DNA of 64,000 bases from Psychrobacter sp. (GTDB taxonomy: Bacteria > Pseudomonadota > Gammaproteobacteria > Pseudomonadales > Moraxellaceae): positions 5,593 through 69,592 of the forward strand of contig NZ_JAKDJE010000004.1 in assembly GCF_030454045.1 (NCBI RefSeq), in the 5' to 3' direction. Under the pieces are notes generated by a model that was not told where the DNA came from, searched no databases, and saw nothing but the letters and a program-made list of their open reading frames with translations. Below, one piece after another: positions 1 through 64,000 of this stretch (position 1 is the first letter of the stretch; every line of letters starts with the position of its first letter). The position numbers were made by a program, and so were the translations under genes.

Positions 1-76
1 AGATGTGATGCACGGGTACAAAATTGTATCATATAAAGCGCATAGGGTTTATGAGCGCAGGCTGGCTGTTGATAGT

Positions 77-112
77 TAGTTTGTAAGTTAGTTTGTAAGT
101 TACTTTGTAAGT
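77..112. repeat. 3 x 12-bp tandem repeat (tagtttgtaagt / tagtttgtaagt / tactttgtaagt) in non-coding DNA
   Basis: Read directly. Copies 1 and 2 are identical and copy 3 has one mismatch. Confidence 0.9.
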
Positions 113-235
113 AGCATTCATTGCATCATGCTTTGCCGATTTAATGTTGAAAATCATGCTCAAATCTGCATTATCACTGCGCGGTCGGCTTATTTTGTAA
201 GAGCAGTTGGTTAAAAATCAGTAGGAACAATGAAT

Positions 236-268
236 AGCAAAAAATAAGACCTAGCGCGATGCTAGGTC
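236..268 (-). terminator. rho-independent terminator downstream of purD
   Basis: Hairpin gacctagc-gcgat-gctaggtc. On the minus strand it is followed by ttattttttg. Confidence 0.7.
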
Positions 269-353
269 AAATAATAGTATGAGATATTAGTAGTACTGTC
301 TCAATCAGGCGTATCTAGTAAAAGACGTGCTTCATTTGATAAAGGGCTACTTA

Positions 354-1664
354 TTAGACGTTTTCACGCGCAATGGCATGATGACCGATGTCGCGGCGGT
401 ACTGAGCACCATCAAAACTAATAGCAGCTGTGATTGCTAGTGCTGCTTGCTGAGCATCAGAAATACTGTCTGCTAAAGCTGTCACACACAATACGCGTCC
501 GCCGTTAGTGACGATTTCGTTTTCATTATCAGTAGAGAACGCTGTACCCGCATGGAATACTTTAACGGTATTATCAGCATTATCTAGCTCTGGCAAGCCT
601 GCGATGACATCGCCCTTTGATGATGTTTCAGGGTAGCCTTTTGATGCAACCACAATACCAAGGGCAGGGCGCGTCTCCCATTTTGCTTCACTTGGTAATT
701 GACCTGCCAACCCCTGTGCAACCAAGTCCACCATTGATGATTGCAAGCGCATCAAGATAGGCTGCGTTTCTGGATCACCAAAGCGGCAATTGAATTCAAT
801 TACATAAGGATCGCCTGCTTTGTCAATCATCAGGCCTGCATACAAAAACCCAGTATAAGGGTGTCCTGCGTCTTTCATCGCATCGACGACTGGCTGAATG
901 ACTTGTGACATCACTTTGTCATGTACTGATTGAGTGACGACTGGCGCAGGTGAGTAAGCACCCATGCCGCCCGTGTTAGGGCCTGTATCCCCTTCAAAAG
1001 CACGCTTGTGATCTTGGCTGGTTGCCATTGGTAAGATGTTGTCACCATCAATCATGCAAATAAAGCTGGCCTCTTCACCTTCTAAGAACTGCTCGATGAC
1101 CACACGGCTACCAGCATCTCCGAATTTGTTGTCCGCGAGCATGTCATCGATTGCGTCATGCGCCTGCTCAATCGTCTCAGCGACAATCACGCCTTTACCA
1201 GCAGCAAGCCCATCGGCTTTGATAACGATCGGTGCGCCTTGCTCATCAACATAAGCTTTGGCAGCGGTAGCATCTGTAAATCCTTGATAAGATGCCGTTG
1301 GAATATTATTTTGTTCCATGAACTCTTTGGCAAAAGTTTTTGAGCCTTCTAACTGCGCACAGTAGGCAGTTGGGCCCCATGCTTTGATATCTGCATCACG
1401 GCACGCATCCACAATGCCAGTCACCAAAGGGGCTTCTGGCCCAACAATGACCATGTCGATATCGTTGTTTTGGCAAAAGGTAATGACAGCATCGTGCTCG
1501 CCATCATCAGTCGGTACTAAGACCACATTTTGGCATTTAGGTTCAAGGGCAGTACCCGCATTACCAGGAGCGACATAAACGTTTTTGACGTTGTCATCTT
1601 TTGCACACTGCCATGCCAGCGCGTGTTCACGACCACCTGAACCAATTACCAAAATATTCATCAT
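354..1664 (-). CDS. purD: phosphoribosylamine--glycine ligase
   Basis: N-terminus MNILVIGSGGREHALAW and an ATP-grasp core along the full length. The track ORF begins at a TTG (1682). The first ATGs are at 1664 and 1661, after aaaagg. Confidence 0.95.
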   Translation of the reverse strand: MMNILVIGSGGREHALAWQCAKDDNVKNVYVAPGNAGTALEPKCQNVVLVPTDDGEHDAVITFCQNNDIDMVIVGPEAPLVTGIVDACRDADIKAWGPTAYCAQLEGSKTFAKEFMEQNNIPTASYQGFTDATAAKAYVDEQGAPIVIKADGLAAGKGVIVAETIEQAHDAIDDMLADNKFGDAGSRVVIEQFLEGEEASFICMIDGDNILPMATSQDHKRAFEGDTGPNTGGMGAYSPAPVVTQSVHDKVMSQVIQPVVDAMKDAGHPYTGFLYAGLMIDKAGDPYVIEFNCRFGDPETQPILMRLQSSMVDLVAQGLAGQLPSEAKWETRPALGIVVASKGYPETSSKGDVIAGLPELDNADNTVKVFHAGTAFSTDNENEIVTNGGRVLCVTALADSISDAQQAALAITAAISFDGAQYRRDIGHHAIARENV

Positions 1665-2115
1665 ACCTTTTGCCCTTAGCAATAACGTTAATAATGAGCG
1701 AGTCGCTCGCTCTTAGATATATCGGCATATTCTAACAAAAAAATAGGGCTGATTACTATGAGTATCCACTTGCCAGCGCCTAAACTTGAATATTAGGGCA
1801 TTCAGCATCATTGTCTTATTAGCAAAGGTTATCGACATATCGCTGATTCATGAAATGATGTTGTATGCTTTAGCTCGCAGCGCATGTGCGTTAAACTTCA
1901 CTATATTGATAGTATTAAATCCTGATAGCCACATATTCATAAAAATAAGAAAAAAAGGAGACAATCTTTAGACGTTATAAAAAAAGAATAAGTTGCATGA
2001 TTGGATATACTGTCACAGCATCACACGCTAACAAGTGCTATATGCAAGGACAGTAATTAATATTGATAAACACAAATAAATAGACAAACCAAACCTATAA
2101 AAAGGACGACGGACA

Positions 2116-5100
2116 ATGCCAAACTCCCTCAGTATCGCAAAAGAGCGCATTAGCCAAATAAGCGATATTGCTACCAGCTATGTACAAAAAGACAAATCGC
2201 TATTTGATCATTTTATTCATAGCTATTATCAACCGCTGCACAAAGAAACGGCAGCGGAGATTAGCAATGCTGACTTGGCAGGCATGGCGCTACACCATTT
2301 TACGCTACTACAAGCCTATGACTGCAGCAAACCGCAACTGGCTGTATTGAATCCATTAGCAGAAGAACAGCATTTTCATAGCTCGCACACCGTCATTCAG
2401 ATTGTGGCTTATGACAGACCATTTTTAGTCGATACGATTTTGATGAGTCTTGAAGCGGAAGGTATCGATGTGCACCGCACTTACAATATTATCGTTAGTG
2501 TCAAACGCGATGATGATGGTCATATTACTTATGTTGAAGGCGCTCATGAAAGTGCGACCTCACATTTGTCTTTGATCCATTGTGAAATTGCGTATCAAGA
2601 TGATGAAAACTTGGAAGCATTACAACAAATGCTCATGTCTAAAATTGATACCTTAGACACTGTTGTTGGTGATTGGAAGCAAATGCGCACGCAGCTAAAT
2701 GAGATCAAAGCTGAATTGTCTAAAAAACCATTGCCAGAAGTGTTTTATTCACAGCAAGAGATTCAAGCATTTTTAGATTGGATCTTAGATGACCACTTTA
2801 TCTTCTTGGGCTACCGTGAGTATCGCTTAGAAGGCGGTCATGAGATAGACGTCAGCGACCCCACCAACTTAGATTTATTTGCAATCGGTAATAGCGGTCT
2901 TGGTCTGTTGCGCGGTTCTGAAGAAGACAAGCTGTCAGAGAGCTTCAATCAACTGCCTAAAGGATTAAAGCAGCTACTGACCGAGCCACGTGTGTTGATG
3001 CTATCCAAATCCAGCCGTGTATCGCCGATACATCGTTCAGTATATATGGACTTTTTGGGTATTCATAAGTTTGATGATAATGGCAAATTGGTTGGTGAAT
3101 ATCGTTTCATCGGTCTATTAACATCGCAAGCCTATCAGCTGACCGTACAGCAAATACCGCTATTACGCGAAAAAGCCAACCAGATTATGGCCATGGCAGA
3201 TTTACCACGCGATGGCCATGCGCATCATAAAATGATGCATGTGATCAACACCTTGCCGCGTGATGACTTATTCCAAGCCAGCGTCGAAGAGCTGTATCCT
3301 ATTGTTTCAGGTATCAGTCAGCTACAGGATAAAAAGAGCTTACGCCTATTTAGTCGTATCGATCATTATCAGCGTTTTGTGTCGTGCTTGGTTTATATTC
3401 CGCGTGATAAGTTCAACACTGAGCTACGCATCAAAGTACAAAATGTCTTAAAAGACGCCTACAACGGTCTGTCTTCAGGATTTACGACTGAGTTCAATGA
3501 ATCGGCTCATGCCCGCGTACACGTTCATGTTCGTACAATCCCAGGTCAGGTAAATGACGTCAATATCGCAACATTAGAAGCCAAATTGTCTGCACTCATG
3601 CAATCATGGGATGACAATTATCAAAAAATGCTACTCGATAATGTGGGCGAACAACAAGCCAACGCTTTGACTCGTCGCTTTTTAGATTACATTCCTGCAG
3701 CTTACCAAGAGCGTTTTGATGCGCGTACCGCTGTCGAAGATACGAAGCGTCTGGCGGGACTGACCGCAGAGAATCCGATGCTTTGGCACTTGTACCGCTC
3801 AACTGGCGATGCAAACAATCAATTGCATCTAAAGCTATATGGCCGTGAACAACCCGTTATTTTGTCCAAAGTATTGCCGATACTTGAAAATTTTGGTGTA
3901 TCGGTTATCTCAGCACAAACTTATGAGTTTGATTTGCCAGAGCAGCCAATTTGGATGCAAGAGTACGAGCTGACGCTAGAGCATGTCGATACGGTCAATA
4001 TGCAAGTCGTACGTGGTCAGTTTGAAGACAGCCTCAAGCAGATCTGGGCTGGACGTGTTGAAAGCGATTCATTCAATGAGCTTGTCTTAACCACCAAACT
4101 TGATACTTATGATGTGGTCGTATTGCGTGCTTTGTCTCGCTATATGTTGCAAGCCCGCGCGCCATTCTCCAGTGCTTATATTCAGCAAACTGTCGTTAAA
4201 AACAGTGATATCAGTGTGGCATTGGGCAGCTTGTTTGATGCGCGCATGAACCCTGAATATAGTGATGAGACGCGCCAAGAAAAAACGACCAAATTCCAAG
4301 AGCAGATCACAGCCGCACTAGCAGATGTGGATAGCCTAGATGAAGATCGTATCCTGCGCTGGTACTTGGATCTGATTAATGCCATGGTTCGTACCAACTT
4401 CTATCAAACGGATGATGAAGGTGAGCGCAAAGATCGTTTGTCGTTTAAGTTCTTGGCAGCAGACATTCCAAATCTGCCCAAGCCAAAGCCCATGTTCGAG
4501 ATATTTGTCTATTCACCGCGCGTTGAAGCGGTGCATTTACGCGGCGGAAAGGTCGCTCGTGGTGGTTTGCGCTGGTCAGATCGTATGGAAGATTTCCGTA
4601 CAGAAGTGCTTGGCCTCGTCAAAGCACAGATGGTCAAAAATGCCGTCATCGTCCCTGTCGGCTCTAAGGGCGGCTTCATTGTCAAAACCAAAAGCATGGC
4701 TGATGGTCGTGAGGCGTTCCAAGCAGAAGGCATTGCCTGCTATCAAACGTTCTTACGCGGTATGCTTGACGTCACAGACAACATTGTAGATGGCAACATC
4801 GTCCCGCCAGCCAACACTGTACGCCATGATGAAGATGATCCGTACTTAGTGGTTGCCGCAGATAAAGGCACAGCGACGTTCTCTGATATCGCCAATGCGC
4901 TCGCCGCAGAATACAACTTTTGGCTAGATGATGCCTTTGCCTCAGGTGGTTCGGTCGGTTATGACCACAAAGCGATGGGTATCACCGCACGCGGCGGCTG
5001 GGAGTCGGTCAAACGTCACTTCCGTATGCGCGGCATGGATATCCAAAACCGTGATGACTTTACCGTGGTCGGTATTGGTGATATGAGTGGTGATGTGTTC

Positions 5101-6960
5101 GGTAACGGTATGCTGCTCTCAACGCATACCAAACTGGTTGCTGCCTTTAATCATCTACACATCTTTATTGATCCTAACCCAAATACGGCCAGCTCGTACG
5201 CTGAGCGCGCACGCTTGTTTGAGCTACCGCGCTCATCATGGGCAGATTATAACGACTCCTTAATCAGTCAAGGTGGCGGTATATTCTCACGCCAAGACAA
5301 AACCATCGCTATCAGTCCAGAGATGAAGTCGCTTTTTGAAATCAGCGAGGACACACTTGCTCCTAATGATCTGATTAGTGCGTTATTACGTGCGCCTGTC
5401 GATCTGATTTGGAATGGTGGTATCGGTACTTATGTCAAAAGTGCGAATGAGACGCATGCCGATGTCGGCGACCGTGCCAATGATTCGCTGCGTATCAATG
5501 GTAATGAGCTGCGCGCAGCTATCGTGGGTGAGGGTGGTAACTTAGGTCTAACCCAGCAAGGTCGTATCGAATACGCTCAAACGGGCGGACGCATATATAC
5601 AGATGCCATCGATAATTCAGGCGGTGTAAACTGCTCGGATCACGAAGTCAATATCAAAATCTTACTTGGCAAAGTGGTCGAGCAAGGCGATATGACGCTG
5701 AAGCAGCGTAATGAATTGCTTGAGAGTATGACCGATACGGTAGCAGAATTGGTACTACGTCAGAACTACTTGCAACCACAAGCCATTGAGCTGAGTCATA
5801 TTCGCGCCGCAGCCAATCTAAGCGATCATCAGCGCTTTATCCAAATGTTAGAGAGTGAAGGGCGTCTGGATCGTGCGATTGAGTACCTACCTTCAGATGA
5901 AGAGATTGCTAAGCGTCAAAAAGCAGATACTGGCTTGACCAATCCTGAGCTGGCTGTGGTCTTGGCCTATGGCAAAATGTGGGTCTATGACAATCTGCTG
6001 GCCTCTGATTTGCCAGACGATGCCTACTTCATCAATGAGCTACGCAAATATTTCCCAGATGAGCTTGCGTCACGCTTTTTTGACGAGATGACTGAGCACC
6101 GCTTGCATCGTGAGATTATCAGTACATACTTGACCAACAGTGTGGTCAACCGCTTAGGTATTGAAGCGTTATTCCGTCTCTTTGAAGAAACCGATCAATC
6201 ACTGGCAACGATCGTGCGCGGTTATGTGATCAGCCGTGATGTGTTCAATGTATCGCGCGCCTGGAAAGCGCTTGAAGCGCTAGACAATCAGGTTGAAGCA
6301 ACCCTACTGCTGAATCTTGAGCTGCGTCTACGTGATGCGCTTGAGCGCGGTGTGGTCTGGTTTATCAATGCCTTTGGTCAAAACTTACAAGTGGCAGATA
6401 TGATTGGCCGCTTTAGTGACAGTGTTGAAAAGCTCACCAAGCCAAGTGGTTTCATCGAGCAGCAATTTGCTCAATACTTGCAAGAAGACACAAAGCGCTT
6501 GATGCAAAAAGACTTAACTGAGAACGATGCAAGCTTATTTGCGATGCTACCGTACTATGTCGATGCGCTTGATGCTGCATTGCTGGCAGAGCAATATGAG
6601 CGTCCTGTTGATGAGATTGCAACGCTATACTTTGAGGCTTATCAAGTGTTGCAGTTAGATTGGATGATGGACAATATTGCAACTTTACCGCAGCAAGATT
6701 ATTGGGATCGCCGTGCACGCCATGCGCTAGTCAATGAGCTATCACGTAGTTTGCGTCTATTGATGGATGCTATCTTATCCAAACCAGATGCCAAGCAAGC
6801 CTTTAGTGAATGGAGAGCAAGACACGTTGATCAGCTTGCAACCGTGACAGCAGAGATGAACAATTTAGATGAGCTGCATAGCAACGATGAAGAAGGTCAA
6901 ATCAGTCTCTCAACGTTGTCAGTACTAATGAGTGAGCTGAGTGGTCTTGTAACTAAATAA
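2116..6960 (+). CDS. gdhB: NAD-specific glutamate dehydrogenase, large (about 180 kDa) bacterial type
   Basis: Uninterrupted 1614-aa ORF. Size and sequence are typical of the Bac_GDH family. RBS aaggac lies upstream of the ATG. Confidence 0.9.
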   Translation: MPNSLSIAKERISQISDIATSYVQKDKSLFDHFIHSYYQPLHKETAAEISNADLAGMALHHFTLLQAYDCSKPQLAVLNPLAEEQHFHSSHTVIQIVAYDRPFLVDTILMSLEAEGIDVHRTYNIIVSVKRDDDGHITYVEGAHESATSHLSLIHCEIAYQDDENLEALQQMLMSKIDTLDTVVGDWKQMRTQLNEIKAELSKKPLPEVFYSQQEIQAFLDWILDDHFIFLGYREYRLEGGHEIDVSDPTNLDLFAIGNSGLGLLRGSEEDKLSESFNQLPKGLKQLLTEPRVLMLSKSSRVSPIHRSVYMDFLGIHKFDDNGKLVGEYRFIGLLTSQAYQLTVQQIPLLREKANQIMAMADLPRDGHAHHKMMHVINTLPRDDLFQASVEELYPIVSGISQLQDKKSLRLFSRIDHYQRFVSCLVYIPRDKFNTELRIKVQNVLKDAYNGLSSGFTTEFNESAHARVHVHVRTIPGQVNDVNIATLEAKLSALMQSWDDNYQKMLLDNVGEQQANALTRRFLDYIPAAYQERFDARTAVEDTKRLAGLTAENPMLWHLYRSTGDANNQLHLKLYGREQPVILSKVLPILENFGVSVISAQTYEFDLPEQPIWMQEYELTLEHVDTVNMQVVRGQFEDSLKQIWAGRVESDSFNELVLTTKLDTYDVVVLRALSRYMLQARAPFSSAYIQQTVVKNSDISVALGSLFDARMNPEYSDETRQEKTTKFQEQITAALADVDSLDEDRILRWYLDLINAMVRTNFYQTDDEGERKDRLSFKFLAADIPNLPKPKPMFEIFVYSPRVEAVHLRGGKVARGGLRWSDRMEDFRTEVLGLVKAQMVKNAVIVPVGSKGGFIVKTKSMADGREAFQAEGIACYQTFLRGMLDVTDNIVDGNIVPPANTVRHDEDDPYLVVAADKGTATFSDIANALAAEYNFWLDDAFASGGSVGYDHKAMGITARGGWESVKRHFRMRGMDIQNRDDFTVVGIGDMSGDVFGNGMLLSTHTKLVAAFNHLHIFIDPNPNTASSYAERARLFELPRSSWADYNDSLISQGGGIFSRQDKTIAISPEMKSLFEISEDTLAPNDLISALLRAPVDLIWNGGIGTYVKSANETHADVGDRANDSLRINGNELRAAIVGEGGNLGLTQQGRIEYAQTGGRIYTDAIDNSGGVNCSDHEVNIKILLGKVVEQGDMTLKQRNELLESMTDTVAELVLRQNYLQPQAIELSHIRAAANLSDHQRFIQMLESEGRLDRAIEYLPSDEEIAKRQKADTGLTNPELAVVLAYGKMWVYDNLLASDLPDDAYFINELRKYFPDELASRFFDEMTEHRLHREIISTYLTNSVVNRLGIEALFRLFEETDQSLATIVRGYVISRDVFNVSRAWKALEALDNQVEATLLLNLELRLRDALERGVVWFINAFGQNLQVADMIGRFSDSVEKLTKPSGFIEQQFAQYLQEDTKRLMQKDLTENDASLFAMLPYYVDALDAALLAEQYERPVDEIATLYFEAYQVLQLDWMMDNIATLPQQDYWDRRARHALVNELSRSLRLLMDAILSKPDAKQAFSEWRARHVDQLATVTAEMNNLDELHSNDEEGQISLSTLSVLMSELSGLVTK

Positions 6961-7000
6961 TCACGACTCGATTATCTCGCTAGTAAAAAGTTGATTTAAT

Positions 7001-7035
7001 AAAAAACCACCGATCTTTATGTTCGGTGGTTTTTT
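7001..7035. terminator. bidirectional rho-independent terminator between gdhB and sbcC
   Basis: Perfect arms aaaaaaccaccga / tcggtggtttttt with a 9-nt loop. A-run and T-run flank it. Confidence 0.85.
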
Positions 7036-7078
7036 ACTATTGCCCTATAAAGTGTGGGTCATAACAAACATTTTGGCT

Positions 7079-10000
7079 TTAGCTCGCAATTCTTTGGCAA
7101 CCTTGCCCCGTTATCTGACTGAATCCACCTGATAGCTTCTCCACCTTGATTTGGGTCAAAATACGATCTTTTAGGGCTTGTACATGAGAGATCACCCCAA
7201 TCAGTTTGCCTTCTTGTTGCAAGTTGGTCAGCGTATCTAGCGCGATATCTAAAGAATCCTCATCCAAAGTGCCAAACCCCTCATCCAAAAATAGCGAGTC
7301 CACGCGGATATTTTGGCTCGCCATTTGTGACAAGCCTAATGCGAGCGCCAGACTGATGATAAAGCCTTCACCGCCTGAGAGATTTTTGGTACTACGAATC
7401 TCGCCACCTTGATAATTGTCAATGACGTTCAGCTCAAGTGGACTGTCATCATCACGTACCAGTAAATAGCGATCACTCATTTTTTGCAGTTGCGTATTGG
7501 CATGACCAATCATGATGTCAAAGGTCAAGCCTTGCGCAAAGGTGCGGTACTTTTTGCCACTGCTTGAGCCAATTAAATCATTTAGCTGTCGCCATACTTG
7601 TAGTTTGTTTTTTTGAGTATTGATGGCATCAATCTGTGCTTGCTGGGTGTTTTTCTTCTCTTCATTGTCTCGTAGCTGTTGACTGATGGCACCAATCGTC
7701 TCAATACGTGTATTAAAGTCTTCTTGAGCTTGCTGTTGCTGCTGGGCAAGTGTCTCTCTGTCCTCTGTTGTTAGTGGTGCTGACTGCAAGTTGTTAAGCT
7801 CTCTCTCAACGCTCGCAACCGCCGATTGTGCCTGCTGTAGAGCATTATCAATACGACTCTGTATTGCTTTTAGACGACTGCGCTCATCAAATGGCAGGCG
7901 CGCCGCCAAAAATGCCACCTCATCAGCAAAATTAGAACCCGCCAGCGCGTTTTGAAAGGTATTCTGTTGTATTTCTAAAGTCTGCGCAGCCTCTTTGATA
8001 CGCTCGGCTAAGGTCTCTTGCTGTTTTATGAGCTGCTGCAAATTATAGGTCTCGTTATCCAGCTGTCTTTGAGCCGTAGCATGATCGGTTTTTGCTTGTT
8101 CTAAAGTGTCTCTAAGCGCATGCTCAGCGGCATCGAGGTCGGACGCGGAAAAGAGTTGAGCACGTTTGCTTTGTAGCTGAGTTAAGGCGTCTTTTTGCTT
8201 ATCCAGCGTTTGTATCATTTGCTTCAGGGCATCAGTGTCTTTGTTCAGCTGTGATTCTTTGCTCTCAATATAGGCTTGTATGCGCTCAAGGTCAGTCTGT
8301 AGTGCTTGCTGTTGGTTTTTATCTTCAGTAAAGGTATCCTTTAGTTGTAACAGTGCGCGGCGCTGCTCACGTAGCGCTTCAAGATGATGGTCGTACTCTT
8401 CATTGCTCAGCACGGATTGCTGCTCAATGCTGTCCGCGAGCGGCTGTAAGCTATCGGGCGCACGCTGTAGGGTGCTAAGCACCTCTGTCGGATAATTGCT
8501 GGCGGCATACGTGGCGATACATTGTAAAATGGTAGTGATGAGTGTTTGTAGCTCGACAAAATTTGCGGCAAGCTGTCCATGAATCGAGCTTATCGTATTT
8601 TCACTGATGGTAATCTTAGATTTTTGCTCAGAGATGTCATTTGTCAGCGTTTGCTGATCTTGTGCTGCGGCCTCTAATGTCTCACGCACACGGGCTAACT
8701 CTTCGGCGTAGCTGTCATAGCGTTTTAAAGTATCTGTGATGTCTGCTTTATACTGATTTAACTTATCTATACTGCCAGTAAGCCCTGACTCGAGGTCATT
8801 ATCACTGCCCAGCGCCAATAACGGTTGTAGCACGGTGATAATCGTGCTGTCGGCAGTGTCTTTACTCTCCATCTGCTGGCTGACAACATGCAGCAGTTCC
8901 GTGATGGCGGTATCATGCTGCTGTATTTGCGTCGTGCGTTCGGCTTGCTGACTGTTTTCATTCTCAAGTGTACTTCGTTTGCTTGCCTGCTCAATCTGCT
9001 GGGCCGTAATGTTGTCATTCAGCTCGGCAATGACTTCATCCAACGTGCGAATAGACTCCGCCAGCTCCGCACTGTCGCTATCGGGCACAAGGTGTGGGTG
9101 CTGCTCGCTATATGGATGCTCCAGCGCACCGCACAGCGGGCAGGGGTGACCGTCTTGCAGATTAGCAATATGACTCTCTAGCGCGGCGACTTTTTGTTGT
9201 AGTTGCAGCTGGTTTGCTTTGTCTTGGCGTTTTTCTTGCGTATCTTTCAGCGTGGTTTTTTTGCTGACCAAAATATCATCATAGCCACTAATCTCACTAT
9301 CCAACTGCTCGATGCGACGTGCAATCTGCGTGATTTGCATGTTCAAGACACGGCGTTGTTGATTGTGAAATCCTAGCTTTTCAAGCTGCTGACTGGTGCT
9401 GTCTATCTGTGTTTGCACCGCACGCATCTGCGTGATCGACTGAGTTTTCATAAGATCACTTTGAGCGGTTTGCAGTGCGGTTAATCGTTCTTGAGCTGCT
9501 TTATTTTTATCATCATGTGCTTGTTGGCGCTGTTGTTGTGCTGCCAATGCGGTTTTGTCTTCTTCTAGCTCACGTGTTTGGCGTATCTTGTCTTGCGAAA
9601 GCGCTGCATTTTGCTGTATTAAATCTTTTAGACGGCGGCAATCGCTGTCAAAGTTAGCAATGTCGCCATCTAATTGCGCCAACTGCGTGGTACTCGCTAG
9701 CTGCTTAGTGAGCTTATCTAAATGGGCTTGCTTGCTGCTGCGGTATTGCAGTTTTTCGTCTAATGCAGTCTTTGCATCAGTAATTTCTGTCGTCAGGGTG
9801 TCATGGTGACGTTGCGTCTCACGCAAGGTATGGTCTTGCTGGGCAATATTAATATCTAAGTCTCGGGCTTTTTTAATAGTGGGTAGCGCGGTTTGTAAGG
9901 CATCATCGGCGATGTGTACGTTAGCAATGGCCTTGTCAAGATACCCCCTGGCTTGTTCCAATGCAGCCTTTTGGTTTGGCAAGAGGTCATTTAGCTGCTT

Positions 10001-10957
10001 TGCGTCAGTTTGCATCTGCTGGTGCTGCGTACGCGCATTCGTCAGTTTGATAAACTGACTGTCAACCTCCAATGCCTGACTGGCCGCCGTCAGACGCTTG
10101 GCATCGGGGGTAAAGTCTTGCTCAGCTTTTTGAGCTTGCTCAAGATCCTGTTGATAAACACGCATTTTTTCTTTGGATGCTGTGACACTATCAAACCATT
10201 GTATTTTTTTGGCCAAATCTTCAATGCTTTGTTGCTGCGTGCGGTGACTGTCTTGATGAGATTGCAGCGCGCGCTTTAACTGATTTTCTTCATCGGCATC
10301 TAACAGCGCTAAGCCGTCTAGGCCGTATTGCAATTGACTGAGTATCGCCTCTTCACTGCGTTTTTTGTCAAACACCTGCGCTGAGATGATCGCGTAAATA
10401 TCCGTACCCGTGATTTTTTCTAAAATATCAGCGCGCTCGTCAGCTTTGGCTTTTAAAAAGGCCGAAAAACTGCCCTGAGCCAGTAGTATTGAGCGGGTAA
10501 ACTGCTGAAAATCCATCCTTGTCAGTTCAATAATTTTATTTTTAGTATGTTTTAGCGTGCTCTCTAGCAGCTCATCCTCTTTTGATGGAGCAGTGTGGTT
10601 TACCTTTGCAATCTCATGTGTCGCATCTTGTAGATTGCCAGTCGCTTTGTTATAGGCGCGGCGTTGGCCCCAGCGGCAGCGATAGTGTGTACCGTCTAAA
10701 TCAATCACCACTTCAGCGAAACATTCTGCCGTTTGCCGCGTCATCACCTCATTGTTGCTTTTGCTGATACTGTTAATCCTTGGCGTTTCACCATAGAGTG
10801 CCAAGCAGATGGCATCCAAAATCGTGGTCTTGCCAGCGCCAGTCTGTCCTGTGATGGCAAAGATACCCTCGTCGGTAAAGGCGCTATCAGCAAAGTTAAT
10901 ATGCCACTCGCCTTTAAGGGAGTTGAGGTTTTTGAGTCGAAGTTCAATTAGGCGCAT
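7079..10957 (-). CDS. sbcC: exonuclease SbcCD, ATPase subunit SbcC (1292 aa, long coiled coil)
   Basis: Walker A GQTGAGKTTILDAICLALYG. Zinc hook CPLCGALEHP in mid coiled coil. C-terminal LSGGEGFIISLALALGL and LFLDEGFGTLD. Lies directly downstream of sbcD. Confidence 0.93.
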   Translation of the reverse strand: MRLIELRLKNLNSLKGEWHINFADSAFTDEGIFAITGQTGAGKTTILDAICLALYGETPRINSISKSNNEVMTRQTAECFAEVVIDLDGTHYRCRWGQRRAYNKATGNLQDATHEIAKVNHTAPSKEDELLESTLKHTKNKIIELTRMDFQQFTRSILLAQGSFSAFLKAKADERADILEKITGTDIYAIISAQVFDKKRSEEAILSQLQYGLDGLALLDADEENQLKRALQSHQDSHRTQQQSIEDLAKKIQWFDSVTASKEKMRVYQQDLEQAQKAEQDFTPDAKRLTAASQALEVDSQFIKLTNARTQHQQMQTDAKQLNDLLPNQKAALEQARGYLDKAIANVHIADDALQTALPTIKKARDLDINIAQQDHTLRETQRHHDTLTTEITDAKTALDEKLQYRSSKQAHLDKLTKQLASTTQLAQLDGDIANFDSDCRRLKDLIQQNAALSQDKIRQTRELEEDKTALAAQQQRQQAHDDKNKAAQERLTALQTAQSDLMKTQSITQMRAVQTQIDSTSQQLEKLGFHNQQRRVLNMQITQIARRIEQLDSEISGYDDILVSKKTTLKDTQEKRQDKANQLQLQQKVAALESHIANLQDGHPCPLCGALEHPYSEQHPHLVPDSDSAELAESIRTLDEVIAELNDNITAQQIEQASKRSTLENENSQQAERTTQIQQHDTAITELLHVVSQQMESKDTADSTIITVLQPLLALGSDNDLESGLTGSIDKLNQYKADITDTLKRYDSYAEELARVRETLEAAAQDQQTLTNDISEQKSKITISENTISSIHGQLAANFVELQTLITTILQCIATYAASNYPTEVLSTLQRAPDSLQPLADSIEQQSVLSNEEYDHHLEALREQRRALLQLKDTFTEDKNQQQALQTDLERIQAYIESKESQLNKDTDALKQMIQTLDKQKDALTQLQSKRAQLFSASDLDAAEHALRDTLEQAKTDHATAQRQLDNETYNLQQLIKQQETLAERIKEAAQTLEIQQNTFQNALAGSNFADEVAFLAARLPFDERSRLKAIQSRIDNALQQAQSAVASVERELNNLQSAPLTTEDRETLAQQQQQAQEDFNTRIETIGAISQQLRDNEEKKNTQQAQIDAINTQKNKLQVWRQLNDLIGSSSGKKYRTFAQGLTFDIMIGHANTQLQKMSDRYLLVRDDDSPLELNVIDNYQGGEIRSTKNLSGGEGFIISLALALGLSQMASQNIRVDSLFLDEGFGTLDEDSLDIALDTLTNLQQEGKLIGVISHVQALKDRILTQIKVEKLSGGFSQITGQGCQRIAS

Positions 10958-11037
10958 GAGTCAGTCTTATGATTAGTGGTCGCAGCAAAGGTAAAAATGG
11001 AACAAAAAGGGCATGGGAAATGTGAGGACTAACGGCA

Positions 11038-12654
11038 CTATTTGGCCTGTTTGTCCTCATGTTGGAGGTCGTGCAGTATTTGACCATAAGCATTGCGGAG
11101 CGCGTCTTTTTGCGAGTCAGGGATAACATTTAGCATCAAGCAGCGCTCAAACACGTCCATTTCGTTTAAATCCTGCAAGGTTTCCGAGGTTTGCTGCTGA
11201 TTGAGCACTTTATTATAAGTGCGGGTGTTCTTAATTTTGAGCACCTCACAAGGCAGTCCATCTACCATGGCGTGCACCTGCTCTCGCAAATCGCTAACGA
11301 TCTCATCCCCCGTATAGATGACTTCTAGCCAAATGCTGTCGGTCGTGCTTAGTGATTGAATCGTGTGTTCAATCGCTGCGAGGTCACCAGAGATTTGCGC
11401 TAAGTGTTGAAATTTGGGGATTGGTAGGGATACTACTTGCATTTGATTGGATTCATCGCGGTGCAGTGTTTTATATTGGATATCGGTATCTAATGATTGA
11501 TTTTTTTGCTCTTGCTGAGCAGAAGTGACATTGGTGACAATCGTTTTTTCTACTTGCTTATCTTCTAATGACTCATCAAATCCAAACAAGTCATCCATGA
11601 ACAGCTCGGCTTGGCCAACTGTCTTTTTAACCGTTTTCTCTATTGGCTTTTTAGCAGTTGCGGTTTTGACAGTAGCCGCTTTGCTGGCAAGTTGAGAAGG
11701 GGCGCTCTCGATTGTAGCGTTCGCATGTTTATCTTCTTGACTTTCGTGTTCATTATTAAAGCCATCTGCAGCACCAAACTGTACAAGTAATACCTGTTTT
11801 TGCTGTTTTGCTTCCCCAAAACCCATCGCAATGGGTGAGCCTGAATAGCGGATATGCTCACAGCCGCCGACCCGCTGCGGCACATGCAGATGTCCCAGCG
11901 CCACATAGTCAAAGCAGTCAGCAAACGTGTCCGCAGAGACTTGGCCCAAATTACCCACATACAGCTCGCGCACGCCATCATCATCAGTCGTCTTTCCACC
12001 TGCGGCGAATAGATGCCCTGTGGCAATGATGGGAATACGCCGGTGATGAATTTTTATTAATTCTGCCTGTTGTTCTTTCGCAATGCTTGCTACTTCATCG
12101 TAATGGGTACGAATACCTTTGATAACATTGGCGTCTTTACTATCTGCAGACTCGCCAGCACGCGAGCTACGCACATCCCGATCGCGCAAATAAGGGACAG
12201 CGGCAATGATGCACTGCGGCTGGTTGTCACGGTCATGCAAAACCAGCACCTCATCCGCCAAGTCCTCACAAGCGGTTCCGATGACATGCACATTTAAAAA
12301 TTTAAGGACTTTGCTTGGGGCGTCCAAAAAGGTGGGGGAGTCGTGGTTGCCTGCGACAATGACAATATGCTGGCAGCAAGTCACTGACACCTTACCCAAA
12401 AACTCATAATACAGAGCTTGCGCCTGATTGCTTGGGGTCATGGTGTCAAAAATGTCCCCCGCCACGATCAATACCTCGATTTGATGACTAATAATGGTGT
12501 CATAAAGCCATGCCAAAAACGCTTCAAACTCCTCATAGCGCATACGTCCGTAGAGCCTGCGTCCTAAGTGCCAGTCGGATGTGTGTAAGACCGTGAGTGG
12601 ACGCGGGGGTAAGATGTCGATATCAGAAATGGATGACGATAGAGAGGCAGGCAT
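11038..12654 (-). CDS. sbcD: exonuclease SbcCD, nuclease subunit SbcD (538 aa, with a roughly 110-aa low-complexity insertion)
   Basis: Calcineurin-like phosphoesterase motifs DWHLG, GDIFD, GNHD, GHLH. Upstream partner of sbcC. Confidence 0.93.
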   Translation of the reverse strand: MPASLSSSISDIDILPPRPLTVLHTSDWHLGRRLYGRMRYEEFEAFLAWLYDTIISHQIEVLIVAGDIFDTMTPSNQAQALYYEFLGKVSVTCCQHIVIVAGNHDSPTFLDAPSKVLKFLNVHVIGTACEDLADEVLVLHDRDNQPQCIIAAVPYLRDRDVRSSRAGESADSKDANVIKGIRTHYDEVASIAKEQQAELIKIHHRRIPIIATGHLFAAGGKTTDDDGVRELYVGNLGQVSADTFADCFDYVALGHLHVPQRVGGCEHIRYSGSPIAMGFGEAKQQKQVLLVQFGAADGFNNEHESQEDKHANATIESAPSQLASKAATVKTATAKKPIEKTVKKTVGQAELFMDDLFGFDESLEDKQVEKTIVTNVTSAQQEQKNQSLDTDIQYKTLHRDESNQMQVVSLPIPKFQHLAQISGDLAAIEHTIQSLSTTDSIWLEVIYTGDEIVSDLREQVHAMVDGLPCEVLKIKNTRTYNKVLNQQQTSETLQDLNEMDVFERCLMLNVIPDSQKDALRNAYGQILHDLQHEDKQAK

Positions 12655-12778
12655 AGGCAGCGGCTAATCATGGATAAAAGAGAACCTTTATTTTAACAAG
12701 AATGCGTCCGTTTTGCTGATATTGCGTTGACCTGATTGTAGCGGGTGATATGCCAAATGCGTGAGTGCTATCATCAAC

Positions 12779-12817
12779 CAAAAAAGCCATACTTGATATC
12801 AGTCAGTATGGCTTTTT
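12779..12817 (-). terminator. rho-independent terminator downstream of cysG
   Basis: Arms aaaaagccatact / agtatggcttttt with A and T flanks. Confidence 0.8.
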
Positions 12818-12856
12818 AAGTGGTGCTTGATATGTCTGGCGATTTGGTGTTGCGGA

Positions 12857-14458
12857 CTACTGACGGCTTGAGGTGTCGTGACTGCTCTCATCTAACGAGG
12901 TCACCATCGACAGTGCATGTGCTTGTTGACCGACGGCTGCTGTCTTTGGTGTGGTGGCATTACCGCCGCGCAGCCAGTTTTCATCTGAAGGGCCACTGTT
13001 TTGATTGTATTGATTATACCAAGCCAAGTTATCATGCAGCGCGACCACATCCCCCATGATCAGCAGGGCGGGTGTCGGCAGCTGAGCGGTTTCTTGCTGA
13101 CTGACGATGCTGGCAAGCGTACCTGTTAGGACTTGCTGATTGGGCATACTGGCATTTGAGACAACGGCAATCGGCGTATCAGCGCTGCGACCAGCGTCCA
13201 TCAGGCCTTCGGTTAAACGTGCCAACGAATGTAGACCCATATAAAAGACAACAGTCTCATCAGTATTTAAGAAGTTTTTAAAGTTGCTATTAGGCATGCC
13301 TGCCTTTAAAAAGCCAGTCACAAAGCGTACCGACTGCGAGTGGTCACGGTGCGTTAAGGGAATCCCCGCATAGCTGGCAGCAGCATTGGCCGCGGTGATC
13401 CCTGGTACGACCTGATACGGCACACCATGAGCGCGCAGGCTTTCAATTTCTTCACCGCCACGACCAAAGATAAATGGATCGCCACCTTTTAGGCGCACCA
13501 CACGCCGACCTTCTTTGGCGCTATTGACCAACAGCTCATTGATACCCAGTTGCGCGACCGTATGGTTGCTGCGTTTTTTACCAACAAACACTTTGTCTGC
13601 ATCACGGCGGCAAAGATCCAGCACTTGTGGCGATACCAATGCGTCATAGTAGACAATATCGGCTTGCTGCATCAAACGCAGCGCTTTAAATGTCAAAAGC
13701 TCTGGGTCACCAGGGCCTGCGCCAACGATATAGACTTCGCCAACGGGGGGTGATTTTTTTTCTGACTCGTCTGATAGCGTAGGCGTTGTATTTTCCGCAG
13801 CATGGGCTTTATCATGAATAGCAGCGGCAGTACTATCTAAATCCGCTTGCAACTGAGCAGCCGCTTCGGTTTCATTACCAGCAAACATCAGCTGGCTGAC
13901 TTGACCCTCAAACGCACACTCCCAAAATTGGCGGCGTCCCGTCAGCGTTGGTATTTTGGACTTTACCTCGCTGCGAAAATCACCTGCCAGCTTGGCCAGC
14001 TTGCCATAGCCTTGTGGAATCAATGTCTCAAGGCGTGCTCTTAATAGACGCGCCAACACTGGCGCTTTACCATTGGATGAAATGCCGATGACGATTGGAT
14101 TACGGTCAATAATGGCAGGAAAAATAAAATCACATAAGGGTGGTGTATCGACCACATTGACGGGGATATTGAGCGCAGTCGCGTCGGCGTGAATCTCATG
14201 ATTAAGCGTTTCATCGTCAGTGGCAGCAATAATCACGCGTGCGCCTGACATATAGGTCTTATGATAATTCTCGTAAATCAATTCGTGCTTGCTACCCTCA
14301 AGCAAGGCTTGTATCTCATGGCTGATATCGGGCGATACGATGGTAATACACGCACCCGCACGACTGAGCAAATCAGCTTTACGCAGTGCCACTTCGCCGC
14401 CGCCCACGATAAGCACTTTGCGGCCGTCTAATTTAAAAAATAGGGGAAACGTGTTCAT
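12857..14458 (-). CDS. cysG: siroheme synthase (precorrin-2 dehydrogenase/ferrochelatase fused to uroporphyrinogen-III C-methyltransferase)
   Basis: N-terminal FPLFFKLDGRKVLIVGGGEVALRK Rossmann fold. SUMT core VYIVGAGPGDPELLTFKALRLMQQADIVYYDALV. 533 aa, with a longer linker and C-terminal tail than the roughly 457-aa E. coli enzyme. Confidence 0.93.
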   Translation of the reverse strand: MNTFPLFFKLDGRKVLIVGGGEVALRKADLLSRAGACITIVSPDISHEIQALLEGSKHELIYENYHKTYMSGARVIIAATDDETLNHEIHADATALNIPVNVVDTPPLCDFIFPAIIDRNPIVIGISSNGKAPVLARLLRARLETLIPQGYGKLAKLAGDFRSEVKSKIPTLTGRRQFWECAFEGQVSQLMFAGNETEAAAQLQADLDSTAAAIHDKAHAAENTTPTLSDESEKKSPPVGEVYIVGAGPGDPELLTFKALRLMQQADIVYYDALVSPQVLDLCRRDADKVFVGKKRSNHTVAQLGINELLVNSAKEGRRVVRLKGGDPFIFGRGGEEIESLRAHGVPYQVVPGITAANAAASYAGIPLTHRDHSQSVRFVTGFLKAGMPNSNFKNFLNTDETVVFYMGLHSLARLTEGLMDAGRSADTPIAVVSNASMPNQQVLTGTLASIVSQQETAQLPTPALLIMGDVVALHDNLAWYNQYNQNSGPSDENWLRGGNATTPKTAAVGQQAHALSMVTSLDESSHDTSSRQ

Positions 14459-14589
14459 AGCATCACCATCGATTTATTGTTATGACTTCATGGCGCCATT
14501 ATGGTGCATTGCGCTCATTCGTGCGCCCATTGAATTGGCATTAGTATATTCGTTTTTGAAATATTCATTGATATTTTTCTGGCTAATAG

Positions 14590-14989
14590 GAATAGTCGCG
14601 ATTGTATGAGGAAGACGGCAATCGAATCGTCAAAGATATTACAGATAACAATCAAGACGCCATCTTCGTAAAATCTGATGTGACGCAAAAGAGTGATATT
14701 CAAGCAGTGGTTGATTAAGCACTGACGACCTATAGTCAGATTAATATTTTGTATAACGGTGCTGGTATTCATAATGCTTATGACAATGCTGTTGAGCTAG
14801 AAGAAAATTTTTACGATAAATTGATGGCAATTAATGTCAAAGCGCCTTATCTGGCTTCAAAAATGGTGATTCCACATCTTATTAAGCAAGATTGCTGCAC
14901 TTGCTGTGTTTTTGGCATCTGATGATTCTAATTATATGCAAGGCGCAAATGTCTTGATGGCGGGTGGTTGGGTGTTAGGTCGCAAGTAA
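14590..14989 (+). pseudogene. decayed short-chain dehydrogenase/reductase (SDR) gene
   Basis: Translation gives ...EDGNRIVKDITDNNQDAIFVKSDVTQKSDIQAVVD*ALTTYSQINILYNGAGIHN...INVKAPYLASKMVIPHLIKQ, then a jump to ...AALAVFLASDDSNYMQGANVLMAGGWVLGRK*. There is an in-frame TAA, the Rossmann TGxxxGxG N-terminus is missing, and the catalytic S...YxxxK segment is deleted with a frame change. Confidence 0.8.
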
Positions 14990-15060
14990 CGTTATTAATT
15001 GCCGATATGGTCGTCAATAATATAACAAACGATTCTTACGTTTCCTCATAATAGTAAAAC

Positions 15061-15094
15061 AAAAAAGCCCACTCAAAATGAGAGGGCTTTTTTG
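15061..15094. terminator. bidirectional terminator (SDR remnant / cysH)
   Basis: aaaaaagcccactc-aaaat-gagagggctttttt. One mismatch in the stem. Confidence 0.7.
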
Positions 15095-15127
15095 TTTTTA
15101 ACGAATGCTGTGAGCAATTATCAAAAA

Positions 15128-15766
15128 TTACAACTGCGTGTGCAATCCGCACTCACGGCTTTCTTCTACTTTAGTTGGATCAAAGTAGTCATGCTCGTTT
15201 GGCAAGTTGTGCTCATCTAAGTACACGTCCAAATCAGCATCGGTTTTTTCAAACAATGGTGCTACTTTTAATACGCCATCTTTAGACATACTCAAGACAT
15301 CAAGGTTTTGACGGAACTCGGTTTGGTCTTTACGAATCGCGTTAAACCATACATCAGGCTTTAGCTCAGCAAGGGCGCGGCGGAATGGCTCAAGTTTCAC
15401 TTGTTCAGTGAACTCGCCATGTTGCGGGTTGTCAATGCCTGGGATGCCATTCATGGTGGCGTCACGATGGGCAGCGGTTTGTTTTGGAATATACGTCACG
15501 ACGTTGAGATCAAGATCACGAATCAATTTGTTGGCAAACTGATAGGTCGCATCGGTGTTATAGCCTGAATCTACCCACAATACCGTGATGTCAGGGCGCT
15601 GCTTGGCAACCAAATGCAAGATCGCTGACTCATAAGGACGGAAGTTGGTGGTGATGATTGGGTTTTTGGCTTGCGTCAATGCCCACTCAACGATTTGCTC
15701 AGGTGATTTACCTTGCAAATCTTGGTTTGCTTGGTCGATATCTAGGTTTGGGTGTAATTGGCTCAT
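15128..15766 (-). CDS. cysH: phosphoadenosine phosphosulfate (PAPS) reductase family protein
   Basis: PAPS_reduct fold (VLWVDSGYN...). C-terminal ECGLH motif. No CC...CxxC iron-sulfur cysteines, and the protein has only one Cys. Confidence 0.88.
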   Translation of the reverse strand: MSQLHPNLDIDQANQDLQGKSPEQIVEWALTQAKNPIITTNFRPYESAILHLVAKQRPDITVLWVDSGYNTDATYQFANKLIRDLDLNVVTYIPKQTAAHRDATMNGIPGIDNPQHGEFTEQVKLEPFRRALAELKPDVWFNAIRKDQTEFRQNLDVLSMSKDGVLKVAPLFEKTDADLDVYLDEHNLPNEHDYFDPTKVEESRECGLHTQL

Positions 15767-15817
15767 AATACATTCCTTAATAATAGTTACTATAAAAATG
15801 GTTCTTTAATATTGAGT

Positions 15818-16408
15818 TTAGGTTTTTGAGAACATCGGTAATGCTGAAGCGTCTCGACCATCATAGCTACTGGCTAGGGCAGTGAAGGCTTGGCTAATAT
15901 CAGATTTAGCATCATGCTCATTGAGTACAAAGCTGGTCGCACCAGCGCGCAGCAAATAAGCGATTTGATCACGACCAAACGCGCCTGCCATACGAATATC
16001 GCCTTCATAACCAAGCTGACGCAGGGTCTGTGCAAAACTAAAACCGCGACCGTCCACAAAACTTGGGACATGAATCACGATCAAATCTTGCGTCAATAAA
16101 AAGTCTTTTACATCAGGCAGATCATCAGCATCGGTGTTGGACGTAATCCACACACCCAATCGGCTGCTGTGCTGCTTGAGGATATCCAATACTTGCTCTA
16201 GCAAACCGTTTGCCAGTTTTCCATCAGCATTTAATAAATCTGCTAATGGGACAAGTACATCAACTTTTTCTTGTTTGTGTAACAGCTCAAGTAAGGTCAG
16301 GTTTGATAACGCGATACCGTCAGGCAGCTGCGCTGTCGCTAGCGCTTGCCAAGTATCTTCGCCACTGATGTCTGCGCCATGGCTATCGAGCACATGATGA
16401 TTAGCCAT
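15818..16408 (-). CDS. DUF934 protein (sulfite-reductase-associated)
   Basis: Motif VDGRGFSFAQTLRQLGYEGDIRMAGAFGRDQIAYLLRAGATSF is typical of DUF934 proteins encoded next to cysI. The ATG at 16408 overlaps the cysI stop by 8 nt and follows aaggagaagg. The track start at 16447 is rejected. Confidence 0.8.
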   Translation of the reverse strand: MANHHVLDSHGADISGEDTWQALATAQLPDGIALSNLTLLELLHKQEKVDVLVPLADLLNADGKLANGLLEQVLDILKQHSSRLGVWITSNTDADDLPDVKDFLLTQDLIVIHVPSFVDGRGFSFAQTLRQLGYEGDIRMAGAFGRDQIAYLLRAGATSFVLNEHDAKSDISQAFTALASSYDGRDASALPMFSKT

Positions 16409-18086
16409 AGACCTTCTCCTTAAAGGGGGCGATACCAACGCGGTCAATCACGTCACCAAAACCCTCAACATCTTGTTCGTTAGTGCCGCGTATATCGAGA
16501 TAAACATCTAAAATGGTTTGTAAGGTGCTGGCCACATCATCCGCTGGCACCGCTTTTCCTAAGATTTTGCCCAATTTGGCGTCATTACTAGAGTTACCGC
16601 CAAGGCTAATCTGATACCAGTGCTCGCCTTTTTTGTCCACACCCAAGATACCGATATCCCCTGTGTGATGGTGGGCGCAGGCATTCATGCAGCCTGACAT
16701 GTTCAGGCGAATATCGCCAAGATCATACAAGTAATCTAAATCATCAAACTGCTTTTCGATTTGCTCAGCAATATTATGCGTAGTAGCATTGGCGAGTGAG
16801 CAATAATCCCAACCTGGACAGACAATCATGTCGGTTAAGGTGTTGATATTGGCGCGTGCTAAATGCAAATCTGATAGCTGCTGCCACAATTCATAAAGCT
16901 CATTGGTTTGCACATCAGCGAATACCAGATTTTGCTGATACGTACCGCGCAACTCACCAAAGCTATAACGATCAGACAAATCGGCAAGCGCATCCATTTG
17001 CGCCTCACTCAAGTCACCTGATGGCACATAACGACCGTCTACCAGTCCGGCTTTTAAAGAGATCACTACCGCACGGTAACCGTCCACCTTATGTGCCACA
17101 GTATTCTGGTTATACCAGTTGGCAAAGTCTTTATCAGCGTTTAGTTGTTGTTGTAGCTCAGACTGTACTGCGAGCGCATCAAATGACTGATAATCAGGCA
17201 TACTGAAGTAACTGGCAGCGGTGTCAAAATTGTCATCCGTCAAGGTCAGCGGACCGTCTTTGGTGTGCGCCTCCCACTCAGCCTCTACCAGTTTGGCAAA
17301 CTGATCGCCGCCTAAGCTGTCGACCAAAATCTTGATACGGGCTTTGTATTTATTGTCACGACGACCATGCAAATTATAGACGCGCAAAACCGCATCAAGA
17401 TAACTGAGCAAATGCTCGCGCGGTAAGAACTTGCGAATCGTTTTGCCGATAATAGGGGTACGCCCGAGGCCGCCGCCAACGATGACTTCAAAGCCAAGCT
17501 CGCCTGCGTCGTTTTTGACGATGTGTAGACCCACATCATGGACTTGCGTTGCCGCGCGATCCGCTTCGGTACCGATCACTGCAATTTTAAATTTACGCGG
17601 TAAAAAGGCAAACTCAGGATGAAAGGTTGACCACTGACGGATAATCTCACAATAAGGGCGTGGGTCATCGATTTCTTCCTTATGGATACCCGCATAAGGA
17701 TCGGTTGTGGTGTTACGAATACAGTTGCCTGAGGTTTGGATGGCATGCATCTGTACTGTCGCAAGCTCAGCCAAAATATCTGGCACTTCTTCTAGTTTTG
17801 GCCAGTTCAACTGAATATTGGTACGGGTGGTCATGTGCCCATAGCCTTTATCGTACTTACGGGTAATCTCAGCCAATTTGCGTAGCTGATAGCTGGCAAG
17901 CAAGCCGTAAGGAATGGCAATACGGAGCATCGGTGCATAACGCTGGATATACAAGCCGTTTTGCAACCGTAATGGCAAAAACTGCTCTTCTGGCAGCTCA
18001 CCTGCCAAAAATCGCTCAGTTTGGTCGCGAAATTGGGCAACTCGTTCGTCTACTAACGTCTGGTCAGCGTAATTATATTGATACAT
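16401..18086 (-). CDS. cysI: sulfite reductase hemoprotein (siroheme/4Fe-4S, ferredoxin-type CysI)
   Basis: Nitrite/sulfite reductase repeats. Cluster cysteines CPGWDYCSLA and SGCMNACAHHHTGDIGILG. Confidence 0.92.
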   Translation of the reverse strand: MYQYNYADQTLVDERVAQFRDQTERFLAGELPEEQFLPLRLQNGLYIQRYAPMLRIAIPYGLLASYQLRKLAEITRKYDKGYGHMTTRTNIQLNWPKLEEVPDILAELATVQMHAIQTSGNCIRNTTTDPYAGIHKEEIDDPRPYCEIIRQWSTFHPEFAFLPRKFKIAVIGTEADRAATQVHDVGLHIVKNDAGELGFEVIVGGGLGRTPIIGKTIRKFLPREHLLSYLDAVLRVYNLHGRRDNKYKARIKILVDSLGGDQFAKLVEAEWEAHTKDGPLTLTDDNFDTAASYFSMPDYQSFDALAVQSELQQQLNADKDFANWYNQNTVAHKVDGYRAVVISLKAGLVDGRYVPSGDLSEAQMDALADLSDRYSFGELRGTYQQNLVFADVQTNELYELWQQLSDLHLARANINTLTDMIVCPGWDYCSLANATTHNIAEQIEKQFDDLDYLYDLGDIRLNMSGCMNACAHHHTGDIGILGVDKKGEHWYQISLGGNSSNDAKLGKILGKAVPADDVASTLQTILDVYLDIRGTNEQDVEGFGDVIDRVGIAPFKEKVYG

Positions 18087-18441
18087 GACGTAATCTCAGT
18101 TTTGTTTTTAGTCTTAAAAGCAGCGATGGCAGCAATCTAATATCTGTGCTCGTAGGTGATAGACTTTACCACAAATCGCCATTTAAACAATTCAGGGTCA
18201 CATCATATAAGCTTCTATCTATAAACATAAATTCCTTTCAGACATATCCATATCCAAACACAGCATAAATTTTCATAACGAAAGTTAGGTAGCCTATGCT
18301 TATCAAATTTAACGCCTGATCGCTAGTACGCTACTTCTTATCTATCGACGGCTTTCTTCTCAGTTTTGTATATTTAATCACTTTCGTATTTTTGCTCATC
18401 TCTTCCAACCATTCTTTCTAATAAGAGGTTTTAATAACGAT

Positions 18442-19710
18442 ATGTCTCAGACCCAGATTCAGACCCAAAGCCAAACTCAATCCCAATCAAAGCTGGTTCC
18501 ACCACATGGCAGTGCCGAGCTTAAACCACTGTTGTTAGAAGGCGACGCACGCGAGCAAGCATTAGAGCTTGCCAGCACCTTACCAACCATTACCTTAAGC
18601 TCACGTGAGCGTGGTGATCTGATCATGTTCGGTATTGGCGGCTTTACACCATTAAATGGTTTTATGAATCAAGCCAATTGGCAAGGTGTGGTTGATAACA
18701 TGCGCTTGCAAAGTGGGGATAATGCAGGTTTGTTTTGGCCCATACCGATCACCTTGTCTGCACCAAAAGCGACGGCGGATAGTTTGAGTCAAGGCGACAA
18801 AGTCGCATTGGTCGCACAAGATGGCGAAGTTATGGGCATCTTGACAGTAGAAGAGACCTATACCATTGATAAAGAACACGAGTGCCAGCAAGTCTTTACC
18901 ACCACAGATCCAGAGCATCCAGGTGTCCAGCAAGTATTGGATCAAGATGATGTCAATATTGCAGGTAGCGTAGAAGTACTGAGCGAGGGCGAATTCCCAA
19001 CGCGTTATCCTGGTATCTATAAAACGCCCGCGCAAACACGTCAAATCTTTGAAGAGAAAAACTGGCAGACTGTGGCGGCTTTCCAAACGCGTAACCCGAT
19101 GCACCGCTCACATGAGTATTTGGCCAAAATCGCGATTGAGATCTGCGATGGTGTGATGATTCATTCATTGCTCGGCGCACTAAAACCAGGTGACATTCCA
19201 GCAGAAGTACGTCAAGAAGCCATCAAAACCTTGATTGATAATTACTTCAAACAAGACACGGTCATTCAAGCGGGTTATCCGCTAGATATGCGCTATGCTG
19301 GTCCACGTGAAGCCTTACTGCACGCGTTATTCCGCCAAAACTATGGCTGTAGCCATCTGATCGTTGGTCGCGACCATGCTGGTGTAGGCGATTACTATGG
19401 CGCGTTTGATGCGCAAACCATTTTTGAACAGGTTGGCAAAGACGATCTCATCACCCAGCCGCTAAAAATTGGCTGGACGTTCTGGTGTAATGCTTGTAAT
19501 GCGATGGCATCTGACAAGACTTGCCCGCATGACGCGTCTGAACACGTTAAAGTATCAGGTACCAAGCTGCGTAAAGCGCTATCAGAAGACATGGAAGTAC
19601 CAGAGAACTTTAGCCGTCCAGAAGTGCTTGAGATACTACGCAACTACTACGGCAGCATCGCTCGCGAAGAGCGCGCTGAGGTTAAACTCACGGGCGCCTC
19701 TGCGGTATAG
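18442..19710 (+). CDS. sat: sulfate adenylyltransferase, single-subunit Sat type
   Basis: [13 protein letters not shown] and VGRDHAGVG motifs. N-terminal SQ/TQ repeat extension. No APS-kinase domain. Confidence 0.93.
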
Positions 19711-19752
19711 ATCCAGCGCGTCAGCATAAAACATCAACGCGATATCAAAACT

Positions 19753-19787
19753 AAAAAGGTGCCATACAATGAGTCTGGCACCTTTTT
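19753..19787. terminator. bidirectional terminator (sat / lipoprotein gene)
   Basis: Arms aaaaaggtgcca / tggcaccttttt. Confidence 0.85.
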
Positions 19788-19832
19788 GTTTTTATCATTT
19801 TTAGCATCTCTCACCGCAGTTAGCGTGATCTA

Positions 19833-20375
19833 TCAAATCTCTAAATCTTCTACCAGCTTTTGATACTCTCCCGTAAGTGAGCCACCGCCTGAGCAAAAAT
19901 AATTCAGCGCATATCTATCTGGACTATCAATCGTCAGCATATTGTCTTTAAATTGAAAAAAGACGGTGCTGTCATTTGCCTGCGCCTCAAAAATCGTACC
20001 GTGTGCCGCGTCTTGCCCCATTAATGTCGCCTTACCATCAAACTGACAAGTCTGTTTTTTGATATCGCTACGTGAGCGAACTTTTATATCGATTTGTCGA
20101 TCACTCTCTGCACGTACCATCACGCCAACCCAGTCATATCCTTGTGCACGTTTGTCATAATCTGCAGAAGCATAATCGCCAGAAATATCGTCTTTTATAA
20201 CATCACTGATAACGTCCACTGGAGTTGGGTGAACCGCTACCGCACGGTGCGTAGAATCTTTCACTGTGGGTATCACGCTATGACAACCCGTTAAAGCAGC
20301 TAGGCTAGTGACCATCGTAGTGGCCATCAATGTTAGTGCAGCAGCAGAGTGAAAGCGATGGGACAAAAGAATCAT
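19833..20375 (-). CDS. hypothetical lipoprotein
   Basis: Signal peptide ending in lipobox LAALTGC. The ATG at 20375 is preferred over the TTG at 20393. I recognise no family. Confidence 0.65.
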   Translation of the reverse strand: MILLSHRFHSAAALTLMATTMVTSLAALTGCHSVIPTVKDSTHRAVAVHPTPVDVISDVIKDDISGDYASADYDKRAQGYDWVGVMVRAESDRQIDIKVRSRSDIKKQTCQFDGKATLMGQDAAHGTIFEAQANDSTVFFQFKDNMLTIDSPDRYALNYFCSGGGSLTGEYQKLVEDLEI

Positions 20376-20736
20376 AAAAAGGCCTTTGGTCAAATAAAAC
20401 AGTCAAATAAATACAGCATTAGTGCTGAGAGTATCCTATAAAAGGATGGTACAGACTAGATAAATGATAGTCTACTTAATAAATCTGCCTGTACTGATTT
20501 ACCTCTCGTTTCTCATAATTTCCTAAGAGTATATGCTAAGTGCTTATGCCAACATCAGGACTTGATAAGCGGATTCGTCACTAAGCGTTTGCTATTTATG
20601 CTGCTAGCATAACTTTCATCATCCGAAAACCGAAATCAACAGAGTAAAAGTCAAAAGAACCAAGCTCAAATGATTGTAAGCCCTATGATGATCAGAATTT
20701 TGACAAAACGCTTCTACCACCTTTATCGAGAGCATC

Positions 20737-21864
20737 ATGCAAAAAAAATTCCAAAAATTCCGCATGGCTAGCATCCAGCCAACCAATAATAAACATATAA
20801 AAGCACGTGTACTTACCACCAGCAGTATACTTGCAGCAGCGATCATGATGACAGCTTGTAGTCCAACCGAAGGGGCGCAAAACAAAGCAGCAAACAATGC
20901 TAATGGTGAGACGCAGGATGTCAATCTACTCAATGTCTCCTATGATGTATCTCGCGACTTTTATAAAGAATATAACGCGCTATTTAGCACTGATTATCAA
21001 AAAACCCATCCAAACAGTAAGGTCAATATCAACCAATCGCATGGCGGCTCTAGTAAGCAGGCGCTCTCTGTTGCCAATGGACTACAAGCAGATGTGGTGA
21101 GCTTTAACCAAGAGAGTGATATAAATCTGTTGGTTGAGAAAGGTCTAGTCGCTTCTGACTGGCAGCAAGCACTACCAAATAATGCCGTGCCGTACACCAG
21201 CACTATGGTGCTACTGGTTCGTGCAGGTAACCCAAAAAACATTCAGGATTGGTCAGATTTAGCCCGTAACGATATCGATGTGGTCACGCCCAATCCCAAG
21301 ACCAGTGGTACGGCACGTTATGCCTTTTTGGGGGCTTACGGCTATGGCTTGCATCAATTTAAAGAAAACAGCAGTGACAACCCGGTTAAAACCAATGACT
21401 TTATCAAAAAACTGTTGGCAAACGTGGTCACTTATGACAATGGCGCGCGCGCTGCGACGACCAGCTTTACCCAGCGTGTCCTGGGCGATGTACTCATCAC
21501 TACCGAAAATGAGGCCAATTTGGTTGCTCAGCAATTCGCTAAAGGTCAGGTCGATATTGTTTATCCAAGCTACTCGATTGAGATTGCTAATCCAGTGGCA
21601 GTCGTCACTGCTGTAACTGACACAGCAGGCAAAACCAAAGCCGCAAATGCCTATCTAAAAGGCTTGTGGGACAAGCCTGCCCAAGAGCTGATGGCAGAGA
21701 TGTACATGCGCCCAAGTGATGAGCAAGTCCTTGCTGCGCACAAAGACACGTTGCCTAATATGGACACGTTTGAGCCTGTCGCCGTCTTTGGCCCATGGGC
21801 AGAGATTATGGATACTTTCTTTGTAGATGGTGGTCGTTTCGATCAGCTGGCACGTACTAAGTAG
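20737..21864 (+). CDS. sbp: sulfate/thiosulfate-binding protein, paralogue 1 (probable lipoprotein)
   Basis: Sbp/CysP-family core (LLNVSYDVSRDFYKEYN, QSHGGSSKQALSVANGLQADVV, TSGTARYAFLGAYGYG). Signal peptide ending in IMMTAC. Confidence 0.88.
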   Translation: MQKKFQKFRMASIQPTNNKHIKARVLTTSSILAAAIMMTACSPTEGAQNKAANNANGETQDVNLLNVSYDVSRDFYKEYNALFSTDYQKTHPNSKVNINQSHGGSSKQALSVANGLQADVVSFNQESDINLLVEKGLVASDWQQALPNNAVPYTSTMVLLVRAGNPKNIQDWSDLARNDIDVVTPNPKTSGTARYAFLGAYGYGLHQFKENSSDNPVKTNDFIKKLLANVVTYDNGARAATTSFTQRVLGDVLITTENEANLVAQQFAKGQVDIVYPSYSIEIANPVAVVTAVTDTAGKTKAANAYLKGLWDKPAQELMAEMYMRPSDEQVLAAHKDTLPNMDTFEPVAVFGPWAEIMDTFFVDGGRFDQLARTK

Positions 21865-22148
21865 TTATTTAGCTATTTAGTCATTGAGTTTTGGTTTGTA
21901 GCAGGGCTTGTGTCCTCACTGGCAAGTGACGCGCGTGCAATACATATCAGGCGCTTGCCAGTAGGGAATTCATCGACTAGCAAACAGCTAGTTATATATG
22001 CAAAGTATTTAAACAACTTATTGATATAATTGGTTTTGCCTACTTGTTATTCCCTTTTGGCAATAACATACGCATATTCATCATTAAACATAATAAGATG
22101 GCGCTGTTAGCATACTTGCATTACACAACTGACATCTTTGAGGTATTT

Positions 22149-23237
22149 ATGACAGACGTAGCTCGTTATCAACAAAAGAGCAAAACCCTTAGTGCCTTGA
22201 GTATCGCAGGCGTTGCTTTGACATTGGGTCTAACTGGCTGTAGCAACAGCGAGACGACTGAGGCAGCTGATGGTGCCGCAGCGACAGAGGGACAAAATAT
22301 TGAGCTACTCAATGTCTCTTATGATGTAGCACGTGACTTTTACAAAGACTACAACCCTTTGTTTGTTGAGCATTATAAAGCTGAGCATCCAGACAGCAAG
22401 ATTCTTATCAAGCAGTCACATGGTGGCTCAAGCAAACAGGCATTGTCTGTGGCTAATGGTCTACAAGCAGATGTGGCGACCATGAACCAAGGCTCAGATA
22501 TTGAGCTGCTCGAAAAAGAAGGTTTGGTTGATTCAGATTGGGAAAGCCAATTCCCTGACAATGCAGTGCCGTTTACTAGTACGATCGTATTTTTGGTACG
22601 TAAAGACAATCCAAAAAATATCAAAGACTGGGAAGATTTGACCAAAGATGGTGTTGAGATTGTCATGGCCAATCCAAAAGTGACGGGTAATGGTCGTTAT
22701 GCCTTCTTAGGTGCTTATGGGTATGGCCTCCATGCTTTTGATCAAGATGAAACAAAAGCTAAAGGCTACGTTAAAGACATGCTCAAAAACGTCAAAGTTT
22801 ATGAAAATGGCGGCCGCGCTGCGACAACGACTTTCGTACAGCGCGGTATCGGTGATGTACTAGTGACTTTTGAGAATGAAGCCAACCTTGCTGCAACTGA
22901 CTTTGGTGCCGGTCAAGTAGACATCGTTTATCCAAAATACTCAATCAAATCAGAAAGCCCTGTGGCTGTCGTGAAGACGGTAACAGACAAAAAAGGTACC
23001 ACAGACGCGGCCAAAGCGTATCTTGACTACTTGTGGAGTGAGCCTGCTCAGCAACTAGCAGCCGATTTATACTTACGTCCTAGCGTTAAGAGCGTTCTTG
23101 ACAAAAACAGTGACAAATTGCCACCTGTTGAGACTTTCCGCCCGAACGATGCCTTTGGCACATGGGATGAGATCATGAGCACTTACTTCAGTGATGGCGG
23201 TGTGTTTGATCAGTTGGCTGTTAATGCCCCGCAGTAA
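22149..23237 (+). CDS. cysP: sulfate/thiosulfate-binding protein, paralogue 2 (lipoprotein)
   Basis: Same family motifs as paralogue 1. Start at ATG 22149 (MTDVARYQQK) after gagg. Lipobox LGLTGC. The track start at 22044 is rejected. The sbp versus cysP assignment between the two copies is arbitrary. Confidence 0.88.
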   Translation: MTDVARYQQKSKTLSALSIAGVALTLGLTGCSNSETTEAADGAAATEGQNIELLNVSYDVARDFYKDYNPLFVEHYKAEHPDSKILIKQSHGGSSKQALSVANGLQADVATMNQGSDIELLEKEGLVDSDWESQFPDNAVPFTSTIVFLVRKDNPKNIKDWEDLTKDGVEIVMANPKVTGNGRYAFLGAYGYGLHAFDQDETKAKGYVKDMLKNVKVYENGGRAATTTFVQRGIGDVLVTFENEANLAATDFGAGQVDIVYPKYSIKSESPVAVVKTVTDKKGTTDAAKAYLDYLWSEPAQQLAADLYLRPSVKSVLDKNSDKLPPVETFRPNDAFGTWDEIMSTYFSDGGVFDQLAVNAPQ

Positions 23238-23317
23238 CGGCTGGCTAGCCTCATATAAATAGCAGTCATACCATCTATCGTAATGCCGCTGTTTATATAA
23301 AAGCCGCGAAGTATCCC

Positions 23318-23352
23318 ATAAAGGACATGGTCATACGTACTATGTCCTTTAT
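23318..23352 (+). other. intercistronic 11-bp perfect hairpin between cysP and cysT
   Basis: ataaaggacat-(13 nt)-atgtcctttat with no T-run. Plausible mRNA-stabilising or attenuating element after the binding-protein cistron. Confidence 0.5.
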
Positions 23353-23455
23353 ATTGTAAGCCGACCAATAATAATTTTAATAACAGTTGTGATAATAATG
23401 GTCTTACAGTGAGCACCCTCGCTAAGTACCATCAGTTAGGCAATAGGACATCACT

Positions 23456-24340
23456 ATGAGTGCAACATCTTCTTCTGCCCGTAAACCCGCTAATAAAAAA
23501 GGGTGGCTAACACGTTTGCGTCAGCGTAACGTGCTGCCTGGGTTCGGTCTGAGCATGGGCATTACTGTCTTTAGCTTGTCGTTATTGGTGGTCTTACCGT
23601 TCGCTATGATGGCTTATACCACAACCCAGATGGGCTGGACGGGTTTTTGGGAAACCATCACTCAGCCACAAGTGACGGCGGCTATCAAGCTGAGCCTATG
23701 GATGTCGTTTTTGGCGATGCTGACCAATATGGTCTTTGGTACGCTTGTCGCGTGGGTACTTGTCCGCTATGAGTTTTGGGGCAAGTCGTTAATTAATGCC
23801 TTGGTTGATTTGCCTTTTGCCTTACCAACCGCAGTGACGGGTATCTCGCTTGCCACCCTTTATGCCCCCAATGGCTTGATTGGTCAATGGTTTGCCAAGT
23901 TCGATATTCAGGTCGCCTTTACGCCGATAGGTATTTGGTTGGCATTGGTTGTGGTGAGCTTTCCCTTTATCGTTCGTGCCGTACAGCCAGTACTCGCTGA
24001 GCTGTCGGTTGAGTTTGAAGAAGCTGCCGCCGTATTGGGTGCCAATCGCTTAACCACCTTTCGCAAAGTAATTTTGCCAGAACTACTGCCGGCCTTACTC
24101 ATGGGCGCAGGTATGATGTTTGCCCGTGCCACTGGCGAGTATGGTTCGGTGATTTTTATCGCAGGTAATATTCCGATGCAGTCTGAGATTTTACCGCTCA
24201 TTATCATCAGTAAACTTGAGCAGTTTGATGTTCAAGGTGCTTCTGCGGTTGCACTGTTTATGCTACTCATATCGTTTGCGATTTTATTGACCATCAATAT
24301 CATGCAGTGGAAACTGTCGCACCGCGTAGGAGCTCGCTAA
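23456..24340 (+). CDS. cysT: sulfate ABC transporter permease CysT
   Basis: Polytopic BPD-transporter fold with an EAA-type loop (EEAAAVLGANRLTTFRKVILP). Position in the operon. Confidence 0.9.
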   Translation: MSATSSSARKPANKKGWLTRLRQRNVLPGFGLSMGITVFSLSLLVVLPFAMMAYTTTQMGWTGFWETITQPQVTAAIKLSLWMSFLAMLTNMVFGTLVAWVLVRYEFWGKSLINALVDLPFALPTAVTGISLATLYAPNGLIGQWFAKFDIQVAFTPIGIWLALVVVSFPFIVRAVQPVLAELSVEFEEAAAVLGANRLTTFRKVILPELLPALLMGAGMMFARATGEYGSVIFIAGNIPMQSEILPLIIISKLEQFDVQGASAVALFMLLISFAILLTINIMQWKLSHRVGAR

Positions 24341-24341
24341 T

Positions 24342-25280
24342 ATGCAAATATCTAATAGCTACGACTACCAAAGCAACGCTGCGACCAAAGACACGCCATG
24401 GATCCGCCGCACTTTTATTGTCATTGCCGTATTATTTATGGTTTTGATGTTGGTCATTCCTTTACTGGCTGTGTTTTATGAGGCATTTAAAAACGGCTGG
24501 CAGTTATATCTTGCATCATTGGTTGACCCTGAGGCGCTCCAAGCCATCAAACTCACATTGATCACAGCGGCGATTGTTTTACCGATTAATATGGTTATGG
24601 GTATTGCGATTGCGTGGTTGGTCACACGCTATCAGTTCAAAGGTAAGCAGCTGGTGACGACGTTACTTGATTTGCCATTTTCTGTGTCGCCCGTCGTCGC
24701 AGGTTTGATGTTCGTACTTCTATTTGGTTTGAATTCTACGATCGGTGGATGGCTTGAGAGCATGGGTTTTCAGGTGATCTATGCAGTACCTGGTATTATT
24801 TTGGCGACGCTATTTGTCACCTTTCCTTTTGTTGCACGTGAGCTGATACCACTAATGCAGACCCAAGGCGACTCTGAAGAGCAAGCCGCATTAACCTTGG
24901 GTGCGACAGGCTGGCAGACTTTTTGGCATGTGACATTGCCTAATATTAAATGGGCGCTGCTATATGGTTTGATTTTGACCAATGCACGTGCGATGGGGGA
25001 GTTCGGCGCTGTCAGTGTCGTATCTGGTCATATTCGCGGTGAGACTAATACCATACCGCTGTTGGTTGAGATTGCCTATAATGATTATAACTTTACCGCT
25101 GCATTTGCCTTATCGAGCTTACTTGCCGCACTTGCCTTAGTGACGCTATTGATTCAGCAAGTCATGACCAAAATGCAAGAGCGTAAATTTGCTAAGTCTG
25201 AACGTTTGGCGGCTGCCCCTGAGCTACCAGCGAGTGCCAATGCAACGACGTCAACGGCTGAGAGTACTAGTAAGCTATAA
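24342..25280 (+). CDS. cysW: sulfate ABC transporter permease CysW
   Basis: Second permease, starting 1 nt after the cysT stop. EAA loop EEQAALTLGATGWQTFWHVTLP. Confidence 0.9.
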   Translation: MQISNSYDYQSNAATKDTPWIRRTFIVIAVLFMVLMLVIPLLAVFYEAFKNGWQLYLASLVDPEALQAIKLTLITAAIVLPINMVMGIAIAWLVTRYQFKGKQLVTTLLDLPFSVSPVVAGLMFVLLFGLNSTIGGWLESMGFQVIYAVPGIILATLFVTFPFVARELIPLMQTQGDSEEQAALTLGATGWQTFWHVTLPNIKWALLYGLILTNARAMGEFGAVSVVSGHIRGETNTIPLLVEIAYNDYNFTAAFALSSLLAALALVTLLIQQVMTKMQERKFAKSERLAAAPELPASANATTSTAESTSKL

Positions 25281-25377
25281 GTTGTTTGGGTAAGTATTCA
25301 GGGTTGTTCAATCATATTGACACAGTCGTTAAGACATCAGTCTCAATACGACAAAAGATATTATAAGAGATACCATT

Positions 25378-26100
25378 ATGAGCATTGAGATTCGCAACGT
25401 TAATAAAAAATTTGGTGACTTTACGGCTTTAGATAACATCAATATTACTGTGCCAACTGGCAAGCTGACGACCTTGCTAGGCCCATCAGGCTGCGGTAAG
25501 ACCACATTGCTACGTATCATTGCGGGTCTGGAATATGCCGACTCTGGACAGGTACTGTTTGATGAGCTGGATGTCACCAATACGCCAGTACAAAAGCGTC
25601 ATATTGGCTTTATGTTTCAGCATTATGCGTTGTTCCGTCATAAGAGCATCGCGGATAACGTTGCCTTTGGATTGACGTTGCTACCAAAAAATGAGCGACC
25701 TAGTAAGGCGGATATCAATAAGCGCGTGGCTGAGCTGTTAGAGTTGGTGCAGCTGCCACAAGTCGCTAATGCGTACCCACATCAACTATCAGGTGGTCAG
25801 CGTCAGCGAATTGCCTTAGCCCGTGCACTGGCAGTAAAACCAAAGTTACTATTGCTAGATGAGCCATTTGGTGCGTTAGATGCCAAAGTACGTAAGGAGC
25901 TGCGCACGTGGCTAAAAAATATCCATCATGAGCTTGGCATCACAAGTATCATGGTGACTCATGACCAAGAAGAGGCGCGTGCGGTATCAGATGAGATCGT
26001 CGTGATGAATCAAGGGCGAGTAGAGCAGGTAGGAACGTCAGAGGAGTTGATACATCATCCAGCCAATGCGTTTATCAGCGACTTCTTAGACTTGGCATAG
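25378..26100 (+). CDS. cysA: sulfate ABC transporter ATPase CysA, short form (240 aa, NBD only)
   Basis: [13 protein letters not shown]..., Walker [10 protein letters not shown], signature [15 protein letters not shown], Walker [13 protein letters not shown]. Ends right after [11 protein letters not shown], so the C-terminal regulatory domain is absent. Confidence 0.9.
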
Positions 26101-26144
26101 GGCTCGGCGTTTACTTTTTGTCCTTTATAACAGATCAGAGTAAG

Positions 26145-26188
26145 CAAACTAAAAAAACCTACACATTTATGTAGGTTTTTTTAGTTTG
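26145..26188. terminator. bidirectional terminator (cysA / arsR-family gene) with a 19-bp perfect stem
   Basis: caaactaaaaaaacctaca-cattta-tgtaggtttttttagtttg. Confidence 0.85.
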
Positions 26189-26234
26189 TCGAGTCATCTG
26201 TACCACAGACAACCATCCTAAATAGCCGCGCTAT

Positions 26235-26564
26235 CTAGGCAAGCTTTGATGCGTCGCTATCTGACTCATTAGGCAAGAGCTGGTCATAAGTAATATTCAA
26301 GATATCTTGACACCATTCTGGCAAATCATCAGCGACTTCATACCACATCCATGTGCCATCACGCACATAGCTCAAAATACCCAATTTCTTCAAATGGTTC
26401 AGGTGACGCGATATCGTTGGTTGTGGTTGATCCAGTATGTCTACCAGATCACCCACGCAACGGGCTTCTTTTTTGAAAAGAATTTGAAATATTTTTAGAC
26501 GTGTCGGATCAGATAAGACTTTAAATAGATCAATAGGTCGTATCGTAAAATTATTATCAGACAT
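26235..26564 (-). CDS. ArsR/SmtB-family transcriptional regulator
   Basis: Winged HTH: FKVLSDPTRLKIFQILFKKEARCVGDLVDILDQPQPTISRHLNHLKKLGIL. Has a single Cys (CVG) rather than the CVC arsenite site. Confidence 0.85.
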   Translation of the reverse strand: MSDNNFTIRPIDLFKVLSDPTRLKIFQILFKKEARCVGDLVDILDQPQPTISRHLNHLKKLGILSYVRDGTWMWYEVADDLPEWCQDILNITYDQLLPNESDSDASKLA

Positions 26565-26764
26565 AGAAAAATTCCAGTGTGCTTCGTTTATAGGGGTTCA
26601 ATATACCAGCAGTTATTCATAAAATCGATTAAAAAATAATCAAAATTACAGTTCATCGTAAATTTACTACCTTTCACAATATTCGGTTACAGGCACACTT
26701 ATATCCGCTTACACAAATGTATAACCTGAGACAATGCTGTGACTGATAAATATACCGAATGTGA

Positions 26765-26793
26765 TTGAAAATGATAATAGTTATCGTTATTAT
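26765..26793 (+). promoter_or_regulatory. bfd promoter with embedded Fur box
   Basis: gaaaatgataatagttatc (26767-26785) matches GATAATGATAATCATTATC at 16/19. It sits between a -35 ttgaaa (26765-70) and a -10 tattat (26788-93) with 17-nt spacing. Confidence 0.7.
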
Positions 26794-26926
26794 ACTGCAT
26801 AGAATAAACGTGGTGTTTAATAATACATCACAGCCAATGATCGTTAGCAGCTTTCACCCATGATCTTATCAATCACTCAGTAGTGCACAGCAATTATCGA
26901 ATAGTGGTATTCAGAGGAGCCAATCC

Positions 26927-27118
26927 ATGTACGTATGTATCTGTAATAACGTCAAAGAAAAGCAAATCAAAGCAGCCATTGCCTCTGGTGTCGATACGCT
27001 CGATGGTCTAAAAGACACGCTCGACGTTGCAACTTGCTGTGGATGCTGTGAGCCTATGGTCAATGATTACTTAGACGAACATCACGCAGCACTCGATGTC
27101 TTAGCGTATGCTGTCTAG
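26927..27118 (+). CDS. bfd: bacterioferritin-associated ferredoxin
   Basis: 63 aa, MYVCICNNV...CCGCCEP [2Fe-2S] cysteine pattern. Lies upstream of the bfr genes. Confidence 0.9.
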   Translation: MYVCICNNVKEKQIKAAIASGVDTLDGLKDTLDVATCCGCCEPMVNDYLDEHHAALDVLAYAV

Positions 27119-27500
27119 GCGCTTTTGAACCAAACCCCGTTATCTTGGGTCTGACCATCCGATGAAATATATTCCAAATTATAAATATATAATTTTATTA
27201 TACATAAAGAATAGGTCATAAGCGTCCATATAACCTCATCGATACGCCAGCATCGTTGCTACCACTCTACATCAAATATTGTGCTTAACTGCTGTGGTTA
27301 ATTACAATTCTCAATTAGCATCTCATTCTTAGTTCACAACATTACATGCGATGTAGCGACTGTATGCTACTATATCTGTCTAAAATTGTAAGACGTTCGA
27401 TAGATTTTACTCTTTACTGATCAGTTTACGTATTCAGGTATCTTTATATGTAAATATATGAATATATAGATCGGTAAAAACATATAGAGGAGTGTACATT

Positions 27501-27989
27501 ATGAAAGGCAGTCAAAAAGTTATTGATTATTTGAATTTCTTATTGGGCGGTGAGCTGGCGGCACGTGATCAGTATTTTATCCACTCAGAGATGTATGCTG
27601 AATGGAGCTATGGCAAATTGTACGATCGTATCCATCATGAAATGGAAGATGAGACACTGCATGCGCAGGCGATTATTCGTCGCATTCTCATGCTGAGTGG
27701 TACACCCAACATGACGATCGATCAGATCAATATCGGCAGCACGGTTCCTGAGATGCTACAGATTGATCTTGATTTAGAATATAAAGTACAGAAACATCTA
27801 AAAGAAGGCATTGCGCTTTGTGAAGCAGAACACGACTATGTCACACGTGAGATGCTGGTTGAGCAGCTAAAAGATACTGAAGAAGACCATGCGCATTGGC
27901 TTGAGCAACAGTTGCGCTTAATTGACATGATTGGTCTGCCTAATTATCTACAAACCCAAGTGGCTGAAGTCACTCCCAATCTTGTTTGA
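27501..27989 (+). CDS. bfr: bacterioferritin subunit, ferroxidase-competent type lacking the heme Met52
   Basis: [27 protein letters not shown]18, E51, H54, E94, E127 and H130 equivalents are present. Position 52 is Thr (EDETLH). Start at ATG 27501 after agagga. Confidence 0.88.
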
Positions 27990-28049
27990 TATCATCATAG
28001 ATATAAATAAAACATAACACTTAGTACAAATATGAAAGGGAGAGAGACA

Positions 28050-28532
28050 ATGAAAGGGGATAAAGAGGTTATCCGCGCACTTAACAAAGTACTTGGACAG
28101 TCATTGATTGCTATTAATCAGTACTTTTTGCACGCACGTATTGCCCGTCACTGGGGATTAGAATCTCTAAATGACTCACTTTATAAGCAGTCGATTGCTG
28201 AGATGAAATGGTCAGACGATTTGATCGCACGCATTTTGTTGTTGGATGGTTTGCCTAACTTACAAGAGCTTGGTAAGGTGTTGGTTGGGGAAGATGTACC
28301 AGAAGTGATTGAGTGCAATCTGCGCCTTGAGAAGCAAAAATTTGATATCATCACCGATGCAATCACCTTGTGCGAGACAAAGTCTGACTATGTCTCTCGC
28401 CAGCTGTTGGTCACGTTAAAAGATGGCAGTGAAGAATATCAAGACTGGCTAGAGACGCAGGAAGATTTGATCGAAAGTATTGGTGCAGAACGCTATATTC
28501 AATCACAAATCAATGATGACGAGACACCTTAA
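28050..28532 (+). CDS. bfr: bacterioferritin subunit, heme-binding type with degenerate ferroxidase site
   Basis: MKGDKEVIRALNKVLGQSLIAINQYFLHAR. Met52 is retained (AEMKW) but E18->S, H54->W and H130->Y (GSEEYQDW). Start at ATG 28050. Confidence 0.88.
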   Translation: MKGDKEVIRALNKVLGQSLIAINQYFLHARIARHWGLESLNDSLYKQSIAEMKWSDDLIARILLLDGLPNLQELGKVLVGEDVPEVIECNLRLEKQKFDIITDAITLCETKSDYVSRQLLVTLKDGSEEYQDWLETQEDLIESIGAERYIQSQINDDETP

Positions 28533-28569
28533 ACGATTGGCTTAGTCTAGCCGATAATAAAACCGAATG

Positions 28570-28597
28570 AAAAGCCAGCGATTATGCTGGCTTTTTT
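28570..28597 (+). terminator. rho-independent terminator after the bfr genes
   Basis: aaaagccagc-gattat-gctggctttttt. Confidence 0.85.
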
Positions 28598-28610
28598 GTG
28601 TCTTACTTTT

Positions 28611-28970
28611 TTATACAGGATTTTTTGTACAGGGATAAAGGGTTATATGGAGAATAGGAAAAGGTTTGCCCATATCGTCAAATGGTGAGCGGAAAACGAC
28701 AGCTGTTTACCGATGCCTTTTCCTCTTGCCTTATCTGTGACAAATAGCATTTCAATCTTTGAACCCTTTATTTTAATAAAGCCCAGCATGGAACCATTAC
28801 CGTCTTTGATACATTTTAGGGTCAATGCAGGCAAGCATTTTTTAATGATGATAGGTCTAAAAAAAGGCAATATCTTCTTCTGTGATAAAGTCATGGGTTG
28901 CTCGAACAGAGTTTTCCCAAACAGCCATCAACGCGGCATAGTTTTCAAGAAATACGTCTTCTATCGCCAT
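28611..28970 (-). pseudogene. decayed GNAT (YjaB-like) N-acetyltransferase
   Basis: MAIEDVFLENYAALMAVWENSVRATHDFITEEDIAFF runs into a stop inside a 7-nt homopolymer (28859-28865). It continues in another frame as RPIIIKK...GFIKIKGSKIEMLFVTDKARGKGIGKQL. About 30 codons are then missing, and the tail FDDMGKPFPILHITL lies in a third frame. Confidence 0.8.
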
Positions 28971-28984
28971 AGTATTTTCTCTCA

Positions 28985-30361
28985 TTAGTACAGACCGCGA
29001 CCATCCTCTGGCTTTAGCCGTAAAAAACCCAGCCCTGAGAGAATAGTAAAGCCGCCCAGCACCCAATAAGTGATTTGAAAAGCTTGTAGGGTATCCACTT
29101 GAAACCGATCACGTAATAAGTTTAGTAATGCGGCACCAAAGGCAATACCCAAGCCGATTGCCATTTGCTGATTGACGGCCATTAAGCTGTTGCCACTACT
29201 GGTCTGTGCCCCTTGTAAATCGCCGATAGTGATGGTATTCATGGCACTGAACTGGATTGAGTTACAAACACCAATCACAATCAGCACCGGGATCATCCAT
29301 GGCCACTGCGCCGCATCTGAGAACTGTCCTAGTACAATGATCAGTAAACCCAAAATAAGGGTGTTGTATACCAATACGGTACGGTAACTATAACGCTGAA
29401 TAATTTTGCTGACAAAGGGTTTTATCCCAAGTGCACCAACTGCAATGGGTGCTAATAACCAGCCTGCCTGCGAAGGTGTGTATTCAAACACGACTTGTAA
29501 TAGTAATGGTAATAAAAAAGGCACGGCACTGATGCCAATACGCGTGGATAGATTGCCAGTAATACCAATACGAAAAGTAGGCACATTAAAGAGTGTCAAA
29601 GAAAATAGCGGCGCAACATGGCGTTTAGCATGCCATACATAGGTCAGTAAAAAACCAATCGATGCGGCAGCTAGCAATAGCGTATTGTAACCGTGGCCCA
29701 CTTTTGAACCCATCTCAACCGCTAACGTCAACGCGCACGCACCCAATGCGAACAGCCCAAAACCGACCCAGTCTAAAGACTGCTTATCCCCAAACAGCGC
29801 AGGTATGAGTTTTTTGCCAATGACAAACCCCACCACGCCCATTGGAATATTGATCAAAAATATCCAGTGCCAACTGGCATATTGGACCAAATACCCGCCA
29901 AGCAAGGGTCCAACCAGAGGCGCGACCAAGGCAGGAATTACTGCAAAATTCATTACCGTTAATAACTGATTACGCGGGTAGGACTTTACCAAAATCAAGC
30001 GCCCAACTGGGGTCATCATAGCGCCGCCAATACCTTGTATCACCCGTGATACCACCAAAAAGTTCAATGTGGACGCCATCGCGCACAGCAGTGAACCGAT
30101 GCAAAATATCACAATAGCGGAGAGAAAAACGCGGCGCGTACCGTATTTGTCTGCCAAAAACCCACTAATTGGAATAAAAATTGCCAAGGTCAATGCATAG
30201 CTGATAACGGCCCACTGCATTTTTAACGGTGACTCATCTAATGCCAAGGCCATCTGCGGCAGTGCGGTGTTCAGGATAGTGGCATCCAGAATTTGCATGA
30301 ATAGCGCCACTGCTAACACATAGGGTAGGTATTTATTTTGAGTTGGGGTGAGCGTTAGCAT
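28985..30361 (-). CDS. MFS transporter (drug:H+ antiporter-like)
   Basis: 458 aa and polytopic. MFS motif A GFLADKYGTRRVF. Substrate unknown. Confidence 0.85.
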   Translation of the reverse strand: MLTLTPTQNKYLPYVLAVALFMQILDATILNTALPQMALALDESPLKMQWAVISYALTLAIFIPISGFLADKYGTRRVFLSAIVIFCIGSLLCAMASTLNFLVVSRVIQGIGGAMMTPVGRLILVKSYPRNQLLTVMNFAVIPALVAPLVGPLLGGYLVQYASWHWIFLINIPMGVVGFVIGKKLIPALFGDKQSLDWVGFGLFALGACALTLAVEMGSKVGHGYNTLLLAAASIGFLLTYVWHAKRHVAPLFSLTLFNVPTFRIGITGNLSTRIGISAVPFLLPLLLQVVFEYTPSQAGWLLAPIAVGALGIKPFVSKIIQRYSYRTVLVYNTLILGLLIIVLGQFSDAAQWPWMIPVLIVIGVCNSIQFSAMNTITIGDLQGAQTSSGNSLMAVNQQMAIGLGIAFGAALLNLLRDRFQVDTLQAFQITYWVLGGFTILSGLGFLRLKPEDGRGLY

Positions 30362-30574
30362 GTCAATCCCATTGGGTATCTCATTATGAAGTCAAAAAAA
30401 TCGCCTCTGACAATCAGAGCTGCCAGAATGCGCGATATAAGTTGAGTAGTATAAGAAAGCTTGTATCGTAATAAAAGTAGCTCAAGGTAACGAGATACCC
30501 TGATAGGCTTGAATCATTAGGTGATATGTCATCACTCACAGCAAAATCGTAACATTGATTACAAGAGAAGACTT

Positions 30575-30781
30575 TTATGCGGTAATGATGAGGCTGATTA
30601 TAATATTGCCGATATGATTATTTGGGCATGGTATGGACAGTTGGTACTTGGCAAGCTATATGATGCGGCAGAGTTTTTGCAAGTACAAGACTACAAACAC
30701 ATACAGCGCTGGGCGAAAAAAATTGCTGAGAGACCTGCCGTCAAGCGTGCTATAGACCTAGAGTTAAAACCTATTGATTAA
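30575..30781 (+). pseudogene. C-terminal remnant of a YghU-type glutathione S-transferase
   Basis: GNDEADYNIADMIIWAWYGQLVLGKLYDAAEFLQVQDYKHIQRWAKKIAERPAVKR aligns by eye with the last third of E. coli YghU. The roughly 190 N-terminal codons are absent. Confidence 0.7.
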
Positions 30782-30832
30782 CTTATAAGATCACACCCAT
30801 TGAATGGTCTTAATTAGTGACAATTAGGAATG

Positions 30833-30872
30833 AAATCAGGCTGATAAGTAAATCTCTTATCAGCCTGATTTT
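30833..30872 (+). terminator. rho-independent terminator after the GST remnant
   Basis: 16-bp arms aaatcaggctgataag / cttatcagcctgattt, then tt. Confidence 0.8.
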
Positions 30873-31039
30873 ATTGTATTTAATTTAATTAAATGAATAT
30901 AAATACAGCCACTTACTTTCCTTTGTGTTTACACAATGGTACATTAGTACAACAGATAGAAACATTGGTGCGTTAAGATAACCGCTTATCACCGTAATCG
31001 ACAGGTGTTTATACTTATTTAATTGATGAGTAATAGATT

Positions 31040-32131
31040 ATGAAACACAATAATAAAATGCGCTTACCTATGCTTGCAGCAGTTAGTATGGCTTTGTTTG
31101 GTACAGCAAGTATGGTGAACGCCAAAACTGAAACTGAGTTTACCAGCCAAGATTGGCAGGTGGTCTGTGATAATACCCGTACTTGCCGGATAGCAGGCTA
31201 TCAAGCAGAAAATAATAGTGAATTTCCTGTCTCTGTCTTATTGACCCGCCGTGCAGGGGCAAACGCCGCTGTAGATGGCAAAGTCAAGCTTGGTGGTACC
31301 AAAGACAGCTCCTCTAAAGCTCTCATGCAGCTTGGCAACCGCCACCGTATCTCTTTGTTTATTAACGATAGAAACTATGGTGAAACCAAACCATATTCTG
31401 CGGCAACAGGCCATGCTGAGCTTACTCAAACGCAAGTTACCGCCTTAGTTAGCGCCCTTCAGCGATCAAGCAAAATCACATTCGCATTACGTAACTCGCG
31501 CTGGCAACTCTCAGACAGAGGAGCTAGTGCGGTCATGTTAAAGGCCGATGATGTCCAAGGACGCGTGGGTACGCCAAGTGCGCTGATGAACCATGATAAT
31601 GCGACCAAATCTAATAGTAATGTCTTACCCCCTAAAGCAGTACCTGTACTACGTTTTGTAGAGCCTGCCGGAAAATCTGATACCAATAATAGCAAAAAGT
31701 TTGTGATGAGATCTTCTCAATTGGCATCCCTAATGAAACGAACCATGAAAGATGCGGACGCGGATTGTCCAAATCTATCAGATGATTCATCTTGGCAAGT
31801 CAATCGGCTCAATGATTCACAGCTACTTGCACAGCACGATTGCTGGACAGCCGCTTACAACGCTGGTAGTGGGGTGTGGGTGATCAATGATAGCAAGCCC
31901 TACAAGCCAACCTTGGTGACGACTAGCGCCACCAATTACGACAAAGGTAAGCTTAGCTCAGTACAAAAAGGTCGCGGTATTGGCGACTGTATGAGTCAAG
32001 TCGATTGGGTGTGGACGGGCCGCGCGTTTGAGAAAAGCCATGAAAGCACCACTGGACTGTGCCGTCTTATCGAAGCGGGCGGGGCATGGCAGCTGCCGAC
32101 TTATGTCACGGATGTTAAAGTAGTCAAATAA
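31040..32131 (+). CDS. exported DUF1176-like protein with six cysteines
   Basis: Signal peptide MALFGTASMVNA. About 340 mature residues with six Cys (VVCDN, RTCRI, DADCPN, HDCWT, GDCMS, GLCRL), as I remember for DUF1176. The family call is from memory. Confidence 0.6.
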   Translation: MKHNNKMRLPMLAAVSMALFGTASMVNAKTETEFTSQDWQVVCDNTRTCRIAGYQAENNSEFPVSVLLTRRAGANAAVDGKVKLGGTKDSSSKALMQLGNRHRISLFINDRNYGETKPYSAATGHAELTQTQVTALVSALQRSSKITFALRNSRWQLSDRGASAVMLKADDVQGRVGTPSALMNHDNATKSNSNVLPPKAVPVLRFVEPAGKSDTNNSKKFVMRSSQLASLMKRTMKDADADCPNLSDDSSWQVNRLNDSQLLAQHDCWTAAYNAGSGVWVINDSKPYKPTLVTTSATNYDKGKLSSVQKGRGIGDCMSQVDWVWTGRAFEKSHESTTGLCRLIEAGGAWQLPTYVTDVKVVK

Positions 32132-32693
32132 TCACCGATTTTTTGTTGAATGAGACGTTTAGCATGCTCAATAGAGGACTTATTCGGGCTATTTACTCAG
32201 TAATTGAATAAATGGCTACACATAATTTTTTATTGTGCTATACTGCGTCGCCACGCAAGCTTAGGCTTTCGTGAATTATGAGATTGATAACATCGCCTGC
32301 GATTTTGGGTCTAGGATGACCATAAGTAATTGTTGCCGATGATTTTGTGTGCTTAAATAACCTTTCAAATATATTCGTTATTTTTGACTCATATCTTATC
32401 TACTGACCTATATAGGGTCTAGATTGGTTGCTGTTTGCGATTATCTACTTTGGATAAAGTATCGATAATGCGCGTATATCAAACATGGATAAGACACTCG
32501 GCACTACCACCAAAATACGTCAGACAGTACGAAAGCACTTATTATTATTCTGAGCCCAATTGGCTCGGATGCGGATTATCGACACTTTTTGTGATTCGAT
32601 AGCTACTTAATAAAGGCGGCGTGATGAACGGTTATCAGTGGTATGCATCAAGTTTGCTGAATTTACAGCAGCTTATACTTACCAAGGATTCCT

Positions 32694-34319
32694 ATGACTG
32701 ACATCTTATCTGCAATTGCCGCTGAAAACGGTATCATCGAAAGCAACGACACTACTGCAAACACTGACACCTCTAATACTGACGCTACTGCTCAAGCAGC
32801 AACAGACGCGGCCTCAGAAGACAAAACAACCTTTAGCGATCTTAATATTGCCAAGCCGATTTTGACCGCGCTTGATCGCATCGGTTATACCAATCCAACA
32901 CCTATCCAAGAACAAGCCATTCCGTTTGCACTAGCCGGCCGTGACCTTTTATTGTCAGCGCAAACAGGTAGTGGTAAAACAGCAGCATTCGTAATCCCAG
33001 TACTCGATCGCTTAAGCCGTGCCACCAGCTTTGACAAACTGACCAAAGCACTGATCCTAACGCCAACGCGCGAGCTTGCTCAGCAAGTCCATGACAGTGT
33101 CCGTACGTACTCTAAAGACATGCGCGGTTTGTTCTGTGTGCCCTTGGTCGGCGGCGCGCCTTATAACGGTCAAATCACCGCCCTACGTAAAGGTGTACAG
33201 GTCATCGTCGCCACGCCTGGTCGTTTGCTTGACCATATAAAAGCAGGCCGTGTGGATTTATCAAACCTTGAAGTGTTGGTGCTGGATGAAGCGGACCGTA
33301 TGCTTGACATGGGTTTTGCTGATGATATCAGTGACATTTTGCGCGCCGCTCCTGTGGATCGCCAGACCGTCATGTGTTCAGCAACTTGGGATGGCCCAGT
33401 CGGTAAAATCGCTGCCAGCTTCACTAAGAACCCTGAGCGCGTATCAATCAAAGTAGAATCTGCACACATCGAAGAAAAAGTGTACTACTGTGATGATTTT
33501 GATCACAAAAACCGCTTGCTTGACAAAATCGTTTGCCAACAAGAGATGGATCAAATCATTATCTTTGCTGCAACCAAACGTAGCACTGAGAAATTGGCAA
33601 AACAACTACAAGAAGCGGGCCATAAAGCAAGCTTCCTACATGGTGACCTGCCACAGAGCAAGCGTAACCGCATCGTTCAAGATTTGCGTAATGGTAAGGT
33701 AAAAATCTTAGTAGCGACTGACGTTGCGGCTCGTGGCCTAGACGTGCCAGCAATCTCACACGTCATCAACTATGACTTACCACGTCAGACTGAAGATTAC
33801 GTCCACCGTATTGGTCGTTGTGGCCGTGCTGGTCGTACTGGTGTGGCTATCAGCCTATGCAGCATGGATGATCGTCCACAATTGGCCGCCATCAACCGTT
33901 ACTTAGATCGCAAGATGGAAGTCTGTGTTATTGAAGGTATGGAGCCTAAGAAAACCTACGTACCTAGCGAAAACAAAGGTAAAGGCCGTGGTCGTGGCCG
34001 TGGTCGTTCAAGCGGTGGTTACGCTGGCAAATCTAGCGGCGGTGGTCGTGGCCGTTCAAGTAATGGCGCACCAACTGGTCAACGCGCGAGCAATGACAGC
34101 GGATACCAAGGCAAACCACGTGAGCGTTCAGGTGGCAAGCCGTACCAAGGTAAGCGTACTGGTGGCCCAAGCCGTGGCGACAACAACGGTGTTCCACATG
34201 GTGAGCGTGCGGCAACTGGTCGTGGTCGTCCAAGTGGCAGCCAAGGCCGTCCGGCAAATCGTTCTGACAGCCGCGGTCAAGGTCGTCCAAACGGTGGCAA
34301 CCGTGGTAAAAACTCGTAA
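32694..34319 (+). CDS. DEAD-box ATP-dependent RNA helicase (RhlE-like) with C-terminal RGG/GRG-rich tail
   Basis: Q-motif region GYTNPTPIQ, AQTGSGKTAAF, PTRELA, DEAD, SAT, HRIGRCGRAGRTG. Last roughly 115 aa are Gly/Arg-rich. Confidence 0.93.
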   Translation: MTDILSAIAAENGIIESNDTTANTDTSNTDATAQAATDAASEDKTTFSDLNIAKPILTALDRIGYTNPTPIQEQAIPFALAGRDLLLSAQTGSGKTAAFVIPVLDRLSRATSFDKLTKALILTPTRELAQQVHDSVRTYSKDMRGLFCVPLVGGAPYNGQITALRKGVQVIVATPGRLLDHIKAGRVDLSNLEVLVLDEADRMLDMGFADDISDILRAAPVDRQTVMCSATWDGPVGKIAASFTKNPERVSIKVESAHIEEKVYYCDDFDHKNRLLDKIVCQQEMDQIIIFAATKRSTEKLAKQLQEAGHKASFLHGDLPQSKRNRIVQDLRNGKVKILVATDVAARGLDVPAISHVINYDLPRQTEDYVHRIGRCGRAGRTGVAISLCSMDDRPQLAAINRYLDRKMEVCVIEGMEPKKTYVPSENKGKGRGRGRGRSSGGYAGKSSGGGRGRSSNGAPTGQRASNDSGYQGKPRERSGGKPYQGKRTGGPSRGDNNGVPHGERAATGRGRPSGSQGRPANRSDSRGQGRPNGGNRGKNS

Positions 34320-34368
34320 TATCGCTATAGCTGACGATGAATATTCGTAATTAATCGTCTAAAGTAGT

Positions 34369-34400
34369 AAAAAGCCAGATACTTGTTATCTGGCTTTTTT
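34369..34400 (+). terminator. rho-independent terminator after the helicase gene
   Basis: aaaaagccagata-cttgt-tatctggctttttt. Confidence 0.85.
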
Positions 34401-34572
34401 GTGCGTGACCCATTGTTCGCTGATGGTATAGTTAAGCTTTTGCAGGAATGACTAACTATGATTCGTTTAGAACTCAGCAGTTATTAAGATCATTGACATG
34501 GCTGCTTGCACGAGTTTTATCGCTTGTCTATACTGATTCACTTTTGCCAGTTGTTTGCCTCGGAGCGCCTTG

Positions 34573-35817
34573 ATGCCTACTACCTCCTCTTTAGCAATTG
34601 ATAGCCTGACATTAGCTTTCGGTATCATTATGGCAATCATTGGTCTAGTATTCTATACCCAAGGTTTGCCGGGTAAATTCTGGCGACGGTTTTATGCGGT
34701 ATTGCCCGGTATTGTGCTGTGCTGCTTTATACCTGCTACTTTGAATAGCTTAGGGGTGTTCGCCGATGGGGTGGGTTCACAGATTTATGGATTTACCGCG
34801 ACGTATCTGCTGCCAGCCAGTTTGCTATTGATGACCTTATCCATGGATGTTCCCAAAATACTAGGATTGGGTTGGAAAGCGATTGCCATGTTCTTTGCCG
34901 CCAGTATCGCTATTGTTATTAGCGGTCCCATTAGTTTAGGAATAGCTAAGTGGGTATCGCCTGAAATGTTCCTCAATGATACGTTATGGCGTGGATTTTC
35001 AGCCGTGGCAGGCAGTTGGATCGGCGGTGCAGCTAACCAAGCGGCAATGAAAGAGCTGTTTGGGGTCAGTGATGATTTGTTTGGTATGATGATTCTGGTC
35101 GATGCCACCAATGCCTCATTGTGGTTATTGGCAATATTAGTAATGGCAAAACACAGCGCAAAGATCGATCGATTCTTACGAGCGGATACCAGTAGTATTG
35201 ATAAAGTTATCAAGGCCGTCGAAAGCTATGAGCGCGATCATGCCCGTCCAGCCACCATCAATGATTTGATGGTGATGTTTGGTTTGTGCTTTGCCATGGT
35301 AGGAGTGGCGCACTTTGTTGGTGGACAAATTGCTGCCTTTTTTGCCCCATATAAATGGGCGGCGCAATATAGTTTTGCCAGTTCATTCTTTTGGATGGTA
35401 GTCATTATTACTCTGTTAGGTGTCATTTTTTCTTTTACTAAGATTCGCAGACTCGACCATGTGGGCGCGTCCAAAATGGGTACCGTATTTATCTTCGTGC
35501 TGATTGCCGCAATTGGTATGCAGATCAATTTGGCAGGTATTGTCTCGCAGTGGCGGCTATTGCTTATCGGCTTTTTATGGATGAGTATTCACGTCGTGAT
35601 TATCTTTGCTGTTGCCAGACTGATTCGCGCACCGTTTTTCTTTTTGGCAGTTGGCTCCAACGCCAACACGGGTGGTGCGTCCTCTGCGCCGATTGTCGCG
35701 ACGGCTTTTCATCCGTCGCTTGCGCCTGTTGGTGTGTTTTTGGGTATTATGGGCTATGCGGTGGGGACGTTTGGCGGGTATATTAGCACCCAGCTGATGC
35801 GCTTGGTAGTGGGTTAG
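34573..35817 (+). CDS. polytopic inner-membrane protein, possibly DUF819 family (putative transporter)
   Basis: About 414 aa with at least 10 hydrophobic segments. The ATG at 34573 is preferred over the TTG at 34555. The family assignment is from memory and weak. Confidence 0.6.
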   Translation: MPTTSSLAIDSLTLAFGIIMAIIGLVFYTQGLPGKFWRRFYAVLPGIVLCCFIPATLNSLGVFADGVGSQIYGFTATYLLPASLLLMTLSMDVPKILGLGWKAIAMFFAASIAIVISGPISLGIAKWVSPEMFLNDTLWRGFSAVAGSWIGGAANQAAMKELFGVSDDLFGMMILVDATNASLWLLAILVMAKHSAKIDRFLRADTSSIDKVIKAVESYERDHARPATINDLMVMFGLCFAMVGVAHFVGGQIAAFFAPYKWAAQYSFASSFFWMVVIITLLGVIFSFTKIRRLDHVGASKMGTVFIFVLIAAIGMQINLAGIVSQWRLLLIGFLWMSIHVVIIFAVARLIRAPFFFLAVGSNANTGGASSAPIVATAFHPSLAPVGVFLGIMGYAVGTFGGYISTQLMRLVVG

Positions 35818-35855
35818 TGTTTAGGTTATCCATATTCTGATAGCATTTTTTCCTC

Positions 35856-35885
35856 AAAAAACCTGCAATGATTGCGGGTTTTTTT
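35856..35885 (+). terminator. rho-independent terminator
   Basis: aaaaaacctgca-atgat-tgcgggttttttt. Confidence 0.75.
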
Positions 35886-36051
35886 ATTATAAGGTGCCTA
35901 ATGACTTAAGTTGTCGTTTTGTCTATCTATGCTATTGATACGTAAGCATTGCCACACCCCTGCATGAGTACGTGTTAACCTTCCTGCTACTCAGATGAAT
36001 AATAATAAATACGTTAGCAATAAATAGGGTCTCAATAGGAAAAATAGCGTC

Positions 36052-38619
36052 ATGGCCAATCCAAAGCAATTAGAAGCAACAGAAAATAAGACAAGTATCG
36101 TCAAGAACGCTCTATACAACCCTAATCAAGAAAATATCCAAGTCAGAGGTGCGCGTGTTCATAATTTAAAGAACGTCGATGTGGATTTGCCGCGCAATGC
36201 CTTAGTGGTCTTTACGGGTATATCTGGATCGGGAAAATCCTCACTGGCATTTGGAACCTTGTTTGCTGAGTCACAGCGGCGCTATCTTGACTCGGTCTCA
36301 CCTTATGCTAGACGACTGATCGATCAGGTTGATGAGCCCGATGTCGATGCCATCGAAGGGCTGCCGCCAGCCGTGGCACTGCAGCAGCAGAGAGGCACAC
36401 CATCGGTTCGCTCATCCGTGGGTAGTGTGACGACTATTTCTAATGGCTTACGTATGCTGTACTCACGAGCAGGAGCATATCCTGCTGACCAAGAAATGCT
36501 GTATGCCGATGCATTTTCTCCCAATACGCCAGATGGGGCTTGCCCAAGATGTTCGGGTATTGGCCGTGTATTTGAAGTCACCGAAGAATTGCTGGTTCCA
36601 GACAATACCAAAAGCATTCGCGAGCGAGCTATTGCCGCATGGCCACCAGCGTGGCAAGGTCAAAACCTGAGCCGTATATTGACCACGCTCGGCTATGATA
36701 TTGATAAACCTTGGCACACCTTACCAAAAGAGACCCGCGATTGGATTTTGTTTACCGATGAGACGCCAACGGTACCTGTTTACCCTGAGTACGATATCGC
36801 GCAAACGCGAGAGGCGATTGAGAAAGGGGAGAAGCCAAATTACATGGGTACATTTACCAGTGCCAAAAACTTTGTTTTGCACTCTTTTGCGACCACTCAA
36901 AGCCCGCGCACCAAGAAACGCGTTTCGCAATTTATGCAGATATCCGAGTGTCCAGAATGTCACGGCAAAAAACTTAAGAAAGAATCACTGTCGGTTAAAT
37001 TTGCAGGACTTGATATAGGTGAGCTATCGCAGCTCACATTGACGGATATGGCCCAAAAACTTGAGAAAACAGCACACACCAAAGTGGCAGATGACACACC
37101 AAACCGCGAAAAAGCCATCGTTGCTCAGCGTATTGCCAGTGATATTCTCTCGCGTATCGAAGCACTGACAAGGCTTGGGCTCGGTTATCTGTCACTTGAG
37201 CGTACCACACCAACACTATCGCCTGGTGAACTGCAACGATTGCGATTAGCGACCCAAATTCGCTCGCAGCTGTTTGGCGTGGTCTATGTCCTCGACGAGC
37301 CATCAGCAGGTCTGCACCCTGCTGACACGCAGGCGCTGCTTGGTGCGTTAGATGAGCTGATTGCGTCTGGCAATTCGGTATTCGTCGTTGAGCATGATGT
37401 GAGTGTCATTAAGCATGCTGATTGGGTGGTCGATGTTGGTCCACAAGCTGGGACGCATGGCGGTGAGATCGTCTATAGTGGGCCTATAGCGGGGCTACGT
37501 GAGGTTGAGGGGTCACATACGGGTCGATATCTCTTTGCCAACGATATGCCTAATACTCTGTCGAAAGCTGATACCAGACAGCCAACCGCATGGCTCAATC
37601 TTGCCAACATTGAGCGCAACAATATCACAGGATTGGATATTGCCTTTCCACTTGGGGTAATGACCAGTGTCACAGGTGTATCAGGGTCAGGTAAGTCGAG
37701 TCTTGTCAGCCAAGCATTGGTTGAGTTGGTCAATGCAGCACTGGGGCAAAAAACGGTTGCAGAAGCGCCTGTAGGTGAGGCAGATTTGCTTGAGCAAGAG
37801 CTTGAGACAGTCACTGGTGGTGAAATTGTCGCTGGCATGGAGCAAGTCCGTCGTCTTATTAATATCAATCAAAAGGCGATTGGGCGGACACCGCGCTCCA
37901 ATCTGGCGACTTATACAGGATTGTTCGATGACGTACGTAAGCTGTTTGCCGCAACTAAGCAAGCAAAAGCACATGGCTATGATGCTGGACGTTTCTCGTT
38001 TAACACCAAAAAAGGTCGCTGTCCAAATTGCGAAGGCCTAGGGTTTGTCAGTGTAGAGTTGCTGTTTTTGCCCAGTGTCTATGCGCCGTGTCAAGTCTGT
38101 CATGGCGATCGCTATGATGAAGAGACGCTTGCCATCACGTATCGAGACAAGAACATCGCTGAAGTGCTGAACTTGACGGTGGAGGCGGCTCATGAGTTTT
38201 TTGTAGATGAAGCGCCTATTTTGCGTGCCTTAGAGGCGTTGCTACAGGTTGGGCTTGGCTATCTGCGCTTGGGTCAGCCAGCCACTGAGCTGTCAGGCGG
38301 CGAGGCGCAACGCATCAAGCTGGCAACTGAGCTACAACGCACGCAGCGAGGCGATACGTTATACATACTGGACGAGCCCACCACAGGGCTACATCCTGCT
38401 GATGTGTCCATGTTAATGGCTCAATTGAACGGCCTTGTCGATGCAGGTAATACGGTCATCATGGTTGAGCATGATATGCAAGTAGCCAGTAATAGCGACT
38501 GGATAATTGATATTGGCCCAGGCGCGGGTGATGAGGGCGGGTTGATTGTTGCTCAAGGAACGCCAGAAGACGTGGCCCAATCAGAAGACAGTCGCACCGC
38601 ACCGTTTTTATTAGTGTGA
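36052..38619 (+). CDS. UvrA paralogue, class II (lacks the UvrB-binding domain)
   Basis: Two ABC modules (GISGSGKSSLAFGT, GVSGSGKSSL, 2 x LSGGE). Zinc modules CPRCSGIG, CPECHGKK, CPNCEGLG...CQVCHGDRY. 855 aa. The segment between the first signature region and the first Zn module is collapsed compared with E. coli UvrA (940 aa). Confidence 0.85.
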   Translation: MANPKQLEATENKTSIVKNALYNPNQENIQVRGARVHNLKNVDVDLPRNALVVFTGISGSGKSSLAFGTLFAESQRRYLDSVSPYARRLIDQVDEPDVDAIEGLPPAVALQQQRGTPSVRSSVGSVTTISNGLRMLYSRAGAYPADQEMLYADAFSPNTPDGACPRCSGIGRVFEVTEELLVPDNTKSIRERAIAAWPPAWQGQNLSRILTTLGYDIDKPWHTLPKETRDWILFTDETPTVPVYPEYDIAQTREAIEKGEKPNYMGTFTSAKNFVLHSFATTQSPRTKKRVSQFMQISECPECHGKKLKKESLSVKFAGLDIGELSQLTLTDMAQKLEKTAHTKVADDTPNREKAIVAQRIASDILSRIEALTRLGLGYLSLERTTPTLSPGELQRLRLATQIRSQLFGVVYVLDEPSAGLHPADTQALLGALDELIASGNSVFVVEHDVSVIKHADWVVDVGPQAGTHGGEIVYSGPIAGLREVEGSHTGRYLFANDMPNTLSKADTRQPTAWLNLANIERNNITGLDIAFPLGVMTSVTGVSGSGKSSLVSQALVELVNAALGQKTVAEAPVGEADLLEQELETVTGGEIVAGMEQVRRLININQKAIGRTPRSNLATYTGLFDDVRKLFAATKQAKAHGYDAGRFSFNTKKGRCPNCEGLGFVSVELLFLPSVYAPCQVCHGDRYDEETLAITYRDKNIAEVLNLTVEAAHEFFVDEAPILRALEALLQVGLGYLRLGQPATELSGGEAQRIKLATELQRTQRGDTLYILDEPTTGLHPADVSMLMAQLNGLVDAGNTVIMVEHDMQVASNSDWIIDIGPGAGDEGGLIVAQGTPEDVAQSEDSRTAPFLLV

Positions 38620-38672
38620 TTTTATTGATGTGACGACCAGTCTTCAAATTGGGTCTAAGGGTGAAAGGTCTA

Positions 38673-38834
38673 TCCCCAATAGTTATCAGGGCATTTGGGC
38701 AATTCAACTAACGTGCGACGTAACGTATCTGACCATTTATGACGGATGGTATTAAAATATTCATCACGCTCATCAATACGGCAACCTTTTGGTAAGATTA
38801 AACTGTCATTACAGTTAGGCTTACAGTATAAATT
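38673..38834 (-). pseudogene. start-less 54-codon frame, possible C-terminal gene remnant
   Basis: NLYCKPNCNDSLILPKGCRIDERDEYFNTIRHKWSDTLRRTLVELPKCPDNYWG* has protein-like composition. It has no ATG/GTG/TTG, and a stop lies immediately upstream. Confidence 0.3.
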
Positions 38835-38862
38835 TTAAAACATAATGTATGGATGACAGTCT

Positions 38863-38899
38863 GCGCCGCTCAGTAATTTATTTATGAGCGGCGTTTTTT
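38863..38899 (+). terminator. rho-independent terminator about 245 nt downstream of the uvrA paralogue
   Basis: gccgctca-(12 nt)-tgagcggc followed by tttttt. Confidence 0.7.
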
Positions 38900-38981
38900 A
38901 TACATTTTAATATAGTAATTATCATGGCGTGCTACTGGTTATCGCTATAGTATACGTAGAATGGCTGGCCTATATACTAAG

Positions 38982-39063
38982 AATGATAAGGATAAAGTGT
39001 ATGTTTGACATCATAAAAGACTAATGATAAGGATAAAGTGTATGTTTGACATCATAAAAGACT
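38982..39063 (+). repeat. perfect 2 x 41-bp tandem duplication spanning the mtfA RBS, start codon and first 7 codons
   Basis: aatgataaggataaagtgtatgtttgacatcataaaagact occurs at 38982-39022 and again at 39023-39063. The two copies are identical. Confidence 0.95.
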
Positions 39064-39773
39064 GGCGCGAGCAGCGCATATTGGACAACAGCCAGTTCAC
39101 GCATGAAGACTGGGCGCGGGCGGCTGAACGTATCGCTATCCTTGATAGGTTAAATGAGGAAGAGAGAGGCCGTTTATTTGACTTGACGACGCTGTTTTTG
39201 GCGGATAAATCTATTACCGGCGCACAAGGGTTCGAGGTTACCGATGCGGTCAGACAGTCTATTGCGCTACAAGCCTGCCTGCCGATCTTATATCTTGGTC
39301 TTGAGTGGTATAAAGGCTGGTCATCCATCATTATTTATCGCGGCTCATATAAGAGCAATCAAACCACCATGGACGAGTTTGGGGTGGTGCATGAGGGCAG
39401 TCAGCACCGTAGTGGTGAAGCATGGCAGCGCGGGCCTGTGATACTGTCATGGAAAGATGCTAAGCACTCAGGCGAGCGTGACGGTCATAACGTCGTTATT
39501 CACGAGTTTGTGCATAAGCTTGATATGATGAATGGCCGCTCCAATGGCTTTCCACCGATGCAGCCTGATATGGATCCTGAGCGCTGGACACAGATTATGA
39601 CTCGCGATTTTGAGGATTTTCAAACGCATCGCAAATCAGGCTTAGACCGTTATGGTGCGACCAACCCTGCCGAGTTTTTTGCGGTATTGAGCGAGGTGTT
39701 TTTTGAAACCCCGCAAAAGCTGGTTGACGCGTATCCTGATATTTATGAGATTATGACGAAGTTTTTTAAGTAA
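39042..39773 (+). CDS. mtfA: MtfA-family (peptidase M90) zinc-dependent protein
   Basis: MFDIIKDWREQ... with zinc motif HEFVHKLD and C-terminal NPAEFFAVLSEVFFE. Start at ATG 39042 in the second repeat copy. Confidence 0.85.
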   Translation: MFDIIKDWREQRILDNSQFTHEDWARAAERIAILDRLNEEERGRLFDLTTLFLADKSITGAQGFEVTDAVRQSIALQACLPILYLGLEWYKGWSSIIIYRGSYKSNQTTMDEFGVVHEGSQHRSGEAWQRGPVILSWKDAKHSGERDGHNVVIHEFVHKLDMMNGRSNGFPPMQPDMDPERWTQIMTRDFEDFQTHRKSGLDRYGATNPAEFFAVLSEVFFETPQKLVDAYPDIYEIMTKFFK

Positions 39774-39848
39774 AGTCCACTTTAGGCAAAAGCATAATTT
39801 TAAATTTATATATCAAAAATTGAATATAATTCAATATGATAAAGATCT

Positions 39849-39889
39849 AAAAAGGGCAATGCTTCGTGTATGAAGCATTGCCCTTTTTT
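39849..39889. terminator. bidirectional terminator (mtfA / lipoprotein gene)
   Basis: 17-bp arms aaaaagggcaatgcttc / gaagcattgcccttttt. Confidence 0.85.
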
Positions 39890-39928
39890 AATACATTTAT
39901 TTGACCATTCAGATGCTTACGCTGTTAT

Positions 39929-40594
39929 TTAAACCGTCCACTGATCGTTAATAACAGCGACGAGATAACGTTTCCCTTGATATTCATCAAACACCAAGCG
40001 CAACACCCGCCAGTCTAAACCGCTGTATTCATCACTACCTTTATAGTAAAACTCAACGACATCAGAGTTTTGATATATTTTATTTAGGTTATTGATGCTA
40101 TTGCCACTTTTTTGAAACTCATTGACGCTAAGAGTAGCGTCATTAAAGGTTTTGGCCTTTACCCAAGTGTCTAGGTACTCTGGTAGCGGTATGATTAATG
40201 GCTCACCAGAGCCGTCACGTTCACCCCAAGTAAAGCGGATTTTGGACTGCTGCAAATACTGTGCATATTGCTCGCGGCTAAAAACCTTGTCTGACTCAGG
40301 GCGTACGTAAGCATACATTGAGAAACGTACGCCACGCGTGGGGTGAATGTCATTGGCTATTCTAGAAAAATTTTTATTAGCCAATGCATGCTGTATGCGC
40401 AGTGCCTGCTGTCTAAGGGTTTGTTGACTGATATCGGTGCTAGTAGGGGGGGATGAGATACTAGTCGGTTGAGCGACAATCGCTTCGCTGGACTCAGAGG
40501 CAGACTGACAACCAGTCGCAGTCAAAGTAAGCAATAAAAGGCTACTAGAGGCCAATGTGGCAAGTTTCGTATCAAAAAAAGCAGGTAGTCTCAT
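39929..40594 (-). CDS. hypothetical lipoprotein
   Basis: Internal ATG at 40594 preceded by aagga. Signal peptide MRLPAFFDTKLATLASSSLLLLTLTATGC (lipobox). The 76-codon upstream extension in the track has no coding-like features. Confidence 0.65.
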   Translation of the reverse strand: MRLPAFFDTKLATLASSSLLLLTLTATGCQSASESSEAIVAQPTSISSPPTSTDISQQTLRQQALRIQHALANKNFSRIANDIHPTRGVRFSMYAYVRPESDKVFSREQYAQYLQQSKIRFTWGERDGSGEPLIIPLPEYLDTWVKAKTFNDATLSVNEFQKSGNSINNLNKIYQNSDVVEFYYKGSDEYSGLDWRVLRLVFDEYQGKRYLVAVINDQWTV

Positions 40595-40820
40595 AAAAGC
40601 ATCCTTACCATAGTGGTTATTGAAAATTGTATAGAAATGATGGATTGCTAAAAATTGGTACAAGAGCCAGCAATCAAGGTTGTTAGCAGGCAATATCAAT
40701 GATATGTAAGCAGAATTTTGGTAAGTAAACCTGAATGATACGATAAGACAGCAAAGTCCTAATATGGCTATGATGTAATGGATCGTAACACTTATCCTAG
40801 AAAATTCTGTAGAGAGCACC

Positions 40821-41309
40821 ATGCCAACCTATAAATCGCTGACATTGCTATTGACGACAGGACTGATGACTATCGGAAATGCAACAGCAGATTTGACAAA
40901 CGTATCGCCTAAGCAAGCAGCCATGAAGATTGCAACCATCACAAAGATGTATCAGCAAGACATCGGGGATGAAGGCATGAGCAATCCTGCGGTGCTACAG
41001 CAATATGCCAATGAAGATTTGCAAGCGGCTATGCAACTAGAACAAGATTATTTTGATAAACATCAAATGTCGTGCAATATCGATTATGATGTGTTGTGGA
41101 ATTCTCAAGATCCTGATTATACTCAAGACAAAAAAATATCGATGACTGAGCAAGGATTGGTTCAAGTCAGCTTGGCGCAAGGTGGTGATATCTATTATAA
41201 ATTGACGTGCGATTCTGCTGATAAGAATGGAGATTGCCAAATCGCAGATGTCATTTTGAATGAAGACGGTGGAACTTTGAGTCAGCATTTGCTTGAAGCG
41301 TGTCGTTAG
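40821..41309 (+). CDS. hypothetical secreted protein (4 Cys)
   Basis: Signal peptide MPTYKSLTLLLTTGLMTIGNATA. Family not recognised with confidence (faint DUF3828-like NIDYDVLWNSQD). Confidence 0.6.
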   Translation: MPTYKSLTLLLTTGLMTIGNATADLTNVSPKQAAMKIATITKMYQQDIGDEGMSNPAVLQQYANEDLQAAMQLEQDYFDKHQMSCNIDYDVLWNSQDPDYTQDKKISMTEQGLVQVSLAQGGDIYYKLTCDSADKNGDCQIADVILNEDGGTLSQHLLEACR

Positions 41310-41570
41310 TAGAAAACTGAATTGATATTAAAAATGTTAGCGCCAAGCTATATGACGCAGATTGATATTTACTCTTATACTGAAACCGCTGGTTTGTTTT
41401 CGCATAATGTATATTATGTTAAACTAAGGCTACCGTACAATAAGTTCATGGGATTATACTTTTATGAAATTAGGTTTGCGGTGTTAAATAACCATTGAAG
41501 CTGTACAGCCTCATGGTTTGTAGCGGCTAATACCTACACATTGAATAGATTAATCTTGACTTCATAGATC

Positions 41571-41610
41571 AAAAAAACCCTGCATGCTATTACTTATATA
41601 GCATGCAGGG
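41571..41610 (-). terminator. rho-independent terminator after the TonB-dependent receptor gene
   Basis: ccctgcatgcta-(9 nt)-tagcatgcaggg. On the minus strand it is followed by ttttttt. Confidence 0.85.
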
Positions 41611-41655
41611 CTGAGCCTTCATCAGTTATACAATTTCGAAAACCCTTGGGTCAAA

Positions 41656-43959
41656 TCAAAAATCCATCGTTGCTGACAGCAAGAACGTACGCGGCTCACC
41701 TATGGCCAAATCGTTGTAATGTGCCGTTGTCCAATAGGCCTTATTCATCACGTTTTCGACACTACCGCGCAGTGTCAGTGGTTTGTCATTAACAGAAGTC
41801 AAATAGCGCGCACCCACACCATATATAGTGCGACCTGGTAGGGACTGTATATTGTCATTTTCGAGATATTGTTTAGACACCGCATTTGCATTTGCTGTTA
41901 GCGTCAAATTTTCTACGAGAGGTAAATCCCACTCTACGCCGATTTTAGATTGCCACTTTGGCACACCAGCCGCTTGGTTGCCTTCGTTAACCCCATCATT
42001 CATTTTAGTCAACTTAGCATCAATATAGCTGATACCACCCATTAAGCGTACATTTTCAGCAGGCGAGCCAAACACGCCCCACTCCAGGCCTCGATTACGC
42101 TGAGCACCAGCATAAGAAAAAATATTGGTATCGGTATCGGTATAACTGTTGGGTTTTTCGATTTCATAAGCACTTAGAGTATGAGAGAAATTACCAAGAT
42201 CGATTTTTATACCGACTTCTTTTTGTTTGGTCTTATAAGGCGCAAATATCTCGCCAGCATTTTCTGCATCTGTTGGTGCTGTATCTCCTTTACTTAGTCC
42301 TTCTATGTAATTTGCATACAAAGACGTCTGGTCGGTTATCTTTACTGAGAGCGCCACTGACGGCGTTACGGCATTTTCATCATATTTGGCACCTGTTGAT
42401 AACATGCCGCCTGTTTGTTCTGTTTTTAGCTGTTGATAGCGAGCCCCTAAGGTGAGTTGGTATTTATCCTGATCAAACGATAACGTGTCTGCAATGCCAT
42501 AGCTGGTCAATTCGGTGTCTGTCGCAGTTAAAAGTGGCGGATTCAGATCTAAATCAGGTCTGGATCCCCACACAGGGTCGTAGATATTGGTATCAACACT
42601 GACACCACGGAATCTTGCTGCATACAAATTGTATTCCTCTTCATAGCGGGTGGCATTGACTGCTATTTGGTGTCCAATATTGCCCGTTTGGAATTGACCA
42701 TTTAAGCCTACTTCAAGCGATCTTCTTTCGTTGTCATCGCCTACGTATCCAACGGTGGTACTGATATCTCCATCAGTATTAGATATCTGAGCATTATCTG
42801 CACTGAGTCCGTCATAATTCCATTTGGTTACCCCCATGGAGGCATACGTTGTCAATTGGTCATTGATATCAAATTCAGCGCGTCCTATGGCCCCTTTGGT
42901 TTGAGTCTCAAAATAGGCCCAACTGGGATTTAATAATGTATCTGGATCTGGAACACTAGGAATATCAACACCTGATGCTAATGTAACTCCTCGAGTCGGC
43001 CCATCCACATGGTCTGTTGTCGTATAAAGGTCGGCGGATACTCGTGCACGCTCACCGCGCCAGTCCAGTGCAATAGCTGCTGATTGCGCTTGCTTTTCTT
43101 GATCATCAACGGCGCTATCACCCTCTCTATAAGCCCCATTTATACGAACACCAAATTGCTTGTCTTCACCAAAGCGGCGACCTATATCGACATGCGCGCC
43201 CAATTGTGAGTCTGATAGATATCTAGTGGTCAGCTGTGTCAGCGGCTCATCCCCTGCTCGTTTGGTGACTAGGTTGACAGAACCGCCGATAGAGCCGTTG
43301 GGAGACATGCCATTGAGCATTGCTGATGGACCTTTGAGCACCTCAACACGCTCAAACATTTCAGGTGAGCTACGATAGTAAGGTGCCATACCAGTCAATC
43401 CATTGACGGTCACATCATTACTACTCGACGCAAAACCACGAATATAATAACTTTCAAGACTCTCTCCACTGGCACCGCTGGTATAAACAGCGGGATCCGT
43501 TGCAGCAATAACATCGGTAATATCTACCGCTTGTTGGTCAGCGATGAATTTATCGGTGTAACTGATGGCACTAAATGGCGTGTCTAAAAAGTCTTTATTA
43601 CCCAAAAATCCCATATTATTGGTGTATGTCACCTGCCCGCCAGCATAGTTAGAGTTCTCCTCAACGTCAGCTTCAACCGTGATTGCTGGTAGTGTGACCG
43701 TTGGTAGGTCTTGATCCGCTTCTGTGCTCTGGTTTTGTGCAGTAATGGTCATATCAGTGGCTTGTGTACTACTGACTGGCGTACCGTTGGTCTGGGCATA
43801 AGCGGCGGGCATACCCAAAAATACAGTACCAGCAGCTGCCCCACATAAAAGTGCCAGTTTTGCTGAGACAAAATAATTGAGAACAAAAAATGGTTTGTGC
43901 TCTGTGAAAGATTGCTTGACGTTGGGGTGTTGGCTTGAATGTTGTTGAAGTTGAGACAT
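41656..43959 (-). CDS. TonB-dependent siderophore outer-membrane receptor
   Basis: 767 aa with a signal peptide and a TonB-box-like LPAITVEAD. Plug plus 22-strand barrel pattern and a terminal aromatic residue (...SATMDF). Confidence 0.92.
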   Translation of the reverse strand: MSQLQQHSSQHPNVKQSFTEHKPFFVLNYFVSAKLALLCGAAAGTVFLGMPAAYAQTNGTPVSSTQATDMTITAQNQSTEADQDLPTVTLPAITVEADVEENSNYAGGQVTYTNNMGFLGNKDFLDTPFSAISYTDKFIADQQAVDITDVIAATDPAVYTSGASGESLESYYIRGFASSSNDVTVNGLTGMAPYYRSSPEMFERVEVLKGPSAMLNGMSPNGSIGGSVNLVTKRAGDEPLTQLTTRYLSDSQLGAHVDIGRRFGEDKQFGVRINGAYREGDSAVDDQEKQAQSAAIALDWRGERARVSADLYTTTDHVDGPTRGVTLASGVDIPSVPDPDTLLNPSWAYFETQTKGAIGRAEFDINDQLTTYASMGVTKWNYDGLSADNAQISNTDGDISTTVGYVGDDNERRSLEVGLNGQFQTGNIGHQIAVNATRYEEEYNLYAARFRGVSVDTNIYDPVWGSRPDLDLNPPLLTATDTELTSYGIADTLSFDQDKYQLTLGARYQQLKTEQTGGMLSTGAKYDENAVTPSVALSVKITDQTSLYANYIEGLSKGDTAPTDAENAGEIFAPYKTKQKEVGIKIDLGNFSHTLSAYEIEKPNSYTDTDTNIFSYAGAQRNRGLEWGVFGSPAENVRLMGGISYIDAKLTKMNDGVNEGNQAAGVPKWQSKIGVEWDLPLVENLTLTANANAVSKQYLENDNIQSLPGRTIYGVGARYLTSVNDKPLTLRGSVENVMNKAYWTTAHYNDLAIGEPRTFLLSATMDF

Positions 43960-44008
43960 AGCGATATCCTGTCGTTTTGATAAACAAATAAGTATTAAGT
44001 TAATAAAA

Positions 44009-44027
44009 AATAATGATAATAAAAATA
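44009..44027. promoter_or_regulatory. candidate Fur box upstream of the receptor gene
   Basis: aataatgataataaaaata matches the 19-bp Fur consensus at 14/19. It lies 50-70 bp upstream of the start in very AT-rich DNA. Confidence 0.5.
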
Positions 44028-44050
44028 CAAATGATAACTATTTACATAAA

Positions 44051-44079
44051 GAAGCTAAAAAATAACTTATTTTAGCTTC
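44051..44079 (-). terminator. possible weak terminator or attenuator between the binding-protein gene and the receptor promoter
   Basis: gaagctaaaa-(9 nt)-ttttagcttc, a 10-bp AT-rich stem with only a short T tract after it. Confidence 0.4.
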
Positions 44080-44254
44080 GATTGAGCAACTTGCCTGCCT
44101 TTCTTGGCAATACTAATTATCTGATATAGTCAATCCACTATAAAAGCGTTACAGCGTTAACCTCGCTTGAAATATGACATATACATCTGTACTCAGTTGC
44201 CTTGTACCACTCTTAAATTAGATCAACGATAGTATCCGTGATACATTGATGTCT

Positions 44255-45229
44255 TTAAGAGGTCGTCTGATAACCCTTTAACACATCATCCATCATAATG
44301 TTCAACGAGGTCGGACTGGCTGCAGTGATATACCATGCATCGGCATCAACAAACACAACGTGGCCGTTTTTCCATGCTTTGGTTTGACGCAGTAACGGAT
44401 TGCTCACGTCATCAGGGCTGATGGTCGCGCGATGCTCCATAACCGCAGTACGGTCGACGATATAGATGATGTCAGGATCTGCTTGCTGTATAAACTCACT
44501 AGAAATCGGCTGACCGTGCAGGCTGGTATCGTCAAGTGTGCTTGCTGGCTTGACACCTAAGTCATTAAAGATAAAACCATAGCGAGAATGCACGCCAAAA
44601 TTACTAAAAGCCCCATTGTTATGCAGTACCACCAGCGCTTTTTCTGGGCGATTTTTTGTTACTGCTTGTACGTCTTGCACTCTTGCTTCTAGCTGCGCGA
44701 CCTGCTCTTTTGCCAAAGCTTCTTTATCAAAAATCTTACCCAAGGCCAACAGGTGATTTTCAACATTTTCGACATGATGCGCCTGACTGTCATTAAAGCT
44801 CACATCGAAGTGTAGCGTTGGTGCAATCTCGGACAGCTCTTGATAGTTTGCTGCATGTAGCGGAGTCATCAAAATAAGGTCAGGATGTAGCGCATATATG
44901 CGTTCCATATTGGGCTGAACAATAGCCCCTAAATCCTCTATATCAGCATTTTGTTTGTATTGAGCCAAAAAATGCGGCACGTAGTCTTTGACCATGCCTG
45001 CAATCGGTACACCAAGCTGGTCTAGAAAGTCAGCTTCGTTCATATCGAGCACGGCAACCCGCTGCGGACGATGATCGAGCACGGTCGTACCAAGTTCATG
45101 CTCGATGGTGATGGGCGTCTTTAGCGTCTGCGACGCAGCAGACTCATGAGATGCTTTTTCACAGCCTTGTAAGGGGATGGCTGCCATGATGGCAAGCATC
45201 CATACCCAACCTTGTTTTCTTACATTCAT
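44255..45229 (-). CDS. ferric-siderophore ABC transporter substrate-binding lipoprotein
   Basis: Lipobox IPLQGC. Cluster A (FatB/FhuD-like) periplasmic binding fold. Translationally coupled to the ATPase gene. Confidence 0.88.
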   Translation of the reverse strand: MNVRKQGWVWMLAIMAAIPLQGCEKASHESAASQTLKTPITIEHELGTTVLDHRPQRVAVLDMNEADFLDQLGVPIAGMVKDYVPHFLAQYKQNADIEDLGAIVQPNMERIYALHPDLILMTPLHAANYQELSEIAPTLHFDVSFNDSQAHHVENVENHLLALGKIFDKEALAKEQVAQLEARVQDVQAVTKNRPEKALVVLHNNGAFSNFGVHSRYGFIFNDLGVKPASTLDDTSLHGQPISSEFIQQADPDIIYIVDRTAVMEHRATISPDDVSNPLLRQTKAWKNGHVVFVDADAWYITAASPTSLNIMMDDVLKGYQTTS

Positions 45230-46002
45230 ATACTCACTCCTGATAAATTAAAGTAATTGCATAAACAACCACGTTCACTACGAATAATCTCAAACTCAAG
45301 ATCATACAATTCACTCAAGTTACTTTCGGTCACCACCTGCTCAGATGAGCCACTAAAACGCAGTGTCCCATTTTTTAATGCTACGATATGATCTGAATAA
45401 TTGGCCGCAAAGTTGATATCGTGAATCACCAAAATCACCGTCCGACCCTGCTCGTCACATAAACGCCGTAACGCTTGCATGATGTGTACTGCATGCTTCA
45501 TATCCAAATTATTCAAAGGCTCATCCAGCAACAACACATCCGTCTGCTGGGCGATGGTCATTGCCAAAAAAGCCATCTGCCGTTGACCACCGCTCAATTC
45601 ATCTAAATAAGCGTAGCGTAAAGGCGCTAATGCCAAAAACTCAATGGCATCATCAATGATATGGTGATCTTCTGCCGTCAACGCACCGCGGCTATACGGA
45701 AAGCGTCCAAAAGAAATCAGTTCCTCCACCGTTAAGCGCAGATTAAACCCAGGCGACTGACGCAGCGTCGCTACATGATGAGCATATTCAGCAGTTCGGA
45801 TATCACTGATGTCGCGACCCTCGAATAAAACCTCACCGCCACTTGGTTCTAGCAGTCTGGCCATCATCATCAATAGCGTGGATTTCCCAGCCCCATTAGG
45901 GCCAATCAACGACGTCACTCCGCCCTTAGGAAAAGCCAAACTGATCTCAGACAGAACACTTTTGCTGCCATAGCTTTTATACACATTGTTAATCGTAATC
46001 AT
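45226..46002 (-). CDS. ferric-siderophore ABC transporter ATPase
   Basis: GPNGAGKSTLL, LSGGQRQMAFLAMTIA, VLLLDEPLNNLD. 4-nt overlaps on both sides. Confidence 0.92.
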   Translation of the reverse strand: MITINNVYKSYGSKSVLSEISLAFPKGGVTSLIGPNGAGKSTLLMMMARLLEPSGGEVLFEGRDISDIRTAEYAHHVATLRQSPGFNLRLTVEELISFGRFPYSRGALTAEDHHIIDDAIEFLALAPLRYAYLDELSGGQRQMAFLAMTIAQQTDVLLLDEPLNNLDMKHAVHIMQALRRLCDEQGRTVILVIHDINFAANYSDHIVALKNGTLRFSGSSEQVVTESNLSELYDLEFEIIRSERGCLCNYFNLSGVSI

Positions 46003-46949
46003 GTAAACCCTCTAGTACGAACCGTCAGCGCTAGAAAATAGATACCACCCACAAGGTTGACAAGAATACTGACGCTGGTTTTATAATTAAAGACGTGCTC
46101 AACAAAAATCTGAGCCACTAAAAAGATAGCAATCGTAATGGCGCAGGCCATTGGCAACGTGACCTTGTGGCGGTTACTACCTGCAAGCACATACGCGATA
46201 TTAGCAACAAACACCCCCATAAACACCGTAGGGCCAATCAAGCTTGTAGACACTGCCACCAAAATAGCAATGAGTGCCAAATACCGTTTGACATACTTGG
46301 TATGATTCACCCCAAGGGACTGTGCCTGATCACGACCCAACGCCAACACATCTAATATAGGCAAGGTTTTGCGGCCAACCCATAGCGCGGTTGCAACCGC
46401 AAGTACCCCATAAAACAACGTCTCAGGCTGAGATCGATTGAATGAGGTATAGCTCAAACCCTGAAAAACAGAAAACTCGCCAGGGCTGATACGCAATTGA
46501 ATAAACTGAGTCACTGTGCCAATCACCATAGTCAGCACCAAGCCAAATAACAGCAAGGTGTAAACATCGTTCTTACAGCGCGGAAATAGCCAATGGTGCA
46601 GTGCCCACGAATACGCCAGCATCAGCGCGATAGAGACCATAAAGTTGCCGCTCACCCCCAAAAACAGTAGCCCTTGCGTACCCATCAAAAAGAGCAATAG
46701 CACTTGCCATAATAAATAAACCGCTTCGTAACCCATGATCGAAGGCGCTAAAATTCGATTGCCCACAATCGTCTGAAAAATGATGGCTGAAAAAGCCAAG
46801 CAAACACTACCCAAAATAATGGTGGCCAAGCGAATCAAGCGCTTAGGAATCAAATAATCAAAATCTAGACCTGAGCCGATGAATAAAAAGATAAGCGCCA
46901 AGATAATAATCAATACAAACATTATTCGAAACTTTGTGGTTACCGTCAT
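45999..46949 (-). CDS. ferric-siderophore ABC transporter permease (FecCD family)
   Basis: 316 aa and polytopic. Paired with a second FecCD-type permease. Confidence 0.9.
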   Translation of the reverse strand: MTVTTKFRIMFVLIIILALIFLFIGSGLDFDYLIPKRLIRLATIILGSVCLAFSAIIFQTIVGNRILAPSIMGYEAVYLLWQVLLLFLMGTQGLLFLGVSGNFMVSIALMLAYSWALHHWLFPRCKNDVYTLLLFGLVLTMVIGTVTQFIQLRISPGEFSVFQGLSYTSFNRSQPETLFYGVLAVATALWVGRKTLPILDVLALGRDQAQSLGVNHTKYVKRYLALIAILVAVSTSLIGPTVFMGVFVANIAYVLAGSNRHKVTLPMACAITIAIFLVAQIFVEHVFNYKTSVSILVNLVGGIYFLALTVRTRGFT

Positions 46950-47887
46950 CTGACACCCCTCATAATCAGCATGAGGAAGACCACGCCGCCAAGCCCGCCT
47001 GCCGTAAGACCAATGGGCACTTCAAAGGGGTAAATCACCAGCCTGCCAAACACATCACACAGCAGCAGCAAACATGCGCCGCCTAGCGCCACAATGGGCA
47101 GCGTTCGCGACAGGTTTTCTCCATACTTTAACGCCACCAGATTGGGCACGACTAACCCAACAAAAGGTATCGCACCGATGGTGATGACTGATGCGGCGAC
47201 TGTCACTGATACCAATATGAGACCCAAAGCGGCAGTGGTGACATAACTCAGCCCCAAACTGGCCGCCATCTCTTCACCCATACCGACCACCGTAAAGCGA
47301 TGCGCATAAACATAAGCGAGAATAGTGATGGGCAAGATAATATAAATCAGCTCATAATGCCCTTGAACCACCCGCGAAAAATCTCCCAACAACCAGCCTT
47401 GCATGCTTTGCAAGATATTGTGTTGGTACGCATAAAACTCAGCGATGGCGCTGAGTACACTGCCATACATCAAGCCAAGGACAGGAATCAGTACAGAACG
47501 CTTAAGCTTAATACGGCTGATAATATAAATAAAAATCAGACTCGTAGCAAAACAAAAGACCAGTGCAAATATCATCTTACTGCCAGTACTCGCACCAGGA
47601 ATCATCGTCAGTGACACTAAAATTCCAAGCTTGGCGGCATCCATTCCCCCTGATGTTGCAGGCTCAACAAACTTGTTACGCACGATATGCTGCAAAATAA
47701 CGCCACTGACCGACAGCCCTACCCCTGTCAGTATCAACGCGATCAGCCGCGGTATACGACTGGCCATAAGCGTCAGCCATGCGTCCGTAGAAAAAGAAAA
47801 TAATTCCGACCACATTATATGTTTGGTACCAATCATAAGAGAGGCCAGACATAACGTGGCAAATAAAACTGACAACCTTAATATCAT
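46946..47887 (-). CDS. ferric-siderophore ABC transporter permease (FecCD family)
   Basis: 313 aa and polytopic. First gene of the import operon. Confidence 0.9.
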   Translation of the reverse strand: MILRLSVLFATLCLASLMIGTKHIMWSELFSFSTDAWLTLMASRIPRLIALILTGVGLSVSGVILQHIVRNKFVEPATSGGMDAAKLGILVSLTMIPGASTGSKMIFALVFCFATSLIFIYIISRIKLKRSVLIPVLGLMYGSVLSAIAEFYAYQHNILQSMQGWLLGDFSRVVQGHYELIYIILPITILAYVYAHRFTVVGMGEEMAASLGLSYVTTAALGLILVSVTVAASVITIGAIPFVGLVVPNLVALKYGENLSRTLPIVALGGACLLLLCDVFGRLVIYPFEVPIGLTAGGLGGVVFLMLIMRGVR

Positions 47888-48115
47888 GAAAAATCTGCTG
47901 CGCTTGAGAATAGAGTTTCACTCATAAGCATCAGTGGTGACACAGCTGTGTTAGTGATGCGTCAAACCACAAATATCGCCATAAACAGCAAAAAACATTG
48001 CTGTAAATATAGCCATACTTGGCACGGTCTAACAAAATTCAGCTGTTTTAACACACACTATCGGAATCATAAGACCGATGCGGACATGCCCCACTATACT
48101 TATAATAAAAAACAG

Positions 48116-48149
48116 AAAAAAAGGCTGTGCTTACTGTCAGTAAGACAGC
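48116..48149 (-). terminator. rho-independent terminator or attenuator after the N-hydroxylase gene
   Basis: gctgt(g)cttac...gtaagacagc stem with one bulge. On the minus strand it is followed by ttttttt. Confidence 0.65.
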
Positions 48150-48220
48150 ATCCCATTTGTTGACCACCAAACACGTAAGTGGTTCATTTATTTACCCTGA
48201 TCAAAATACCCTAAGCCTCA

Positions 48221-49558
48221 TTACTGATCTAAGAGCGCATCCTTAGGAATACCGTACGTTTGAAAGGCCGTACAGCTAGGAATGCGATACACCTCGCGCC
48301 CCAATACCTGATTGATAATCACTGCATTTCGATTGGCACCAATACCCAAATCTGGAGAACCGACCCCTTGTTGGAATATTTCTGAATTTTGTATAAAGAT
48401 TCGCCCCAAACCTGTATCACACCTAAGCGCCGTAAAGTCTTCTTGCACTATAAAATCATCCTTACTGTCCGTTGCCAGTACCGACCCTTTTAATTGCGTG
48501 AGCCATTGTGGCCAGTCATGCACATAACCGACAGCAGCAATCACGGCGTCTGTCTCTAGGGTAAAGCGCTGCGCTAGCTGCGTGTGCAAACACTTGATCT
48601 CAAGCGCCCCTGACTGGGCGTTTTCTACAATAGATTCCACTTCGCAGTTTGGATGTAAAGATAAGCCCGTAGGCTTTCCACCGATGGAACGCTCATACAG
48701 CAGATCATATATATCGGCGATGGTTGAGCAGCTGATTCCTTTATATAACAGCCCTTGATCCCCTGCGATGTCACGGCGTTTCTCTCGAGACAGGCTTTGG
48801 AAGTACTGCATATAAGCGGGTGTAAAGCACTCTTGACCAAGCTTTGAGGACTCCATAGGATGAAATCCTGCTGAGCGGCTGATCCAGCGAATGCCCGCTC
48901 CTGCGGCAACTTGAGTAGGTGTCAATGATCCTAGCAGTGCTAGTACACACTCAGCCGCACTTTGTCCTGAGCCAACAACGGTCACTTTTTGGCATTGCGC
49001 TAAGGCTTGTTGTAAGGAGGCAAACTCAGCGGCATGCTTGACCAAAGGATGATTACTATCGGCCAGCCATTTGGGCATATTCGGTCTTGTACCAATACCA
49101 ATGGCCAAGTTGGTGCTGCGATATTGCGTTTTTTCTCCTGATGCTAATGTGCTGTCGATGACAAAGTGGTCTTGCTTGGCATCATAAGTAATATCATCGA
49201 CATGCTCACCAAAATAGCAGCTGGGTAACTGTGTGACGGCCCAGCGGCAATAGTGATTGTATTCAACGCGCGGGATTAAAAAGTGTTCATAGTAATAAAA
49301 CTGGTATAAGCGGTCATGCTGATGTAAATAGTTCAAATAGCTCAGCGTATGGCACGGATCTGCCATCGTGACAAGGTCGGCAAAAAAAGGGACTTGTAGC
49401 GTCGCACCAGACAAAAGCAGTCCCTTGTGCCACTGAAACTCGTGCTTACGCTCTAAAAATCTCGCCTGAACAGTGCGGTGCTCTGAGAGCAATGCCGCCA
49501 AGCCCAGATTAAAGGGTCCAAGACCAATACCTATAATGTCAGCAATTTTTTTATTCAT
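48221..49558 (-). CDS. IucD/PvdA-family flavin-dependent amine N-hydroxylase
   Basis: MNKKIADIIGIGLGPFNLGLAALL...FLERKHEFQWHKG...LQVPFFADLVTMADPCHTLSYLNYL. The ATG at 49558 is preferred over the TTG at 49591. Confidence 0.88.
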   Translation of the reverse strand: MNKKIADIIGIGLGPFNLGLAALLSEHRTVQARFLERKHEFQWHKGLLLSGATLQVPFFADLVTMADPCHTLSYLNYLHQHDRLYQFYYYEHFLIPRVEYNHYCRWAVTQLPSCYFGEHVDDITYDAKQDHFVIDSTLASGEKTQYRSTNLAIGIGTRPNMPKWLADSNHPLVKHAAEFASLQQALAQCQKVTVVGSGQSAAECVLALLGSLTPTQVAAGAGIRWISRSAGFHPMESSKLGQECFTPAYMQYFQSLSREKRRDIAGDQGLLYKGISCSTIADIYDLLYERSIGGKPTGLSLHPNCEVESIVENAQSGALEIKCLHTQLAQRFTLETDAVIAAVGYVHDWPQWLTQLKGSVLATDSKDDFIVQEDFTALRCDTGLGRIFIQNSEIFQQGVGSPDLGIGANRNAVIINQVLGREVYRIPSCTAFQTYGIPKDALLDQ

Positions 49559-49663
49559 TGTGCATAAGCCCTTAATGTCAAACGGTTCCAATATTCAATA
49601 GTGCTGGTTTTTTGATATGTCGTTGCAGCAGCATGTCTCTTTTGCGGCGCTTTGTTGCGTGGC

Positions 49664-52570
49664 CTATCCAGTCTTTAAGAGCCGCTGCACCTCAGTTACA
49701 TTGCGGCAATGCAATAGCTGCGCTGGCGAGAGCTGCACTGCATAAGTGTCATAAAGGCGCTTTGAGATGGTTTTGAGGTGCTGAGGACGCAGACCCATGG
49801 TCATAAAATTCATGGTTTTATCGACAGGCGTATCACTCACCTGACCGATGATGTCTAGATAAATATCAAATAAGGCTTGCTGGCAAAACGTGGTCGTCAT
49901 GTCAGCGCTGTGCTCTATAGCGACAGGAAGATATGGTGAGACATCAAAGTGAAAGGCTTGTGAGGCGACAATTTGATGAATCGCGGTATCTATAGCCTGC
50001 AATAAGCAGTCAATGGTCTTGGTAGCAATGGCTTTGGGCACATGGTCAATATCAAACACGAGCGCGCCATCATGCTGAGTGGTAAAGCGAATATCGATCG
50101 CTACCTGCGGCGTTTGCGTCAGTCCACGTTCTAAGCACATGTCATGATCTATGGTCAGTACCGGCCAAGACAGACCGTTGGTAATCACGATAGGCAACAC
50201 AGGCGCGGCATTGAGTTTTTCAAAGAGCAATCGCGCCAAATCCACCCCTGAAAATGACAAATGCTGTAAGCCTTCGAGCACATCGACTTGCAAATTTGAG
50301 GCTTGCTTAACGAAATTTTCTGAACCAACTAGCCACTCAACCGCCATAAACGTGGAGTTATTGACAAGCGTGCCTGTGTATAAGGGTAAAACAGGCACCG
50401 CAACCACTATGGATTGCTTCGTCTGCACTTGTGAGAGCAGCTCTAGAATGAGAGCCATAATCACAGAGTTTTTGAACAGCCCTTGTTTTGCCCCAATTTT
50501 TCCCAATTGCCGAAACGTCTCCGCTGGTACGACCAAACTGCGGCGCACAAAATGGGCAGCGCCCAGCTCATTTAATGGTCTGATCCATGGCAATGTAGGC
50601 ACGTTGGTAACGGTAGACAGTTTTTGTACCCAATAGGCCATGTCCGCTGCACGTGACGCCGCTTTAGATTCAGCCTTAGGCATATCTGTTATCACAGCGG
50701 GCACAGTCACAGCCTTGGTTGTGGCAGACGGCGCTGTAAACAGCTCAAGCATTAAAGACGCGATCGCGCGGCCATCAAGAATGAGCGCATCAAAACGTAT
50801 AAAGAGGCGCAACAAGCCATCTGTTAAATGAAAGGCCGTGATGTTCCAAGGCGCGCCCTGCAAATCAAACATTTGGTGCGTATACGTCTCTCGATAAGAC
50901 TGTAGATAGATAGTGGCCTCTTTGGCTGAGAGGTGGTGCAGATCAATCTCTTGTAGATTGACATAGAGGTCATTACACACATACTGAGTCAGTGTGGTCA
51001 TATTGATATGAGTGCGTAGACTCTCATGCCGCTTAACAATATCCGTCAAGCGCTGCTTGAGCACAGTCATATCCATACGACCATAGTATTCACGGAACTC
51101 CTGCATGGCAACGCCGCCAAGCGGCAACTGTGTCGTACGACCAAGTAGATAGGCTTCTTGTATCGCGGACAATGGCTGCTCGTCAGTCACTATGGTTTTA
51201 TGATCAGATGGCTGCTCGCTTTGATGACTAGTTTGCGGCTCAGGTTGATAAATAATGCCTTTGGGCAGTCGATTAAACGCCATATCAAGAACAGTAGGAT
51301 TTTGACTAACTTCTCTCAATAAGCCGATAAATGAGTGAAACAGCGCGGTGACCCACGCCAGTGGCAATGTGTCCAGACGTATATCCCAATTTACCAATAT
51401 CCCACTCTCTACGCGTACCACCTGAGCATCCAAGGCAACCTGCGGACCTTGAGACGTTGTCCATATCATGTCACCAAAGGCTTGTTTGACATTTTCAGAA
51501 AACAGCATTCCTTGCGGTAAATCCAAAGCGGCAGTAAACACCACAGGCGTCTGCTGGGCCGCACCATGATAGCGAGACAAATCCCTCATGATGTTGACAC
51601 CCGCATAATGGGCATGGTCTAGCAGCTCAATCATCTGATCAGCCACATTTTGACACAGCGTACCCAAGGTTTTGGCTGTCGCTGTGTCTATATTGACAAT
51701 GACAAAATTAGAAAAATCGCCAATACACTGGTCAATATGGTCTACCACAGGCGCGCGCCAAAAGGTTGGGACATTGAGTCTAAAGAAAGTATCTTGGGTG
51801 GCCTGACTCAAGGCAAAAGCGAACAGACCAAGCATTATGCTAGAAAAGGTGATTTTTCGCTGACGCGCCAGCTGCTGTAACGCTTGGTACTCTACGCTTG
51901 TCAGCTGCTCACTGAGACAATGACTCTGCGCCGTTTTTGCTGCGCTATCACCCACTGGTAATGAGGGCATTGGAGCGATGCCTGGAAGACGCGCCCGCCA
52001 CCATGATTTGTCTCTATGATGGCGCTGCTTGATGCTTGCATCTGCTTGCATGGCCTCATGCCAATCAAAAAAGCAGACAACAGGCGTAGAAGTGATGTCT
52101 ATACCTTGATAACACGCCGCCAAACCCTCTATCAACTGACAAAAGCTGGAGGGATCGACCGCGATCATATCCGTGTCAATATGCAAACGAAAGTTTGATT
52201 GATTGAGCAGGCTGACGGAGTACCTTGCCGTTTGACCACTGGTCAAATCCAGCTGCTGGTGCGTCCATTGCTCGCGTTTATTTTCCAAATACTGTACTTG
52301 CTTTTGGGGAGTCAGCACGCTTAAATCATCAACTTCAAGCAGGGTTTTTGGTGCAGATGCGGCAATAGTAGGAATGCCATCTGAGCTGAGGCGCATTCTC
52401 AAGATAGAATGCCTTAAATGCATATGCTGTAAGGCCGACTCTAGCTTTTGTAAATCAATTGATTGCCCGTCAAATTCAACATAAAGATGGGCGGCCACCC
52501 CACCTAAAAATTCAGACTCGCTGATACGGCCAAACCAGCATGCGGCTTGCATGGGAGTTAATTCACTCAT
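49664..52570 (-). CDS. NRPS with tandem heterocyclization (Cy-Cy) domains and a C-terminal carrier-like domain
   Basis: Cy N-motifs LTPMQAACWFGR and LSAIQEAYLLGR. DxxxxD active-site motifs DMIAVDPSS and DALILDGRA replace the HHxxxDG of ordinary C domains. The last roughly 75 aa are PCP-like (NFMTMGLRPQHL). Confidence 0.85.
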   Translation of the reverse strand: MSELTPMQAACWFGRISESEFLGGVAAHLYVEFDGQSIDLQKLESALQHMHLRHSILRMRLSSDGIPTIAASAPKTLLEVDDLSVLTPQKQVQYLENKREQWTHQQLDLTSGQTARYSVSLLNQSNFRLHIDTDMIAVDPSSFCQLIEGLAACYQGIDITSTPVVCFFDWHEAMQADASIKQRHHRDKSWWRARLPGIAPMPSLPVGDSAAKTAQSHCLSEQLTSVEYQALQQLARQRKITFSSIMLGLFAFALSQATQDTFFRLNVPTFWRAPVVDHIDQCIGDFSNFVIVNIDTATAKTLGTLCQNVADQMIELLDHAHYAGVNIMRDLSRYHGAAQQTPVVFTAALDLPQGMLFSENVKQAFGDMIWTTSQGPQVALDAQVVRVESGILVNWDIRLDTLPLAWVTALFHSFIGLLREVSQNPTVLDMAFNRLPKGIIYQPEPQTSHQSEQPSDHKTIVTDEQPLSAIQEAYLLGRTTQLPLGGVAMQEFREYYGRMDMTVLKQRLTDIVKRHESLRTHINMTTLTQYVCNDLYVNLQEIDLHHLSAKEATIYLQSYRETYTHQMFDLQGAPWNITAFHLTDGLLRLFIRFDALILDGRAIASLMLELFTAPSATTKAVTVPAVITDMPKAESKAASRAADMAYWVQKLSTVTNVPTLPWIRPLNELGAAHFVRRSLVVPAETFRQLGKIGAKQGLFKNSVIMALILELLSQVQTKQSIVVAVPVLPLYTGTLVNNSTFMAVEWLVGSENFVKQASNLQVDVLEGLQHLSFSGVDLARLLFEKLNAAPVLPIVITNGLSWPVLTIDHDMCLERGLTQTPQVAIDIRFTTQHDGALVFDIDHVPKAIATKTIDCLLQAIDTAIHQIVASQAFHFDVSPYLPVAIEHSADMTTTFCQQALFDIYLDIIGQVSDTPVDKTMNFMTMGLRPQHLKTISKRLYDTYAVQLSPAQLLHCRNVTEVQRLLKTG

Positions 52571-52617
52571 TATGTGCTTACTCAGTTGACAAAATAATAT
52601 ATATGAGGCACTGTATC

Positions 52618-52636
52618 ACAAATGATAATCATTAGC
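52618..52636. promoter_or_regulatory. Fur box in the divergent Cy-Cy / entE promoter region
   Basis: acaaatgataatcattagc matches GATAATGATAATCATTATC at 15/19. Confidence 0.7.
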
Positions 52637-52735
52637 ATTAACATTTACAAACAATAATTGATAATTATTTTTTTATTGCTCTGATATCCCTTTTTTTACT
52701 ATGACGTAGCACCGTTTCGCTAAGGTTTTGAGAAT

Positions 52736-54361
52736 ATGATTAAATCGCTTATTAAATTTTATCCTTGGCCAAAAAACAGAGCGCAGCACTATATAGCCCA
52801 AGGCTACTGGATCAATGAACCACTGACACATATCCTATCTCAGCGTTGCGCTAGCGACCCTAAGGCGACGGCGCTGATTTGCGGTAATCGTCAGTTCAGC
52901 TATCAAGCGTTAGATGACTTGTCTACCAATTTAGCCCATCGCATCAACGCTCAAGGTATTGGCAAAGGAGACACCGCCTTGGTGCAGCTGCCCAACACGG
53001 CTGAATTTTATATTGTTTTTTTTGCGCTATTAAAAATAGGCGTCGCTCCCTTAAATGCGCTTTATTCCCATCGGCAGCATGAGCTACGCAGCTTCTGTCA
53101 GCAAATTAAGCCACAGTTGCTGATCGTGTCAGCGACTCACGAGGTCTTTAAAGACGACGACTTTATTAATGAGCTTCATGCTACCGATCTGAGTCCGCAG
53201 CTTGTCTTAACACTGAATGACACTGCAAGTAAGTACAGACTGGAGACATGGATAGCAGGCAGCGATATGGTGGATACTGATGATGCACATCCTGTGCTCT
53301 ACTCACCTACCCCCGCCGATGAGGTGGCCTTTTTTCAGTTGTCTGGCGGTAGTACGGGCACGCCCAAGCTGATCCCGCGTACACATAACGACTATTACTA
53401 TAGTGTCAGAGCGAGTGCTGATATTTGCAGACTGGATACTGATACGCGGCTGCTCTGCGCGCTACCGGCGCCGCACAATTTTATGATGAGCTCTCCTGGC
53501 GCGCTTGGCGTGCTGTATGCAGGAGGCACAGTCGTTATGGCACCTGATCCTGAGCCTTTAAATTGCTTTTCAATCATTGCGCGTTATCGTGTCACTATGG
53601 CGTCACTAGTACCAAGTGCGGTCGTGGCGTGGATAGAGCAAGCGCCCAAACACACAGCACAGCTGCAAACCTTGCAGCTGATACAGGTTGGCGGGGCAAA
53701 TTTCCCTGAGACGCTTGCACGAAAAGTGCCCACGGTATTTGGCTGTGCTTTACAGCAGGTCTTTGGTATGGCTGAGGGGCTGGTGAATTACACCCGCTTA
53801 GATGATCCTGATGAACAAATCTTCACCAGCCAAGGACGGCCGATAAGTCCAGATGATGAGGTGATGATTGTTGATGAGCAAGGCAATCCTGTCCCAGAGG
53901 GTGAGGTGGGCATGCTGACCACCCGCGGGCCTTACACTTTTTGCGGGTATTACCAAAGTCCTGAGCATAATACCAACGCATTTGATAAGAATGGCTACTA
54001 TGCCTCTGGTGACTTGGTACAGCGCACCCCTGAGGGCAATTTGCGCGTTGTGGGGCGCGTCAAAGACCAGATCAATCGTGGCGGAGAGAAGATCGCTTCT
54101 GAGGAAATTGAAAACCTCATTCTCGCGCATCCTGATGTGTTAAACGCCGCGCTCATCGCCATCACCGACCCGCGCCTTGGTGAAAAAAGTTGCCTCTACA
54201 TTATCTCTCGTGACCCTAATATCAAAGCATCAACGCTACGGCGTTATTTGCTAAACACAGGCATTGCTCAGTACAAGATTCCTGATCGTTTCAAGTTTAT
54301 TGAGTCCATGCCCCTAACCGCCGTGGGCAAAACCGATAAAAAGCACCTACGTACCCTTTAA
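52736..54361 (+). CDS. entE: 2,3-dihydroxybenzoate-AMP ligase
   Basis: FQLSGGSTGTPKLIPRTHNDYYYSVR and overall EntE/VibE/BasE-like sequence. Confidence 0.92.
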   Translation: MIKSLIKFYPWPKNRAQHYIAQGYWINEPLTHILSQRCASDPKATALICGNRQFSYQALDDLSTNLAHRINAQGIGKGDTALVQLPNTAEFYIVFFALLKIGVAPLNALYSHRQHELRSFCQQIKPQLLIVSATHEVFKDDDFINELHATDLSPQLVLTLNDTASKYRLETWIAGSDMVDTDDAHPVLYSPTPADEVAFFQLSGGSTGTPKLIPRTHNDYYYSVRASADICRLDTDTRLLCALPAPHNFMMSSPGALGVLYAGGTVVMAPDPEPLNCFSIIARYRVTMASLVPSAVVAWIEQAPKHTAQLQTLQLIQVGGANFPETLARKVPTVFGCALQQVFGMAEGLVNYTRLDDPDEQIFTSQGRPISPDDEVMIVDEQGNPVPEGEVGMLTTRGPYTFCGYYQSPEHNTNAFDKNGYYASGDLVQRTPEGNLRVVGRVKDQINRGGEKIASEEIENLILAHPDVLNAALIAITDPRLGEKSCLYIISRDPNIKASTLRRYLLNTGIAQYKIPDRFKFIESMPLTAVGKTDKKHLRTL

Positions 54362-54406
54362 TACAGTCAGTTCACTTACCATCTTAACTATGCTAGCGAG
54401 TCCAGT

Positions 54407-55276
54407 ATGACCATCAAAACACTCTCCGATTATCCCATGCCGCAGCCTGAAAGCTACCCTACCAATAAAGTAAATTGGCAACTCGATGCCAAACGAGCCG
54501 TACTCCTCATTCATGATATGCAGCGTTATTTTGTCAATTTTTATGAGACGGACAGTACACTTATTAATACCTTGATCCATCATTTAACCCGCCTGCGCCA
54601 ATGGGCCTATGACAATGGCGTCCCTGTGGTATATACCGCCCAGCCTTATGAACAGCCAGAGGGAGACCGCGCACTACTCAATGCTATGTGGGGCGCAGGC
54701 TTGCCAGCATCGACAGCCGATCAGCAGTCTATCGTTGATCCGCTCACCCCAGCTGACACAGATACCGTCTTGACCAAGTGGCGCTACAGCGCGTTTGCCC
54801 GCTCAGACTTGCGAGCGCGTATGCAAGGCTGGAACCGTGACCAGCTGATTATAGGCGGGGTTTATGCCCATATTGGCTGTATGGTGACCGCTATAGATGC
54901 GTTTATGAGTGACATTCAATGCTTCTTAGTCGGTGATGCGGTTGCCGACTTCTCAGAAGCGGAGCATCGCATGGCACTACAGTATGTGTCTTCGCGTTGT
55001 GGTCAAGTGCTCAACACCGAAGCGATCGTCGGGGCAAAAACAAATACAATCACCAAACAGTGGCTTCATACTCGAGTTGAGCAGCTCATTGAGGAAGAGG
55101 AGGAGATAGATCCTGAGGAGAATTTAATTATATACGGGTTAGACTCGCTTAGGATTATGCAGCTTGCCGCCGAGTTTAAAGGATATGGCATTGATATTGG
55201 TTTTGAAGAAATTGCACGCAATCCAACCTTATCTAACTGGTGGGATTTGATACAACAACAGCAAAAGTCAGCCTAA
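54407..55276 (+). CDS. entB: isochorismatase fused to an aryl carrier protein
   Basis: Isochorismatase core AVLLIHDMQRYFV. C-terminal ArCP with phosphopantetheine site GLDSLRIMQL. Confidence 0.92.
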   Translation: MTIKTLSDYPMPQPESYPTNKVNWQLDAKRAVLLIHDMQRYFVNFYETDSTLINTLIHHLTRLRQWAYDNGVPVVYTAQPYEQPEGDRALLNAMWGAGLPASTADQQSIVDPLTPADTDTVLTKWRYSAFARSDLRARMQGWNRDQLIIGGVYAHIGCMVTAIDAFMSDIQCFLVGDAVADFSEAEHRMALQYVSSRCGQVLNTEAIVGAKTNTITKQWLHTRVEQLIEEEEEIDPEENLIIYGLDSLRIMQLAAEFKGYGIDIGFEEIARNPTLSNWWDLIQQQQKSA

Positions 55277-55299
55277 ATAGCACCCTTAGGTAAAAGGAT

Positions 55300-57219
55300 A
55301 TGAAAAACGTGAGTGATGACCATCTAGAGGGTATTTATACTCCCAACCAAGACACTGCATTTGCAAATGTCGTATTGCATGACTATCTTGATACGATTAA
55401 GACCAATGTATTGATCACACCGCCAGATAAAACCGCGCTTATTTTTGCTGACCAATCGATCAGCTACCATGAGGTTGGTCATCATGTTGCAGTAATGATG
55501 GCAACCTTTAGGCAGCAAGGCATTCGTGCTGGGTCTGTGGTAGCCATTTGCTTGCACAAAAGCCCCGAACATATCTATACCACGATTGCATGTGCCTTAA
55601 TGGGTATTGTTTGGCTGCCCATTGATATACAAGCACCGCGCTCAAGAATTGACTATTTACTGACCAACAGTCGCGCCGACTTTGCCGTCAGTCAGGGGCC
55701 ACTATCGCAGCTGTCTGGCATTCAAATAACGACCATTGATATTGATACCGCGCGCGGTCATAACGATCCGATAGATCTGCGTGACTGGTCTTGCGTCTAT
55801 GATCTGAGCCGCCGCCCTGCGTACTATCTCTATACTTCTGGTAGCACAGGCAAGCCAAAATGTGTGGTCTTAAACAATCAGGCAACCGCCAACGTCTTGC
55901 AACAAACCATCGCACATTGGGACGTCACTCATAACGACGTCTTTATGGCTATCACGCCTTTTCATCATGACATGTCTGTGTTCGATATTTTTACGCCCCT
56001 ATCAGTTGCAGCGACGCTGGTCATCCCAACTACCGAGCAGCAAAAAGATGCGGGTGCATGGGCAGCATTGATCGCTAAACATCACATCACGCTGTGGTGT
56101 AGCGTGCCTGCCATTGTCGATATGTTGCTGACGGTGAGTGGTCATGACCAAATCAAGACCCTGCGCTTAATTGCCCAAGGTGGTGATTATATCAAGCCAT
56201 CCATAATTACTCTGCTCAAGCAGACCCTGCCTCAAGCGCGGCAGTTTTCTTTAGGCGGGCCGACAGAAACCACCATTTGGAGTATTTGGCATGAGGTCCT
56301 TGACGACGATCAACACATCATTCCATACGGGAAGGCCTTAGCACACAACCAGTATCATATCCTAAATGAGCAGCATGCGCCTTGTGAGACTAGCACCATC
56401 GGAACCATGTATATGTCTGGAATCAATTTATCAAATGGCTACTTATTGGATGGAGAGACACATCACAATGACTTCATGCCCATTAAAACGACAAATGGCG
56501 ATGTGGTCATGGCCTTTAAGATGAGTGATTTGGGTTATTATCGAGATGATGGCGCGATCATATTTTCAGGACGCAAGGAAGGGTATCTTAAGGTCAAAGG
56601 CGTGCGCATTGCGGCATCTGAAGTTGAAAATGCCTTATCTACCTACCCTGCCATTCATCATGCCGTGGTGATCAGCTGCACACACCCTACCACCGATATC
56701 AATGAGCTGGTGGCGCTTTACACCATCAAAAATACGCATGACACAAGCAGTACCAACCGCTTGCCCAAGCAGCAGCTAAGCGCTTTTGATCTAAGAACCT
56801 ATCTAAAAGATCAGCTACCAAGCTCGCACATTCCCTCTAAGTTTTTATTGATAGACGACATACCGCTAACAGCGAACAGCAAAGTCGATCGTAACAAACT
56901 ACTAAGCCTAGCGCAGGAACGATTATCTATAGCGCCGACGCCTGTCATAGCGGGCACGCCCACTGATTCTAGTCTGTCAGCAGAAGTGATTGATACCGTT
57001 TTGACCTTGTTTAAAAACTATCTACCCAAGCACCAAATACAAACGCTGGAGGGCGATACGCAACTGTTTGCTTTAAGCATAAAACCCAAACAACTGATGA
57101 CCATTGCCACGCAGCTATCACAGCAACTGAATGTCTCGCTTGATTTTTATTCACTGGTAGTCTGTAAAACTCTGGGTGAGGTGATGATAAAAGCACAGCT
57201 TGCTTTAGACCGTCAATAA
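55300..57219 (+). CDS. free-standing NRPS adenylation-PCP didomain protein (substrate not assignable)
   Basis: A-domain cores ISYHEV, YLYTSGSTGKPKCVV, GRKEGYLKVKGVRIAASEVE, PLTANSKVDRNKL. C-terminal carrier-like domain ...LEGDTQLFALSIKPKQLMTIATQL. Confidence 0.85.
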   Translation: MKNVSDDHLEGIYTPNQDTAFANVVLHDYLDTIKTNVLITPPDKTALIFADQSISYHEVGHHVAVMMATFRQQGIRAGSVVAICLHKSPEHIYTTIACALMGIVWLPIDIQAPRSRIDYLLTNSRADFAVSQGPLSQLSGIQITTIDIDTARGHNDPIDLRDWSCVYDLSRRPAYYLYTSGSTGKPKCVVLNNQATANVLQQTIAHWDVTHNDVFMAITPFHHDMSVFDIFTPLSVAATLVIPTTEQQKDAGAWAALIAKHHITLWCSVPAIVDMLLTVSGHDQIKTLRLIAQGGDYIKPSIITLLKQTLPQARQFSLGGPTETTIWSIWHEVLDDDQHIIPYGKALAHNQYHILNEQHAPCETSTIGTMYMSGINLSNGYLLDGETHHNDFMPIKTTNGDVVMAFKMSDLGYYRDDGAIIFSGRKEGYLKVKGVRIAASEVENALSTYPAIHHAVVISCTHPTTDINELVALYTIKNTHDTSSTNRLPKQQLSAFDLRTYLKDQLPSSHIPSKFLLIDDIPLTANSKVDRNKLLSLAQERLSIAPTPVIAGTPTDSSLSAEVIDTVLTLFKNYLPKHQIQTLEGDTQLFALSIKPKQLMTIATQLSQQLNVSLDFYSLVVCKTLGEVMIKAQLALDRQ

Positions 57220-57243
57220 AGCTGCGTCGCCTAATAAGGATCT

Positions 57244-57275
57244 AAAAAAGGTTTACCGCGGTAAACCCTTTTTTT
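57244..57275. terminator. bidirectional terminator (A-PCP / entA)
   Basis: aaaaaaggtttac-cgcg-gtaaacccttttttt. Confidence 0.8.
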
Positions 57276-57322
57276 ATATCTTTGTCTTTTCTATGCCCTT
57301 ACTCAGTGCTCATACCACCGTG

Positions 57323-58084
57323 CTAGCACCCTAACGTCGCACCACCATCCACCACCAGATCCTGCATGGTGATATGTGACGCCTGATCGCTTATAAAAAA
57401 CATGATCACGTTCGTGATGTCTTTAACCTGCGCTATTTTTTGTAGCGGTATGCCAAGTTTATACTGTTTAAGATTGCCCGTAATGGTGGTTTGCTCCCCA
57501 TTCTCATCTCCCCATAGCTGCGTTTGCATCGCCGTTTCGGTAGATCCTGGTGACACCACATTGGCTCTGACACCATATTCAGCCAGCTCTAATGCCACTG
57601 TTTTTGTGAAGTAAGTCAGTGCCGCTTTTGATGCCCCGTAGGCGGACATATTGATACGCGGCATAGTAGCGGCATTGGATGACACCACAACGATACTGCC
57701 ACTGCGTTTTTCTTTAAAATAAGGCGTCAACTTTTGGCAGAAGTGAAAGCAAGAAAACACATTTACTGCAAAGGTATCCAGCCAATCTTTAGAGGACATA
57801 TCATTGTGCTGTGCCAAATGCAGGACACCTGCAATATGAATAAAATAGTCAGGGGGACTGACCGTTAATAGTGTCTCACATAAGTGCATAATCTGCTGTT
57901 CATCTCGAATGTCGCAAATGTGTACCTGCTGTTGTAACACTGCGGGCAGTTTGTCTTTGGCCTTATCGATACCGATAACCTCAACATCCTCATCTAACAG
58001 GCGCTGCATCACATCTGCGCCAATACCTTGATTGACGCCCACCAGCCATGCGGTTTTTTTTATCACAGTGTGATTTGTCATCAT
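57323..58084 (-). CDS. entA: 2,3-dihydro-2,3-dihydroxybenzoate dehydrogenase (SDR)
   Basis: GVNQGIG Rossmann motif and catalytic SAYGASKAAL. Lies immediately downstream of entC. RBS aagga. Confidence 0.85.
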   Translation of the reverse strand: MMTNHTVIKKTAWLVGVNQGIGADVMQRLLDEDVEVIGIDKAKDKLPAVLQQQVHICDIRDEQQIMHLCETLLTVSPPDYFIHIAGVLHLAQHNDMSSKDWLDTFAVNVFSCFHFCQKLTPYFKEKRSGSIVVVSSNAATMPRINMSAYGASKAALTYFTKTVALELAEYGVRANVVSPGSTETAMQTQLWGDENGEQTTITGNLKQYKLGIPLQKIAQVKDITNVIMFFISDQASHITMQDLVVDGGATLGC

Positions 58085-58101
58085 GCTGATCCTTAAGTGG
58101 G

Positions 58102-59301
58102 TTACGCGCTGGTGTCACAGAGGCGTAGTATGGTTTTCATTTTGTCTTCTGTCTCACGCCATTCCGACTCTGGATCAGACCCTTCAACGATACCAGCACC
58201 CGCGTACAACCGTAATTTTTTATCATTCAATAGCCCGCAACGAATTGTGACGACCCACTCGCCATTGCCTTCTGCATCCATCCAGCCCACCAAGCCTGTG
58301 TAATAGCCGCGCTCATACCCTTCATGCTGTAATATAAAATCTTTGGCCAATTGCGTTGGTGTACCACACACTGCGGGGGTTGGGTGTAGCTTTAATGCCA
58401 AGCTCAAAGCGTTGGGTGCGGCTTTTCTTAGTGTGCCTTGTAATGTTGAGGACAAATGAAACATGGTCGAGGTTTCAAGCACTTCTGGAAACTCAGACAT
58501 ACTTAGCGTTACACAGTCAGCCACTAGATTGCGCGATATGTTTTCGACAACGATTTTATGCTCGTGCTGATCCTTGATCGACTCCTGCAAGGCTTGTTGG
58601 TTCTTTTGATTGTGCTCTAAGCTATCACGCTTGGGTCTAGAACCCGCTAGAGGATTGCTCTTAACGAGTCGATCATTTTTAGACAATAGCAGCTCTGGAC
58701 TTGCCCCTAGTAGGTACTGCTGATTGTCTACGGGTATCACAAAGTTATAAGCGGTTGGGTTCTTATCCAGCAAGGCGTCTAAATAAAAGGCTAGGTTCTG
58801 CGACTTATCAAAACTAACATCAACCGCTTGTGACAGTACTATTTTTGTTAGCTCTGTGCTTTTGAAAGTCTCTAACGCATAATTGACGGTTTTTTTGAAC
58901 TTATCTTGATTCACCAGTAATGTCTTGTTCTTGATGTGCGTCTCATTTTTTATCAGATCAGTTTTTTTGGTTTTTTGGTCCGACTTATCGTAGTCACTAT
59001 AAAAATTTAATACCGCGTCATTTCTGATATCAAAAGGAATAGCAGCAATTAAGATTGGATTTTTATCGCCATTATTTTTCATCTCTTTAAAACGATCAGC
59101 GATACGCTGATTAAAATGTGCCGTATCTGCTGCAGGTGTCATTAGCGTCTGCGAAAAATTCTTGCCAATCAGGTGATATTCTTTTGTGGAAAAGCAGGCA
59201 AAATGTGCTTCATGATTTGTCGGTGTTTCTAAATAGTGTTGTAAAGACATAATTGATATCTCACTGTGGTTATTAATGCATCGATCATTATTGTTACTCA
59301 C
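58102..59301 (-). CDS. entC: isochorismate synthase
   Basis: Chorismate-binding C-terminal core GYERGYYTGLVGWMDAEGNGEWVVTIRCG. The track ORF starts at GTG 59301. ATG 59250 (MSLQHYLE...) is a plausible alternative start. Confidence 0.9.
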   Translation of the reverse strand: MSNNNDRCINNHSEISIMSLQHYLETPTNHEAHFACFSTKEYHLIGKNFSQTLMTPAADTAHFNQRIADRFKEMKNNGDKNPILIAAIPFDIRNDAVLNFYSDYDKSDQKTKKTDLIKNETHIKNKTLLVNQDKFKKTVNYALETFKSTELTKIVLSQAVDVSFDKSQNLAFYLDALLDKNPTAYNFVIPVDNQQYLLGASPELLLSKNDRLVKSNPLAGSRPKRDSLEHNQKNQQALQESIKDQHEHKIVVENISRNLVADCVTLSMSEFPEVLETSTMFHLSSTLQGTLRKAAPNALSLALKLHPTPAVCGTPTQLAKDFILQHEGYERGYYTGLVGWMDAEGNGEWVVTIRCGLLNDKKLRLYAGAGIVEGSDPESEWRETEDKMKTILRLCDTSA

Positions 59302-59324
59302 GTTTTATAAATAAAAATAATGGT

Positions 59325-59343
59325 GATATTGATAATCATTATC
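59325..59343. promoter_or_regulatory. near-consensus Fur box upstream of entC-entA
   Basis: gatattgataatcattatc matches GATAATGATAATCATTATC at 18/19. On the minus strand it overlaps a ttgata-17 nt-cattat promoter. Confidence 0.85.
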
Positions 59344-59498
59344 AATGATAAATTGCAGGTGGTACTTGTATTAAATGTTTGATACTTATGGACTGTGCTT
59401 GATTGACTGTGTTCTACAGAATTGCCAAGACGCTATCGCCACTTGCTATGGACACGTGGCTGCTGTGATCAGTGCATTATATTCATTTTTAGATATCT

Positions 59499-60320
59499 CT
59501 ATGATATAGAGCAGATGGTAATGATATGCTGCTCTGTTATCACCCACTGCACCTGCATCACCGCTTGGGCCAGTCCGTTTCCTTGTGCCTTTTGCGTGCT
59601 ATCGATGACGGTAAAAGTCATAACATCACCAGACACGCCCATATACTCAAACGCTAAAAAACTCAGTAATACATTATATTTGGCATATATCGCCTTAATG
59701 AGGCTTTCTTTAGCAGAAAATATCATTAAATAGATATAGTGATTCGGATGTGTGCCACACGAATATTCTACCAGTGCCATAGCTTCTTGATCATTTAAAA
59801 AAGCGTAGTGCTGAGGCTCATCACGCTCAAAGCAAACATTGTTTATTTTGGCCTCAATATCCACCCCTATAGCACTGCAATCCTGCATAGATGGTTGCCG
59901 ATAAGCGCAGCAGATCGCCGTACACGATGTTTTGTCACCTGTGTGGCTAATGCTCCCTGTTATGCCATTTGGCCATAGCGGCTCGCCATGCTTCCCTTTT
60001 AATACGGTAAAATGAGTCAAGCCAAACGACTGTAAGGCAAGCTTTGCCGCCAAGCGCCCCGTCAAAAAATCCAGCTTTCGCTTTGTGGATACGCGGGTTA
60101 ATGCCTTTGGTAAGTCAATATCAAAACAATCATACGCCGCCTCTATCGCAAAATTGGCGGTCAATACAATCACAGACAGCTGATGTATCTGGTGATGCGC
60201 GAGCGCCACAGTGATATACGTCAGCCGAATATGCTGGCGTATATCACTCAGCGCCCGCGCATCTTGTGCCAACAAAGCATTGATGTCCGATACCTCACGC
60301 TTTGCGGTGTGGTAACGCAT
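59499..60320 (-). CDS. entD: 4'-phosphopantetheinyl transferase (EntD/Sfp type)
   Basis: GVDIE and FSAKESLIKA motifs. N-terminal KRKLDFLTGRLAAKLAL. Overlaps the thioesterase gene end by 26 nt. Confidence 0.85.
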   Translation of the reverse strand: MRYHTAKREVSDINALLAQDARALSDIRQHIRLTYITVALAHHQIHQLSVIVLTANFAIEAAYDCFDIDLPKALTRVSTKRKLDFLTGRLAAKLALQSFGLTHFTVLKGKHGEPLWPNGITGSISHTGDKTSCTAICCAYRQPSMQDCSAIGVDIEAKINNVCFERDEPQHYAFLNDQEAMALVEYSCGTHPNHYIYLMIFSAKESLIKAIYAKYNVLLSFLAFEYMGVSGDVMTFTVIDSTQKAQGNGLAQAVMQVQWVITEQHIITICSIS

Positions 60321-61071
60321 ACAGCAAACAGTCCTCTATTTTTTTTAGCATTTGCGTAAGCGATGACGGATTTAAAAAATAAAAATGATCGCCTGCCAGT
60401 GCATGACACCCCAAAAAAACCTCAGAATGTGCTTGCCACGCTTGCATCATCGCCTCGTCTTCGATATCTGGATCATCAATACCGTAAAATGCAATTAAGG
60501 GCGCGGTTAAAGGCGAAGGTGTCTTGGTCATCTGCTGACAGATAAGCTGGTCACTGATAGAAAAATCATTACGCATAATGGTCAAAAAATAGTTCAGCGC
60601 TGCTGTATTTTGTAAAATCTCAGGCGGAAAATTATTGTAATGCACCAGTTTTTCGATAATCTCATCATCCGTTAAGTGCTGCCTGTCGCAAATATGTTGC
60701 AAATATTGCGGCTCTGGGCGACTGCTGACCACTACCAGTACCAACAGTTCAAGCGCATCCTGTGCGCGTAGATGATCGATCACCGGCCATAGCAAAGCGC
60801 CACCGACACTGTGCCCAAATAAAATATAAGGGACGTCTTTATAGGACATTATCGTCTGGGCAATGTCTGCTGCCAATACATTTGGATCATTAACCAATGG
60901 CTGCCCCGATCTGCTGCCATGGCCTGCATACTCTATCGGTATGATTTTTATATGCGTATGTTCACAAGTCTCGGCCACCACTGGCTTCCATGCGCTATAG
61001 ATCGCAGAGCTGCTGCCCGCTGGTGGCAGACAAAACAGGTGATAACGGTTATTCATTGACATCATATTCAC
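60295..61071 (-). CDS. type II (editing) thioesterase
   Basis: About 258 aa alpha/beta hydrolase with GHSVGG nucleophile motif. NRPS cluster context. Confidence 0.85.
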   Translation of the reverse strand: MNMMSMNNRYHLFCLPPAGSSSAIYSAWKPVVAETCEHTHIKIIPIEYAGHGSRSGQPLVNDPNVLAADIAQTIMSYKDVPYILFGHSVGGALLWPVIDHLRAQDALELLVLVVVSSRPEPQYLQHICDRQHLTDDEIIEKLVHYNNFPPEILQNTAALNYFLTIMRNDFSISDQLICQQMTKTPSPLTAPLIAFYGIDDPDIEDEAMMQAWQAHSEVFLGCHALAGDHFYFLNPSSLTQMLKKIEDCLLYALPHRKA

Positions 61072-61187
61072 TCAGCTTTATATCTCTATGTTTCACCATC
61101 TATAGTGTCTGTCTTCAAACACAGGAGCGAACAGCACGCAACTGCGTTTGACCGTCTTTGATATGAGATGACCACTCTATATCAGCC

Positions 61188-62771
61188 CTATAAAGCGATA
61201 GATTGTGTCGGCTGCCAGATCGTCGAATCACGATGCGTCACAAAAACCACCGTGGCAGACAAGGCGCGAATGCTATCGACAATGGCCTTTTCGATCTCTT
61301 CATCCAAAGCCGATGTCGCTTCATCTAATACCAAAATAGGCGCTTTTTTGATTAATGCGCGTGCCAGTGCGACGCGTTGACGCTCTCCTCCTGATAAAGC
61401 GGATCCTTGCTGACCCACGGACTGATGTATTCCTTCAGGGGCACGATCAATCACAGACTCCAGCGTCATTTTTCGGGCAATGCTGTCAACCTCAACGTCT
61501 GATGCTTGCGGATTGCCAATACGGATATTTTCAGCCAGAGTGCCTGTAAATATGATAGGGTCTTGAGGGACATAGGCAATATGCGCTGCTAGATCTTCAT
61601 ATGGCATGTCACTGATCTTTACGCCGCCGAGCAAAATATGACCGTGCTCAGGATCGTCAAAGCGCATCAATAACTCAAGCAAGGTGCTCTTACCGCTGCC
61701 GCTCACACCCGTAACCCACACTCGATTGCCTTCTGGAATATCAATATTGATGTCTTTTAAGACGCATGCATGACTCACCTGACACACACTGAGCTGATAG
61801 TCAGCAGGAGCGGACTTGATAAGGGCAGGCTCAGGCAGCGTTGGTGTATTGATCGCCTGCTGATAATTCTGTAGAGAGGCCTTTAAATCATTAATACCCA
61901 AACCTGCCACAGCCAGTTCACCAAGTGGTGCGGCTGCACGACCGACCAAAATCAGCACCGCCAAGACCATTGCCGCACTACTGCCACCTGTGATAATGAG
62001 GTAAGCGGCCATACCGGCTAAGGGTAACACCGTAGCTAGGTTTGAGACAAACACGGCCATGGCGGCAGCGTTGTTGGTGCTTTTTAAGGTATCTTCTTGA
62101 ATACGCCAGCGCTGCTCAATACGGGCGATGGCGCGCTTGGGGCCTGCCGCTGTTCTTAATAACTCAATATGATCTACCAATTCAAGCGTCGCTTCTGCGG
62201 TGCTGGCTTCTGCCTTATGCCGATTATTATCTGCCAGGCTTAGCGCCCGCTGTGATAAAAACTGGGCGATCAGAGACAATATCAATAGCGCCGCCGCCAC
62301 TAATGCCAGCGCTAACCCTGCAACCATGCCGATCCCAAAGACCAAAAATAAGGGAATGCAGGGCGCATGCAAGAACTTTTGCAGCTGATGCGCGGGGATA
62401 CTCATAAATCCTGGTATGCCTTGACCGGCAATGGTCGCAACCTGAGCACGATGCTCATTGGTAAACCAAGACAGTTTGGTGCGTGATAAAGCCTGACCCA
62501 GCGCCGCGTACAAGTCACCCGCCAGCCGCACACCAGTTAAGTAGCCTGAACGATTGACCAATACGGTAGCAAGAATGGCGGCCGCAGCTGTGATTAAGAC
62601 CCATTTGGGCGACCATTGATTGACAATACCCAGTGCCAGCGCGGTATAAGCAATGGCTTCTAGGACAGCGACCGCTATCCAGCCTACCCCTACTGTCATC
62701 AATCGCCTGCGCGCAATTGCTGGTAATGACGATGTCGGCTTTTTGTGTGGTGTATCTACGGTAATACTCAT
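61188..62771 (-). CDS. fused TMD-NBD ABC transporter subunit (siderophore-cluster associated, CydC/BarB-like)
   Basis: N-terminal 6-TM region. GVSGSGKSTLL, LSGGERQRVALARAL, ILVLDEATSALD. 4-nt overlap with the upstream partner. Confidence 0.85.
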   Translation of the reverse strand: MSITVDTPHKKPTSSLPAIARRRLMTVGVGWIAVAVLEAIAYTALALGIVNQWSPKWVLITAAAAILATVLVNRSGYLTGVRLAGDLYAALGQALSRTKLSWFTNEHRAQVATIAGQGIPGFMSIPAHQLQKFLHAPCIPLFLVFGIGMVAGLALALVAAALLILSLIAQFLSQRALSLADNNRHKAEASTAEATLELVDHIELLRTAAGPKRAIARIEQRWRIQEDTLKSTNNAAAMAVFVSNLATVLPLAGMAAYLIITGGSSAAMVLAVLILVGRAAAPLGELAVAGLGINDLKASLQNYQQAINTPTLPEPALIKSAPADYQLSVCQVSHACVLKDINIDIPEGNRVWVTGVSGSGKSTLLELLMRFDDPEHGHILLGGVKISDMPYEDLAAHIAYVPQDPIIFTGTLAENIRIGNPQASDVEVDSIARKMTLESVIDRAPEGIHQSVGQQGSALSGGERQRVALARALIKKAPILVLDEATSALDEEIEKAIVDSIRALSATVVFVTHRDSTIWQPTQSIAL

Positions 62772-64000
62772 GACAAACGCTCCAGATCAGTATTGGATGT
62801 CAGCTCTAGTCGAGCATTTGTTTGCTCCGACAATGCCTTGTCATGAGTCACCATAATGATGGTCTTTTCTTGGTTATGTGCTTCATCTAGCAAGGCTTTT
62901 AGCACTTTTGTAACCCTCGCGTGATCCAAAGCGCTGGTCGGTTCATCAAGCAGAATGATAGGTGCTGATGATAAGAATACGCTGGCAAGACCGATACGCT
63001 GACGTTCGCCGCCTGAGAGCGACTGAGCATCAGCGCTCAGCTCCACGCTCAGCTGAGCGCACTCTAGTGCCGCATTAAGCGCTTGATCTGTGGCATTCGG
63101 GGCAAATAATAGTAGGTTGTCTTTGACGGTTGCAGGCAATACATCACCCCCTTGCGGTACGAACAATACAGCATCATGTTTGGTGTTTTCATCCAGCTTG
63201 GCTATATTCGTGTTTGCCAGCTGCACCTGTCCGGTGTGCAATGGCTCAAAACCTGCCAGCATACGCAGCAGCGTCGTTTTACCCACGCCGCTGGGCCCTG
63301 TGATGGCAGTGACGGCATTGGTCTTAAACGTATGCGTCAACCCGTCAATTATTTGGACATTATCGATCACCATCTCAGCGTCTGTAATTTTCAGCGTGAA
63401 CGGCGCTGATAGCTGCGTTATTTGACCCTTGGGTAATATTGGTTGTTGTAATAATGCGATCAGCCGACTTGCCGCCGCTTTACCAGCGCCAACATAATCT
63501 AGCCCATGCCCCAAACGTAACGCGGGACTGACAACGGCGAGACTAAAAAACAAGATCGTGGCCATCACTGGGGTGTCGTAGTCATAAGCGATCAGATAAG
63601 CAACGGCAAATGTCGCTACCGCTTGTAGCAGTGCCACGGCCATACCTGCGAGCGTCGCCACTTTACTTACCCACATGACCAAGCTGTCTGTAAAGCGCTT
63701 GGTGGCATCATGATAAGCAGCCAGCGCCCCCGACTGTTGGCCATAGATGCGATTGACGCGGATACCACGTGCATAGTCATCTACAGCAGAGATGACCTCG
63801 CCCACCACCTGCATGCGCGCAGCACCATCACGCGCTGTCACGCGCGGCACAATGACTAGATAATATAAAGAAGCGATCACACCTGGCAGTAAGACCCACA
63901 GCGCCACAGGGCCTGCCACACTCACCAATATAACAATAGATGCCAGCGGTAAAATCGCAAAGCTTGTCACCTCTGAGGGTAGATGCGCCACCATATGATG
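62768..64000 (-). CDS. fused TMD-NBD ABC transporter subunit (CydD/BarA-like), 5' end outside the window
   Basis: GPSGVGKTTLL, LSGGERQRIGLASVF, IILLDEPTSALD. The open frame reaches the window edge, so the Met at 63994 is probably internal. Confidence 0.8.
   Translation of the reverse strand, partial: HHMVAHLPSEVTSFAILPLASIVILVSVAGPVALWVLLPGVIASLYYLVIVPRVTARDGAARMQVVGEVISAVDDYARGIRVNRIYGQQSGALAAYHDATKRFTDSLVMWVSKVATLAGMAVALLQAVATFAVAYLIAYDYDTPVMATILFFSLAVVSPALRLGHGLDYVGAGKAAASRLIALLQQPILPKGQITQLSAPFTLKITDAEMVIDNVQIIDGLTHTFKTNAVTAITGPSGVGKTTLLRMLAGFEPLHTGQVQLANTNIAKLDENTKHDAVLFVPQGGDVLPATVKDNLLLFAPNATDQALNAALECAQLSVELSADAQSLSGGERQRIGLASVFLSSAPIILLDEPTSALDHARVTKVLKALLDEAHNQEKTIIMVTHDKALSEQTNARLELTSNTDLERLS

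Follow-up and report, generated by a model that had tools for sequence, protein, structure and literature searches.

A predicted acinetobactin-type siderophore gene cluster in Psychrobacter sp.

In a 64,000-nucleotide stretch of Psychrobacter sp. DNA (contig NZ_JAKDJE010000004.1; here referred to as the window), we identified a locus that is very probably a complete, Fur-regulated, chromosomal acinetobactin-type siderophore system (bas/bau/bar), the predicted product of which is preacinetobactin/acinetobactin. This reading is based on gene content, protein families, catalytic motifs, the specificity code of the adenylation (A) protein, Fur boxes, and flanking genes, while cluster expression and product identity are predictions. 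Approximately 22 kb of the ~27-kb cluster lies in the window. Using the ORF listing together with Pfam and NCBIfam scans, we found 16 genes in this part, the last of which is cut by the window end (Table 1); the gaps between them contain no further ORF of note. A previous sequence-only reading of this DNA had counted 17 genes. All genes that it named were recovered by the ORF listing, Pfam, and NCBIfam with the same coordinates and strands, and it correctly assigned the locus to the acinetobactin/anguibactin-like family with a 2,3-dihydroxybenzoate (DHB)-heterocycle-N-hydroxyamine scaffold and placed entA inside it. By contrast, its proposal of a non-canonical parts list did not hold up: the locus is an ordinary acinetobactin-type cluster with no sign of a new molecule.

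Table 1. Features of the cluster and its right flank, on the scale of the window
Feature	Position	Strand	Evidence or comment
Intrinsic-terminator-like hairpin, just downstream of receptor gene	41576-41612	-	15-bp stem, 7 GC pairs, then T run
bauA-like TonB-dependent outer-membrane ferric-siderophore receptor	41656-43959	-	TIGR01783, 411 bits
Weak Fur-box-like site upstream of bauA	44009-44027		5 mismatches to 19-bp consensus; marginal
bauB-like periplasmic siderophore-binding lipoprotein	44255-45229	-	LQGC lipobox in translation
bauE-like ABC importer ATPase	45226-46002	-	FecE/FhuC-type matches; 75% identity to A. baumannii BauE
bauC-like FecCD permease	45999-46949	-	73% identity to A. baumannii
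bauD-like FecCD permease	46946-47887	-	72% identity to A. baumannii
basC-like histamine N-monooxygenase (Lys/Orn-type N-hydroxylase)	48221-49591	-	TIGR04439 equivalog
basD-like tandem cyclisation protein (Cy1-Cy2)	49664-52570	-	Carrier-like C-terminal tail without serine
Overlapping Fur boxes, divergent basD/basE promoter region	52618-52642		3 and 4 mismatches to 19-bp consensus
basE-like DHB-AMP ligase (entE-like)	52736-54361	+	NF008192 equivalog
basF-like isochorismatase-aryl carrier fusion (entB-ArCP)	54407-55276	+	Isochorismatase and PP-binding
basA orthologue, stand-alone threonine-type adenylation enzyme (predicted)	55300-57219	+	Degenerate carrier-like tail
Terminator-like hairpin after basA	57250-57267	+	
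entA, 2,3-dihydro-2,3-dihydroxybenzoate dehydrogenase	57323-58084	-	NF006074 equivalog, 333 bits (cutoff, 312)
basJ/entC-like isochorismate synthase	58102-59301	-	TIGR00543, 305 bits (cutoff, 225)
Strong Fur box upstream of entC-entA operon	59325-59343		GATATTGATAATCATTATC, 1 mismatch to consensus
basI-like EntD/Sfp-type phosphopantetheinyl transferase	59499-60320	-	4PPT_N and ACPS; 33-37% identity to Acinetobacter
basH-like type II thioesterase	60295-61071	-	Thioesterase domain, GHSVG motif; 50-51% identity to Acinetobacter
barB-like fused ABC exporter	61188-62771	-	CydC/CydD-type half-transporter matches; 64-65% identity to Acinetobacter
barA-like fused ABC exporter	62768 to beyond 64000	-	Truncated by window end; 536 aa when complete (identical contigs)
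Rest of barA	to about 64378	-	Identical contigs
basG histidine decarboxylase	about 64540-65679	-	First gene past barA in identical contigs
Fur boxes between basG and basB	about 65896-65926		
basB, PCP-C	about 66225-68408	+	Divergent from basG; 2.2 kb past window end
IS3-family transposase	about 68799-70018		Directly after basB

The BasE-like ligase scored 870 bits against NF008192 (cutoff, 783) and 840 bits against BasE (PDB 3O82). Its pocket residues N/F/S/V/V/Y correspond to N242, F243, S247, V336, V344, and Y346 of BasE (PMC12005286) and include the Ser at the BasE-247 position, which discriminates DHB from salicylate. The BasF-like protein contains the GLDSL serine and is 70-71% identical to its Acinetobacter counterparts, and the BasJ/EntC-like protein is 52-54% identical to Acinetobacter BasJ; gene callers place the start of the gene for the latter ~16 codons further in. 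In the BasD-like protein (52-53% identity to Acinetobacter BasD), the DxxxxD motif is intact in both Cy domains. The BasC-like hydroxylase matches Pfam Lys_Orn_oxgnase, scored 811.5 bits against TIGR04439 ("putative histamine N-monooxygenase"; cutoff, 700), and is 71-73% identical to Acinetobacter BasC. In the ORF as listed, the family match covers residue 18 onward, so basC probably starts at the ATG at 49558.

The gene following basF had been described as an A-PCP gene oddly placed in the slot of a decarboxylase gene. The A part of this description is correct, and the gene is a relocated basA: its product shares 53-54% identity, across 95% of its length, with proteins named "acinetobactin NRPS subunit BasA" by NCBI. 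The PCP part is not, as Pfam PP-binding had no match in the protein and the carrier-like tail has K in place of the phosphopantetheine serine, exactly as in A. baumannii BasA. The specificity code DMFCAGLIWK predicts threonine as the substrate. It matches BasA (DMFSAGLIWK) at 9 of 10 positions, likewise differs at one position from VibF of the vibriobactin system (DMFVAGLIWK) but at five from AngR (DLYNMSMIWK), and is identical to the codes of the Thr domains of the Aeromonas salmonicida acinetobactin synthetase and the pseudomonine (pms) synthetases of Pseudomonas fluorescens and P. entomophila.

The argument for a non-canonical cluster had centered on the lack of a PCP-C release enzyme, an amine-generating decarboxylase, and a ferric-siderophore reductase. 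Literally, this is true of the visible 22 kb. However, the cluster continues past 64000 in contigs that are 99.95-100% identical to positions 51188-64000 of the window, and these contain basG and basB, both at most 4.5 kb from the window end. The contigs belong to separate assemblies of the species, one of them matching at 100% over 12.8 kb, and are distinct from the window itself; positions beyond 64000 are extrapolated onto the window scale. The basG product scored 607 bits against the NF002748 equivalog (cutoff, 305), has the SGHK PLP motif, and is 73-74% identical to Acinetobacter proteins. The basB product has PP-binding and Condensation domains (Pfam), is 54% identical to BasB, and contains GGHSL (PCP) and HHMVIDEWS (C domain) motifs identical to those of BasB. 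Thus, the parts list appeared non-canonical because the window stops before basG and basB, and a "missing parts" argument at a window edge is not to be trusted. We note that most assemblies break at the IS3-family transposase next to basB. Moreover, the amine, the heterocycle precursor, and the release chemistry, which had been considered beyond deduction, can all be deduced as predictions: the TIGR04439 hydroxylase and basG point to N-hydroxyhistamine, the Thr code to a threonine-derived oxazoline, and basB to release by its C domain.

Orthology to A. baumannii is one-to-one for every component except bauF, with single orthologues for all 17 other bas/bau/bar/entA components. High identity throughout had been expected of a cluster for a known siderophore; the identities measured against the characterised A. 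baumannii proteins are moderate, at 33-75% (53% for BasD, 54% for BasA, and 54% for BasB). Based on this orthology and following the scheme in PMC12005286, EntC/BasJ, the isochorismatase half of BasF, and EntA would generate DHB, which would be adenylated by BasE and loaded onto the BasF aryl carrier domain, while L-threonine would be activated by stand-alone BasA and loaded on the PCP of BasB. The tandem-Cy protein BasD would condense DHB and threonine and catalyze cyclodehydration to a DHB-methyloxazoline thioester. The histidine decarboxylase BasG and the histamine N-monooxygenase BasC would supply N-hydroxyhistamine, onto which the BasB C domain would release the chain to yield preacinetobactin, which would isomerise to acinetobactin. 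In this scheme, BasI would prime the carrier domains and BasH edit misloaded ones, BarAB would export the siderophore, and BauA together with BauBCDE would import the ferric complex.

In PDB, the receptor and the binding protein match BauA and BauB, respectively, better than any other structure by a wide margin. The receptor scored 798 bits against A. baumannii BauA (PDB 6H7F/6H7V; 54% identity) and is 50-53% identical to Acinetobacter BauA and 63% to the Marinomonas receptor; the binding protein scored 492 bits against BauB (PDB 6MFL) vs 90 bits against the anguibactin binding protein FatB and is 69-70% identical to Acinetobacter proteins. The receptor shares 5 of the 12 preacinetobactin-contact residues of the crystallised BauA, which is uninformative because a second BauA allele of A. 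baumannii/A. calcoaceticus also keeps 5 of 12. As the sequence-only reading had noted, a SIP-type ferric-siderophore reductase was not found: A. baumannii BauF had no tblastn match in the window or in any Psychrobacter/Marinomonas locus compared, and the window ORFs scanned contain no FAD_binding_9/SIP domain. BauF is an accessory protein and does not define biosynthesis.

We consider it unlikely that the product is a novel acinetobactin/anguibactin-family congener with, e.g., a serine-derived oxazoline, other stereochemistry, or a modified amine. Consistent with a congener are the moderate identity to characterised enzymes, code position 278, where C replaces the S found in BasA, the 7 of 12 receptor contacts that differ, and the literature, which contains no characterised siderophore product of Psychrobacter, a genus whose siderophores have barely been studied. 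However, the same code, including this C, is present in the Aeromonas salmonicida and pseudomonine enzymes, the histamine hydroxylase and the histidine decarboxylase both score above their equivalog cutoffs, Pfam/NCBIfam and similarity scans detected no additional tailoring gene in the cluster, and receptor pockets diverge to an equal extent among the BauA alleles of A. baumannii-group strains.

The Acinetobacter clusters (A. baumannii, A. pittii, A. calcoaceticus, and A. haemolyticus) contain the same parts one-to-one, i.e., BasA-J, BauA-E, and BarAB, and the A. baumannii system has the same split NRPS with stand-alone A, Cy-Cy, PCP-C, and ICL-ArCP proteins, including the degenerate carrier-like tails of BasA and BasD. 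Genuine departures from the A. baumannii system are minor and comprise gene order, the presence of entA inside the cluster, and the absence of bauF. In Psychrobacter, bauABECD-basC-basD are arranged as one co-directional run and basG-barAB-basHIJ-entA as the opposite run, with basA after basF, whereas in Acinetobacter, basG follows basF, and basB, basA, and bauF lie beyond bauD; the A. baumannii order given in the sequence-only reading was only approximately right. The closest named relatives outside Psychrobacter are the clusters of Marinomonas transparens (57-84% identity, exceeding that to Acinetobacter for every protein compared) and M. rhizomae (52-79%). Marinomonas shares the local order basG-barA-barB/basA-basF-basE/basD-basC-bauDCEBA, while M. 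transparens has entC, entA, and the PPTase gene on the other side, after bauA. Because no product has been reported for the Marinomonas clusters, this comparison adds no functional information. The Psychrobacter/Marinomonas form of the cluster, with basA beside basF, entA in the cluster, no bauF, and 7 of 12 receptor contacts changed, might make a close analogue other than acinetobactin or free iron without a SIP reductase, which we regard as improbable. If so, the many food and cheese Psychrobacter now scored as "enterobactin-type" would make a distinct histamine-containing siderophore.

Scanning with a 19-bp consensus, we identified predicted Fur boxes in three to four promoter regions of the cluster, and those between basD and basE overlap promoter-like hexamers. 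On its left side, the cluster is bounded by the hairpin downstream of bauA. The Fur boxes also bear on whether the locus is a horizontally acquired island that is silent or decaying and yields no product. While the transposase directly after basB, where most assemblies break, the lack of left-flank conservation in Psychrobacter sp. FME6, and the absence of bauF would fit such an island, we consider this very unlikely: the Fur boxes in the promoter regions are good, all 18 cluster ORFs including those in the flank are intact with every checked catalytic motif conserved, the same proteins are present in Psychrobacter sp. FME6 and FME13 with 74-97% identity, and A-protein sequences in the same cluster at ≥90% identity include ones assigned by name to P. 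faecalis and P. alimentarius.

Among other systems, the Aeromonas salmonicida and Pseudomonas pms clusters encode homologous Cy-Cy, PCP-C, hydroxylase, and decarboxylase proteins (45-69% identity), but with Cy-Cy and A fused in a protein of ~1450 aa, and Aeromonas salmonicida is reported to produce acinetobactin (PMC10253897). Pseudomonine contains salicylate; the Psychrobacter locus does not fit the pseudomonine type, as it has entA, a DHB-type ligase with the discriminating Ser, and separate genes for Cy-Cy and A. The Vibrio anguibactin system (AngN, AngR, AngM, AngU, AngH, and FatABCD) shares the N-hydroxyhistamine branch, a PCP-C release enzyme, homologous transporters (45-64% identity), and a stand-alone Cy-Cy protein (AngN, 43-44% identity), but an anguibactin-type pathway with cysteine activation and a thiazoline ring is effectively refuted by the A protein, which lacks a Cy domain (Pfam) and hence the Cy-A-PCP architecture of the Cys-activating AngR, is just 27-28% identical to AngR-type A domains, and has a different code, as well as by the preference of the binding protein for BauB over FatB.

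The acinetobactin-type assignment extends histamine-containing clusters of this type beyond Acinetobacter, Aeromonas, and Vibrio to Marinomonas and several Psychrobacter species; some of the Psychrobacter sequences bear the names P. faecalis, P. alimentarius, and P. celer. In a recent survey of cheese microbiomes, the catecholate pathways of Psychrobacter were classed only as "enterobactin-type" (PMC12718721), and our analysis suggests that many such pathways are really acinetobactin-type. The overall significance is modest; if these pathways are reclassified, this would bear on how cross-feeding and piracy of siderophores are predicted for food microbiomes.

ORF listing together with Pfam and NCBIfam scans confirmed the siderophore gene series at the right end of the window. 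A minus-strand left block encodes a TonB-dependent receptor, a binding lipoprotein, an ATPase, two FecCD permeases, a Lys/Orn-type N-hydroxylase and the BasD-like Cy-Cy protein; a divergent plus-strand block encodes the DHB-AMP ligase, the isochorismatase-ArCP and an adenylation protein; and a minus-strand right block holds entA, entC and the genes for a PPTase, a type II thioesterase and two fused ABC exporters. The sequence-only reading had counted 17 genes here, while we count 16, and the gaps hold nothing more. The last ABC gene, barA, extends beyond the window end, and the cluster looked incomplete because the window stops inside this gene. The remaining window is ordinary chromosome (purD, NAD-glutamate dehydrogenase, sbcCD, and sulfate assimilation and transport, as well as bfd, two bacterioferritins, a DEAD-box helicase, a UvrA paralogue and mtfA). 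The G+C content of the cluster (42-52%) is not clearly different from that of the rest of the window (39-50%), and an argument for recent acquisition from base composition was rejected.

An identical barB-like protein sequence was located in 21 contigs, 6 of which were fetched and compared. All six are 99.95-100% identical to window positions 51188-64000 (100% across 12,813 bp in the Psychrobacter contig L005), and they share the same continuation, i.e. the remaining barA (536 aa), a gene for a 379-aa PLP-dependent decarboxylase and a divergent gene for a 703-727 aa protein with PP-binding and Condensation domains. The decarboxylase passes the NCBI histidine decarboxylase equivalog NF002748 (607 bits, cutoff 305) and carries an SGHK PLP motif. 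The PCP-C protein is 54% identical to A. baumannii BasB and has the same FFDYGGHSLLATRIIG and HHMVIDEWSLNTIMADL motifs. Both genes, reported as missing in the sequence-only reading, sit no more than 4.5 kb past the window edge in near-identical contigs. That reading would have given way to a known siderophore if flanking orthologues turned up and all proteins were highly identical to a characterised cluster; the former, basG and basB, are present in the 99.95-100% identical contigs. Tailoring genes (for a methyltransferase, an acyltransferase or an extra NRPS module) are present neither in the cluster nor adjoining it, and production of a new congener is very improbable. Past the PCP-C gene, the longest contig contains an IS3-family transposase directly 3' of basB and an AhpD-like gene. 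The called transposase product has 19 stops if read as one frame, consistent with programmed frameshifting or a joined gene call, and five of the six assemblies end within ~1 kb of this element.

The N-hydroxylase scored 811.5 bits on TIGR04439 ("putative histamine N-monooxygenase"; equivalog, cutoff 700). Together, the hydroxylase and histidine decarboxylase families identify the predicted amine as N-hydroxyhistamine, and this histamine-specific branch rules out the fimsbactin and vibriobactin types. For the aryl cap, the genes for DHB supply (entC, entB-ArCP and entA) are present, and the ligase passes the (2,3-dihydroxybenzoyl)adenylate synthase equivalog and matches BasE (PDB 3O82) with 840 bits. 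All six residues described for the BasE pocket (N242, F243, S247, V336, V344 and Y346; PMC12005286) are kept in the ligase at a constant offset of +6, among them the serine that, when replaced by cysteine, turns the preference to salicylate. The predicted aryl cap is DHB. The DxxxxD motifs of both Cy domains are intact and invariant among 12 homologues. The closest named relatives of the Cy-Cy protein are those of Psychrobacter sp. FME5, FME6 and FME13 (90% identity), Marinomonas (49-57%), Acinetobacter (52-53% for most members, with A. gerneri and A. portensis at 45-47%), Aeromonas and Pseudomonas, where Cy-Cy and A are fused in one enzyme (46-50%), and Vibrio (AngN type, 43-44%).

In database searches, the adenylation protein matched Psychrobacter proteins (89-100% identity), then metagenomic and Marinomonas proteins (58-61%), and then hundreds of 615-aa Acinetobacter proteins (53-54%, covering 95% of the query), which NCBI annotates as "acinetobactin non-ribosomal peptide synthetase subunit BasA". 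By homology its gene is basA, which here adjoins basF rather than basB. Ten specificity positions were taken from a MAFFT alignment anchored on core motifs. The resulting code, DMFCAGLIWK, is the same as in the fused enzymes of Aeromonas salmonicida and of Pseudomonas (pseudomonine-type); the codes are DMFSAGLIWK in BasA of A. baumannii and A. pittii, DMFVAGLIWK in V. cholerae VibF, and DLYNMSMIWK in AngR-type enzymes from Vibrio and Psychromonas. Threonine is the amino acid activated by VibF and by the pseudomonine enzyme, and cysteine the one activated by AngR. BasA loads L-threonine (PMC12005286). Because the code matches those of threonine enzymes, the predicted substrate is threonine and the predicted ring an oxazoline. 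The amine and the heterocycle precursor had been regarded as not deducible; TIGR04439 and NF002748 point to the former and the code to the latter.

The same gene had been described as an A-PCP gene in the decarboxylase slot. The adenylation part of this description holds, while the label A-PCP is a slight overstatement because a lysine replaces the phosphopantetheine serine in the carrier-domain-like C-terminal 70 aa (arginine in BasA) and the Pfam scan found no PP-binding domain in the protein; the working PCP is that of BasB. Carrier-like tails of ~70 aa end both split NRPS proteins and carry R or K at the serine position (GLRPQHLK and SIKPKQLM). The Cy-Cy tail is orthologous to the C-terminal tail of the Aeromonas/Pseudomonas fused enzymes (33/69 identical), and the tail of the adenylation protein, also found in A. 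baumannii BasA, is a copy that has diverged much further (11-16 identical). Such a tail may be a docking element.

Using tblastn, we compared 18 cluster proteins with related loci, and each had one orthologue in Acinetobacter. Identities to A. baumannii, A. pittii, A. calcoaceticus and A. haemolyticus were 50-53% (BauA), 69-70% (BauB), 75% (BauE), 71-73% (BauC), 72-74% (BauD), 70-73% (BasC), 52-53% (BasD), 68% (BasE), 69-71% (BasF), 54% (BasA), 52-54% (BasJ), 33-37% (BasI), 49-51% (BasH), 62-65% (BarB), 60-61% (BarA), 73-74% (BasG) and 53-54% (BasB). The sequence-only reading had recognised the siderophore family correctly. The gene order differs from that in Acinetobacter (basJ-I-H-barB-A-basG-F-E, basD-C, bauA-B-E-C-D, basB, basA, bauF) and is common to Marinomonas transparens and M. 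rhizomae; for every protein compared, that of M. transparens is nearer the window (57-84%) than those of Acinetobacter. Two further differences from A. baumannii had been noted from the sequence and were borne out: entA sits inside the cluster, and no ferric-siderophore reductase of the bauF (SIP) type was found in the window or in any fetched Psychrobacter or Marinomonas locus. The Marinomonas gene order and closer identity, the IS element at the right edge and a left flank not conserved in FME6 hint at horizontal exchange. The best representative related genomes are those of Psychrobacter sp. FME6 and FME13 (90% identity); sequences that cluster with the adenylation protein at 90% identity carry the names P. 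faecalis and P. alimentarius, and BasE- and BasG-like proteins in clusters of at least 90% identity are named from P. celer, FME5/6, PAMC 21119 and others.

The receptor matches A. baumannii BauA with 798 bits (54% identity) and the next PDB entry, FemA, with 537 bits, and the binding protein scored 492 bits to BauB vs 90 bits to the anguibactin protein FatB. Of 12 BauA residues that contact preacinetobactin (PMC6300358), the window receptor keeps 5, with HMMER and MAFFT alignments disagreeing at Y312 and Y314. A second BauA allele, in A. baumannii CP059729 and A. calcoaceticus, also keeps just 5 of the 12, and receptor divergence is therefore uninformative on the ligand; we dropped this test in both directions. 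Compared with the crystallised BauA type, which A. pittii ATCC 19004 carries, this allele shows no more than 57-60% identity, and 7 of the 12 contact residues differ between the two types. Receptor sequences vary far more than those of the biosynthetic genes; between the window and FME6, BauA is 74% identical and all other proteins 81-97%.

A scan of the whole window with a 19-bp Fur consensus (at most five mismatches) gave 10 matches vs a mean of 2.25 in shuffled sequence. A sigma-70 promoter scan gave 31 matches vs 38.7 in shuffled sequence, i.e. no excess. Based on the Fur-box match upstream, the bfd-like [2Fe-2S] ferredoxin and bacterioferritin genes are predicted to form a second iron-regulated unit in the window.

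Features in the window, in its continuation and in compared loci
Feature	Coordinates	Strand	Remarks
ArsR-type regulator	26235-26564		
Fur-box match	26767-26791		3 mismatches; upstream of bfd-like gene
bfd-like ferredoxin gene	26927-27118		63 aa
Bacterioferritin genes	27492-28532		tandem pair, after bfd-like gene
UvrA-like protein	36052-38619		855 aa
Tandem duplication	38982-39063		perfect, 41 bp, 2.0 copies, 100% match
mtfA-like gene, annotated start	39024		overlapped by the duplication
Two ORFs between mtfA and cluster	39929-41309		
Predicted terminator	41576-41612		strong; 3' of bauA
Siderophore cluster	41656-64000		continues past window end
Fur-box match	44009-44027		weak; upstream of bauA
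Cy-Cy protein	49664-52570	-	968 aa, two condensation-family (Cy) domains
Cy-Cy protein, tail	49664-49920	-	
Fur-box match	52618-52642		3-4 mismatches; basD/basE divergent region
Adenylation protein	55300-57219	+	639 aa
Adenylation protein, tail	57010-57219	+	
Fur-box match	59325-59343		1 mismatch; upstream of entC
Fur-box match			2 mismatches; basG/basB intergenic region of contig L005
IS3-family transposase	2754-3973 (Psychrobacter contig L001)		~68799-70018 on extrapolated window scale; HTH_Tnp_1, HTH_21, rve
BauA allele	18295-20619 (L087)		A. baumannii CP059729
BauA allele	14297-16528 (L010)		A. calcoaceticus
BauA, crystallised type	14293-16497 (L016)		A. pittii ATCC 19004; used for comparison

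Left of the cluster, neither of the two ORFs following mtfA has a Pfam or NCBIfam match; one encodes a probable lipoprotein with an internal lipobox (LTATGC), and the other a 162-aa protein with a signal-peptide-like N-terminus. Just 129 bp of the left flank are conserved in FME6. A BLAST self-match at the start of the mtfA-like gene was rejected as a palindrome, the inverted-repeat search being negative, and is a tandem duplication. UvrA models matched the UvrA-like protein only from about model position 262 onward, leaving the N-terminal quarter of canonical UvrA unmatched; it falls below the PRK00349 cutoff (921 vs 1147) and above that of TIGR00630, and is probably a UvrA paralogue.

In the literature searched, we found no described acinetobactin-type cluster or product in Psychrobacter. 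A VFDB match to BauA is noted in one genome announcement (PMC7365799), strain P11F6 is mentioned as having a fimsbactin-like cluster (PMC12053065), and a survey of cheese, which calls the literature scarce, assigns "enterobactin-type" pathways to 58 of the 141 Psychrobacter genomes (PMC12718721). Judged by its gene content, the locus is predicted to be a conventional and complete system for an acinetobactin-type siderophore, here in a new genus.
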